Source: Ginglymostoma cirratum
Taxonomy: Eukaryota
Length of the DNA stretch: 64,000 nt
Direction of reading: 5' to 3'
Assembly (NCBI GenBank): GCA_024137785.1
Contig: JAHRHZ010000222.1
Location: 31,047,996 to 31,111,995 of the forward strand
The notes beneath the pieces were generated by a model. It had not been told where the DNA came from. It saw nothing but the letters and a program-made list of their open reading frames with translations, and did not search any database. The translations under genes and the position numbers were made by a program. Below, one piece after another: positions 1-64,000 of this stretch. The number at the start of each line of letters is the position of its first letter. Position 1 is the first letter of the stretch.

Positions 1-106
1 TCATCAGATTTCTGATGAAGGGTCTAGGCCCGAAATGTCAAGCTTTCCTGCTCCTATGATGCTGCTTGGCCTGCTGTGTTCATCCAGCTCCACACCTTGT
101 TATCTC
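1..106 (+). mobile_element. Penelope-like element 3' terminal repeat fragment with hammerhead motif (cut by window edge)
   Basis: Same sequence as the termini at 59881-59980 and 22929-23027. tcatcaga-tt-tctgatga at 1-18 is the centre of an inverted pair. Confidence 0.8.
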
Positions 107-1749
107 ATAAGGAGTGTTGGTCTGTTGACTGAATGGTTTGTTTCTGTGCTGTTATCTTCCAATCAACCCATTCAGAAATGTTATGAACACCTCTGGAGGA
201 GGTGGGACTTGAACCCAGGCCTCAATGTGTTTTCCAGAGGCACATGGACAAGGCAAGCTGACCTCTGACCCCTTCCAACAATTACCTATAGTGAGGATTG
301 ACTCATTGTGCTTCTAATGAAACAACCACGCCTACTTTCTTTTGCATGGCAGTCGTGGTAGTATTTTGAAATACTTTTTCATTGAAATCTAGACTCAAGT
401 GGTTTTCATTGTATCTCAGTCACACAAATTGTGAATGGCATCTGTGGTTATAGTTTATTTGCTGCCTTGAAAGATCTGTCTTAGATTTTAAAATCTGTTA
501 TCAACATTCACAACACAAGAGGGAACAGGTCCATATTGCTTTAGATCTGGTTGCAGAATCTGACTCAATTTATAGCTGAGGTAGCGGACATCATGTTTCC
601 CTACCTGGTGTCAAGATATAATTCATCTTGGAAAGTTAGGAATGGCTGGTGTAAAATGGCAATGTCTGATTGATACTGTAATGGTGCTCTGGTGAAGTTG
701 GACTCTTATAATTAGAGAGAAATTCAAGCAATGTTTGCATGCTTTACTTGACCTAGAAGGTCTTGAAGCCTTGAAACTACCTGGAAGTACTTTGGTTATG
801 AGGAACCTGAGAAAATTTGTTCATGCTAGCATTTGAACTTTGATTTCATTATTGAAGTTGATTATTTTCTTTATTGCTTTAGCTACCACATTCCACCTCC
901 GAAGTGGCATTGTCTAACCATATATTGTATAATAATAACCTCTACGTCCTACAGGAGAAAAAAATTAAACAAATTGGTGACATTTCACAATAAACTATGA
1001 CTTATGAAAGTAAAAGTCTTAAGTTTATACATCTACCGACCTGGGATCACAAAACTGACTTTAAATATTTTGATCGCAAGTAACACAAATTTCTTAACAT
1101 CCCTCAGACTGAACAAATGCACTGAAGTTGTAAAACAGATAAGTTGAATAAGCTGCCACAAGAATCTTCACCTACAAGTCCATGGTCTACATTCACATCT
1201 TTACGACTCAGAACTGGAGATAAATATTGACATCGCATGCAGCGTCAACAACGCCACAGCTGAATCTGAAACAGATTGTCATTTTATTTTTAGCTCATCA
1301 CTATGTATTTCATTTACAAATCAGTGTACTAGAGACCAATGGAACTTAGTACATCTCTGTGAAATAAGGATTTATGCCTCTTTTTAAAAGTCTTCCACCG
1401 TTGAAGAGTTTTAGTCATTTACAAGTCTTCCTTATTATTTCTCTTTACTTAGGAGAACTCATGCAATCAGTTGACTGTAATCTGATTTAAATATATTATC
1501 TATCTACATCATCTCCATATGCTATCTCATTGATCATGACTTAAAATGATAGTCACTAATCATTGAGCAGTGTTGATCAGTTTTGGCACAATCAACTCCA
1601 TTTACCACTAAGTAAAGTAACACTAATCAACCAATGCTTTAGCCGGACAGTGTCAATGGCAATGTAATGATTATTTAATACCTCAGTCAGTATTTCCATT
1701 ATTTGGTGTCCACCATGGTGAGTTCTGAAACATTACAAGTATGGCATCA

Positions 1750-2937
1750 AGAAGACTTAGCAATTCTGAAGTAAATAGGAATCAAGGAAGAAAACTCACC
1801 GCTGTTGGAGTTATACCTTGCACAAAGGAGGATGGCTTTAGTTGTTGGAGATGAATCATGTCAGTCCCAGGACACTCAGGGTAGTGTCATGGGCACAACC
1901 ATCCCCAACTGCTTCATCAAAGACTTTTCCACCGTCGTTAGGTCAAAAGGATGTTTGCTGGTGATTACATAATGTTCATCAACATTCATAACACCTCAGA
2001 CATTGAAGGTGCCCATGTCCCTCTGTGACAAGATCTGGCAACTTCCAGACTTGGGCTGATATACAAGTAACAATCCAGCCATGCAAATACCAGGCATGAC
2101 CATCTCCAACAAAACAGAATCTAACCATCATCCTTTGATATTCAAAGGCATTACATTGCTGCATTCCTTGCTTTCAACTTCCTGGAGAGCTACTATTGAC
2201 CAGAAACTGAACTCGAACCGCTATGTGAATATATTGGCTACAAGAGCAGGAAGTAACTCATCTTCTGTCTCCTCAGAGCCTGTCCACCATCTACAATGTG
2301 CAAGTCAGAAGTGTGGTGAAATAGTCTACACCAGCCTGGATGTGTGAAGATCCAACAACACTCAAAGAACTCAATACCACGCAGGACAAAGAACTTAACT
2401 GCAGGGGTATCAAAACCAGGTAAGAAAGATCTGTTCAAGACAGATTGACCATGAGTGAAGAGGTATGTCTTGACTTCTCCTGCTGTATGTTCTGGGTCCA
2501 GCCAAACAACCTTGGGTCCATCGGTGGCCATGCAGTCAATGAGCACTTTCAGTTGTTCACCACCTTCAGCGTTCATTCGCTTCCCCACCGATTCACAGTG
2601 ACAGAAATGTGTACTGTCTACAAGATGCACTGTAGTAACCCATAAAGCTATTTTCAAAGCGCTTCTCAAATCTACGACCTTTACGGGGCCAGGTGCAGCA
2701 GATGCATGGGAACATGCCAGTTCGCCTCCAAGCCACTCACCATCCTGAGTTCAATCTATATCACAATTCCTTCACTGTTGCTGGGCCAAACCCCAATCCT
2801 CAAATTCCCTTCCTAACAGGTCTGTGAATGCTCCTACATACACAGCACTGTAATGATTCAAAAAGGCAGCACATGATCACTTTCTTCACAACAATAAGGG
2901 ATGAGCAATTAGTGCTGGCCAACCAGTGATGCCCACA
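1750..2937 (+). mobile_element. Degenerate LINE 3' fragment (CR1/L2 group)
   Basis: Decayed RT region (atgtttgctggtgat, xADD-like) and a 3' tail shared with the SINE at 52531. Related pieces lie at about 7040-7650 and on the minus strand at about 40870-42060. Confidence 0.6.
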
Positions 2938-5900
2938 ATGGTACAGGTACACTCACCATTGTCTTACCAGAACATAGGGCTGGTATCTCATTACAGAGAG
3001 ACAACTAGTAGTGGTTGAACATGAGGGTCACGCCCCAGATAAGGGTAGAAATTGATAAGAAGAGTTCTTCATGATAACCTCAGCTGATGCATTAATTTAA
3101 CCCATACAGTCAGCATCACAAACCCCAGATGTCCAGCCCACTGAGCTAGCCAAGTCCCTGATACCTGCACAGAATGAAAGAATATTGTTTTTTTTAAATG
3201 ACCTTTCAACATAATATCCTGAACTGAACTTTAAGTAAAATTTTGCCACTAGTGTCCTCCTGTTTTATTTTATTAAAGTAACAAAGTTTTATCAAAGTTA
3301 CATTTTGCAGTATTTGCTTCATTGTATAACAATTCATATTTAAAAGCCTTTGATTGAAGAGGCAGTGCAGATGCCAGAATGAAGTCTATAAGCGATGAGA
3401 TTCAATAGAGTGTAATAGGATTAAACTGACTAGCGTTGTGTAGTAATGGTATAATAAAAACCATCCATTAATAACTACAGGTAATTTTCAATTCAGCTTA
3501 TTGTCACAACAGTAACTGCTTACTCACAGCAGGCTATCACTATCAAAACCTAATTGTGCACAAGATGATAATTAAACATTTACTTCTTCAATGTGATGCC
3601 AATAATGGGTCTCTCACTTCAAGTACATACTGTACCTGTAACTAAATATGCATCTTTTTGCACTTACAATCAAATTACAATTGTAGTTGTGGGAATCAGC
3701 AAGCTAAGTTAGCTAGACTGTTATGCAGAATGCAGCCAGCAATGAGGATTTAATCCCCAATCTATTCATTGGAGGCTAGTCACCTTGCCTTGTCACGAAT
3801 TTTTGAGCTTGCGCCCCTCAAGTTATATATAATCAATGGAGATAGATGTCTATAGTTCTTAATGGACAATTAGCTTATATTACAATCACAGTTAATTCCA
3901 ACAATTTCATGAAATTACAAAAGGTTTGAATAATTCATTTTCTTTGAAAATAAGGCTTGCATCATTCATTTCCCCCAAAGGAATAGATTACACCCTATTC
4001 AAGTTGATTATTACAATTGTCGCATGAAAATCTACAATCAAATTGACTTCCCTCATTTGATATTAATACTTTACACTTCCATGGATTAAAATTACTTTTA
4101 AAAAGGACACTGCTTACCTACTTTATTTGGTGTGATCACCTCACAAGTCTAGGCAACTAGATGGCATGTACAAAAAAAACTATCTCGGAATTTCCATTTT
4201 TGTAAAGAAACACTGAAATGTCAAGAAATTTGCTGCCTTGTTTCATTCATGCTTGCATATTAACTTCTGATATGGAAGCTGAAAGAATATCTACAAGGAG
4301 GTCAGCTTGGAAAAGATAATAGATTTAGACTGGGAATATACACAAACATACCATATTTCAGTATCTTGCTGTAAGCAACGAAACAGAGAGAAAGCAACTT
4401 GGATTGAACACAGAAAGGGTACCGAAAGCTCCTGTTTATTCCTCTCTCTCTCCCTCTCTCTCTCTCTCTTTCAATCTCAATCCCAGCAAACAAGTGCCAG
4501 GGAAAGAAAACAACTATTGACTTAAATACCAAGGTACAGCTGCAGCTTTGTCATAATGGAGTAAATAAGACCTCTCCTGCATTTCAAAGACTCTCAAAAA
4601 AACATAAACTGCAAATGCCTTTACCTTCCTGTCTGTACTGGTTACCATTTTCTCCCTACACCACCACCACCAACACCACCCCCCTCCCGTTTTCTCCCCT
4701 ACCCCACAACCTGACTCTTTGAAAACTCATTATCTCATTATGTGTATGTTTGATGTTGAATTTTTTTTCTTTGATAATAAAACACAACTGTCTTTCACTC
4801 AAGAAGCCTTGGATTTGGCTCTCTGTCTTTTTTGATTTGGTTAACTAAATTAATTGAGGAGTTATAGATACATGCTGAAAAGGAAACAATAAAAAGGTCT
4901 TTGTTGCCACTTGTCAAAAGGAATTAAAAACAAGTCAACCATGACCCCTCCTCACTTGGTTGCAACAGTGCCTTCAGTGCTCCATATAGTAAAGCAATGT
5001 ATTTATATGCAACTGAAGCACATTTACAACTCTTTCAATTTCACTAGTTTCACTTTCCATTCATGAATTAACTAGACACAAGGAAGAGGAAACTGATTCT
5101 ATTTCAATGATGCAGAATTCTAAATGGTCTAATTACAAAAGGATTTTTTGTTGGATTTCACTGTCATGATTCTTCTGGAAAACTACAAATAACATTTCAA
5201 TCTTGTCATGGGTGGGGCAAAATCTGTCACAAGAAAGGGTTTCACTGTAACCCAGACTAGATAAAACATACATGAGAAAGGCACCTACGAGGTATCTTCA
5301 TGGGCAATCAACATTTTATTGTATGGAGACATAATTAATCCAATAAATGATGTCATGTATAGCAAAACTTATATTTGTGCATGTAGAGTTGTAAAATGTT
5401 TTTCAGATTGAGAAAGGCATTATCTGCACAATCCTTTGCTCTAGCATCATGACACAACTTGCCCTTTTTTGCTCAATCTGTCATCCAATGCCAATTTATA
5501 GAAACTGCAACAGAAAGGACAATGACAATGATTGTAATTTAAACCACTTCTTCAGTATTTCCTTTTGTATGAATGTTCCGTTCATCTGAGTTGTGCACCT
5601 TGTTCTTCACCAGCCTTGATCAGAGGAAAGTTGTTGACTTTTAGTTTGTTTGGAATCCTGTATTTGTTTCCTGCTCTCTTACCAGGTTCTATGGTCATTC
5701 ATGTAATGCTTCTACTTAAGTGATGTCCTTTGAAATATATTTTCTGCAGTATGAATTAGGTGGATACAAATTGGAATGCTGGTTAAGGTCTTCACAAATA
5801 AGAGTTCTTTTAAAGTTTAAAATTCAGTGTCAGGGAATAGTTTTCCACCTGATTTCTGAGCCAGTGCTCAAATGCTGACCAATATGTCTGCAGTGGAGAC

Positions 5901-6140
5901 TACTTTGTTCTTTTTATGGGTCAGCAATTCTAATGGTGTTAGTTTGTGATAATCGCCTGTTCGCTGCAATAGCTTTATTGAAATACTTAAGTAATGTACA
6001 CCATGAGTGCTTAGTGGAAATGGAGTTGCGTATTTATTACCCTGCTAGTCTTGTAAATACAATTGCTCTGTTGGAAGCTGCAGTGATTGGCACTTTGTTA
6101 CAAATAAGAAGCATTTTGTCTTATGTTTTGTGATTTGCTT

Positions 6141-6856
6141 TGTAATTTAGGTCAAAATGGAGGAATGAAGACAAACATGTGACCCATTCTGAATTCTGCT
6201 CGACTGAAGCTTCAGTAGTTTGTTTGTGAAAGTTTGAAGAGGGGCGTAGATTCTCTTCCTGGGAAGAACAACCAAACTGTTCCAGAAGAGACGTATACCT
6301 GTGTATAGGATGGGCCAAAGGGCCAAATGTTAATGATGATATTTGACAGCTGCATGAGAAGATAGATTGTATGGGATGGGCTAAATGGCTAAAATTGTTG
6401 ATGATACTTGACAAGCTGCATGACCTTGAATGAGTCTTGTTAACATTCTTTTACGGGTTGAAGACAGCACCTGCAACTTGTTTTTCTGTAGTTGTGTTTT
6501 GACTTCTGTATCTGCTTTCTTTGTGCTGGCTGTTTGTTACACTGTGTGAGAGAGAGAGAGAGACTTTCATTTCAAGTCGTGGGACTTCACCTCGGCTTGG
6601 AATCATGAACGGTGCCAGGAACGAACCTAAGCCTCCAGACCAGCCATTGATTGAGGGGCCCCCGATGGGCAGAAGGGCATGAGACTTGTTGCTTTTTCTC
6701 TTTTCTCTTCCAATTAAGATTACCACTATAATCACTTATTATTACCACTATAATCATTATTATCACTTAATAAACATTCATATTTAAGCAAATTGTTGTT
6801 GTCGAGCCTTCTCTTAATTATATCTACCTAAATCTGAAAAGAACCGCTTGGATACA
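6141..6856 (+). mobile_element. Probable solo LTR
   Basis: Starts TGTA and ends TACA, with flanks tgctt/tgctg. Internal ~65-bp tandem duplication (about 6302-6423) and AATAAA near 6769. Confidence 0.45.
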
Positions 6857-9800
6857 TGCTGTGATCCAAGACAAATTAGCAATGTCAAAAATTGTAGGAT
6901 TCCTCCACCAAAAGCAGGAAATCCAATTCAGCCAATTAATGACCCAGCAGTGTACTCTTGATCATCAGCAAAGTGGTGGAAGTAGTGGTCAACAGTGTCA
7001 TCAAGTGACACTTACTCAGTGATACTCTGCTTACTGGCACAGTGCGTTCGTGAGGGCCACTCCACTCCCGACCCCATCACAGCTTTGGTCCAAGCATGCA
7101 CAAAAGAATTGAACTCTGAGTGAAGTCAAGTGACTGCCCTATCTTTAAATCATGGCAGCATTTGACTGAGATAGCATCAAAGAACATAGCAAAACCCTAA
7201 GTAACTGGGAATCAGAGAGAAAATTTGCCACTGTTTGGAGCCATGCGGTTGTTGGAGGTCAATCAGTTCAACCCCTCAACATCACGGCAAGAGTTCCTCA
7301 GGGGAGTGTCATGGCTGAACCATTTCCAGTTGCTTCATCAGCAGGGTCACATCTATGGATATGGGGTAGGCCATTTAGGACTGAGATTTGAAGAGAGTGG
7401 TGAGCCTGTGGAATTCTTAGCTACAGAAGTTGTTAAGGCCAAAACATTTCATGTTTTCAAGAAGGAGTTAGATATACTTATTAGGGATCAAAGAATATGG
7501 GGAGAGAGCAGGAATACGGTAATGAGTTGGATGATGAGCCATAATTATGTTGAATATTGAAGGGCTGACTCCTGCTCCTATTTTAAAAGTTTCAAAATTT
7601 GCATGACCCCTCCTTTATCATAAGATCAGAAGTGGGGATGTTTGCTAATGTTTGATGTTGTCTTGACCTAGATTTCCAATGATTCATTTTTGGAAAATGC
7701 TGTTGTTATCATGGTAAAATTTTTTTTTTACAGATGTGTCATGCACAGGCACTATTGGAATTCATCAACAAGAGCATTGCAGTTTGACAATGAGGTGAAA
7801 AAAAGTCACTTAAAATAGTTATGGAACAGATTGGGAAGGTCACCAACTCCTTTAATCTTTTGATTAGGCACTTTGCAGCCTTCTGGTCTCAATATTATCA
7901 CTGCTTCCATGATTACCAACAGCATTAAGATATGCAGTGCTGTCTGAAAAACACTGTCATTCGCACCCTAAAATCCACACACCACCATGCACTGCTACCA
8001 GTCTCTCTCTTCAGCACAGCTATCTCATTCCCTTCTTCTTTGTAGTAGCCCATCAAAACCAAGAGGATGGTTGAGTTGGAATATAGCCAGTGGATGTTTA
8101 ATGTGGAGAGGTGTTGAGTTGCAACTATCACAACAGTTCTAACTGACCAGGAGACTAGGAAGCTCTTACCACCTGTTCTACACATTAGCAGGTTGATAAT
8201 TAACCTCTATGGCCTTGTTACTAAAGCACCTTCCTTGTCATGGAGTGAAACCTGAACTTGGAACTATGACTCAGAGGGAGGGATTCTTCCTAATCTTCAC
8301 TCTGTCACATGCTGTCTCAAAGTTATTCTCGTCTGAAGTCTTATTTGATCTTTTATGACAATAACACTTTCTAGTGTCAAAAATCACAAGTTTCAACAAT
8401 GCATGGATACAAACAGCCCTCTGGATTCTTCCTCCCCTTTACCTTCCTTGGATCTCATTTCTTTTTCCAACCACATTCTTAATATGTCTTCATTCTAAGT
8501 CTGAACAGTGTGTCATCAGTAAAAGCCCCGTATCATCCCCTTATGCCCATTCCCCAGTGATTTTGAGCTCTACTATTGTTCCATTGTCTTTGTCTTCTGA
8601 ATGCATTTCAGTAATCTAGGTTTTACATTTGCCTTATGTGCATTAGCTCAATCATTATAACGTAGGAACGACATTATGGGATCATTTCAGAGTTTCCCAA
8701 AACCAAAAAGTCTTCTCCAATCTGTGACACAGTTCTTAAGCTATGATTCAACAAAAATAAGGTAAGTTGAATACATACTAAAGTAGGCATATAAGACAGT
8801 TACACAAACTGTTGAGAATACTAATTCAGAATCTAAAAGGCTTGTTTTGTTCAGTAAAAACAGTGCTTTCCACACAAATAAATTGGAAATTGGAATGCAA
8901 TCTCCCCACATCCAACTTCTCTCTGATGCCATTGCTTTTGCCTCACACACCGCTCCAATTTTCCTCAAGTTTAAATCAGAATCAAATCACATGCTATATT
9001 TAATTGTTTCTTGTTTCATCAAAGATGACAGATCTTTAATATAATTTTGGGTGATTTGAAGAATTTGTACAATGATTATTTTCTAAATGTTGACATACAA
9101 TTGCACTTCTTCAAAAATCTCATAAGCATAACAGAGTTACTTGACTGTGTTACAAATTGCAAATGCTACATGACACAAGATTTGTACCAAGCTTTCCAGG
9201 AGCAATATATTGAAAAGTTCTAAGTCTATTTATTTTGGGACTGTTGTGGAGCATGGTGTTTTGATGTGAATTAGTTCAATTTTTATTCATTTGTCCACCT
9301 TCTTTTCTTTCTTGTCAGAGGTGGATAGTTAAACCTGAAGCATATTTGGTGGCCCGGAGCTGAGGAACAAATATTCACATGTGAGCACAGAGAATATCTG
9401 ATCTTGGCTACCCTCAAACTCAAGTCTAATTTCAACCTCACTTGATTAAGAGTGGAAGTCTCTGTTGATTTTCTTTTCCCTCATCAGAGGTGCGGAGACA
9501 AATTATCAAACTTTGACCATCCCCAAAACTGAGATTAGCTAATCAATTCGTCAGGAACTGAACCAGAAATCTTCATGGAATGTGACATTCAGGATTAATC
9601 ACAATAGCATATATACCTATGGTATATGTGTTATGTAGATATAAGGTAGAAATCAATCTGGCAGAGCCTACCCCAGAGGTGGAAGTTCCACCCAACCTGA
9701 GGGTTTCCAACCAACTGAGGTCAGCAATTCTTCATTATCATTAAAATTACTGGGGACAAACTTGGGGTTGCCTGTCATGCACATATTTGAGGCCAAAATT

Positions 9801-10086
9801 AGCATGTGACACAAGAAAGAAGTGAAATGAGAATTGCAGAAACGGGATCAATGGATCATGTATGAATGGGCTTAGAAGAAAAAACAATGGGATGGCTTTC
9901 AGTAGCACCATGCTGCCTCCCTATCCATTGCCAGGTCCCTTCATCAGGCACTAAGTGCCTGATAGTGATAAAGCCCCCAGTGGGAGTTCCCAGGAAAATA
10001 CAGTAGGTTTTGTCATTTGGGCTTCTTGTATAGAAATTGGATTGCCCTTGGTTATTTGAATATGTGGCAGCAGGATAAGGCAATTA

Positions 10087-10385
10087 GGGCGGCACGGTGG
10101 CTCAGTGGTTAGCACTGCAGCCTCACAGCACCAGGGACCCGGGTTCGATTCCAGCCTCAGGTAACTGTCTGTGTGGAGTTTGCACATTCTCCCTGTGTCT
10201 GCGTGGGTTTCCTCCCACAGTCCAAAGATGTGCAGGCTAGGTGGATTGGCCATGCTAAATTGCCCATAGTGTTCAGGGGTGTGTGGGTTATAGGGGGATG
10301 GGTCTTGGTGGAATGCTCCAAGGGTCAGTGTGGACTTGTTGGGCCGAAGGGCCTGTTCCCACACTGTAGGGATTCTAATTCTAAT
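10087..10385 (+). mobile_element. tRNA-derived SINE (HE1/V-SINE type)
   Basis: Box A tggctcagtggttagc, box B ggttcgattcc, central gtgtggagtttgcacattctccc..gcgtgggtttcct, CR1-like 3' tail ending in ctaatt repeats. Confidence 0.88.
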
Positions 10386-10817
10386 TAACTGGGTATTAAT
10401 TGGCCACATAAGGACCTCAATTGGCATTTGGGTAGGAAAGCTCAGAGTTGGCTTTCCCACTCATCTTCTCTGGAAATAATCGGGGTAGAGGTGGGAAGTC
10501 AGAGACATCTCCATGTGGGAACTTTCCATTCAATTAAATGACCCCTGCCTCAAAACACACCTTGGGAGTGAGCATCAAACTCTGCACATGAAATATAAAT
10601 TGCATAAGTACCCTTATGCAATGGCAAATCTGTCAAATCCAGTTTGTATGGAAAACAACAGTAAAGAAAAATGTACACTGCATTGCAAAGCAAAATAAGC
10701 ATTTTATATTTGTTGGTGTGAAGTAAAAGTAGCGTCTCATTTCTCTGAAAATTGCTTGAAAGAGACCTGTTTTCACTTCATGATGTAATTGTTGCGTTAG
10801 TTGACTTGTGTGTATGA

Positions 10818-11615
10818 CTAAGTGTGGAAAGAAGACCAAGAGAGATCTGTTGAAAATAATGGATCCTGTCCCAGCTCTTGCTTCTCCTCATCACTGGATT
10901 TGTCATCATCTTCATCATCATTCAGACCAGTGATCTCATCTGCTTTTTGGTCTAATGTTGAGATTTTACCCTTCTCTTCCATCAATTTATTGTAACATAA
11001 TGTGCATACCCTTAAAGGCTTTGATGACAGCTTAGGCATAAGGAACTTGTGCTTTGAACAAGAATAACACACCACAAAGCCACAGTTCCGACAGTGATGC
11101 CTGCGAATTAAAGTGTTGAACTTCTTTTGAGTGCACCGCATGCAGATTTCTGTCATCTTGTCTGGTATCCAAGGGGCTGCATGTTCAGTAGGTGGTGCCT
11201 TTCCTGTCTTTTCCAACAGTTTTTTAACACAATTGTTAATATGCTTTATCCAGTCTTCTTTTTCAGACCGGGTTGCAGCGCACACTATGAATGATTTTCG
11301 TGACGTTTTTATCATCCATTGATTTTTCAGACTGTCATTATCTGCAAGATCTTCAACATTGACATCCTCTAATGGTATTATCTGTTGACTGGTGTACTTT
11401 TTCTTGTGGATGATAATACTTCCATATACCAGGATGTCATTAAATAGGAAAAACATCCGGCGTTTTGGCTTCTTGCGACAGACTTTTGTCAATAATCCTT
11501 CACCTACAAGTACTCGCCCATGCATGACCAGAGGCTGACCTGTTGCTCCAAAGCAATTTTCGACTGCAACTATTCGTTGTGTGTTGATCTCTGTGTTCAT
11601 TAGGTGGTCCACCAT
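10818..11615 (-). CDS. PLEKHF1: Pleckstrin homology and FYVE domain-containing protein 1 (Phafin1), single coding exon, 265 aa
   Basis: ORF begins MVDHLMNTEINTQRIVAVENCFGATGQPL, then a PH domain (FFLFNDILVYG), a FYVE finger (WIPD...RRHHCRNCGFVVC...RVCTLC), an acidic DDEDDDKSSDEE tract and C-terminal WSSFHT. The MVDHL start and WSxFHx tail match recalled PLEKHF1 rather than PLEKHF2. The true ATG is at 11615. A splice acceptor (ACTAAT branch point, pyrimidine tract, TAG) opens the exon at 11647. Confidence 0.95.
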   Translation of the reverse strand: MVDHLMNTEINTQRIVAVENCFGATGQPLVMHGRVLVGEGLLTKVCRKKPKRRMFFLFNDILVYGSIIIHKKKYTSQQIIPLEDVNVEDLADNDSLKNQWMIKTSRKSFIVCAATRSEKEDWIKHINNCVKKLLEKTGKAPPTEHAAPWIPDKMTEICMRCTQKKFNTLIRRHHCRNCGFVVCYSCSKHKFLMPKLSSKPLRVCTLCYNKLMEEKGKISTLDQKADEITGLNDDEDDDKSSDEEKQELGQDPLFSTDLSWSSFHT

Positions 11616-14511
11616 CCTGCTCACCGATCCTTCTATCAAAGTTCTTCCTATCGTTTAAGAAAGGGAGTAGGGTGATTAGTCCTTAATTAACTTTGCAAAT
11701 TTTATAGGCATAACATTGTATTATGATGGTAAAAGGGCTGAACATTTATCCAGCAAGCATTCTGATTGGATTCATTCTGTCACATATTTATAAATTTAAA
11801 AAACTGGTCTGACACATTAATTGTCTAGCATCAGTAGGCGATGCAAGCCTATTGGTTTTAATCCACTGTTCCTTTCTGTTGAACTATCAAGAATCAACTA
11901 GTTCTTTAACTTTCCTTTCACCCAGAATAGTACTTCATCTTCATCTGGTTACTTTTTGATGGGCTAGCTAGGGTTAACGTCTTGATATGTGAGCTAAATC
12001 ATTTCCTGACACTTTAGTCTTAGTGTACTAAGTCCCTTCAAAAACATTTTCCATAAATGCCAAGAGATCATTGCTGCATTTTGGAAAAATACATTGTTTA
12101 GTTCAAAATTTGTTGAGAATATAAATGTTTTGAATTCGATGTTGAACTGTTCGAATCATTCCATATACAAAATAGTTAACTTTATATTTTTTCCTTAGAA
12201 GTTTTCTCTTTAGCTTAGGGAAATTGCATAAGTTACGAGAGTTTCAAATATAGTCATTAGTAATGAGGACAAGAACATTGGGTATTCAAAAGTAATCACT
12301 TCGTACAGTACATTTAATACAGATTATTAGTTGCAAAATTCAATTGGTAGCATTATTTAAGTAATGTCTGAATGACACTTCAGTGTAAAATATATTTTCT
12401 TTGAACTTGAAAAATTCATACAGTGTTATCTTCATTTACACTCCTGCACATTCTTATTCTTTCGGTAAATGTGTTATTACTGACACTTATCCAATCCTTA
12501 CAGCACTCCCTCTAAATGTCTCAATTATTGAGTCCATCTTTGTCAGACTTTCCATCTTTCAGTGTCTGACTCTGTCCGTGCATCCTTTCTAACTTTCCTC
12601 TCTTACCAGCACTTGACATTATTCCTGTATCTCAGAAAATGTCCTAATACCAGATCTTGTCTTGTTGTTCTCTATCATTGTATTGCTGAAAACTTTGCAT
12701 TAATCTCTAGATTTCCATTCATGTCGCATAAAACTGCTTTAAACTCTTTTATTCAACCTCAGATCACACTGTTCTTTGACTTTATTTAAACTAGTTTCCA
12801 TGTATACAATGCACATATTTTGTTAATTTATTAGTCGTCACACACTCCAGTGCCTCTTCTCCCGTTTTTAAGGTTTTTTGCCTGCCAGTGATCTATTTGC
12901 AAATGTGTTGTTCTCTCTTACTGTAGATTAGTGACGCCTTTCACCAATTGGTAATTTTAATTAATTCTTCCATCAGCAGCCAGATACATAATTCAACGGT
13001 GAGCGACATAGCATCTAAGCAAATTTCAAGTAAATTTAATATTGTGACATGCTGAGATTTTAGAAAGAAAGAAGTTACATTTGTATAACACTGTTCATGA
13101 CCTCACGGTTTACCAAATCACACTGGCTGGATTACTTTCTGAAATTTAGTTGTTACTGGACAGTAGGAAATGTGGCTGTCAATTTGGCTACAGTAAAAGT
13201 GTATAAACAACGTGATCATGAACAGATCATGTGTTATATTGATAATGGCTGTGCGATAACTATTGGTCAGAGCTCTCCTGCTCTTCTTCAAAAGGTGCGG
13301 TATCAGTTTTTTTGTGATCATTTTGATGGCATTCTACTCAAATTTGGCTCTTCAACACTCTCTCAGTACTAATGTGCCAGTCCAGTTTATGAACTCAAGT
13401 CCTTGACTCAAAGGTAAGAGTCACAGCCTTGAGCCACAGCTGGAGCCTGACTGATAATGGAAAATTAATTGCTTGCAGAGTTATTGAGCCATGGAATGCA
13501 ATTTTGCTTATCTGACAACTGTTAATGTTTTTATATTTTGTGGGATTGCACATGAGCAATTCATGCCATCGCTTAAAGATTGCCTGCACAATAAAAACGT
13601 TTAAAGCAGAAATTGTTTTCATTGCAGTATCAACTGTGTAAAATAGCACTTGTTATGTCCTGACCTACTTTTTAAAAGAGAACCTCACAATTGCTTTTAA
13701 AAATGTTAAGGAAATATCAAATCCAGCCCTTGACACATTAGTTGACTCCTGCCTGGGCATCAATAGGTCACAACTGTAACTGACATCATCATTATCCATG
13801 GGAGAGAAAAAAATGGCCTTGGGTTTGCTTCATTGCTAACTAGAGTTGTGACCAGACCCTGGACAAGGTTCCACAATCCATTACAGTTCTAGACAGATAT
13901 CCCAAGCTTCTAGGTAATTAGGGATGAACTGACTCCTTTTTATTCACACACCTTCCCATTTAGAATGAGGTTAATTTAAAAAGGATCCATCCTTTGTAAC
14001 ATGACTTTTTCCAGGAAAAATGTAAGTTTTGAAAGGAGAAAATTTAACAAGGCTTTCTTGACTTAACAAAAGACTGAGATCATAAGATACTAAACATAAA
14101 AAATATGCAACACACATATAGACATATTAGGAATAGAATATGAGTTCACTAAAAGATAAAAGTTGAAAAAAAATGTCAGTCTCCTTAGACCATTCATAAA
14201 GAGTAGATAGTGGAGCGGCTTTAGTTGAACATCTGATCTTGGGATTTTTTTTAACTTATGCAGGTTATTTTAATATCTCTTTGTCCTATCTTGTTTCAAT
14301 TATGGTGGGCTGTCAACACACAAGGTGAGGGAATCTTCCTTGTCCTGATACTTTCTAATTGACTTGGAGACTAGTTGGCTTCTAGCACACAGAATGAGGG
14401 AATCCTTTTACCGGCAATGTGGTCGGGCGGGGGTTGGGTTTCGTCAACAGTGACTTACACAGCACACTAGCACTTGAACCCAACCTAGTAGATCTAAATA
14501 CCTGAGTTCAC

Positions 14512-14741
14512 TGATATCACACAGTATGGAGCTGGAGGAACACAGCAGGCCAGGCAGCATCAGAGGAGCAGGAAAGCTAATGTTTCAGGTCGGGACTCTT
14601 CTCTAGAAAAATTTTTCTGAAGAAGGGTCCCGACCCGAAACGTCAGCTTTCATGCTCGTCTAATGCTGCCTGGCCTGCTGTGTTCCTCCCGCTCCTCACT
14701 GTGTTATCTTGGACTCCAGCATCGGCAGTTCTTATGATATC
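14512..14741. mobile_element. Palindromic non-coding Penelope-derived mini-element with 13-bp TSD
   Basis: Two inverted copies of the terminal repeat. TSD tacctgagttcac at 14499-14511 and 14742-14754. Confidence 0.82.
14617..14644 (+). ncRNA. Minimal hammerhead ribozyme motif
   Basis: CUGAAGA-A-GGGU(CCCG)ACCC-GAAAC-GUC: core boxes, stem II, palindromic ACGU stem III and GUC cleavage triplet. Confidence 0.65.
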
Positions 14742-15518
14742 TACCTGAGTTCACCAACACTTTTGTCCATTAACGTACTTAGGCCTGTCAGTTTTTAACC
14801 CTTCTTTTTGTATATTCCTGGAAGGGCTAAACATCACAATATGTGTAAAAGGTGGCTTTCCATTGAGAGGGGAAAAGACAGTAAGCAATCTCATTATCCC
14901 TTCCTTATTAGTTTCTCTCTCTGTGCTTGAGGTGTCCTTGACATTCTACAGGTGTGACATTCCATGAGTTCCTGACAGGACCCTGCCAGATAGCATGAAA
15001 TTTACATCCACAGTTTCTCTTTTGTCCACAGTCGTCCTCTTTCAAAAGACACATTTTGGAACTAAGATTTAAATATGTTCATAGTAAATCAGGGTTGTGA
15101 TCCATTGTCATGACACTAGTAATGCTTGTTGTAAATGCATAACTGTAATCTCTCAATGAAAAAATCAAGTACATGATCAATGTTCACAATTATTAAAGAA
15201 CAAATTGATACCCTACTATCAACCTAAACATGCACTCATTCTACCAACAGTGCCCAGAAGCAGCAATATACTATTTCTGCAGAACAGCAACTCACCAGTG
15301 TTTAGTCAACAACACCTCCCAAGCCTATGATCTCTACAAGGACAAGGGCAGCAGAAACGTGGAACACTACCATTTGAAAGATGCCCCCAATCACATATCA
15401 TCTTCACTTGGAACAACACAGCTTTTGTTCATCATCATTATGTCAAATCCTGAAACTCCTAAACTTCTAAACAGAACTGAATATTCTAACAGCAGAAGGA
15501 GTGAACTATTCAGGAATA

Positions 15519-17212
15519 AGAGATAATAGGAACTGCAGATGCTGGAGAATCTGAGATAACAAAGTGTGGAGCTGGATGAATACAGCAGGCCAAGCAGCAT
15601 CACAGGAGCAGGAAAGCTTGATGTTTCGGGCTTAGACCCTTCATCAGAAATGGGGGAGGGGAAGAGGGTTCTGAAATAAATAGGGAGAGAGGGGGAGGCA
15701 GATAGAAGATGGATAGAGGAGAGGATAGGTGGAAAGGAGACAGACAAGTCAAAGAGGCGGGGATGGAGCCAGTAAAGGTGAGTGTAGGTGGGGAGGTAGG
15801 GAGGAGATAGGTCAGTCCAGGGAGGACGGACAGGTCAAGGGGGTGAGATGAGGTTAGTAGGTAGGAGATGGGGGTGCAGCTTGAGGTGGGAGGACGGGAT
15901 AGGCGAGAGGAAGAACAGGTTAGGGAGGCAGGGACGAGCTGGGCTGGCTATGGGATGCGGTTGGGGGAGGGGAGATTTTGAAGCTTGTGAAACCCCCATT
16001 GATACAATTGGGCTGCAGGGTTCCCAGGCTAAATATGAGTTGCTGTTCCTGCAGCCTTCAGGTGGCATCATTGTGGCACTGCAGGAGGCCCAGGATGGAC
16101 ATGTCATCTGAGGAATGGGAGAGGGAGTTGAAATGGTTCGCAACTGGGAAGTGCAATTGTTTGTTGCGAACTGAGCGCAGGTGTTCTGCAAAGTGGTCCC
16201 CAAGCCTCTGCTTGGTTTCCCCCATGTAGAGGAGGCCACAACGGGTACAGTGGATGCAGTATATCACATTGGCAGATGTGCAGGTGAACATCTGCTTGAT
16301 GTGGAAAGTCTTCTTGGGGCCTGGGATGGGGGTGAGGGAGGAGGTGTGGGGGCAGGTGTAGCACTTCCTGTGGTTGCAGGTAAAAGTGCCGGGGGTGGTG
16401 GGGCTGGAGGGGAGTGTGGAGTGGACAAGGGAGTCACGGAGAGAGTGGTCCCTCCGGAAAGCAGACAAGGGTGGGGAGGGAAAAATGTCTTTGGTGGTGG
16501 GGTTGGATTGCAGATGGCGGAAGTGTCGGAGGATGATGCGTTGGATCTGGAAGTTGGTGGGGTGGTAAGTGAGGACGAGGGGGATTCTTTTTTGGTTGTT
16601 ATTGCGGGGACGGGGTGTGAGGGATGAGTTGCGGGAAATGCAGGAGACACGGTTGAGGGCGTTCTCGATCACTGCAGGGGGTAAGTTGCGGTCCTTGAAG
16701 AACGAGGACATCTGAGATGTACGGGAGTGGAATGCCTCATCCTGGGAGCAGATGCAGTGGAGGTGAAGGAATTGGGAATAGGGGTTGGCATTTTTGCAGG
16801 AAGATGGGTGAGAGGAGGTGTATTCTAGGTGGCTGTGGGAGTCGGTGGGCTTGAAATGGATATTGGTTTCTAGGTGGTTGCCCGAGATGGAGACAGAGAG
16901 GTCCAGGAAGGTGAGAGAGGTGTTAGAGATGGTCCAGGTGAACTTCAGGTTGGGGTGGAAGGTATTGGTGAAGTGGATGAACTGTTCGAGCTCCTCGTGG
17001 GAGCACGAGGTGGCGTCGATACAGTCATCAATGTAACGGAGGAAGAGGTGGGGTTTAGGGCCAGTGTAGGTATGGAAGAGGGATTGTTCCAGGTAACCTA
17101 CAAAGAGGCAGGCATAGCTTGTGCCCATGTGGGTACCCATGGCCACCCCCTTTGTCTGTAGGAAGTGGGAGGAATTGAAAGAGAAGTTGTTGAGGGTGAG
17201 GACGAGTTCGGC
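15519..17212 (-). mobile_element. Penelope-like retroelement, 5'-truncated (RT + Cys-rich linker + GIY-YIG endonuclease)
   Basis: ORF 16058-17227 has RT motifs QTKGVAMGT and RYIDD, linker CNHRKCYTC and GIY-YIG NVIYCIHC..LYMGET..EH. The terminal repeat carries a hammerhead core at 15620-15647. Confidence 0.92.
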
Positions 17213-18961
17213 CTCTATATGTTGCATTTAGAAAGTTGCTGTCTGAGTTTCCCTGTGCCTTTGATGCTGCACCATATCTATCTCACTGAGAGACTTACCA
17301 TTGAAACATGTGAAATACATAACACTGCACACCTTATTCACTTGATATCCACAAAACAGATTGGAAAAAGTTGGTGTTTGCACATTTTCATGTGTAAATA
17401 TTTAAGTCTGCTAAGTCTTAATTGAAGCAATCTGTATTTTTCATACTAAAAAATACTTCTGTAAGTGTAGATATTGTAAACTATATGATAGAAAAAAGAA
17501 CAACTTGCTTTCCATTTTCTACGAGTTAACTTTACATGGACAACAATTGAACAACAACAGAAAAATTGTGTTAATAAATTAACTTTTACTTAGTGAGATA
17601 TTGGAAGGGACTTTTTGGGTGCACAATCAAACTTTTATAATTCACAAATTGTTAAAACATGCGTTTCCTCTTTTTGTAGAAAAGAAAGTTTTAAATCTTA
17701 CCTATGGTTCCCGCTGTCAGCTATTACAATTGACTATTTGATTGTTCTATTAAGTATCTCCCACACTTATCGTTTTGGGAGTAGAGTCGTAAAGATTTCT
17801 AGTTCCTGTAATTCAGCTTTTTGAGAAATAATCAGCAGATCTAACTTTATTATTTTGTGAGTGCCGCATGAGCCTGATAATACACTATAATAACTATGTT
17901 CTTGTCAGTTTGCTAAGCTGGTTACTCCAGTTATGGTATGCAGACTTTAAGTCAAACCAGTTATACAAACTTGATGTGCCTTAATTGAGAATCTAACTTT
18001 CGGTTTGAATATAGATTCTGATTTCCTGAAGTAATATGATATTTCACCTCGTATATATTACATTGAAGTAATTATTAGCATGTAGCAAAATGATTCTGAT
18101 CAGATTAACTCAACATAGAAATTCTAATTTTTTTTAAAATTTAAGTATGTTCACTTAGTTTAATAGTGTCATGTGTTTACGTTATTGCTGTTGGAAATTT
18201 CTTGGCAGTCTTGATATTTTGTTCGAAATGCTGATGAAATCTTGGTGGCTACTCACTGATAGTAACTATGTCAAGAATGCGTTCCCTCCTTACTGGGGAA
18301 AAACAGAGGCAGGTTTAACTCCACATACTGTTGCATGAGATTGGCCAATTTAGAATGGATTAGGAATGAAACCTGAAATTTTCTTGGTCTGTCCATCGCA
18401 GCGCACAATATTTGCACATTTACCTACTGTGTAATTCACATACTTTGAATGCTAAGTTAACCTTTACTATGGAGATTGAGTTAATAGAATCCCATTAAAG
18501 TCTGGGTGTATTCACCTAATAATGATTCAAAGTAATTTTACCAACTGACCCAGATTGTTGTGTAGCCACAAGTATGCAAATTAAGAAATGCATATGAATC
18601 TAGTAATTATATCCTGCTCCAACATCTTACAAAGCAATTCAAAGTAAAACAAAAAACAAGGATCTTGCACTAACTTTTGAATATCGCAACTAATTTAACT
18701 GGAGTATGCAATTAAGGCTGTGTCTCTGAGTAGGAGGAACTAAAAGATAAAGAATCGTTAATCTTGGGCTCACTAGGAAGTTGCACTCAAAGGGAGGCAG
18801 ATTGAAGGATGGTTTTAAAGGATGAGAGAGTATTGATGTGGCACAGATATTTAGGAATGGAATTCTGGATCCTTGTTTCTCAATAGTTGGAGATGTGTTT
18901 GGTTGAAGCAAGTTGGATAAGAAAGACGTAAAAATAAAAAAATACTTTTTGGTGGAAAAAC

Positions 18962-19707
18962 AGGGGCAGGACTTATACAATTAAAGGTAGAGTCTTGGGT
19001 AGTATTATAGAACAGAGGGACCTAGGGGTTCAGATACATAATTCTTTGAAGATTGCGGGACATATAGACATGGTGGCCAAAAAAACATTTAGCACGCTTG
19101 CCCTTATTGCTCAGTCCTTTAATTATAGGAGTTGGTAAGTCATGTTGAGATTGTACAGGACATTGGTGAGGCCTCTTCTGGAGTTCTGTGTCCAGTTCTG
19201 GTTGCCCTGTTATAGGAAGAACATTATTAAGCTAGAGAGGGCTCCAAAGAGATTTACCAGGACGTTGCTGCGTATGGAAGGTTTGAGTTATAAGGAAAGG
19301 CTGAAAAGGCTGGGACTTTTTCCACTGGAGCATAGAAGGTTGAGAAGTGCCTTTAATTAAGGCTTAGAAAATCATGAGGGGTATATAAAGGGCTAATGGT
19401 AGGTGCCCTTTCCCTAGGATGGAGGATTTCAAGACGAGCAGCACATTTGTAAGGTAAGAGGAGAGAGATTTAAAAAAGGCATGGTGGCAAATTTTATACA
19501 CAGAAGGTGGTTCACGTGTGGAATGAACTTCCTGAAGTGGTGGATGGGGGTACAATAACCATTACAACATTTAAAAGATGTTTGGATAAGTACACGAATA
19601 GGAAAGGTTTGGAGGGAAATGGACCAAGAGCAGGCAAGTGGGACAGCTTTAGTTCATACAATGTTCAGCATGGACTGGTTGGGCCGAAGGGTCTGTTTCT
19701 ATGACTC
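18962..19707 (+). mobile_element. CR1 LINE 3' fragment
   Basis: LYRTLVRPLLEFCVQFW..KLERAPKRFTR is the CR1 ORF2 C-terminal motif; typical gggccgaagggtctgtttctatgactct tail. Confidence 0.9.
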
Positions 19708-19833
19708 TTGTCGGAGGATTCTTGAACTAAAGAAGATTTAAGATGTTGGAAAGAGCAAGACCATGGAGCAATTTGAACAAAAGACAGAGATGTTTGTTTG
19801 TAGTTGATAGAAAGGCAACACAATTAGGATGGG

Positions 19834-20117
19834 ATAGTAAGAACTGCCGATGCTGGAGTCTGAGATAACACAATATGGAGCTGGAGGAACACAGCAGGCC
19901 AGGCAGCATCAGAAGAGCAGGAAAGCTGACATTTCAGATCGGGCCCCTTCTACAGAAATATTTTTTGAAGGAAATCTGAGAATGATAAGCAGATCAGGCA
20001 CCATCTTGGGAGAATGAAAGCAAATTTTCTGAAGAAGGGTGCTGACCCAAAATGCCAACTTTCCTGCTCCTCTAATGCTGCCTGGCCTGCTGTGTTCCTC
20101 CAGCTCCACACTGTGTT
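19834..20117. mobile_element. Palindromic non-coding Penelope-derived mini-element with 14-bp TSD
   Basis: Inverted arms around a ~60-nt spacer. TSD acaattaggatggg at 19820-19833 and 20118-20131. Confidence 0.82.
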
Positions 20118-21828
20118 ACAATTAGGATGGGGACCAGAGACAATTACATTTGTCATTTCAACACTTAAATAGGGGAAATCGTAACTAATTCAAGTTGGCC
20201 GAGCTGCCTGACAGTCTAGAGACAGTGAGGCTGGTGGTGAGATAGAGTTGTTGGAGAGGTGGAGCACTGAGTAGGTGAACAGGAAATTGAGAAATCTGGG
20301 TTAGAAGAAACCAGATCTGGTAACAAATGGTTTAAGGAGGATCTTATAGGAGTGAAGGAGATTGTTTGTTATGCAGGTATCAAATGTTTCTTTGTGGGGC
20401 CTGGAGAAGTAATCCAATTCATCTGATTCAACAAATTAAAAAAAACAAAGCTCAAGTAAAGCTTAAACTAATTTTGTGACTTGACCCTGATCCTCTTCCC
20501 ACTGTGTTTCTCTTCATGGCCACCTGTTAAAATGAGTCAGGCCCTAGTCTGTATTGTGAAAACAGGACTTCACTGGATTTCGGCAAATAGCAGAACCAGC
20601 TGTGGCAAACACGTAATAAAGTATGGCTTAATTGATGAGGACATTGGTATATAAGACAGTTGGCTGATTTTAATTAAAATAAAAATAACAATTACTGATC
20701 ACGCACCATCTGGGGAAAAAGAAATGGAGTTAACAATGATCTTTCATTAGAATTGAAAAAAGTTAATCGTATGATAGGTTTAAGGCAAATACAAAGGTGG
20801 GGAAAGCAGGGAAGAGAGGCAACATGACTGTATAATTATATATTTGTAAAGAATGTCTTTGAAATGAGCAAAGGTGCTTACAAAATGAGTTCCAAAGATG
20901 ACACGATTACTTTTGCTGTTTTAGAGCAGCCAAGATAAGATAAACTAAGTGTCAATCACAAAGGGTCATGGACAATTCAAGGAATTTCAAGATGTCTGCT
21001 GAAACTTCAAGAGGTACAAAGAATCAGAGACTTGCATTGTATTGTACAGAAGATTGGAAAGACAGCACAAAGAAGTTCAAGGTAAGGGAGTTCCAGCATT
21101 ATTGACTTTTCTCAGTGGAACACTGATTAATGAAGTTTAATGTTTGCATCCATTTTGCTGGACTGTGATCAAAAGCTTTCTGAAGGAGTCATTATGTCTG
21201 CAGTCACCAATTCCAACTTAACAGTATTTGAGAGTTGGGTTTTCTCTCTTTCTGCAGGAACTACATAGACAATGCACCCAGAAAACCCCTCTACACTGCT
21301 GAAAAGAACTCCAAGTAGTTTTCAAATATTATGCCAGCAAAACCAATGAAAACAGGATTTTCCTCACTCAAGGAGCCTGAAGCTAGTCTATCAACTGAGA
21401 CTCCCTTTAAAAGCAAAACAAGAAAACTCCAACTACTTAACCACAGAAGCTGTTGAATCTGACTTCAGGTTTTCAACAGCTTCACTTCAAACAAATTGCG
21501 CCTGAAATGATACCAGTGACAGATCTTATATTTGTCTTCTTATGTAACTCTTTTTAAATCTATGTTTCTGCATTTTAGGAAATAACTATCACATTTTCAC
21601 TTAACTAACTGTTTAACTTGTTTGAAGCCGTGCTGCTAGTCATTTTTAAAATTGAAAGATTCGTAAGCAAAAAGGCATCTATAAATGACCTATTCAAATT
21701 CACAGTTCACAGACCACTCTGAGGACAAACCTGGTGTAGTCCTGATAGTGGGAAAAACAGAAGTGAAGATCTGTGATGGAGTGGTAGAAAAATAAATGAC
21801 AAAAATGGTGCAAGGCACAAGTGAACAA

Positions 21829-23027
21829 GTCTCTCCCTATTTATTTCAGAAACCCTCTCTCCCTATTTATTTCAGAATCCCCTTCCTCTCCCCCATTTCT
21901 GAAGAAGGGTCTAGGCCCGAACATCTTAAAACAAAAAATGGCCAAGAACACCCTCGACCGTGTCTCCCGCATTTCCCACAAATCATCCCTCACACCCCCT
22001 CCCCGCAATAACAACCAAAACAGAATCCCCCTCGTCCTCACATACCATCCCACCAACCTCCGGATCCAACGCATCATCCTCCGACACTTCTGCCATCTGC
22101 AATCTTGCCCCACCACCAAAGACATTTTTCCCTCCCCACCCTTATCTGCTTTCCGGAGGGACCACTCTCTCCATGACTCACTTGTCCGCTCCACACGCCC
22201 CTCCAGCCCCACCACTTTTCCCTGCAACCGCACACCTCCTCCCTCACCCCATCCCAGGCCCCAAGAAGACTTTCCACATCAAGCAGATGTTCACCTGCAC
22301 ATCTGCTAATGTGGTATACTGCATTCGCTGTTCCCGTTGTGGCCTCCTCTACACTGGGGCAACCAAGTGGAGGCTTGGGGACTGCTTTGCGGAACACCTA
22401 CGCTCGGTTCGCACTAGACAACTGCACCTCCCAGTCGCGAACCATTTCAACTCCCCCTCCCATTCCTCAGACGACATGTCCATCCTGGGCCTCCTGCAGT
22501 GCCACAACGATGCCACCCGTAGGTTGCAGGAACAGCACCTCATATTTCGCTTGGGAACCCTGCAGCCCAATTGTATCAATGTGGACTTCACAAGCTTCAA
22601 AATCTCCCCTCCCGCTACGACATCTCAAAACCAGCCCAGCTTGTCCCCGCCTCCCTAACCTGTTCTTCTTCCCACCTATCCCCTCCTCCCACCTCAAGCC
22701 CCACCCCCATCTCCTACCTACTAACCTCATCCTGCCCCCTTGACCTGTCCGTCCTCCCTGGACTGACCTATCCCCTCCCTAACTCTCCACCTACACTCAC
22801 CTTTACTGTCTCCATCCCCGCTTCTTTGACCTGTTTGTCTCCTCTCCACCTATCTTCTCCTCTGTCCATCTTCTATCCGCTTCCCCTTCTCTCGCTATTT
22901 ATTTCAGAACCCCATACCCCTCCCCCATTTCTGAAGAAGGGTCTAGGCCCGAAACGTGTTAAAAGCTTTCCTGCTCCTCTGATGCTGCTTGGCCTGCTGT
23001 GTTCATCCAGCTCTACACCTTGTTATC
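21829..23027 (+). mobile_element. Penelope-like retroelement fragment, GIY-YIG region with partial tandem terminal repeat
   Basis: Frameshifted ORFs (RIPLVLTYHP; NVVYCIRCSRCGLLYTGATK). The terminal-repeat segment occurs at both 21829-21922 and about 22890-23027. Confidence 0.9.
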
Positions 23028-26000
23028 TTATAAACAAACAGAAGGTAGTTTTAAGGAAGGTGTGCATGGAAATGCAAATGATTCTGAAATTTCTTTGATA
23101 ATTAAAATTAAAGCACTTCTAACCCTGCAATTAGCACACAATTTTCTAATTTATTTCTGTAACTACTATCTAGACTACTAGTATTCATTTTGTAACCCTT
23201 AAAGCGTACATTTCCTTAGGGCGTATCCCACTCCTCTGCTATAACTCTGGCTCAGTGCTGGAAGAAAAACACCAAGTTCACATGTTATTAATGTGAAAGT
23301 TGGTCAGCAAGTCCAGAGGTTGAGAAGTATGTGGTGAGGATATTTAAAGAATTTGCTGGGTTTTATAACTAATTCCCCACTAAACTCACCACAGAAACCT
23401 AACAGCATAAATATTCTTTAAACAATAGAGTAATTGCTGACGTATTGTCAAACATCTTTCTCAGCCCTCTTGCATCTGATTCCTCCATGTAATAAATTCT
23501 TCTTTGTGCTTTTAGCCAATTGAAATGTTTGCTTTATTTTTTCTTACTTTATGTTTGTTTCTTTTCTCAATCTTAATCTAACTTTCAACCCCTCTATTAC
23601 TGTACCTGACCTGGCTTTAATTCACACTCCTATTCTGCCAGTCATTATTCTTTCTTCTGATGTTGAATACGAATCAGGAGGTAGAATGAAGGCGTGATCA
23701 TTTCCCAGGTCAGCTGCACTGTCACCCTCACTGCACCATTATCAGCAGTCACAGCAGAATAATATTTGAGCTTAAGAGTGCAGGAAAATGGCTCTGAGCA
23801 AATACCACAATAGATTCACTTTAACAACATCATAAAATCATGGCCATCTGGCTCTTCCTCATTCTGCTAGCTCTTGGAAGGAGGAACTCACTGAATTGCA
23901 CTCCATAAACTTTTTCTGTCACCTGCAAATATTTCCTCTTTAGATGATTACTCAATTCCTTCTAGAAAGTTAGGATGAGATCCAACTCTACCACAATGTC
24001 AGGCAATGTATTTTAAATTCCAGCTACTCCCTGCGTAAAAAGGCTTTTCCTCATGACAGTATTGGTTCCTTTCCTAACCACCTTTAATCGGTGTTCCCAA
24101 TTCTTGACGTCTGCCAACAGGAAGTTTCTTTCTATCTCTCTGCAGATCCACTTCCACCAAATCCCCTCTCAAAAACTTATCCTTTCTATGGAATCCCAGT
24201 TTCAACAATCTATTGGTGTAGTTTAAGTTCCTCATCTCTGGGCACATTCTCATAATTTTTTTTCTGCAGCCTCTTTTAAGGCTGTAATATCTTTACGAAA
24301 GTGCAGAGCCCATATTTGAACAATACTCCATTACTTTGTCCCCTTATAGATAATACTTTTAAATGAAAATCAATTCAGCTATTGGAAGAATAGTTCTGCT
24401 ATAATGTTTTAAACAAAATAATCTCTAGTTCGCATTCAAAGTATTTTCCTACACCACACAAAAACATTTAACCACGACACTTCTTTGTAGATACTTACAA
24501 GACACGGCAATCAATCTTCTTTTCTAGTGTTCTTTTATTTGATGTGAAAAAGACTTAGGACATCCAGGCTGGTCTTTAGTTCTGCATTGCAGCGTTTGTT
24601 CAAAGGGCATTGTTATTTTTAATGTGCCAGGGCTATTTCTCTTTCAGATAATTTTAATGCATTAGAGTTAAACAGTCTATTAATGCTGGCTCAGTCAAGC
24701 CTTTAAACTATGTAGGGCTTAGCCAGGAACCGAACTGAAATATTGAACGACTGTCTAATTTTAGCACTATTCAGGTAACACAGCTTGAACTAAAATATAT
24801 TGAAAAGCACGGACCTGTTTTCTGTTGAAAGAATCCTGACAGTTGCTGATATTGCTCTTGATACCACTCCAAACAGCGTTATGGTCAATTTGAGTAAGGT
24901 TTGAGTTACTGGTGTATTTTTGTTAAAGTGCTTCTGGAAGGAAGGAAGGAAGTACAAAACTGGATTTATATTTTATTACCTAGCCCTACCCTCTCTTCCT
25001 CTTGCATGTTGGCTAAATCCACAGAGTTGTAGAGAACAGTAAATGTTGATTGCATTTGCTGAGTACAGTTCGTCTGGGATTCTGCCAGGATCATGAAGGC
25101 ACATCTTCAGTGACTTGATGTGATTTATCACCGCCATGTATACTGAGATACAGTGAAAGTATTATCTCATGTGCTTTACAGACATGAGATTTGAAATGAA
25201 GTTGACTGTACCTTTAAAAAAAAGAACTAAGGCACATTAAAGGTTAAATGCTGCAAAAAAACTCAGAGTTATATTTCCAAAACAGCTAAAATTTCCTACT
25301 GTTCTTCCCAAAGTCTCCTTTACATTGCCCAAGTTTCAAAAGCACTGTACACGTAATGGCTCCTCCCCAAAATCAGTCAAAGTTCAAAGCTGTGAGCAGG
25401 ATTTATTTATCTTGATTGAGATAACAACAAAAATGAAATATTCTAATTCTAAATATAATGTCAAAACATTGAGTTTTAACTGACTAACATCTACAGGCAT
25501 ATCACAGATACCTGAGGGAAAAACAAATTTGAAGTGAACAATTTGCATGGGTTTAAGATTCAATTTCATTTGCTGATTTTCAGCATTTCAAAAGTTAAAA
25601 TTCAGAAAGTAAGGCCTCAAACTATAGATAAGCACAAATCACTGACTTACCCTGTGGTCATTGTGACATTACAATAATTAAGCATTCAAGTTTAGAAGAA
25701 AAACATTTCCTGAGGAAATCTCAACAACAGATGGTTAAAAGCTCCAGTAGGCCGACTGGCACCTCATTGAAGGCCACACCATATTTTTAAAAGTTAAATT
25801 TATAATCAGAGCCCAATTATGGTAAAATGAGTGGGGATAAAAGCCACATTCCCTCAAAATATTTTGATGTTCTGGTCTAAAATGACAGCTCCATCTCTAG
25901 TTTTCTCAGACTGTGAAAAAGTAGAAAATAGACCAAATACCATTAAGGAAGACAAAACAGAAGTAAAAATGTCAAGAAAAATGGAAGACTGAGAGACGAC

Positions 26001-27502
26001 CTAAATGGAAAGCCGACTATACTGTAGTCTTATTATTATTGTAATTTTATGATGGCTTTGATAGTCATGTTGTACTTGTAAAAATAAAAAGATGTAATTG
26101 CACTCCTATTTATTTCTCTCAAAAATCAAGTTTTAAATGGTTTTGAGCAGATGCCATGTTCCCTTTCATTTGCTATCATAATATCTTGTTTTTCTTCATG
26201 CTGCTTGAGATAGTTTATTGTACAACAACTCAACCAAACTAAATCCAGTTTTATTTCTTCAATCTGTGATAGCAACAGGTTCACTACCAATTTTTAGTAA
26301 CACTAAATGCCAAATTTTTGATCGCAAATTGGGAGAACAGAGTTGAGATGAATTTCCAACCCCTCTAATTAGACTCGGGAGAATGTCTCCCAAATCTTTG
26401 CATTTTCCTTTTGGGGTGGGGGTGATAACGGAGAGTTGGGCCCATTGATCCTGAGAGCATTGGGAGGCAGCTACAGCGGTTAAAAAGGCCTGTCTTGGTG
26501 CTTCGAGATTTTGTCCCAGCAGTGTAAAATTCAATAAAATTAAAGATAATCTCACCCCATACACCCTCTCAAGCCCCCACAAATTCCCTATGTCACATCT
26601 ATATTCTCTTCCAACTCACCATGGCCCCTCATACCCTCCATGCAAACCTATGCCACTCTACTCACCTCATGGCTTTTTATATCCTAAGGCAACTTAATAC
26701 CAACTGATGCTAACACATCGCCCCCATCATCCATGTTCCCTCTAGGCTGCTCAGAGGGTCCGAGCTTGCTGATTGGCTTGTGGATGCATTGACATCCAGT
26801 TCCAGAATCTGTTGCTGCACTCGGACCTCGGACATCTATGTAGCAAAAGGAAGAATTAAAGGGAACATAACCTTTCACTCTTTGCCCTTATACCCTCCAT
26901 ACTAATTCCGCCAGTATCTGTCCTGGGCAGACCTCAGGAATCATGATGAGTTAAAGGTTTAAGTGTCCATTGAAGACTTTATTAAACTAAAACTGTCACT
27001 GATTCAATACCTATTCGATATGTTTACACTCCTCCAATTATTTAATCCCTTATGAAACCAACTGTTTCCTTCAAGTCCTTAATCATTTATGGAAATGCAC
27101 ATTTTTGTTCACAGCCAGATAGCAAATACTTGGAACTGTCAATCAACCTACAAACTTACAACCTTACCCGCCTCTGTGATAATACATTATTCCTATAATG
27201 ACAACCCTTTTGTGAACAGCTGCATCAAAATTTTAATGGCAACTGACCTCTTCCAAAGACCTCTGATTTCTGCCAAAAGTGGACCTCTCCAAGTGACTCC
27301 CATTCCTTTAGACCTTTGCTGAAATGTCTAAATCCTAGAAATTACACTTTTCATGTCACTCTACCAAAAACTGTACCCAGTTGTAGGTTTTTACATGTGG
27401 AGCTGCTTTTGTGAACCACAAAACACCATTGAAATGTCCTGTGAAAATGGTGGGTGCCAGGTTCGGGGCAATACTTCTGAAATCAGGATTGCAGCAAGAA
27501 TG

Positions 27503-27571
27503 TGGCCAAGTCAGAGACCTCTTTCATTCTCATGATGTTCATGGGAATGAAAGAGGTTTCTGACTTGGCCA
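27503..27571. repeat. 33-bp inverted repeat with 3-nt loop
   Basis: tggccaagtcagagacctctttcattctcatga-tgt-tcatgggaatgaaagaggtttctgacttggcca; two non-Watson-Crick positions. Confidence 0.9.
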
Positions 27572-28189
27572 AATACATCCCAACCTAACTGTGGACATTG
27601 TAATACCAAGAACTTGGCCTTAGAGCTACAAAATCTGGATTTTCAATCACAACTGAGTAATTCTGGTTTGATACATTTTAATCATTCCAAGCTGTTAACC
27701 ATAAGTCAAAGTAAATGGGAGCTTTTAAAACAGGTGGATTAACATGATTTTAAAATAGCACATCAAATGACACTGTAATGGAGGGGATCTCCCACGATAT
27801 TTCTCTCAGGTAGCCTGCAGCACACCTCTGATGATGAGCTGTGAAAATGGATCATGCAGACCTGCTGAGCAGAAGTGTTGCATGCATTATTCTCGGCTCC
27901 TGGCCATCACTTCCTGATTACAAATCGGAAGAATCACTGTCTCCTTCAGCTTTCAGTTTTTACAACTATATTATTACGAATGCTGAACTTTGCAAAACGC
28001 TTATGTTAAAATATATCCTTAATTGAAAGTATAATGTATCACTCTGAAAAGGTGGAAATTGAATTGGTAAACACCCCAGTCTGGAGAACTGCTTGTGTGA
28101 CTTCAGGTTTCATGGGTGATGAGCAATGAGAAGGGAAGAGTAACTCATAGAGAAACTCACTGAAAAGGATGAGTGATTGAGGACTCTGG

Positions 28190-28605
28190 GTCTATGCTTG
28201 ATAGAGTTTAGAAGGATGAGGAGGTATCTCATTGAAACTTACAGAATACTGAGAGGACTGGATAGAGTGGATGTGGCGATGTTTCCAAGAGTTGGAGACA
28301 CCAGGACCTGAGGGAACAGCCTCAGAGTGAAGGGATAACTCTTTATAAATGAAATGAGGAGGGATTTCTTCAGCCATTGGGGGGTTAATCTGTGGAACTC
28401 ACTGCCAGGAAGAGCTGTGGAGGCCAAGTCATTGAATGTCTTTTAAGACAGAGATAGATAGGTTTTTAAGATTAGTAAAGGGATCAAAGGTTACGGAGAC
28501 AAGGCAGAAGAACTGGGTTGAGAAACATATCAGCCATGATCGAATGACAAAGCAGACCTGATGGGCTGAATGACCTAATCTTGCTCATATCTTATGGTCT
28601 TATGG
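28190..28605 (+). mobile_element. CR1 LINE 3' fragment
   Basis: gagtttagaaggatgagg..ctcattgaaac..ctgtggaactcactgcc; cttatggt tail repeats. Confidence 0.85.
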
Positions 28606-31509
28606 TTGGGTTGAGGTTTATAGCACCTCTCACAGAACAGACAGAAGTCACTGCTGTGAGGCAGGGAGAAATGGAATTCTCCAAGCACAGGTCTTCTGTG
28701 ATGGGGAGTGGAAATAAGTTTCTCTACAGGGTCAAACAGTTTTACTAGTGCTGACTATAACATATGCAGCATTGTTTACAAAAGTCTCTAGAAATCTGGA
28801 TTGTCAGAATTGTTATGGTCTGAGTGAGAGAGGGAATCAAGGCATACCTTGCTGGTTTTAATTGGATCTGCTGGAAAACTCAGGCAGAGAAGACCTACTG
28901 GTGAAAGGTACTGGAAGCTTATACCTGACGTTGTCCGAGAAACAATCCTCCACCACTCTATCTCCTGTCTGTATATCTCCGTATCCTGCTGGGTTTCCCG
29001 TCAGTCACCAACCTCCTCCCACCAGGTGAAAGGTTATAGCTGGGTGAGAATTGACAAGAGCTTGATTGATGTGAGAGCTAGCCATCTGAGGCTTTGCCTG
29101 CCACCTTAACTACCTTAACCAGGTAGGGTCCAGGCAGGTAGGGGAAGGGAAATGCAGATACTGAATTTGGAAGGACCCCACATGCTTACAAACACATCTC
29201 GCCAGGGATTGTAACATTCTGCCCTACATTTCTAAAAATTGGATTTTTAACCTAGCAAAAAAGGAAGTTTCCCTGTGTTAACAGTTATGCTGAAATTCAA
29301 GTGCTCAGAAGTCCTTAATGTCAAATATTTTGCAGTAAGCATCATCTGGTGCTAATGTTGTCTCCACAGCTATAAGTGTCAGTGTAAAAACATAGAACAA
29401 GAACATGGAACATAGAACAGTACAGCACAGTACAGGCCCTTCGGCCCACGATGTTGTACCGACCTATTATCCCACTCTAAGATCAAACTACTCTGCATAC
29501 CCTACATTTTACTATCATCCATGTATCTATCCAAGAGTCGCTTAAATGTCCCTGTGAAGGAGTGACGATAATCACTTTCATATTTAGTTGAACTCAGCAA
29601 AATTTTTACCAACCAAATATCTGAAAAGCAAAATTGTTTCTCATTTGCAGGCAAAAGGTAGGGCTCTATTCTGCTGTAAAATAGTTCCAACTAACACCAT
29701 TGCTGATTTCTTTGATTAATGATAAAACGTTATTTTAAACGTAAAAACTATGAAAGAGGAAAAGAAGGGAAAGTGAGGGATTAAGGAGAGAGAATAAATG
29801 AGATAGATCATCTGGGTAAAAGCAGACTTGACGATTTCTGGGCTATAGTATTCTAAGTATTGCCTCAAACAAGAATTTCTTGGCACATATTAATAACTTC
29901 AGGAGCAGAGTGTACCATGAGAACGACTCTCCAATTTCACTCAGTTAAACTGCTATGGACTCTTCAAAGGGCATGGTTTGGACTAGAAATTTTTTATCCC
30001 AATAACGTGGGTTGATGATCAGTTGGTCTGACCTTGCAGAAAAGTGACATTTTCCCTAAATATAAACTCAAAATAATTGCATTTATTTTTGATCACAGAA
30101 CACCAGTTGGATACAATATCATTGTTGTACAATCTAATAATAATGAAACATTCTTGCAGCCCGTATATCATGAGATTGTTAATGCAGAATTCCCTCAGCA
30201 GAGTTTGGTTCATATAACGTAGAACAAAGCACCCAGGACAGGACAATAAGGTCCTGGCTCAGATTCTGGTTTGCGTAAATTCTGTTAATTGCAGGAGTTT
30301 CACTGTACCGAGACCAGCCACAGCAAATTGGATAGGTTTCTTCTTCATCTGATTACTACAGAGCTCCATTGCAGGAAATACATGTGTTCAAGTGTTGGTT
30401 GAAAGCGTGTGCTCTGCACCGAGGTTTAAATAAGTTCTGATTCACTACATTCAGACAAATGGTGCGGACAGCAAAGAAGCATCCTTAGAACCTCTGAATT
30501 CATATTAATTAGAAATGTACAGGATTTAAATTATATCGCTGCTGTTAGGAAAACACACAAAGTAAATTTATTAATTATTTTCTGCACTGTGCTAATACTG
30601 ACAGTGTAACATTTGTACTAGAACAGTGCAGAGAGGAATGGAGAAGAGCTACATTGGAATTTTATAAGCGAATAGCACTGCTCAAAGTTTCAAAACTCAT
30701 CAAAAAATAATACTTTAGTAAAAGACTTCAAATCAAAATAAAATTGTATATTTTTTAAAAAAATATTATTTGTACATTTCATTTTCTTTTAAAAAGGTGT
30801 TAAAAGCAACAACATTTAACAGAATGGAATTTTTTATCCTTGCTGTTGTAAGACTTGCATTCATTATCTCCCTCAGTGAAGGAAACTTGTCTAGCCCATA
30901 TGTTTGTGCAGTCCCACAACAAATATCCTCCAAAGTCGGATGAAGGATGGAATCTGTCACATCCAAAGAACTTATATACATATCTTTTCCTAAATAAAAT
31001 AAGTAAGAAATAAAGCTTAAACTTTCACCTCAGGACACTTCAACTGAAGGGTGCTGTCTGCGCTGGGTGTTTATGATGGATAGATTCAGAAATATACCTT
31101 AAGCTGGTACCAACAAACCTAGGCATCAACAACACAAACATGTCCCCTTTTCTAAGCCTGTGATTTAGCCAGTTCATTTTCAAAAGTAGTTGCACTTTCT
31201 TAAAGAAGAGTCACATCATGGGACGTGCTCAGTGTCATCAAAGTTCTTCAGTTTGTCAATGTTGGTTTCTAGTCTCCATCTATTTTCCACTGGTGATAGT
31301 CAGGAATATTTTGTACCGTATAAAATTGCTGATCCTGGAACAGTTGAGCAGAGTTTATTATTAGCCCTGTTCATTCCAGAAAAATGCTGAATTCAGTGTC
31401 CTAATGAAATACACTTTTCTCTTGCCACGTAGCTCCTAAACATGATTTAAGGCAAGAAATTAAAAGTTTCAGGAATGGAGGGAACAAATATCACTAAAAC
31501 AAAAGCAAG

Positions 31510-31730
31510 ATATTGAGAATGATGGAAATTTGAAACAAAAACACACAGCACTGCAGAAACTAAGCTGGACTGGCAGCATCTATGGAGTGAGAAAGAGGGG
31601 TAACTTTTTGAGTCTGAATGCACTTTTCCTCAGAAGTGTTAGATAGGACCCAAAATATTAACTCTGTTGCTGCATTCACAGATGTTGCCAGACCAACAGA
31701 GATTTTCCAGTACTTTCTGTTTGTATTTTA
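31510..31730. mobile_element. Old, diverged palindromic Penelope-type repeat
   Basis: Imperfect inverted arms (ctggcagcatct...agatgttgccag) with the same layout as the younger mini-elements. Confidence 0.5.
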
Positions 31731-34226
31731 GAACAATTATTTTTACTTTACCACAATGAACACTGCCTATCAATACAGGATAGAATAACATTCTTGTTGT
31801 TCACCCACCATAGTGACCTGAACAGAGCCTACACATGAAGCGTCCTGAATACATTCGTATAGCACAGCCAGGCTGCATCAGTGTTGTGACCATATACATC
31901 TATTAGGCTACCCAACTAATCATAGGCTTTGTCCAGAATCAGTGTCAGAGAATGATCTTTCTTTTACACTCCAAGTCATATTTACAAAAACACAAGAGTC
32001 ACACCTAGTAATTGGATTGTATATTTGACTCAAATGTTTGCACACCTTTGATATACCTTGAAATATATTGTACAAGTATGTATGCAATATTTCGCAGTTC
32101 ATGACATTTTTGGCTAAGCTGAAACACAATCCGAACAAGACTTCTACCTCTGCTGGCTGTAAGACTAAATTGCTCAATGTCAGTTTTTATTTGAAATAGA
32201 TGAAGAAATGACACCCAATGAGAATTGATCAAAATTGCCCCTGGGGTATCAGCAACAAGCTTTAGATGGTAGTTGGGTAGCTCATGCAGCTTGTGGGTTG
32301 GAGAGTTCAAAATTTTAACTCGGCTGGCCCTGGAGGTTGGGGAGCTGATTTGTAGAGACAAGGCAGAGAAAGAGGTAATGAATCTGAAGCAGCACCAGCG
32401 TAGAAAATTTCTCTGGGAACAGGACAACTGCTGCTTCACCTAGTTTCACAGAAATTAAAATCCAGAAAGAAAATAATCCTCCCCTGTTTTTGTGGATAGA
32501 CCCTAATCCATTGAGCAGCTCTAAATTAGATATTAATGATCCAGAACAGTTGAATATGCAGACAGTGTGCAGCTGACAATCATTTTGCAGCAGGGTTCAA
32601 AACTAGCACTAGGACCTCAATTTTGAGCATTCAGGGCATTTGGCTGGTTACAGAGGGTGCCTATGACACTTGGAAGTCACTGTGCTCTTCCAAGGATCTC
32701 CAAGCATAGGAAATTGCTGCTGGACAGCTGTCCCCAAGTTACTGTCACTCAGAAAACAGACACAAATCTGTCCAGTTTGCATTTCCCTAGTCTCAATCCA
32801 CAATTGGAGATGGCCTCAGAGCACAAAATGACTCCTAATTCAGTATTTAGGGGATATTTCTGTGCTACACAAAGCAATAAAAAGTTTGATTGTCTATTAT
32901 TCTTTATCAATTATTTGTTGGTCCAGAAAGTAAAGATTGATTCTTTCTTTAAATAACTGAAATTCTTATAAATTGGCAAAGGAGTGATAATCCATGTATA
33001 GATTTCCATCTTTATGGTGTTCTTTAAAACTGACAGTATAAGAATTCATATTGCAATATACGGCATTTTTTGCCTGTCTTTGGTTTCTTTTTTTCCTCGT
33101 TGCTTTCCAAACAGCAGGCTTGTGCCTTTAGATGGCATTTCCACAAAGAGAGAGCTGTGACATCATGCAGTCCGACTTTAGTTTTTGCTTTGTATCCCAA
33201 AAGCAAGATGGCGGAATCAACTGATGTCTGGGCACAGGTATGACCTAATTAGCATAGAAAACTGTTGCTTCCCCCTTTTTGTTTGTATTTTGCTGAATAT
33301 TATTTTAGTACTGCAGCTATGCCGCAGCACTGTAAAAGACACATTGTTAAAGATTGGATCATTTGTGATCATCCTATTTTAAAAAGAGAGTCTAGATAAG
33401 ATAGGTATCCTGAAGTTTATCAACAACATTAACTATTTAAATTGTTAGCATATCACACACTTACACACAATCTGGGTTTTGTGCTTAATTATGTTATGTA
33501 CCTTACATACACATAGCTGACTGACTGAACACACTACACTGACTTCATTGGACTATGTTAGAGGTGAAGTGGATACATTTATTTTGGAATGTCACATGTT
33601 ATAATGTCACATAATGTCTTAAAGTACACTGGTCTGGAATCTATACAATAACATAACAGCCAAACTTATGTTTCTTACCAGCAGGGACTGCTGGCGATAT
33701 CTAGAATATCTTTCTAGAGATATTCAATTAAGAGGGTGCCCCAGGATTGTTGCCAGGGTGGCAGGCGGGAGGGTGATCTTGATCATAAGATTGGAAAGGT
33801 GGCCAGCAGTCCCTGTGAACAACTGACAAGCACAAGGCAGGGTTCCATGTGCTACCTGAAAGATTCCATTGCCCTTGGAAAATCTTTGCTAATTACTCAA
33901 CGGCATCAATTGCCTTCCCACTACTACTTGCTAGGTTACCATCAGCACACTCAAGGTGCCTCTAGAAAGGGTGAGAGGCACTGAGATTGTCCTGCCAAGT
34001 GTTAATCCTTTGCATCCAATCCTATGCCCAAAGACCTAATAAAATTCCCTTTCAAATTGCTTTTACAATCCTGACAAGAACACAAATAGAAGAATTAAGT
34101 TTTTCACGGCTGATGTGCTTTACTCACCAAACATTTTGCACTCATAACACAAACACATAGAAGGAACTTGTATCTTTAGCTGTACACTTGTACAAGATAC
34201 ATACCTATGTGCTTAATTCTCCGAAA

Positions 34227-34311
34227 TTAATTCAGTCGAATATTTGGGTTTTTGCAATTGGCATTTTTCAGTCTTTCCTTTCCATCATTTGATATGTTAT
34301 TCACCAGAATC
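34227..34311 (-). CDS. NLR terminal LRR/cap exon with stop codon
   Basis: tctttctcgtttag|G (phase 2); ILVNNISNDGKERLKNANCKNPNIRLN then TAA at 34229-34227. Resembles the capping repeat of NOD-type NLRs. Confidence 0.88.
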
Positions 34312-37300
34312 CTAAACGAGAAAGACATCAAAGGATTCTAAGGGTAAGGCTCAAAAAACTTCAGTTCTTCAGTGAGTAAAAGAGTCAAACACCAGGATAT
34401 TGAAATGAAAGACCATTTTGTAAAAAAGGAGTAGGAAAGTCGACGTTTTAGGTCAGGACCCTTCTTCAGAAATGGGTTACCTGGCCTGCTGTGTTCCTCC
34501 AGCTCCACATTGTGTTATCTTTGACTGCAGCATCAGCAGTTTTTACTATCTCTGACCTTTTTGTAAAAACTGTTTTATCCTGCAGTTCTTTCTTCATCCA
34601 CAGGGAGGAATGATGTGCCTTTTTTCTATTTTACTCTTGTACTTGTTTGGATGCAATACAGAAAAGAAAGCCAAGGTGGAAATCTCATGTATAAAATGAT
34701 GCACACTAAATTTTCTTTCTGGCTTAAGTGCAGCCAGAGAAAACTGCACTTTAAATGTGACCAGAACATGCATTTTTTTAACTACTCCCATTCCAGGTGA
34801 CAACTGTAACATCTTTCAAATTGTTACAACAAACACGAAATGATACATAATTTCTTCTCACTCACTGCAAAAAAAAGTTGTGGGAGATTATGTAAATATG
34901 TCAGTTTAATTATTATATACTGGATGTTTTGAGATGGTTCTGAAATTAAAGGATAAATGTGTCCTCTTGTTGAAACCTGAACCATCTCCATAGAGGCTGG
35001 TATCCCGTCACCAAGTCACCCTTTATTTACACGTGGAGAATCTTTGACACTGATCCAGCTCCCTCAGAGCCAGCTCTTACAGTGAACAGGGTCTCTGACA
35101 CTCCTATTTTTATCTGTAAACCAGGGCTCCCCGATTGGACCAGATTAACAGCCTCAATCAGGGAACTCATATTTGATGATATCTGCCTGACTGACTTCAT
35201 TACAATCACTACAATACCCAACATGAACAGTTATGTTGAACACTGGGTTATTGTAGTCTGATTTTCTTTGACACAGTGGTGACTGAAATTAACTTTTATT
35301 TATTTTTAAATAGAACTAATTGTAAATATTAAGTTATTTGCCAGTTTAAACAAAACAAACATGCCTATTAGTATCTTACACTTCTCTTTAAATTCAGTAG
35401 CATTTTAAATAAGAAACTTTAATTTCTTCCTATAATGTGAATTTCATTGTTACTAAAACAAAGGTCAAATTTTAAAATCTGGCTGTTATTTCTGCCTCCT
35501 TTTCCAGTGGGATCACAGCATAGACACACTGAAAAGCAGAAAAAGTAGAACATTTAGTCCACTGCAGCAATACCATCATTCACAGAACTTCTCACTGATT
35601 TGTTACCTAACTGTATTTCCCTGTCTGCATTCCATTTTCTTTGACGTCTTTGGCTAATGAAAATTGATCAATCTCAGTTTTGAAATTAACAATTAATTCA
35701 GCATCAATTACTTTTTGTGAAAGAGAGTTTGAAACTTCTACCACTCTTTGCATGATGAAGTGTTTCCTACCTCCATTCTTAAAAAGGTTTACCTGGTTTT
35801 CTTTTACAATGGTCCTCGATGAATACAACATAACTAGATAGTCTCTCCCAATCTATCTTATCTGTTCTTAATATCTTGAAAACTTCAACGAAATCACCCT
35901 TAAATATTCCAAATTCCAGGGAATACAACATAAGTTTATGTAATCTCATCATAATTTTACTTTTGGAGTCAAGGTATTATTCCCGTAAAGCTACACTGCA
36001 TTACCTCCAAGGCCAATACTTTATATCCTCTCAAGCATGTGGGGCTCAGAACTGGTCACAGTGCTGCAGGTGTAGCCTAACCAGGGTTTGTATAGCTGTC
36101 TTCTACCCGCTTGCATCCTGTCCCAGTAGATATAAGGACGAGCATTCATTTAACTCTTTTAGTCATAATAGTCTTAATATTCTGTGTGCATGGACCCCAT
36201 TTCACCAGGTCTCTTCAGATGTTCAAAGTCTTTAGCTTTTCACAAGTTGGAAAGTGCTCTGTTTTATCCTTTTATATTTGACTATGCTGAAATCGATTAG
36301 CCACAATTTTGCCTATTCGCCTAAACTATCAATATTTCTTTTGCATTTTCATTTATACTGATTACAATACTATCCACCATTGATTCATCATCAAGTCTGG
36401 TTAAGCAGCTTTAAAATGCAAGCTTCCAAGAAAATTTCAATCTTCTATGATTGTGATCAACGAAAAATTCTAAATAAACAACAATTTTAATTCATGAACA
36501 ATAAAACAAAATTCTTACCACAACTCTTCAAGTGTGTCATTGACTTCTAAAGCACTTCTAAAATAATCGCTCCCTTTTTCAGTGATATCATTGTCTCCGA
36601 GTCTACGAACAAATATTCTCCATTTTATTAATCAGCCACCCAGAAAGTACAGTAACATGTAAATTGAAATCCTTAAATATAAAAAGGTATGAATCATAGA
36701 TGACATACAAGTAAAAGGAAATAACAGAGCACTTTTAAAGGAGCTATTCTCTTAAAAATAAACAATGACTTGCCTCCAGCCCAGTTAATTGTATGGTGGG
36801 AAATCACACAGGAACTTTGCTGACCCACCACTACCACGGTGGAGCGCAGAGTAGGGCAGAGGGAGACCTCACCAATGGGGGGAGCCCACAGAGCGGACCT
36901 TAACTGGTGCATGCCTGCTGCTTGGGGTGTGCGGTTAGGGGGGGGTGTGTGTGTGTGTGTGTGTGTGCGCGTGTGTGCGTGCGTGCGTGTGTGTGTGCGT
37001 GTGTGTTTCCTCATTCCAAGGCACTCAAAGCTTACTGAAGGGACCCAGCATCAGGTGTCAGGGTCCCATTGCAAGATCCCTCCCTGTCCAAATTCCCAAC
37101 CCTCCTCCCATCCAGCCCATGACTCCCTTGGCCTGTGCCTAGCTGATCCTAGGCTTCAGGTGGGTGTCTAAGTAACAGCCTCTGGCCCCCCCAGTGCCAT
37201 TTTTAACAATTAAGTGCTGCTGGCTTCTGGTAAGCAGCTATTTTTGGGTGGTACTTCTTCCTTTTGGGTCATTGATTCTGGGAAAGGCCCATCACTGCCC

Positions 37301-40300
37301 AATACAGTGTCTGATGGGTATTTAACAACAAAGAGGTGGCACAGGGCTCCCATAGATTTCCAGCTCACAGGCAAGACTCCCATTGCCTCTGCCCAATGTA
37401 ACTGAAGCTCAGGGCAAACATCAGCCAGGCTCAGCACATGAGCAGACTGGCAAGTGCCAAGCCACCAGGTAATATAAGCTGTCTGTGAAATCAAACTTAA
37501 AAGCTCAAATGGAAATAAGTGCACCTGGGAGAGTTTGGGATTGGAGAAAATGTTCTGGTGTGAGTTTACATTTAAACAATTACCTTAGCTCAACCAAGCT
37601 GCGATTTTTTGTCATTGCTTGTGCCATATACATTGCACCTTCATCTCCGATCTTGTTAACCTGCAAACTGAAACAGGACAAATAAATATATTTAATTTCC
37701 CTTCAATAATGAGAAACAGCCCTCTTAGCTCCAAAGTAACTCAATTTGTTAACACTGTGAGCTTTTTTCTTTCTATTCATGGTCTTCATTTTGCTTGGCC
37801 AGAGGGAGATTCCCACTGTGGTACAAAATGAAGATCATTAAACTCCTAGGTTCAATCTTCAACAGATGCAAGTTTAGGTCATTTAACTTCAGGTGGTCAT
37901 GGAGCATTGGTTCATAGCCCATAGGTGAAAGAGAGATAATGCAATTGAGCCAGGCTTTCTAGTTTTAGAGCTAGTGATTTCTACATTGCCATCCATCGAT
38001 AAGAAGATAATAACCATATCAGTTTTAGGTATATTTGCAATAATGGCTCTGAATATTTAGATTCATGGATGAAGAAATGCACACTTGGTATGATGGAACC
38101 ATCCTGCAACCAGGAAACTGCATTCAGAAAGGGAGGGAAAAAAATGGGGATTTAAAAAATAGAAAGTTCAATTATCTAGCAGTAATGGAACAGTGCTTTG
38201 GAGCATCAAGTGCTCTGCCATTCATTTGTAGAGTGCAGGATCACACCTATATTCTCTCATGTGGTGGGAATCTTTCTCTGGCCAAGCAAAATGAAGACCG
38301 CAAATAGAGAGAAAAAAGCTCCAAAGTTCCGCAGAAAGATTCCATTAATTTGTAAGGTCAGTTTCAAAAAAAAAAGTCTTATATGCATGGATTAGGCAGG
38401 TGTAAGACTGTTTGAAACAGTCTGTCTATTCTTGACAGTAGCTTCAATGCTCATTTTGCCTTTGTAATGGGGATTTCCCAGTTCCAATTGCTACTGCCCC
38501 TGGCAATTAGTTCCATACACAAAGGGTACTAATTTGACATACTATTGGGGTTCGCAGTCAATCTTGTGGAAGTTGATAGGCCAGCACTCTGCGTACCATC
38601 TATCACCAATACAAAGAGGCACACTGCAGCAATGTAGGGAGAGCTCCTAGCTTAAGGAAAGCCAATCAACTGCTCTAGCAGTGATTACTTTTCACTTTGC
38701 AAAGGTCAAAATTTCCTCTGAGGCACTGAGAAACGGTGGTGACACAGCATATCTCCCAATCGGTTCAGGCCTTATTTTTAAATGAACACTTCCAGAGGAC
38801 AATACTACTATTAATTATTTAATAGTGTAGTCGTGCCTCTAGTTATAGCTGGGTGATACAATTCATTTTACCTTGATTTTATTAAATAATTAAATCATAC
38901 AAGTTATTTTGTCAGCACTTCTGAGAATTCCTCTTGGTCACAATGAAGATCCAATATGGACTTAACAATAACAACTACGAACAGTGCTGTCCTGAAATTT
39001 AGTAATATCACCAAGTAGTGCACAAAAGGTTTGAGGAAAACAAACAATACCCAAAAACTCGCAATGTTGTGTTGATCTCTAGAGCTTCAGCCATCGAACG
39101 GGCACCTTTAGCTCGGACAGAGTTTGCCCTTAATCTAGTGAAATCAGAGGGATTTTGTTAAAATAAACAAAGTAAAATCATCAGACATCTTAACAGCAGT
39201 TAATTTTAGTTGTAACTTCTCCTGCAAGTTTGATAAACATTCTACTTTGCCAAGTTGATTACATACCCCAATGTTTTCAGACTCCTGTTTGTTTTCAATG
39301 CATCAGCTATTTGGGCTGCTCCTTTTTCCTGTATGGAGTTGTGCTTCAACCTGTGAAAGTTCCAGATATTCAGACACCATATCATTTGTATAATTTGCCT
39401 GGACCCGAAGCTAGTGATATAGCTATAGTGATACACTGTAGTCCATCATTTCATTGAAAGCATCTGATTTACTTATAATTGATTTGGAAATTGCTCAAAA
39501 AGTCCAGTATGCACGGCATACAGGGGAATTATTTATTGCAGTTAAAAAGTGAAATGTAGTTTCCTACTATATAGAACAAGATGGAAACATATTTTCACGT
39601 GTCAAACAGGGCTTGTAATTTAATGTTCCAATTATAATACTACTTTTAATTAGAATCACAAACACAATGGTGCAAATAACATTTTGAGTCACTTTTAATT
39701 TTGAGGATCAAGATTATTATTTACAACCATCTAAAACTAATCATGTGATATATTTGAAGAAAATAAGCTTGACAGGTCATCAGCTTCTATTATTTATAGA
39801 AGAATTTTTATAGAATTTATAGAATCCTTACAGCATGGAAACAGGCCCTTTGGCCCAACAAGTCCACACTAACCCTCAGAGCATCCCACCCAGACCCATC
39901 CCTATAACCCACCTAATCTACACATCCCTGAACACTACGGGTAATTTAGCATGGCCAATCCACTTAACCTGCGCATCTTTGGACTGTGGGAGGAAACTGG
40001 AGCACCTGGAGGAAACCCACGCAGAGACGGGGAGAACACGCAAACTCCACACAGACAGCCGTCCGAGGGTGGAATCGAACCTTGGTCCCTGGTGCTATGA
40101 GGCAGCAATGCTAACCACTGAGCCACCGTGCAATAAAAATCAGTTGCACAGAATCATGATTAAGATTGTTATCCTTTTTTCAGAGTCCTTACACAGTCAC
40201 TGATTTGTTTGAAGTTTGTTTAAAGATTTTGTCTTGAACCGTGAATACTGATGGTACTATCAGAGAACTAGTTTGGAAAAGTTCGCACGGCAAAATACTG

Positions 40301-43300
40301 AATAATTGATATAATAATCACTGAAAACCCAATAATTAACTACTACTTTTCTGCTAATATGCGTTTTTGCATCATTTACTGCAATGAGTCCTCCCAATTT
40401 CCATACTGGCTTTAGCTACAGTATTTCAATCAAATAGTCTAATAAAACAAAAATAACAACAGAAAATTGTACCAATCATAACTTTTAACAATTTAACCTT
40501 TAAAACATACAAAGTAAGTCTTGGCTCCTATAAAGCACAAAGTTAAAGTACAGTGGAATCAACACTGTAATGATACGACAGTTCAAGGAAAGAGTTTAGA
40601 ATTAACTTTGTCATTCTTTGGCTGTGAATTTTAACTCCTAAAAACTCAGTTTTCAGTCAATAACATTCTGTTTAGGTTATATCTTAGTAGTGAACAAAAA
40701 TTTGGAGTTGATATTTGATTTTATCCACTATGCCATTTTAAAGATGTGAAACAGACAAAGACAATTTACCTTAAAATTTCTATTCTGCACATCTTACTTT
40801 TGAGTGCATTCGCAATGATCTCTGCTCCTTCATCGTCTAGCATGTTTCCCTCTAAACTGTGAATGAAAAGAAAATTATCACCTTGTTGTTAGCCTGGCAT
40901 TTATGAATATTTTTCAACTAATGACATATTCATTCCTATAGCTGTACTGGTTAACACCTCAATTTTAGGTAGCCCATTTCTGCTCATGGCATGACCTCCT
41001 ATTCTCTTCATTGACCCGGGACTGATCCCTGGCTTTACCATCATGGTACAGTGTGTGATATGTTGGATCATGATGTTGCAGACTATAGATGAGTACTGCT
41101 GTGCTCCTGCTGATGGCCCACAGTGACTCATGGATGTCTAGTCTTGAGTTGAAGATCAGTTTGAAATCTATTCCATTCAAGACAGCGGTATTCCCCACAG
41201 AAAAACGGAGGGCAACCTCAATGAGAAGGCAGGCCTATGTCAACAAAAGAAAAATGTGGATACACCTGCCATGGATAGATTAGTGGGGGCGAGGTCAAGT
41301 ACAATTTTTCCCTCTTGTTGGTTCCCTCACCACCTGTTGTAAGGCCAGTTCTCCAGGGGTGGGGTGGAGTGGACAGGGTGGTGTTGAGGGAGTGGCAAAG
41401 GATGCTAGTTGGCAGGAGGTTTCTTTTCCCATGTTTAATCCAACAATGTAAGATTTCACAAGGTCCAGAGTAAATGTTAGGGACTCCTGGGGCAACTCCC
41501 TCCTGACTGTGTTGCCACCTCTGGAAATGGTGATGGGTGACGTCAGGAACATTGTCTGTAAGATATGGTGCCATCTGGACGATTATATCAAGCTGTTGCT
41601 TGACTAGTCTGTGGAGCAACTGTGGAGCAATTTTTGCACAAGCTCATTCCCAGGGTCAGTAAGTAGGACTTTGCAGGGTTGACAGGGATGGACATTCTGT
41701 TGTTGTTTTTGGTGTTTTCATCAATGCTATATGGTCAATCCAGTTTCATTCCTTTTATTAGACTTTGTAGTAGTTAGATACAACTGAGTGACTTGCTGGA
41801 CCACTTCAGATGGGAGTTAAGAGTCAATCATATTGTTAAGGGTCAATCACATTGCTATGAATCTGTGGTCACATGTAGACCAGACAAAATGAGGAGGGCA
41901 GAATTCATTTCCTAAAGGGCATTAATGAATCAGATGTGTTTTTATGACAAGCGACAATGGTTTTATGGTCACCAAAAGACACGTTTCTAATTCCAGATTT
42001 ATTAATTGAACTAATATTTCACCAACTAGCATGATGAGATTCAAACTTATGTCCACTAGCATTAGCCTAGGTCAGTAGCACTATGACATTATGAACACTA
42101 GGACATTAACACTATGCCATTCACTCTCTGTTGAACCATAGGAAGAGATATAGAGAAATGACTAAAGGCTGGGTTATGAAATTGGGGTTTTGAGGAGGTA
42201 AAACACGGAAAAGGCAGTGGGGTATTAGATCAGTATTTCAAAATACTGGGGCTGATGGCACAATTGTCAATCATGGGGTTTGGGGGAGGCGGCGGGGAGG
42301 GGGGGGGGGGGGGGGGAGGCGGGGGGGGGGGGGGGGGGGTCGGGTACGTGGTGGTGATAGGGGAATGCTCTAGCTAGAGTTTCCAGGCAGAGTTTTGATA
42401 GTTAGGGAAATTAGGAATGATAAAATGATTGGCACATTCAAAATCGAAGGATGAGAATTCATTTGAGGCACTGGTGGATCAGGAGCCAACATGAGAAGGA
42501 GTGATGGATGATGGATGAATGCATGCAGGGGAGCTCGCTGAATTGAAATTTAATAGTTTGAAGCCTGCTAGGAGAACACTGGAGTAGCTAAATCTATGTG
42601 ACATGGGCATGGATGGAAGTTTTAGCAATGGCTGCGTTTGCTGACACCAGCACATGTGAACCATGCGCTACTTTAAATCACACTGGGGCTGGGAGGGGGT
42701 GGGGAGTGAGGAAGACTGGAAGGACCGTAGAAGAAGAGACCAATCCCCACCCCATCAATGTCCCGTGCACCCTTTCCCCACCACTGAAGCCCTGTTCAAA
42801 TTCCTGTGTGCAGTACTACATTTCTGTGTGATGTCACATATAAACTTGCGATGACATATTGTTTGGAAACGTACGCATGCACATTTCTGAACATGCACAC
42901 ACGCATAGTTGCCCACAATCGCCAGTGTCAGCAAACATTGCCTTAAAGGCTAATTACACTGAAAGATTTGCATTTAGTAAGATGGTATTCACGACTTCAA
43001 GATGTTCCTGGCACTTTACGCCCAATAAAGCACGTTTCACTTGTGATGTGAGAATCTGGCAACCAGCGTGAAAATAGCAATAAGATTATTGGCCAGATAA
43101 TCTTTCCTAATGATGTCACTTGGGGGATAACCATTGACGAGATACCTTACTTGAATATTAATATGAAATCTTCTAAATCTACCTGAGGGAGTAGACAGGG
43201 CCTTAGTTTAATGCTGAATCCAAAGACAGTGCACCATCTGCTGATACAGCAGAAGGTCAGCCTGAAGACTGTGCTCAAGGCTAATCTAAAACTTACTGAC

Positions 43301-46300
43301 TCAGAGACGATAACATTACATAGCCATAGCTAACATCATAATGAGTGGCTCACACTACTGTGGCACATAAAGTATCTAAATCAAAACGCAAATTTTCAGA
43401 GGTTGCTCATAGTCACTTCATAGTCCTAAAGCAACCGTCTAAGCATTGTGAACCAAAGTTGTTTATGGGACCTGCATACAACTATGTCAGACCATTGCTC
43501 TCGAATCTACGCATACATTGTATTAATCTGCTATTTAACAATCAAATATAAAGATTTTCATTTTTTTTTTACTGTTTAAGAAACTTTAAAATCAAATGTT
43601 TGAATTTGTAACAAAAGCAGAGATTGCTGGAAAAATTGTTTCTAATTTCCAGCATCTATAGATCTTTGTACTTTTTATATGAATTTGTAATAAAGATTTA
43701 AAAATATTTGCCACAAGGTAAATGTATCAATTGCAGAACAATTGAATATTCAATATGAAAATAATATTCAATATGAAAACCAAAAACACCCATAATATTT
43801 ACTGTAGGCATGTGTGAAGGATGTTGACAGCATCATTTACATGAAATGCATGATACTCTGGTAAACTAATTTAATATTAAGCATAAATCTATTAAACACT
43901 TATCGCCGTATCTTTAAAAGACAAAATGACCAAATCACCAAAATTCCAGGGTATTTCCATCTTTTCAAGCTCATACTCAAAAAAAACACATTTTAATACC
44001 TCAGTGTTTTGACTCTTGGGAAAACAGACTCGAGTCTTTGGAAACCCAAAGCTCCAGCTTTACATCCGTCTAATTCCAGTGTTTCAATAGTTGTATGATA
44101 AGAAAGAAGGTTTGCAATTGCAGTGCAGTCAGTCACATTCAAAGAAATGTAAGAAAAGTTTACAATATCACTGGTTTGGGAGGCAACTTGTTGTGTTAAA
44201 TTTTCATTTGCCGCTTCATAGAGACAATGCGAAGCTGTAAGTTTTTGTCTTTTGTGTGCTGTATACTTTATACTGTTTTCTGGAGTTAGCGTGTCTTCTT
44301 TAGGGACGTCAACTGCAGCAACATTTTTGATGGCATCAAAGACTTCTCTTTCTTTAACGTGATGTTTAGGCATCAATTGCTTCACAAGTTTTCTGTTGCT
44401 GTGAGACACCAGGCCAGCAGTGAACCTTAGTACAATCTCAAACACACTGTTCTTTGAACTGAAGGCTTTATGCACGTGATCCACACTAGGTTCATTTGCA
44501 GAAATGCAATATAATGCTGCAAAAAACTCTTGGTGCGTCAAATGGAAAAACTGCCAAATGTCAGACTGCATCATCTTCAGGCTCTCTTTGTTGAGAATTT
44601 TTTTCCAGAAGGATTTCGTGCCTTGAGCAATATTTTTTTCAACATCTTTTGCTGAGAATATTATTGTTTTATTGATGACTCCACCCCATGCAAGTTGCGC
44701 TAATTTAATGATCTCATTTTTGTCTTCCTCATCTTCTATGCAAAAGGACTCAGGGTCTTCTTCCTCATCATTGTCACAGACCAATAAACACTTGGTAAAT
44801 CTGAGGAACAAGTCTGTGATTGTCCTGGGAAAGGAAGAGAGCTGAGACCACTTGCCTTTACTATGAAAGGATTTCTGGAGGTAGAAACACAGGATGTCAC
44901 AAAATGCAGGAACATAGCAAAGTCCAAATAAGGAATCAATGCTCTTCACTGTTTGAAAGACATGTTCAGCAACTTTTTTATCCTTGAAGCACTTCAAAAA
45001 GTATGCAGCAATTTCATTTTTGGAAAATCCTAAAATTTCAGCACAACGATCAAAATATGCTTTGTTATCCAAATGAATTGTGGTTGGGCGGGATGTAATA
45101 AGGATGGTTGCATCATGAACAAGGTCTCCCTTTATAATACTTGCAATCAAATGGTTAGTGTGTTGAGCAATGGAGATGTCAACATGAGAATAAATGCCAA
45201 ATTCAAGAGATGATTTGAATTCATCCAATCCATCAAATAAAAACAGAATCCTATTGGGCCATTCTAATATCCTAGTGCACACTGCTCTCAGATGAGGGTA
45301 CCTACGTACAATAAGCTCAGTTAGACTAATTTTCTCCTTGATTGTGTTCAGCTCCCGAAAACTGAAATACAGCAGTATATAAAACCCAGCATAAAGGGTT
45401 CCACAGGCCCAACTATAGGCGATCTTTTGGATCATAACACTTTTGCCTATACCTGCCACTCCTTGCACTAGAGTGACTCGTGGTGGTTTTTCCCCAGGCG
45501 CAGATGGGGAAAGAAGCTGTCTTAAATCTATACGTTCACATGCTGTATAGTCTCTGTATTGTAGGAGTTCATGTTCTGTTTTATTCCTTTCTCGAACATT
45601 GAGAATGACTAAGCTGGTAAAATGTTCTTGTAGCAAAGGTCTGGAGTTATCAAATGCAAAGTATGGTTTAATTCTCTCCATTTGTGCTTTTACTGTTTCT
45701 TTATGGGTGGCCACAACTTCAGAGATTTCTGTAATTACAAGAGAAAAGCAATAAGGCAAGATGAAACTTGCATTGTCTCTTATAATGAACGAGTCCCCAG
45801 CAAATCTGACAGTGTCACCATACTTACTATGTTACACATATTATACATTTACCCAATGAAAACAAGGAAATCAAACTTAATCTTTCTTGCTCCACAAGGT
45901 TGATTTATGTTGAACTAAGGAGATTATAGCGTCAACATAGTTTTCGGGATTATACTCCATATGACGACATCTGCTACAGGACTTTGCCCTACAAAAAAAG
46001 GCTCATCTGAAAGGTAAATAATTGGAAATTGAACAGCAGGGGCTTACTTGTGTATCTAAAGGATTGTAAGGCATCTACTAATTGTAGTACACTTTAAGAA
46101 TTAAAATATTTCTTGTAGAAAGATAAGAAGATACCTAGTTTAAACTATAATGTATTTCATTTCACTATGTAATAAACACAGTATATTATTAAAATCAATG
46201 CTGGTGCACTCTGTATAAGACGACAAGACATCACGGAATTGAAAGCTGTCCTTTAAGAAGCTGATTCTTTCTGATGTACTATGCATAGTAATAATGGCAT

Positions 46301-49300
46301 GGCTTCCATTAACCTAATCCAGAAATCCCTAAGGCTTGCAGTGTGCTTCAATTAGAATTCCAAAAAAAAATCAAAGGCAATGACATCTGCAGAATTCTTC
46401 AGTGTAATTGTGGACTTGATAAAACCTGGCATCACATAGGCCAATGACAATCAATGGGGTGGAAGCTTGCTATTGTTTAGTAGATGGACTGGATTAGATA
46501 GTGACTTGGATGGTGAATGGGGGAGCTGGTGAATGGGGAATTTAGGAGAAATGTTCATGTGAATTGCCTGTAAGCAACTCTGGCTGGAGACTGATGTTGG
46601 GAGTTTCCTATTATGACACCCACTTCTGATACTGGAATGAAAATTGCCCCCTTTAAGCGTGAAGGCATCAAACCAAGCACGATAGATACAGATTTGACAA
46701 CAGGTCCTAGACCTTCACCAAAATAAGTGAACTGAAACATTAGGCGAATCTATATCAATACAGATTTATCTATAATGTGTTTAAATTATGTTTCCATCCA
46801 TCACTATTAAAGAATTTCAAAATCAATGGATCCAGGCTGTTAACAATACTAGAATGTTAAACGTGGAGATGTCTATTTGTTACGAACATCCAAGAGCTCA
46901 TCTTTGACAAATCATGCTTACCTTCAAGGAAATCGGTTATTTGGATTTTTTCATTGGTCCCCTCAAATGAAGCAATTGGTAGGTTTTCATGGAGAAGATC
47001 AATAGTTGGCCTGTCAACTTTGTCAGTGTAGGATTCCAGCAGTGTTGTTATAAACTGTTTTAAGCCAGGATAATAGTCTTCAGTGTCTTGTAGCACGTCG
47101 AGAAAATTAGCACATATTTCCTGCCCTCTGTGGCTTAGCATGTCGAGAAGAGTTCGTCCTTTATCAATGTCTGGTTTATCTTTTATTGCATTGTGATCAT
47201 CTTCAGATATTATCTTCTTATTCACTAAGAGGTTTAAAAGTGGTCGTATATTTGGACTGATGTAATTTACTACCATCCGACGACCTTCTTCGATAGCATG
47301 AATTGCCCAGTTGGCGCGCTTCAATTGTGAGGGAAAATATCCAGGATCTTCACACGCACCTGTTAACAATTATACAAAATCATTCAAAATCAAACTCCAT
47401 CTTCAATCAAACTAAGTTAAGTTTTGTAACTAACAGACCATATTATCCAAAGATAACTGACATTGCTTTTTTCCAATTTTGTAACCTACTGTTTTAGCTT
47501 TATTTGTCAACTTTTCATCATTACTAATTATTTTCTATATTTGACAGGTTAAGTATTGCAAATCCAAAACTTTTTTTTCCCCAAATATCATACAAAGGTT
47601 GCTATTGTTTATTTTAGCTACGCGTTTGACCTTCCAATGAACAGACATTGGGGTCCCCTTTACTATTTGAAGCTTTGCTGCTAAAAGAAGCTATCTCACT
47701 CCAAGGAATGTTCTTTTTCCAGAGAAGCTCTAAGATACCTCCAATACTGAGCAATGCAATGAATGCGCTAAAGGTTGGTCATAACAACATCAACTACTTC
47801 AGGAACATGTATATACATATCTGGAATTTTTGCGGAGTTCTCTGGGACTTACTACGTGAAAGTCATGGGAAATAGGGTGGATTGTTAAAAATAGTCACTT
47901 ATGCTTTTTCTCCAAAGACCCCACAGCATGAGATATGAAATAATCTTTCTCCTGTTTCTTGCATAAGGCATTGACTCCTTGATCAAGTGCGATGTTATGG
48001 ATGTCTATTGGTCTCTGATACCTGACCCATTCTTTATGAGTGAACAGAGACTGATCTTGCCCTATCTGACATTCACACTGGGTGACCAGCAAAGGTTGCT
48101 GGAAACAATTCAGATTATGAGGTTAATTTTGGTATCCCACCCCTCTCTACTATGGATAAGTTAATTTTAGTAAAGGCTAAAATTTAATCTGGGACCCTCT
48201 TAGTGCCAAAGTAAACATGTAAAGGGTATGTTTCCTTATGTGTAAAGTTAGAGTTTCCAAGGTGCTTGGAATACTTGGACAATGTGGCAGAGTTCTGTGC
48301 AGAAGGGCAGCATTTCACGTTTAAGGCAGGGTACACTCAATCTAAAATCCAGTGGAACTGGCTACAGATAGAAGATGCTCCCTTTTTGCACAGTGCTGCA
48401 TGTTTGCAAACAACAGGATAATAAGTCCAAAATCTGCTCTCAGAAATTTCACCACTTAAACTTGAGATCTACTGGACTTATTTCAAAGTGGTAGAAAAGT
48501 GAATTGAGTTACCTGCTTGAAAAGTTCTATTTGAAACATAAAATGAGACCGATAGAGAAAAAATATCTATTCTCTGTTGGGTATCATATACTAAAAAAAA
48601 TTGTCATTGTCAACTCTTTGTGGAAATAGGCACTAAGAATGTGATTGAAAGCTGCCATGATCCATGCCATCTATCTTAGGTTATCTGAGATGGCCCTCAG
48701 TGCTCCTTGTGAATAAGATGTTCACCTAACTAGTTTAGTTTCAAAGTAGATCTCAACTGATTTGAGAAAACAGACAGAAAGTAGTTTGCTTCCAAAGAGC
48801 CTTTGCTTCCCATTATAAGATCTTACTTTCATCTCTGATTCCTCTGCAACTGTGAAGATGTTGCACACAAATATAAAGAGATTGTACTGAAAGGTAAGGT
48901 GGCATCAGATAGCTTATCGTGGTTGCTTTGGTGAGATTATGAAACTTCTTTTCACATCGCAAAGAATACCTACTTGTAGAAATTGCAAACCACAATTGTG
49001 GTGTAATTCTGCGCCCCAGGCCCAAACAGGACATCTTCAAGCACCATATCTTGATTGGAAAGCTGGAAATGACTTAAATGGAGAAAGGCTGCTGGAGGCT
49101 GCAGTGCAGAGAAATTTGGGGGTTCTTGTGCAAGAATCACAAAATAAAAGCTTACATCAAAATTCACTAAGTTATGGGGAAGGGAATTGGAATGTTAGCC
49201 TTTATTTCAAAGGAAATGGGTGAATAAAAGTAGGGATGTCTTGCTAAAATTATATAAGGCACTCTTCAGACGATTGCTGGGACACTGAACAGCTCTGATC

Positions 49301-52300
49301 CCCTTATGGGAAAAATGGTATACTGTCACTGGAAGCAGTCCAGGGAAGGTTCACTTGGTTGATTCTAAGTATGAAGGGATTTCCTTATGAGGAGAGGTTG
49401 AATAGGTCGGGTCTGCACTCACTTGAGTTTAGAACAATAACAGCAAACTTACTGAAACATACTGGATTGTTAGGGAGTTTGACAGGGTGGATGTGAATAG
49501 GGTGTTTCCCCTTGTGGGAGAGTCTATGACCAGAGGTTATAATCTCAGAGTAAGGAGTCATTCATTTAGGACAGGTATGAGGAAGCATTTCTTCTCTCAT
49601 GGGGTATTAAGTCTGTGGAATTCATTATCACAGAGGGCTGTAGAGGCTGGGTCATTAAGGCTGTGGAGAAAGCGGGTACAGAGTACTGAGTTGAATGATT
49701 AGCCATGAACATCTTGAATAACAGAACAGATTGAAGGGCCAAATGGCCTATTCCTGATCCTATTTTCTAAGTTCCTATATTCAAAGTTGAGATGGGCAGA
49801 TTTTTAATTAGTAAGGCAGTCAAGGGTTGAGGGAATAAGGTGAAAAGGTAGAGTTGAGGAATATCGGATTAATTGTGATCTCAATGAATGGCGGAGCATA
49901 CTTGATGGGCTGAATGGCAACTGCTGTTTCTACATCTTACTGTCTTAAGACCTCTATTACAAAACACAAAGGTCCAAGTTTTATTTTCCCGATGTTCGTT
50001 ATTGGTTTCTTTGATCTGTCTGGCATGGTTCCTGCTCAGATTTCTTGCTTTTAGTCAATACACACATAGCCCTTTTAAGCAACAGCAGATTTTAACCAGA
50101 GCGATACAACAAGATCCATATCTCACTGCAAGTAGTTTTGACCAACATTTCCCAGTCTCCCTCTTAGCCTGGGTTTTTTCTCAAATTTAAAACATAGAGC
50201 TATGACCTGATAATAATTAAAAATTCTGCTTCCAGAAGAACCATTCAAAACTAAATTCATTTCAACAAATTGCTTAACTTACAAAACAATCTTTCTGTAA
50301 TTTAACATGCAAAGAACATATACCCTTAAATTACTACTAGTTTTGTACACAAACAGAAAATTGAGAGAAATCTGCTCACTGGAAGCCTATTGATTTTGCC
50401 ACATGTTCATTCATCATGTTTAAAGGCTGTTACTTAAATCTTTCTGACAGGAACACACTGTGCTTCTCCATATTGCTGGACACTTTCACTGTTTCTTCCC
50501 TTTTCCACAACTAAATCTCTGCTAATTGGACAAAAGGCATCACAATGAGGTTGTTAACATGGGTAAAAGGAGCAGCAGATGAGCACCAACCCTGCAAATT
50601 TAGCAATCTAGTTAATATTCCGAGGCCCTGATAGTACTTTCTGTTCATTTTACTTGGGGTATGTTGAGAGTAGTTAAAATTTTCAAAGATATCCTAAATG
50701 TCATAGTGTGATGTTAAGGGACGAGCATGCAAGGTATGTGCATAACAATTCACTGACTATTATATTAAACAAACCATTTACCCAAGTATGTTAAATAGGT
50801 TATTGCCCTTACTTCCATGTCAACTACCTCCGCCCCGCCTCAGTTTGCCTGTTGCTGAACCACTTGCCATTGCTTTTGTTACCTCTAGCTCTGACCAATC
50901 TAACCACCACCTGGTCAGCCTCCCATGTTGCACCTTTCATAAACTTGACCTCATCCAAACTCTGCCCCATATCCTAACTTACAATAATTCCTGATTACAC
51001 GTTAGTCCTGTGTTTGCTGATCTATATTGACTTTAGTTCCACAGTGTCGCAATTTAAAAACTCTTATATTTGTTTTCCAACCCATGCATGGCCTTCCTGC
51101 TCAATATTGCTGTGCACTCCTCCAGACAAATTTTTATGATACCCGGAGTACTCTAATGCTGGCCTCCCGTGCATCTCCAACTTTAAGGGTTCCACCATTG
51201 GTGGTTGTGCGTTTTGCTGCCTTATTCCTAAAGCTCTTAAATTCCCTACTTTAACCTGTCTAGTCTCTCTCTCTCTCTCTCTCTCCTACTTTACAGAGCT
51301 TAACATTTAGCTCTGTGTTCAAGTTTTTGGTCATTTGGCCTAACATCTCCTATTAGCTCAGAATCAAACTTTGTCAATGCTCCTGTGAAGTGGCTTAGAA
51401 AGTTTTATCATGCTAAATGTGTTACATAAGTGCAAGTTGTATCTATTATCATTAAAATATTAGACACAGGAGTTCAACTAAATATGTTAAATCTGGTCCA
51501 CTAATTTAAAGGGTACAATACACACAGCTACCTACTATCAAAGAATTTCTATCTTGTTATTGAACCATGGGCATTTTAGCACAAACTAATATAATTCTAA
51601 TTTATTTGTCATTTTATTATGCAGTAGAATAAATGTAATTCACCTTTAGTTTCAAAAGCAATGACTTTTGAAATTTTGTGTTTCAGAGCATCATGCTGGA
51701 CTTCAAAAGAATATACTAGCTTTCTTGTTGTAGCTTCTGTACATCTGAAGGTGAGCTGAGATACTAAACTGTATGCTCCACTTCTTTTGTGATTTTTTAA
51801 TGACATAGCAATGTCATAGTCTCCTTCTGTGAAGAATATTGTTTTGTCTTGTTCACTCTGATAATAATCTACTAGTTTTCTGTATTCCAATCGTTTTACA
51901 GAAGATGAGGTGCTGTTCCATTTACTGATGAGAACTTTCTGGAATTTATCCTCTTCCTCTCTGTACCAACAGACTTCGATTGCTTTTGGTTTGAACCAGA
52001 GAACTGCACAAGCCAGAGAGACTGAATCATTTGTACGGAAACAGTTTGGTTTAACGATGTTTGTCACTTTTGGAGCTGAAAAAAAAATGAAGAGGAATAG
52101 AATTATCTAGCTGTTCTTCTCTTAAACAAACTGTCAATCTTGTAATATGCGTCACTGATCATTTTCCTAGCATTTAAAATTTATTTTTATGCACCATTAT
52201 CTTTGGATAGAAGCGTGATGATATCCTTTGTAAGCCAATGCATTATTTGTTTCAAACATATGGTATAAACTAAAGTATTAGCTACATTTGTATTGTAGTA

Positions 52301-55300
52301 ATTGTAGTGATTGTAATGAGGTCAGCCAGGTAGACCCATAGAATCTGAGCTCCATGATTGGAGCTGTTAATCTGGTCCATTCAGGGAGCCCTGGCTGACA
52401 GATATAAACAGGAGTGTCAGAGGTTCTGTTCACTCTGACAGCTGGATCAGTGTCAAGGGCTCTCCACATGTAAGTAAAGGGTGACTTGGTGGTGGGGTAC
52501 TGGCCTCTGTGGAGTTATTTCAATAGTTTTAGAGGAGGCAATGGCCTGATGGTATTATCTCCGGACTGTTAATCTGGAGACTTGGGTAATGTTTTGGGGA
52601 CCTGGGTTCAAATCCCAGAATGGCAGACAGTGGAAATTTGAATTCAATAAAACCCTGAAATTATGAGTCTAATGATGTCAATTGTTGGAAAAACTCATCT
52701 GGTTAACTAATATGATCCTTACCTGGTCTGGCTTGCATATGATTCCAGATCCACAGCAATACGGTTGACTCTTAACTGCCCTCTGGGCAATTAGGGATGG
52801 GCAATGAATGTTGGCCTTGCCAGTGATGCCCACATTGCATTAATGAACAAAGGAAAAAATAACTTTTAAACATGTAACTGTGTTATGGTGTCTTTTCTAG
52901 TAAAGAATGTGAACTGGTTGTGAGATGGTGTTGTTGGTGAAGGCTTGTCTCATTGTGGTGAGATCCAGCCATGAAAGAAAGAAGACAGTTTCTGGGCTAA
53001 CAAGGCCATTGTAATTAATACACAACCTACATGGAAATGTCAGGCCATGTCCCTGAAATGGAGATTTGACATAGATACCTTGTTGGATACACTGGAGCAG
53101 AGGAGACTGAGGGTGGCACGATTGAGATTATAAAATTATGGAGTCATAGGCAGGGTAGACAGGAAGGAGCATTTATCCTTGGTGGAGCGATCAATGACTG
53201 TGGCATAGATTTAAGGTAAGGGGCACAATGTTTAGATGGAATGTGAAGAAATTCTCTTTCACTCAGAGAGTGGTGGGAATCTGGAACTCATTGCCTGTAA
53301 GGTGGTAGAGGCAGAAACCCTCATTATTTGAGAAGTATTTAAATGTGCACTTGCAATGCAAGGCACGGTAGGTTATAGGCCAAGTGCTGGAAAATGGGAT
53401 TAGAAAAGTTAGGTGCTTGTTTTTGACCAATGCAGACGCCATAGGCCAACGTGCCTTTTTCTGTGCTCTAGACCTCTATGAAGCTAAAATCACACTCATT
53501 GTTAACATAATTCTGGAAGACAAGCCATACGGAGAGCAGGATATGACAACATGAAGGTGGTCCCAGCACAGCCAGGGTGGGGTTAACACTAGAATCCGAT
53601 AACCCAATTCAAGTCCTTGCCTTATTTGGTATGGGGCAGGGTCAGAAATGCATAGGAAGTCAGACCAAAAAAGTCAGCTTTGTTAACCAGGAACTGGGCT
53701 CTCCAAAAGAGGAAGAACAAAGAACAATACTGCACAAGAACAGAACTCTTGGCCCTCCAAGCCTACACTGACACATTTTGCCCTCCCATACTAAAACTGT
53801 ATTTGCTTATATGATCCATATCCCTCTATTCCCTTCCTATTCATATATCCATTCATGTGTTTCTTGAATGCTGCTATTTTGTCTGTTTCCACCACTTCCT
53901 CTGGCAGCGCATTCCAGGCACTCCCCACCCTTTGTGTGGAAAACTTGCCTCACACATCTCACTCCCCCCACTTGCACCTTGAACCTCTGTTCCCTAGTAA
54001 TTGACCCCTCCACCCTGGGAAAAAGCCTCACACTTTCCACTTTATTTATGCCATTCGCAACCTTATAAACTTTTATCAGGTCGCCCCCTCAACCTCCTGC
54101 ATTCCAGTGAAAATAAAACCCAGTCTATACAACCTTTCTTTATAGCTAAAATCCCCCATATTAAGCAACATCCTGGTAAAGCTTTTCTGCGCCCTCTCCA
54201 AAGCATCCATATCCTTCTGGCAGTGTGATGACCAGAACTATATGCAGCATCCCAAGCGTGGCCTAACTAAAGTTCTATAAAGCAGCAGTATAACTTGCTT
54301 TATGGCACGTAGGGTGGCTGATCATCCACCATAAAGATATGCCAGGAGTTCATGGAGCATGGAGCACTGACCACCTGAGATGAAGCCTAGCCTACAAGGA
54401 TCATAAGTAACTGGTATCTGGGACATTGCAAGTTTATATAAATTTACATACTATAGCTTACAGATTGATTGAAGGTGTTCTCCATAAGTGGAACAGTATC
54501 TAGTTTTGTATGCCATTTCAATTTCTACAGTGAAACGTGCAAAAATGTGTCTTATAACTGGGTCCCTTTCTCTTATACCTTCAACAAATCTAAATGGTTG
54601 ACTACTGTCAATCCCAATGGACAAAAATTGAGTTCTCTTCTGAAATTCAGGGTTGAAGCAATGAACACCCAGACTTTAAAGCTGGGTTCAGAACCCTATA
54701 TGTGGATATTTTCCAGGTCTCATCCCTGCAATCCTGCTCCCATCAGCTTATTTTTAAATGCAAATGCCCTAATTGGGCAGGAGATGTGCTCAATGTCTCT
54801 ACTAGGTGGGAAGAGCCAGCCTGGTACCGGCAGTCAGGCTGAGATCTGTCATTGCCTAAACAGCAGACAGCTCCTTAGAGGGCTGGCTTGTGTTAATGGA
54901 AGGAAAGCGAGCCAAATAAAATTAATAAGCATGCCTCTGCCCCAAATGCCCTGCACAAACACTTTTCAGTCAATGTAAGTGCGTTTTCAGGTCTCTCACT
55001 GTGAACAGATAGCTGGGTACTAACATGCACCAGATTGTTCAGGTTCCCTGGACTCCCTTTTGAAAATGACAGTGTTACCCTCCCTAACTCTAAAGGAGCT
55101 TAATGAGCTGGTAATCTGGAGATGAGCTGACTTCAGTTTCCCACTTCTCTGTTCTCACTCTTAAAAATAGCAAGCTGTCCCAGAAGTGTCAGGATCCAGA
55201 GGGGAGCATGTGAACGTGATTTTAAAATCATTGCCATGCGGAGTCCTGATCCCACTGGGATTTGTAAAGTGAAAGTCAGCATAAAAACCCTCACCAGGAA

Positions 55301-58300
55301 TGTGTATTTGGATGATAAAAATAATTACAATTTACAGTACCAGGAACAGCAAGAAACAGTACTCTCTTTAAAATTGATCAATATTGTAAATTTTTCTATG
55401 TTACATCATTGAGACAGTATCACTCACATGATTGGTGAGGATCAAAACGGACCAACAGCACCCTTTTAGGCAAACTAGACATGGGCATTAAATACAGTCT
55501 TGCCAAATTCAATGCCGTTCCGAAAACCAAGCTCCAGGAAGACTAATAATTTACCTTGTCTTTTAATGCTGCAAAAAATAAATGTTCCAAAACAAACAGC
55601 TGTGGTGATCACACATGTTAGAAGAAAAGTGAGCAATGTTCCTGATCTTGTTCTTGGGTTGGATCCTAGGGGAATGCAAGACCAAATATGTGTTAGTAAT
55701 TATTCAATGCTGTTTGTCTGTGTTGGCTAAATCAAGACTGCGCTGGTCATAGAAAACAGAAATTTTCTCGCAGCGCAGCATTACACCTCACTAACTGTAA
55801 ATACCCTTTATGGGTAAATAAGGCAGTAACTCCTATTTTATTCACAATCTCTGGAGCAAACCTAAATGTTTGTAAGTCAAGTAGTCTTACTATAGTCCAT
55901 CTAGTATAATATATAATTCTTGAAATTTTTAACATGTATTTCAGAGGACACTCATTACTTCACAATAGAATTCTTTCAGCAAAAATAGAAATGTGAAATG
56001 TTAGACTGTTCAGCATCTGCACAGCCATTTAGATTGTGAGGTCAATATGAAAATAAGTACTTATTGAGCCAACATTTTACTCAGTCCTGCTCTGCACACA
56101 AGGTATATTGTGTCTGAAGTCTGTTTAGAAAATAATATTTTTCACCTTTTTACCCTCAAGATCTATGGCTGGCTTGCGTCAAAGCCTTTGTTTTACTGAT
56201 ATTAGGAGAGCAATTTGGTGATCAAAATAAAAGCCACATGTTGAGGAGTAGTACTATGACAATGAGGTGGAAAAGAATAGCTCTGAGAGCATTTAAAAAA
56301 AAATGTCATTTATAATTGTCAGGCAACACAGTAGCCCAGTGGTTGGCACTGCTGCCTCGCAGCAGCAGAGAACCAGGTTCAATCCCAGCCTTGGGTGTCT
56401 GTGTGGAGTTGCACATTCTCCCCGTGTCTGTGTGGGTTTCTGCTAGCTGCTCCAGTTTCCTCCCACAGATTCGTGGGTAAGGTGGTTTGGCCACGCTAAA
56501 TTGGCCCGTAGTGTCTAGGAATGTGCAGGGCAGTGGGTATGGGTGGGATACTCTTCAGAATATTGGTGCAGGCTTGTTGGGCCAGAAGTCCTCTTTCCAC
56601 TCTGTGGGGTTTCTATATTTAAACACGTAGGCATACAATAGAAGGGCTTGCTTTGGTTTATGTGTAAGATCCACGATCAAACTTGACAAAGGTTTTGAAA
56701 TAACAGAGGCTCCAAAGAGTAGTGCTCTTCTCTACACTGATACCATAGAGGGTAAGTCAATTTCATGCAGACTTTATTGATAAATCCCCTCAAATACACA
56801 CAAAAGTAATTGGGACTTGGGGCAAATAGAATAACAGCTGTCCATCCAACTTTTCATGGTGAAACTGAGAATTGAGACAGCAAATACTGCAAGTTGTCAA
56901 ATGGAAGCCGAGTTCTCATATTTCGAGGGTCCAATTCCTTCTATGATTGGCTTGCAGGGAGGCAAAAAGGTTACTCACAAGCTATTCAACCATAAATGGC
57001 ATGGTGGAGCCAAGTTATGGTCAGGAAGCGGATGTAAATATATTTACATATCTTGTGGAGAGTTGGATTCTTCTGTTCCTTGGTCAAAATATGGAGAGGA
57101 ACATTTTCCTTCCTTCAAGATTTTAAGGAGCATTTGGTATCTGCGTAGCACCTAGCAAAACCTGTGTTTTCAAATGCATATTGACAAAATAGTTGCTACC
57201 CTCATAAAGTGGGAGGAAGGAATTAAATTTCTTTGACATCAAAATTGCTCCAAGATGATGCATCGTAGAAATGGTCATAGAAATTCAGAACAAAGTTAGT
57301 TCTCTGCGACAGATATGTATTCTAGGATCTGAACAAAACAATACAAATTCCAGCCAAGACTCCAAATAAAAAAATATAGAATTTGCGTTACATTAGAATT
57401 TTAAAAAAGTGTTTCTTGCCATTTAGCAGGTAGCATTCTCCTTTAACTACTCACCCTTGATTGTCAAACTAACAACTTTCTCTAGAGGTGTCTTTAAAGC
57501 TTCATGAATAACTTTGCAGACATAAGAAGCTCCGTCATCCATTTGAACGCCTTTGATGATGAGGAATGAAAGCAGATTAAATGTCCCATCTTGATTTTGT
57601 TGAGGTGATCCTGTAACTGCTCTTGATGTGATGTCAAGTTGATTTCCACTGTCTTGTGAGCCACGTCTTAACCAAGAGATAGAATGATTTCCTGGATAAA
57701 AGCTTTTCATCTCGCAAATTATTGCTTTATCTTCACCAGGTTCAATTACAACATTTTCAGAGTTTACCAAAACTGAAGGAGGTGCTACAAGGACACAAGG
57801 AATAAGGATAAATATGTTATTTTTATTAGCTTTCTTTATTGATGTTACCTTAAAATACAATTTAACTATGTTAGCCAGTGTAGCCCCCCACAAACCTGTT
57901 CTCCTATTTAATTAATTCGTTGTTGATCTGTGATTAACACTAAATTTGTTCTGGGTCTCAAATGGCTCAATACTGTTGCTCAACAAAAGTCTAGCGATCT
58001 CAGACTCAAAGTTTACAATTTACTCAGCATCAATTACCGAGTGAGTTACAAATTTTTATCGTAATTTGCATGAAGAGGTACATCCTAATTTGTCTTCTGA
58101 ATAATCTAGCTCTGATTTTGGACAAAACTCCCTCTCCCACCCAGTCGAAATGACCTCTTCCCAGTGGTTATGAGTGTCCCATGACATCTTGAATTTTTGA
58201 AGAAATCACCCCTAACCATATGAATACAATTCTAGTTTGTATGATCTGTCTTTGTAATTTATTGCTTGCACCTCAGGTCTTCTGACAAATGCACACAACA

Positions 58301-61300
58301 CTCTCCCAAGACATCTGTTTTTCACTTACAGCAGATACTGATGATTGTGGATCAGTTTTGGGTTTAATTAAACTGTGGGTTTAACATCCATTCTTTATTT
58401 ATTTCAGTAATTAATTAGCAAGTGGAGAAGAAATTTTGTTTGCGGTAGGGGGAGGGGAGTTTTTGAAGCTTGCGAAATCCACATTGATACCATCGGGCTG
58501 CAGGGTTCCCAAGCTCAATGAGTTGCTGTTCCTGCAGCCTTCGGGTGGCATCGCTGTGGCACTGCAGGAGGCCCAGGATTGACATGTCGTCTGAGGAATG
58601 GAGGGGGAGTTGAAATGGTTCGCGACTGGGAGGTGCAGTTGTTTGTTGCGAACTGAGCGCAGGTGTTCCGCAAAGCGGTCCCCAAGCATCCGCTTGGTTT
58701 CCCTGATGTAGAGGGCGCCACAACGGGTACAGCGGATGCAGTCGACCACATTAGCAGATGTGCAGGTGAACATCTGCTTGATGTGGAAAGTCTTCTTGGG
58801 GCCTGGGATAGGGGTGAGGGAGGAGGTGTGGGGGCAGGTGTAGCACTTCCTGTGGTTGCAGGGAAAAGTGCCGGGTGTGGTGGGGCTGGAGGGGGGTGTG
58901 GAGCGGACAAGGGAGTCACGAAGAGAGTGGTCCCTCCGGAAAGAAGATAAGGGTGGGGAGGGAAAAATGTCTTTGGTGGTGGTGTCGGATTGCAGATGGC
59001 GGGGGTGTCGGAGGATGATGCGTTGGATCCGGAGGTTGGTGGGGTGGTACATGAGGACGAGGGGGATTCTTTTTTGGTTGTTATTGCGGGGACGGGGTGT
59101 GAGGGATGAGTTGTGGGAAATGCAGGAGACACGGTCGAGGGCGTTCTCGACCACTGCGGGGGGGGATGTTGCGGTCCTTTAAGAACGAGGACATCGGAGA
59201 TGGACGGGAGTGGAATGCCTCACCCTGGGAGCAGATGCAGCGGAGGTGAAGGAATTGGGAATAGGGGATGGCATTTTTGCAGGAAGGTGGGTGGGAGGAG
59301 GTGTATTCTAGGTAGCTGTAGGAGTCGGTGGGCTTGAAATGGATATCTGTTTCTAGGTGGTTACCCGAGATGGAGACAGAGGTCCAGGAAGGTGAGAGAG
59401 GTGTTAGAGATGGTCCAGGTGAACTTAAGGTTGGGGTGGAAGGTGTTGGTGAAGTGGATGAACTGTTCGAGCTCCTCGTGGGAGCACGAGGCAGTGCCGA
59501 TATAGTCATCAATGTAACGGAGGAAGAGGTGGGGTTTAGGGCCAGTGTAGGTACGGAAGAGGGATTGTTCCATGTAACCTACAAAGAGGCAGGCATAGCC
59601 CAGCTCATCCCCGCCTCCCTAACCTGTTCTTCCCCTCACCTGTCCCCTCCTCCCACCTCAAGCCGCACACCCATTTCCTACCTACTAACCTCATCCCGCC
59701 CCCTTGATCTGTCCGTCCTCCCTGGACTGACCTATGCCCTCACTACCTCCCCACCTACACTCACCTTTACTGGCTCCACCCCCGCCTCTTTGACTTGTCT
59801 GCCTCCTCTCCACCTATCCTCTCCTCTATTCGCCTCCCCCTCTCTCCCTATTTATTTCAGAACCCTCTCCCCCTCCCTCATTTCTGATGAAGGGTCTAGG
59901 CCTGAAACGTCAAGCTTTCCTGCTCCTATAATGCTGCTTGGCCTGCTGTGTTCATCCAGCCCTACACCTTGTTATCTCGGATTCTCCAGCATCTGCAGTT
60001 CCTATTATCTCTGAAGAAATTTTGTTTAATTTGTTCAACATTTCTGATGGAAGTTATCGACCTGAAATGTTAACTCCATTTCCTCCTTCACAGATACAGT
60101 CAAACTTGTAATTTACCAACATTCTCTATTTTTACTTCAAATTTCCAGCAGCTCCGGTGCTTTGTTTTAGTAAGGAGCATTCTTAAGTTGACAATTTTGA
60201 ACTTGGATAGTGAAATGTCAGGAAATTAGCTTTCAGTATTAAAGCTGTGTTCTGGACCAAATGTAATGGAAATGATGACAAAATCTGGAATATTGTATTC
60301 TGGAGAGCAGGATATTTTGACCTGTTGATTTATGTCCACTGGGTATGAAAATGCACTGATTAGTTAATTGATGGAAGGATGTGTAATTGTCCATCGGGGA
60401 TAGTAAATGCTTCACCCCAATAGTTCAGTTTGCTGAGTGAAAACAACATCAATCCAACTCACATCATTGTTTTTTTTTAAACTTTCAACTTGCAGGTCAC
60501 ATTAGAGTAGTTTTACAGATATTGCGCTATTGTAACAGCACCACGTAGCTAATTAAAATATCTACTCTATGGCTCAAAGAAGAAACACTGGTCTGTATTT
60601 TGTGGCAGCAACAAAACACCAGCATTCACCTTTGTCTTTGATGAAATTTACATATAAAGATCTACCTATTTCTATGGCAATTTCCTTTCCCAATGTCAGT
60701 TTTATTACTGGTACCAAGCCAAAAGGTCTCAAACCATTCAGCAACAGTGATGCATTAAGCAGAGTAAGCATACAGTCATATTGATGTATTTCAGAGACAG
60801 CATATCAGGAAGTAAAAAGAAGTGTTTTTTCAACTTCTGATTTCTAAAATATTCACACTACTTTGCCTGCTGTGAACAGCCAAATAGACATGTGTTTAAT
60901 ATAAGTCACCAGTTAGTGGGGCATATGGCCTATATCCCTACCATAACACTGGGCACTAAAATATTGACTATACTCGACCAGTTTGAGCTTGCAAAACTCA
61001 GAACATATTGTTCAGCATTAGATACGAAAATACAATTAGGGGGAGGGGGAGATAAGAGGAGGTGTCGGACAGCTGGTGTTCAGCCTCTGCAATGTAAAGG
61101 TCAGTCTGCCAGACAACAGCACCATTCGTCAGTAGGTTCAATTACAAAGTCACAGTTGGTACTGACTGCACAGTGCAGACAGTTAAGAGGGAGATAGGTT
61201 CAAATCGACAAAGGTTGGGAGGGGTGGTGGTGTAGGGGATGGAAAAATTAACATGACCAATGTCATGTCTGTAGTTCTCAACGAACAGTTCAAGTGCAGG

Positions 61301-64000
61301 TCAAAGGCTAGAGGGAGCGGACCAGGCAGAAGGAGAGTGTTGAATGCGGGTGAAGGGGTCTGTGGGATGGGGAAATGACTCCTATGCAAAGAAATGGGCG
61401 CAGAGGCAACAGAAGATGTGTTCAACGTCATGTCATGCACAAAATTAATTCAGATGCAGGCGCAGAGCAATAAAACTGAGACCTTTTTGAGTACAGAACA
61501 TTCAGCATCAGAGTGGAAGGTCAGAAGTGATAATAAATACCCAACAAGTGGTGGAATCAGGAGAATGGATGATGGGTATTTGGTCTTAGTCATACATACT
61601 AAGAAGTTCGACTTGTATAGCACCTTGAATATAATAAAACATCCCAAGGTACTTAACAGCAGCTTTATAAGACACACATATTCCATTTCAATTAAGGGTG
61701 AATTTTTTCTGTAGGTTTTGACAATTTTTAGATATAAGATTGTCATTATGGACCATTTTTCTATTTTAAACAAAGCAGGCAAGGCACAGTGCTGTCACAT
61801 GCAAACTAATGTTCCAAGTCACAACAAATGATTTGGTCTGAACCATAGCCTCAGATGGGCAAGCCTTTCTGTACCAGTTCCAATCTCTGCATTTGCTTTA
61901 CTAATCATCCTTGTGACCACTTTGAGTGAAAAGGCCTATTTCTACAGCCAGATTTATTGTGTGCCCACTTGGGAGTAGCCTGGGAGCCCAAACAACTAAC
62001 ATGATTATAAGCAGCATTACTTTGGGATTAAAATACATTCTTCAGGTAAAAGCAACACCGCGTGGTACCAGAACAACACTTCCAACAGGGCTGAAAGACA
62101 CAGTAATGGCCTTGGAGAGTATCTCTTCTTTCTTGCGCACTGAAGGGGAGGGGGGAAAACACATCTCACCTTGTACAGGGATCTCCTCACAGGAGAGCAA
62201 TCCTCCATGCACCCACGCTTCTTCCCCATGGTGCTTAGTTTAATGTTGAAATTAATACTGTGTTATTTTTCCCTTTAGTAGTAGAAATAGGCTTGTGACA
62301 TACCAGTCTATGCTAAAGTCAGCGTTTTCCAATTTGAACTCAGCAGAATTTAGAACAGTTTGTCATAATTAAAAGAGCAATTTGCAGGAACACAACAGTT
62401 CAGGAAGCATGGTACTGTAATGTGATATTTCTACTTCTTTTGCCACTTTTATTTGGAGCTTCTGAGCATGATTCCTTGATTAGCTTTGAATTATGAGAAG
62501 TCATGGACAGCATTCAAAATCCTTAAGGCTTTCAACAGCTGTCAGGCAGAAGTGATTTTTAAACCTATCAAACTAAGTTAAGTTAAATTCAAGCTCAGAG
62601 CTGACTGCTACTAAATTAATGCTGTCAAATCTCTCTTTCATACCCTTTAACTTCTTTAGAATTATTCACCCCGAAATACTAAAATTTAGCTTTCCTTATT
62701 CTGTCAATAGGTTGGTTTTTGAAGATCTTTCATTTTCAGACAGTTCTTTTGTTTGATCTTTAGAGCTACCTATTTTTAGTCATTGTTGATCATTTCCCAC
62801 TCTCCCATCCAGAATTGATCTATTTTGATGTTTAGCTTTTACTTTGTTTCACATAAATTGCATCCTCTATCAACTTATTTGGACAGGTGGCTCCCCACAC
62901 ATTACAAGTTTACTTTCCATAAACCAACCTTGCTCACTCAGGTTAAATTTCATTTTTCAGGTTCACTGCACTAAAGTGTGAAAGCTATTCCACTCCAGTC
63001 ACTCACTAATCTTCAATTCTTTACCTACTTTTCCACAATGTATAATTTTAACTGGCAATTACCAGTCAGCACATTGTAGTTAAGTCTAGTTTCCAACTTG
63101 AATGTTTCCCATATTAGAGGTTTACATGAATGATCCTGGGAATGAAGGGCTTGTCATATGTGAAGCAATTGAGGACTGTACTCAATGGAGTTTAGAAAGA
63201 TAAGGGAGGATCTCATTGAAATTTACACAATGTGGAGAGACCTGGATAGATTGGACACGGAGAAGCTGTTTCCACTAATAGGAGAGACCAGAACCCGAGG
63301 GCCCCAGACTCAGCAAAGAGATGACCCTTTAGAACAGAGATGGGGAGGAAATGCTTCAGCCAGAGGGTGGTGAATCTGTGGCACTCATTGCTACAGAGGG
63401 CTCTGGCAACCAAGTCATTGAGTGTATTTTAGACAGAGATTGATAGGTTCTTGATTAGTAAGGGGATCAAACTTTATGGAGAGAAGGCAGGAGGATGGGA
63501 TTGAGAAATATATTAACAATGATTGAATGGCAGTGTAGACTCGATGGGCTAAATGGCCTAATTTTCAGATCATATATCTTACGGCCTTACGGAACCCCTG
63601 CTGGTGGATATTTTGAGATCCAGAAATGTACCTTTTCCTCTAAGGTAACTTAAAGTGTTTTCAATGTAAATTTCATCACTTCTTATCAATGGTTACATTA
63701 CAAATGTGAATGGGTCTCAAAGAAATCATATACAGTATCTTTAAGCTAAATCAGGTGATGTCAAATTTTTTTGCCACTTTACACCAACCTGCATCTAATT
63801 GACAAATTCACATCTTTATAATTGTATGATCCTAACATTTTACACTTCTCACAATCAATCAGAATTCTTATCGGCACCATTAACATTTCCAGAGAATACA
63901 GTAAATAAAGGAAAACCTCCAGAGGTCCTAAAGGTTTATACATTAGGCATCATTTTTCACTCACCTGTTACCGATAGAGAGACTTTCCCCGTTGCTTTAT
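34227..64000 (-). CDS. Spliced gene model (5'-partial): B7-H6/NCR3LG1-like IgV-IgC1-TM joined to cytosolic IgC1-CARD-NACHT-LRR, a putative transmembrane NLR
   Basis: Exons 64000-63965, 57784-57455, 55665-55555, 52075-51644, 47359-46922, 45728-44000, 40856-40770, 39350-39267, 39134-39051, 36602-36519, 34311-34227. All junctions are GT-AG with phases 1,1,1,1,1,2,2,2,2,2. The 3500 nt join into one open frame ending in TAA. The signal peptide and most of the V domain lie beyond the window. Confidence 0.72.
34426..34553. mobile_element. Short Penelope-derived inverted fragment with near-perfect 15-bp TSD
   Basis: Flanked by gaccattttgtaaaa (34411-34425) and gacctttttgtaaaa (34554-34568). The body matches the terminal repeat family. 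Confidence 0.7.
34975..35213 (-). mobile_element. Solo LTR-like repeat, same family as 52303-52522
   Basis: Reverse-complement similarity, e.g. cattacaatcactaca and accaagtcacccttta. Confidence 0.65.
35570..36330 (-). mobile_element. Diverged CR1 LINE fragment
   Basis: RKHFIMQRVVEVSNSL..VIDA..NFKTEID is a CR1 C-terminal motif on the minus strand. Confidence 0.75.
36519..36602 (-). CDS. NLR LRR exon 4
   Basis: tttgttcgtag|A...TG|gtaaga, 84 nt, phase 2-2; LGDNDITEKGSDYFRSALEVNDTLEELW. Confidence 0.92.
36944..37006. repeat. (GT)n/(GCGT)n microsatellite
   Basis: Directly visible. Confidence 0.95.
39051..39134 (-). CDS. NLR LRR exon 3
   Basis: gatttcactag|A...GG|gtattg, 84 nt, phase 2-2; LRANSVRAKGARSMAEALEINTTLRVFG. 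Confidence 0.92.
39267..39350 (-). CDS. NLR LRR exon 2
   Basis: actttcacag|G...GG|gtatgt, 84 nt, phase 2-2; LKHNSIQEKGAAQIADALKTNRSLKTLG. Confidence 0.93.
39807..40131 (-). mobile_element. tRNA-derived SINE (HE1/V-SINE type), in NLR intron
   Basis: Reverse-complement homolog of 10087-10385. Confidence 0.88.
40770..40856 (-). CDS. NLR LRR exon 1
   Basis: cttttcattcacag|T...AG|gtaaat, 87 nt, phase 2-2; SLEGNMLDDEGAEIIANALKSKMCRIEILR (RI-type LRR). Confidence 0.92.
40870..42060 (-). mobile_element. Degenerate LINE fragment in NLR intron
   Basis: Decayed endonuclease-region sequence with multiple broken ORFs. Confidence 0.55.
42282..42339. repeat. Poly-G tract
   Basis: About 58 nt, almost entirely G. 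Confidence 0.95.
44000..45728 (-). CDS. NACHT NTPase, winged helix, HD2 and first LRR exon of an NLR
   Basis: Acceptor cttttctcttgtaattacag|AA (phase 1), donor CTG AG|gtatta (phase 2). Walker A GVAGIGKS, FSFRELN, Walker B LFLFDGLDEF, sensor-1 LITSRP, CYVPAFC, winged-helix FFHLTHQEFFAALY, LRFTAGL, HCLYE and LRR onset LELDGC. Confidence 0.96.
46922..47359 (-). CDS. CARD (death-fold) exon plus linker
   Basis: Acceptor ttgttaacag|GT, donor GAA G|gtaagc, 438 nt, phase 1-1. IRPLLNLLVNKKIISEDDHNAIK...DKGRTLLDMLSHRGQEICANFLDVLQD..YYPGL is a CARD helix pattern. Confidence 0.85.
49070..49950 (+). mobile_element. CR1 LINE 3' fragment, in the intron between the Ig and CARD exons
   Basis: VQRNLGVLV; FPLVGESMTRGYNLRV..RKHFFS..LWNSL motifs; duplicated 3' end. 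Confidence 0.88.
50780..51450 (+). mobile_element. Old L2-type LINE 3' fragment
   Basis: Remnant of LAxAFVTSxxDxxN..LxxLP..KLxLIQ motif and a gctacataagtgcaagttg-like tail. Confidence 0.6.
51644..52075 (-). CDS. Second Ig C1-set-like exon, downstream of the TM (predicted cytosolic), atypical
   Basis: Acceptor tttttttttcag|CT, donor AAA G|gtgaat, 432 nt, phase 1-1. Motifs APKV..SLACAVLWFKPKAIEVCWY...GAYSLVSQLTF...YSFEVQHDAL follow the C1-set pattern, with F-strand Cys replaced by Phe and a long internal insertion. Confidence 0.82.
52303..52522 (+). mobile_element. Solo LTR-like repeat
   Basis: TG...CA termini, TATAAA and AGTAAA motifs. An inverted homolog lies at about 34975-35213. Confidence 0.65.
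52531..52850 (+). mobile_element. tRNA-derived SINE of a second family
   Basis: tggcctgatggtatt A-box-like and ggttcaaatccc B box. The 3' tail (tagggatgggcaat..cagtgatgcccaca) is shared with the LINE end at about 2895-2937. Confidence 0.65.
53085..54300. mobile_element. Two CR1 LINE 3' fragments (plus strand about 53085-53480, minus strand about 53715-54300)
   Basis: LFPRVEGSITREQRFKV motif on the minus strand; ggagcagaggagactgaggg..tctatga tail on the plus strand. Confidence 0.8.
55555..55665 (-). CDS. Transmembrane exon (not in ORF track)
   Basis: Acceptor cattcccctag|GA, donor CAA G|gtaaat, 111 nt, phase 1-1. Encodes GSNPRTRSGTLLTFLLTCVITTAVCFGTFIFCSIKRQ, a ~24-residue uncharged stretch followed by KR stop-transfer residues. 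Confidence 0.85.
56321..56615 (+). mobile_element. tRNA-derived SINE (HE1/V-SINE type), diverged
   Basis: A/B boxes and central domain similar to 10087-10385. Confidence 0.8.
57455..57784 (-). CDS. Extracellular Ig C1-set exon, B7-H6 (NCR3LG1)/tapasin-like
   Basis: Acceptor ccttgtgtccttgtag|CA, donor AAG G|gtgagt, 330 nt, phase 1-1. Motifs ICEMKSFYP, ISW, NQDGTFNLLSFL and YVCKVIHEALKTPL. Both canonical Cys and the C-strand Trp are present, plus an NHS sequon. Confidence 0.9.
58442..60012. mobile_element. Penelope-like insertion with inverted structure and 15-bp TSD, in the intron between the V and C1 exons
   Basis: Minus-strand RT/GIY-YIG part (about 58442-59598) joined to a plus-strand terminal repeat (about 59599-60012). 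Direct repeat gaagaaattttgttt at 58427-58441 and 60013-60027. Confidence 0.9.
59884..59911 (+). ncRNA. Minimal hammerhead ribozyme motif
   Basis: CUGAUGA-A-GGG(UCUAGG)CCU-GAAAC-GUC within the Penelope terminal repeat. Confidence 0.65.
63112..63590 (+). mobile_element. CR1 LINE 3' fragment
   Basis: EFRKIREDLIEIY..LDRLDTEKLFPLIGETRTRG motif; cttacgg tail. Confidence 0.85.
63965..64000 (-). CDS. 3' end of Ig V-set exon (G strand), truncated by window edge
   Basis: Minus strand reads xAT AAA GCA ACG GGG AAA GTC TCT CTA TCG GTA ACA G|gtgagt = KATGKVSLSVT with a consensus phase-1 donor. It resembles the recalled end of the B7-H6 V domain (KAQGTVQLEVV). Confidence 0.7.

What the first reader, a model, noticed from the sequence alone, without database searches (positions are those of the whole stretch)
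34227..64000. Candidate transmembrane NLR: B7-family Ig ectodomain, TM, then CARD-NACHT-LRR in one reading frame
Seen: eleven same-strand exons with canonical splice sites and matching phases join without a stop into about 1,165 aa, ordered IgV(end)-IgC1-TM-IgC1-CARD-NACHT-LRR. Established: vertebrate NLRs such as NOD1, NOD2, NLRC3-5 and NLRPs are soluble cytosolic proteins without a signal peptide or TM helix, and B7-family proteins normally have short or unstructured tails. Inference: this is a type I membrane protein carrying a complete NLR on its cytosolic side. Ligand or cell-contact clustering of the ectodomain could drive NACHT oligomerisation and CARD signalling, or the TM could simply target the NLR to a membrane. 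I do not recall this architecture being described in vertebrates, but I cannot search to confirm novelty.
Basis: partly seen in the sequence, partly recalled or inferred. Interest (0 to 1): 0.95.

Follow-up and report, generated by a model that had tools for sequence, protein, structure and literature searches.

The report
Shark B7H6 fused to an NLR
This nurse shark gene makes one membrane protein with a B7-H6-like (natural-killer-cell ligand) outside and a complete CARD-NACHT-LRR innate immune sensor inside; it is real and conserved in sharks and rays, and is already in sequence databases, though no paper I could search describes it.

Summary

- **Identity:** exon by exon they match residues 126-1318 of GenBank QTT61908.1, "B7H6 [Ginglymostoma cirratum]", with one amino-acid difference.
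- **RNA:** spliced contigs from three independent studies join IgC1 to TM to the second Ig exon with no mismatches, then run on for 1.2-2.7 kb.
- **Conservation:** the same architecture is annotated once per species in 13 other sharks and rays, mostly under "NLRC3-like" or "NOD1-like" names. Nothing closer than 33% NACHT identity was found elsewhere.
- **Topology:** every orthologue has a signal-like N-terminus and one strongly hydrophobic segment. The Ig domain after the TM has Phe in place of the second disulfide Cys in all species.
- **Second Ig domain:** it resembles the Ig domains that follow the TM in turtle and lungfish B7-H6-like proteins.

So a single-pass transmembrane NLR is well supported. 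Its topology and function remain inferred. I favour cytosolic sensing that drives both CARD signalling and clustering of the NKp30-ligand ectodomain.

No searchable paper describes the fusion, but the sequence is already public, so novelty is limited.

The parts
63965..64000 (-). Last 36 nt of the IgV exon. The exon runs off the window edge, and its donor GT follows at 63964.
   Evidence: Translates to residues 126-136 of P0172. P0172 has a V-set domain at residues 34-135, E 1.3e-15.
57455..57784 (-). IgC1 exon of the ectodomain, 110 aa, phase 1-1, with both canonical Cys.
   Evidence: Pfam C1-set 7e-11. The best non-antibody solved relative is human B7-H6 (3pv6, 4zso), E 5.5e-15. It is joined to the TM exon in RNA contigs.
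55555..55665 (-). Stalk, single transmembrane helix and basic juxtamembrane residues; 37 aa, phase 1-1.
   Evidence: It holds the only 21-aa stretch with a negative summed insertion energy: -2.1 kcal/mol in the nurse shark protein, and -0.7 to -3.4 across the 12 aligned orthologues. Both of its joints appear in contigs from three studies.
51644..52075 (-). Second Ig-like domain (Ig2), 144 aa, lying after the TM and so presumably cytosolic. It keeps the first Cys and has Phe in place of the second.
   Evidence: Partial Pfam C1-set hit, 5e-5. The Cys-to-Phe change is invariant in 12 species. The AlphaFold2 model is all-beta with 9 strands, mean pLDDT 66.6, and gives weak Ig-fold hits. It aligns to the post-TM Ig domains of turtle B7-H6-like proteins, z about 7. 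It is spliced to the TM exon in RNA contigs.
46922..47359 (-). CARD exon, 146 aa, phase 1-1. There is no ATG ahead of the CARD, so it cannot be a first coding exon.
   Evidence: Pfam CARD 1.9e-11. Closest solved CARDs: ICEBERG 8e-7, NOD1 7e-5, RIPK2 0.02. It is identical to P0172 residues 428-573. It is skipped in Narcine isoform X4 and Pristiophorus isoform X2.
44000..45728 (-). NACHT exon, 576 aa: NACHT ATPase with Walker A (GIGKS) and Walker B (LFDGLDE), helical domain HD2, and the start of the LRR region. Phase 1 in, phase 2 out.
   Evidence: Pfam NACHT 1.4e-35 and NLRC4_HD2 3e-11. Best solved relatives: NLRP3 4e-42, NOD2 1.4e-29. Both Walker motifs are invariant in 12 species.
40770..40856 (-). 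LRR exon 1 (29 aa).
   Evidence: Matches P0172 residues 1150-1178 exactly, AG/GT borders.
39267..39350 (-). LRR exon 2 (28 aa).
   Evidence: Matches P0172 residues 1179-1206 exactly. The whale shark model lacks these 28 residues.
39051..39134 (-). LRR exon 3 (28 aa).
   Evidence: Matches P0172 residues 1207-1234 exactly.
37584..37667 (-). LRR exon 4 (28 aa).
   Evidence: Matches P0172 residues 1235-1262 exactly. P0172 has a Pfam LRR_6 hit at residues 1228-1250.
36519..36602 (-). LRR exon 5 (28 aa).
   Evidence: Matches P0172 residues 1263-1290 exactly.
34227..34311 (-). Last coding exon (28 aa, C-terminal cap) with stop codon TAA at 34229-34227.
   Evidence: Matches P0172 residues 1291-1318 and ends in a stop.

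Best explanation
This is the nurse shark gene that its GenBank depositors called B7H6. It is one gene and one mRNA, encoding one single-pass type I membrane protein of 1318 aa.

**Layout.** Outside the cell: a signal peptide, then a B7-H6-like IgV and IgC1. Then one transmembrane helix. Inside: an Ig-like domain without a disulfide, then a complete NLR (CARD, NACHT ATPase with intact Walker motifs, HD2, about six LRRs).

**Shown:** the exons, the splicing of IgC1 to TM to Ig2, identity to the deposited protein, and conservation across sharks and rays.

**Inferred:** the topology (about 0.8), and the way it works.

**Mechanism I favour (about 0.4).** It works like a butyrophilin, from the inside out.
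1. The cytosolic LRR-NACHT module senses a cytosolic danger or microbial signal and oligomerises at the membrane.
2. The CARD is brought together and starts cell-autonomous signalling through a CARD partner of the caspase-1 or RIPK2 type.
3. The same oligomerisation clusters the B7-H6-like ectodomains. This raises their avidity for NKp30 (NCR3)-family receptors on cytotoxic lymphocytes, so the infected or stressed cell is flagged.

Isoforms that skip the CARD would perform only step 3.
For: **Gene structure and identity**
- 12 exons flanked by AG and GT splice sites, with no internal stops, reproduce residues 126-1318 of QTT61908.1 with one amino-acid difference.

**RNA**
- Single spliced contigs from three studies (3319, 2522 and 4051 nt) carry the joints 57455/55665 and 55555/52075 with 0 mismatches.
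- They continue 1223-2696 nt beyond the Ig2 donor. Their first 3 letters after that donor fit the CARD exon start and not the NACHT exon start.
- The 4051-nt contig matches the length expected for the full 3957-nt coding sequence plus short UTRs (my arithmetic).

**Conservation**
- One orthologue per species with V-set, C1-set, CARD, NACHT and LRR in 13 other elasmobranch species.
- Mean pairwise identity: IgV 76%, IgC1 75%, Ig2 64%, CARD 70%, NACHT 83%, LRR 85%.

**Topology**
- Each orthologue has one segment with negative insertion energy and a signal-like N-terminus.
- Ig2 lacks the second Cys in all species, while both ectodomain Ig domains keep their pair.

**Ectodomain is B7-H6-like**
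- The IgC1 exon's best non-antibody solved match is human B7-H6, E 5.5e-15.
- The next full-length hits after the orthologues include turtle NCR3LG1.

**NLR is intact**
- CARD, NACHT, HD2 and LRR are all detected.

**Direction of signalling**
- CARD-skipping isoforms keep the ectodomain, NACHT and LRR.
- The LRR is the most conserved part.
- The butyrophilin precedent comes from established knowledge and was not tested here.
Against: - There is no protein-level evidence here for surface expression, topology or binding.
It rests on a 3-nt overhang, contig lengths and database models.
- Assembled contigs can in principle be chimeric, and their runs are only guessed to be RNA. Removal of the introns argues that they are.
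- The one raw poly(A) RNA-seq run had too few reads to show joints.
- The RefSeq models are automatic predictions, and I could not read any paper behind the GenBank entry.
- Nothing here tells inside-out from outside-in signalling.
- The CARD partner and the NLR ligand are unknown.
Confidence: 0.75

Rival explanations
1. Same protein, but signalling runs from the outside in. NKp30-family receptors or another ligand cluster the ectodomain. The resulting proximity drives NACHT oligomerisation and CARD signalling (NF-kB, a caspase, or death of the target cell).
For: - The CARD is present and conserved at 70-75%.
- The ectodomain is strongly conserved, which suggests a fixed partner.
- CARD effectors are known to be activated by induced proximity (established knowledge).
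Against: - CARD-less isoforms in two species keep everything else, so they would have no output under this model.
- NLRs are normally held closed by their LRR until a cytosolic cue arrives (established knowledge).
- The LRR is the most conserved part, which fits a sensor better than a passive effector.
Confidence: 0.3
2. Same protein, but the two halves work independently. The TM and ectodomain only place the NLR at a membrane (plasma membrane or phagosome). This would replace the lipid anchors that bring NOD1, NOD2 and NLRP3 to membranes.
For: - Cytosolic NLRs need membrane recruitment to signal (established knowledge; NLRP3 palmitoylation is the subject of PMC11130711, listed).
- The TM segment itself is only moderately conserved, 59%.
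Against: A mere anchor would not need a 76%-conserved IgV-IgC1 ectodomain of B7-H6 type, kept since sharks and rays diverged.
Confidence: 0.2
3. These are two neighbouring genes, a B7-like gene and a CARD-NLR gene. The fused RNA is only read-through or an assembly or annotation chimera, and no fusion protein exists.
For: - All exons are phase 1-1, so any join stays open by default.
- Gene predictors and assemblers do merge neighbouring genes.
Against: - Three independent assemblies show the same exact joints.
- The protein deposited under a researcher-style GenBank accession has the fusion.
- 13 other species have the same model, with the linking Ig2 exon conserved and open.
- Neither Ig2 nor the CARD exon has a usable start codon ahead of its domain.
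- No second copy of either half lies in the window.
Confidence: 0.04
4. The hydrophobic segment does not act as a stop-transfer anchor, so the whole chain, NLR included, is luminal or extracellular. An extracellular NACHT has been claimed for a sea cucumber NLR.
For: An extracellular NACHT is reported for AjNLR-new (PMC13133943).
Against: - The segment is strongly hydrophobic in every species and is followed by basic residues.
- Loss of the Ig2 disulfide Cys fits a reducing compartment.
- A CARD-NACHT-LRR needs ATP and cytosolic partners (established knowledge).
Confidence: 0.03

Closest known systems
Mammalian B7-H6 (NCR3LG1), the ligand of NKp30
   Same: - IgV-IgC1 ectodomain followed by one TM.
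- The shark IgC1 exon's best non-antibody solved match is human B7-H6.
- The GenBank entry names the shark protein B7H6.
   Different: - The mammalian tail is a short non-NLR tail (from memory). The shark tail is an Ig-like domain plus CARD-NACHT-LRR.
- The shark gene lies next to a PLEKHF1-like gene, not in the human NCR3LG1 neighbourhood (human map from memory).
- Binding to NKp30 was not tested.
Cytosolic NLRs: NLRP3, NOD1, NOD2, NLRC3
   Same: - CARD-NACHT-HD2-LRR order, intact Walker A and B motifs, and 28-aa LRR units.
- The NACHT is closest to NLRP3 among solved structures, and the CARD is closest to ICEBERG and NOD1.
   Different: - Those proteins are soluble (established knowledge). 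This one has a signal-like N-terminus, an Ig ectodomain and a TM.
- Its NACHT is at most 33% identical to any non-orthologous protein found, so it belongs to none of the named subfamilies despite its 'NLRC3-like' and 'NOD1-like' labels.
Butyrophilins (BTN3A1, BTN2A1)
   Same: A B7-like IgV-IgC ectodomain, one TM and an intracellular sensing domain that passes intracellular information to lymphocyte receptors (established knowledge). This is the closest functional analogue in vertebrates.
   Different: Their intracellular sensor is a B30.2/SPRY domain. No such domain is present here; a whole NLR takes its place.
Sea cucumber membrane NLRs (AjNLRC4, AjNLR-new)
   Same: Ig domain, TM and NACHT in one chain. 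AjNLRC4 is described with an extracellular Ig and an intracellular NACHT (PMC13133943).
   Different: - They are invertebrate proteins.
- As described, they consist of Ig, TM and NACHT only, without the B7-type IgV-IgC1 pair or a CARD.
- Common descent was not tested and is unlikely.
Turtle and lungfish NCR3LG1-like proteins (P0165, P0166, P0167)
   Same: - IgV-IgC1, then a TM, then Ig C1-like domains after the TM.
- The shark Ig2 aligns to these post-TM domains.
   Different: - They carry five or six Ig domains after the TM and no NLR.
- They are automatic gene models that I did not verify.

Membership tests
Animal NLR (NACHT-LRR STAND ATPase) | NACHT domain with Walker A and Walker B motifs | tested here: met
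   Pfam NACHT 1.4e-35. GIGKS and LFDGLDE are invariant in 12 orthologues.
Animal NLR (NACHT-LRR STAND ATPase) | C-terminal leucine-rich repeats | tested here: met
   Five LRR exons of 28-29 aa plus a cap exon. P0172 has a Pfam LRR_6 hit, 8e-11.
Animal NLR (NACHT-LRR STAND ATPase) | Effector domain (CARD) immediately N-terminal of the NACHT | tested here: met
   Pfam CARD 1.9e-11. Solved relatives are ICEBERG, NOD1 and RIPK2 CARDs.
Animal NLR (NACHT-LRR STAND ATPase) | Soluble cytosolic protein without a signal peptide or TM (usual for vertebrate NLRs) | tested here: not met
   Signal-like N-terminus and one TM-grade hydrophobic segment in every orthologue. This is prediction only.
NLRC3 / NOD1 subfamily (the RefSeq names) | Close sequence relationship of the NACHT to NLRC3 or NOD1 | tested here: not met
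   After the orthologues, the best hits are at most 33% identical and mostly named NLRP3-like. Among solved structures, NLRP3 (4e-42) ranks above NOD2 (1e-29).
B7 family, B7-H6 (NCR3LG1) | IgV plus IgC1 ectodomain followed by a single TM | tested here: met
   P0172 has V-set at residues 34-135 and C1-set at 153-233, with the TM starting near residue 257. The window holds the IgV end, the IgC1 exon and the TM exon.
B7 family, B7-H6 (NCR3LG1) | Closest relatives of the ectodomain are B7-H6 proteins | tested here: met
   Human B7-H6 is the best non-antibody solved match of the IgC1 exon. Turtle NCR3LG1 proteins are among the next full-length hits. No tree was built.
B7 family, B7-H6 (NCR3LG1) | Binds NKp30 (NCR3) | not testable with these tools
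B7 family, B7-H6 (NCR3LG1) | Conserved gene neighbourhood with mammalian NCR3LG1 | tested here: inconclusive
   The downstream neighbour is a PH+FYVE gene resembling PLEKHF1. An earlier unchecked note places POP4 upstream. In human these lie on 19q12 and NCR3LG1 on 11p15 (from memory).
Butyrophilin | Intracellular B30.2/SPRY domain | tested here: not met
   No SPRY or PRY hit in P0172.
Echinoderm membrane NLR (AjNLRC4 type) | Ig, TM and NACHT in one polypeptide | tested here: met
   The architecture matches the description in PMC13133943. Homology to the sea cucumber protein was not tested.

The most novel reading that the evidence does not exclude
Elasmobranch B7H6 is a transmembrane NLR that reports cytosolic danger directly to lymphocytes. 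Oligomerisation of the NACHT inside the cell clusters the NKp30-ligand ectodomain outside. Innate sensing and recognition of 'induced self' by NK-like cells would then be wired into one polypeptide. The stress-induced expression of B7-H6 in mammals could be a later, transcriptional replacement for this link.
Probability: 0.3. Interest if true: 0.9.

Novelty: new variant of a known kind. Interest (0 to 1): 0.7.

Why it matters
Vertebrate NLRs are treated as soluble cytosolic sensors, and B7-family ligands as passive flags with short tails. Here the two are one conserved protein, kept since sharks and rays diverged.

- **It opens testable questions.** Can an NLR be driven by, or itself drive, events on the cell surface? 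How did the NKp30/B7-H6 axis begin? Why do B7-H6-like proteins of sharks, lungfish and turtles carry Ig domains after their TM?
- **It corrects database names.** The orthologues are filed as "NLRC3-like", "NOD1-like" or "uncharacterized". These labels hide both the ectodomain and the distinct NACHT lineage.
- **Its novelty is limited.** The sequence is already public, and the nurse shark GenBank entry is named B7H6. No paper in the searchable library links B7H6 or B7-H6 with NACHT in this sense.

Tried and rejected
- **Two-gene or read-through reading:** rejected on RNA joints, conservation and the lack of start codons.
- **Paralogous copies in the window:** tblastn of each exon against the window found none. 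Only the LRR exons match one another.
- **Raw poly(A) RNA-seq run X16:** only sparse reads on the Ig2 and IgC1 exons and no joints. This is uninformative, not negative.
- **Ig2-to-CARD joint:** The single read-laying run was limited to 6 kb, and I spent it on the IgC1-TM-Ig2 side.
- **Ig2 against solved structures by sequence:** only weak C1-set hits, E 0.007 or worse.
- **AlphaFold2 of Ig2:** moderate confidence (mean pLDDT 66.6). Foldseek hits are weak (E about 6e-4, TM-score 0.4-0.46) and mostly V-type domains, so the Ig subtype is left open.
- **Orthologues outside sharks and rays:** not found. This is a weak negative, because only the 8000 candidates sharing most words were scored, and length limits apply.
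- **Papers not held:** Kinlein et al. 2021 (PMC8273117), Flajnik et al. 2012 (PMC3709836) and Ohta and Flajnik 2015 (PMC4594805). I cannot say whether the fusion is described there.
- **Retroelement ORFs:** Pfam gave no hit.
- Exons were searched one at a time by reference, and full-length comparisons used database proteins returned by the tools.

Full report
**What is in the sequence**

The feature lies on the minus strand. Stop-to-stop translation and Pfam searches on single exons gave a C1-set Ig exon, a hydrophobic exon, a second and partial C1-set exon, a CARD exon and a long NACHT exon, followed by short LRR exons.

I then fixed the borders exon by exon. There are 12 exons from 64000 down to 34227. 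Every internal border is AG...GT. The phase is 1 through the Ig, TM, CARD and NACHT acceptor borders, and 2 from the NACHT donor through the LRR exons. The stop codon TAA is at 34229-34227.

The true count in the window is 12 exons and 1,193 residues, the difference being one 28-aa LRR exon.

Symmetric phase-1 exons are typical of both Ig-superfamily and NLR genes. Joining without a stop would therefore also happen for two adjacent genes, so other evidence was needed.

**RNA evidence from the same species**

I searched public runs with 44000-53900. Several runs held 0.25-0.28 of the sampled words. The NACHT, CARD and Ig2 exons together make up 0.26 of that stretch.

I laid four runs on 51600-57599. 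In three runs from three different studies, one contig each (3319, 2522 and 4051 nt) carries IgC1, the TM exon and Ig2.
- The joints are exact at 57455/55665 and 55555/52075, with GT..AG ends on the minus strand and no mismatches.
- Each contig continues 1223-2696 nt past the Ig2 donor.
- The alignment overshoots that donor by three letters (to 51641). Those letters fit the start of the CARD exon and not the start of the NACHT exon.
- The 4051-nt contig has the length expected for a 3957-nt coding sequence plus short UTRs (my arithmetic).

The contigs lack introns, so they derive from spliced RNA. The one raw poly(A) run gave only sparse reads and no joints.

**Identity of the gene**

An exhaustive search with the NACHT exon found one close cluster. 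Its representative is a 1168-aa electric ray protein with signal peptide, IgV, IgC1, TM, Ig2, NACHT and LRR, in which the CARD is skipped.

Searching with that protein, and then with an alignment, found one orthologue per species in sharks and rays:
- Rays: Narcine, Pristis, Mobula, Hemitrygon.
- Sharks: Pristiophorus, Carcharodon, Heterodontus, Scyliorhinus, two Chiloscyllium species, Mustelus, Heptranchias, Rhincodon.
- One further record in the bamboo shark cluster whose species name is cut off in the output.

Most are 1289-1352 aa and carry V-set, C1-set, CARD, NACHT and LRR.

[quoted passage not shown] The window's 12 exons reproduce its residues 126-1318 with a single difference, F211L. 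So the window is the nurse shark B7H6 gene, and the fused protein is already in GenBank.

**Domains and topology**

Pfam on the deposited protein gives:

| Domain | Residues |
|---|---|
| V-set | 34-135 |
| C1-set | 153-233 |
| CARD | 448-524 |
| NACHT | 657-823 |
| HD2 | 969-1087 |
| LRR_6 (best repeat) | 1228-1250 |

- In each of 13 orthologues, exactly one 21-residue stretch has a negative summed insertion energy (-0.7 to -3.4 kcal/mol). It always lies right after IgC1.
- The next most hydrophobic stretch is the N-terminus in 12 of the 13, as expected of a signal peptide. The exception is a Narcine isoform with a different N-terminus.
- Both ectodomain Ig domains keep their canonical Cys pairs.
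- Ig2 keeps the first Cys and has Phe at the second position in all 12 aligned species. This fits a domain living in the reducing cytosol.
- The Walker A and Walker B motifs are invariant.
- Mean pairwise identities are IgV 76%, IgC1 75%, TM region 59%, Ig2 64%, CARD 70%, NACHT 83% and LRR 85%. Every module is under constraint, and the linking exons are no decayed relics.

**Where the parts come from**

- *IgC1.* Its best non-antibody solved match is human B7-H6, E 5.5e-15 over the whole domain.
- *Ig2.* It gives only weak C1-set matches by sequence. Its AlphaFold2 model is an all-beta, nine-strand domain of moderate confidence with weak Ig-fold matches.
- *Ig2 and other B7-H6-like tails.* B7-H6-like proteins predicted in two turtles and a lungfish also have their TM directly after IgV-IgC1, followed by five or six C1-like Ig domains. 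Shark Ig2 aligns better to those post-TM domains than to the ectodomains (z about 7 for the first post-TM domain). An unchecked note of this scan reports a second shark B7-H6-like gene with six Ig domains after the TM. Ig2 therefore seems to belong historically to the B7-H6 half, with a CARD-NACHT-LRR joined behind it.
- *NACHT.* It is closest to NLRP3 among solved structures (4e-42, against NOD2 at 1e-29).
- *CARD.* It is closest to ICEBERG and NOD1.
- *Distribution.* A search restricted to the NACHT region found orthologues at 76-96% identity only in sharks and rays. The next hits drop to 33% or less and are mostly NLRP3-like proteins. No chimaera or bony-vertebrate orthologue appeared, which is a weak negative.

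**How it probably works**

Shown: one mRNA and one reading frame, intact catalytic motifs, and conservation.

Inferred: type I topology with the NLR in the cytosol.

I favour inside-out coupling, at about 0.4. The LRR-NACHT senses a cytosolic cue and oligomerises at the membrane. This brings the CARDs together for cell-autonomous signalling. It also clusters the B7-H6-like ectodomains, raising their avidity for NKp30-family receptors. My reasons:
- Butyrophilins pair a B7-like ectodomain with an intracellular sensor domain (established knowledge).
- The LRR is the most conserved part.
- Natural isoforms in two species drop exactly the CARD exon yet keep the ectodomain, NACHT and LRR.

The rivals are:
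- simple membrane tethering: about 0.2
- an artefactual fusion: about 0.04
- a fully luminal chain: about 0.03

**Comparison with what is known, and novelty**

Membrane NLRs with Ig, TM and NACHT have been published from a sea cucumber (PMC13133943).

The whale shark genome paper surveys NLRs without mentioning an Ig or TM form (PMC8455134).

No paper in the searchable library holds both B7H6 and NACHT. The four that hold B7-H6 and NACHT are unrelated cancer reviews.

The three papers most likely to describe shark B7H6 are not held.

I therefore rate this a new variant of known kinds (NLR and B7 ligand). It is real and striking, but the sequence is already deposited, and the GenBank entry already carries the name B7H6.

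**Limits and rules followed**

- Exons were searched one by one by reference, and full-length work used database proteins returned by the tools.

Noticed in passing
window 10821-11639 (-): A single-exon 273-aa ORF with a PH domain and a FYVE zinc finger, resembling PLEKHF1 (Pfam FYVE 3.8e-19, PH 3.9e-12). An earlier unchecked note places POP4 on the other side. If so, the B7H6-NLR gene sits between two genes that are neighbours on human 19q12 (human map from memory).
   Followed up: partly
window 58414-59618 (-), 16058-17227 (-), 21821-23098 (+): Three related retroelement fragments with long open frames. They carry a reverse-transcriptase-like YIDD motif and a GIY-YIG-like nuclease motif, which would suit Penelope-like elements (from memory). 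Pfam gave no hit. One copy lies in the intron between the IgV and IgC1 exons.
   Followed up: partly
window 52200-54400 and 56400-56600: Intronic stretches whose summed depth in the RNA contigs reaches the thousands to tens of thousands, with many variant letters and short joints. They look like interspersed repeats that are expressed genome-wide.
   Followed up: no
P0165, P0166 (turtles) and P0167 (lungfish), database proteins: These B7-H6-like gene models have their only TM-grade segment right after IgV-IgC1. Five or six C1-set Ig domains follow it, on the presumed cytosolic side. If the models are right, Ig domains after the TM are a family trait of non-mammalian B7-H6.
   Followed up: partly
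P0001 (Narcine isoform X4), P0155 (Pristiophorus isoform X2): These annotated isoforms skip exactly the 146-aa CARD exon and keep everything else. Two bamboo shark isoforms replace the IgV with other N-termini.
   Followed up: partly
window 57455-57784 (-), residue 211 of P0172: There is a single amino-acid difference between the window (Leu) and GenBank QTT61908.1 (Phe), in the IgC1 exon. It is probably allelic.
   Followed up: no
window about 36700-37050 and 42233-42373: Simple-sequence runs that translate to His/Thr/Arg repeats and to a poly-Pro run in the LRR-region introns. They look like microsatellites.
   Followed up: no
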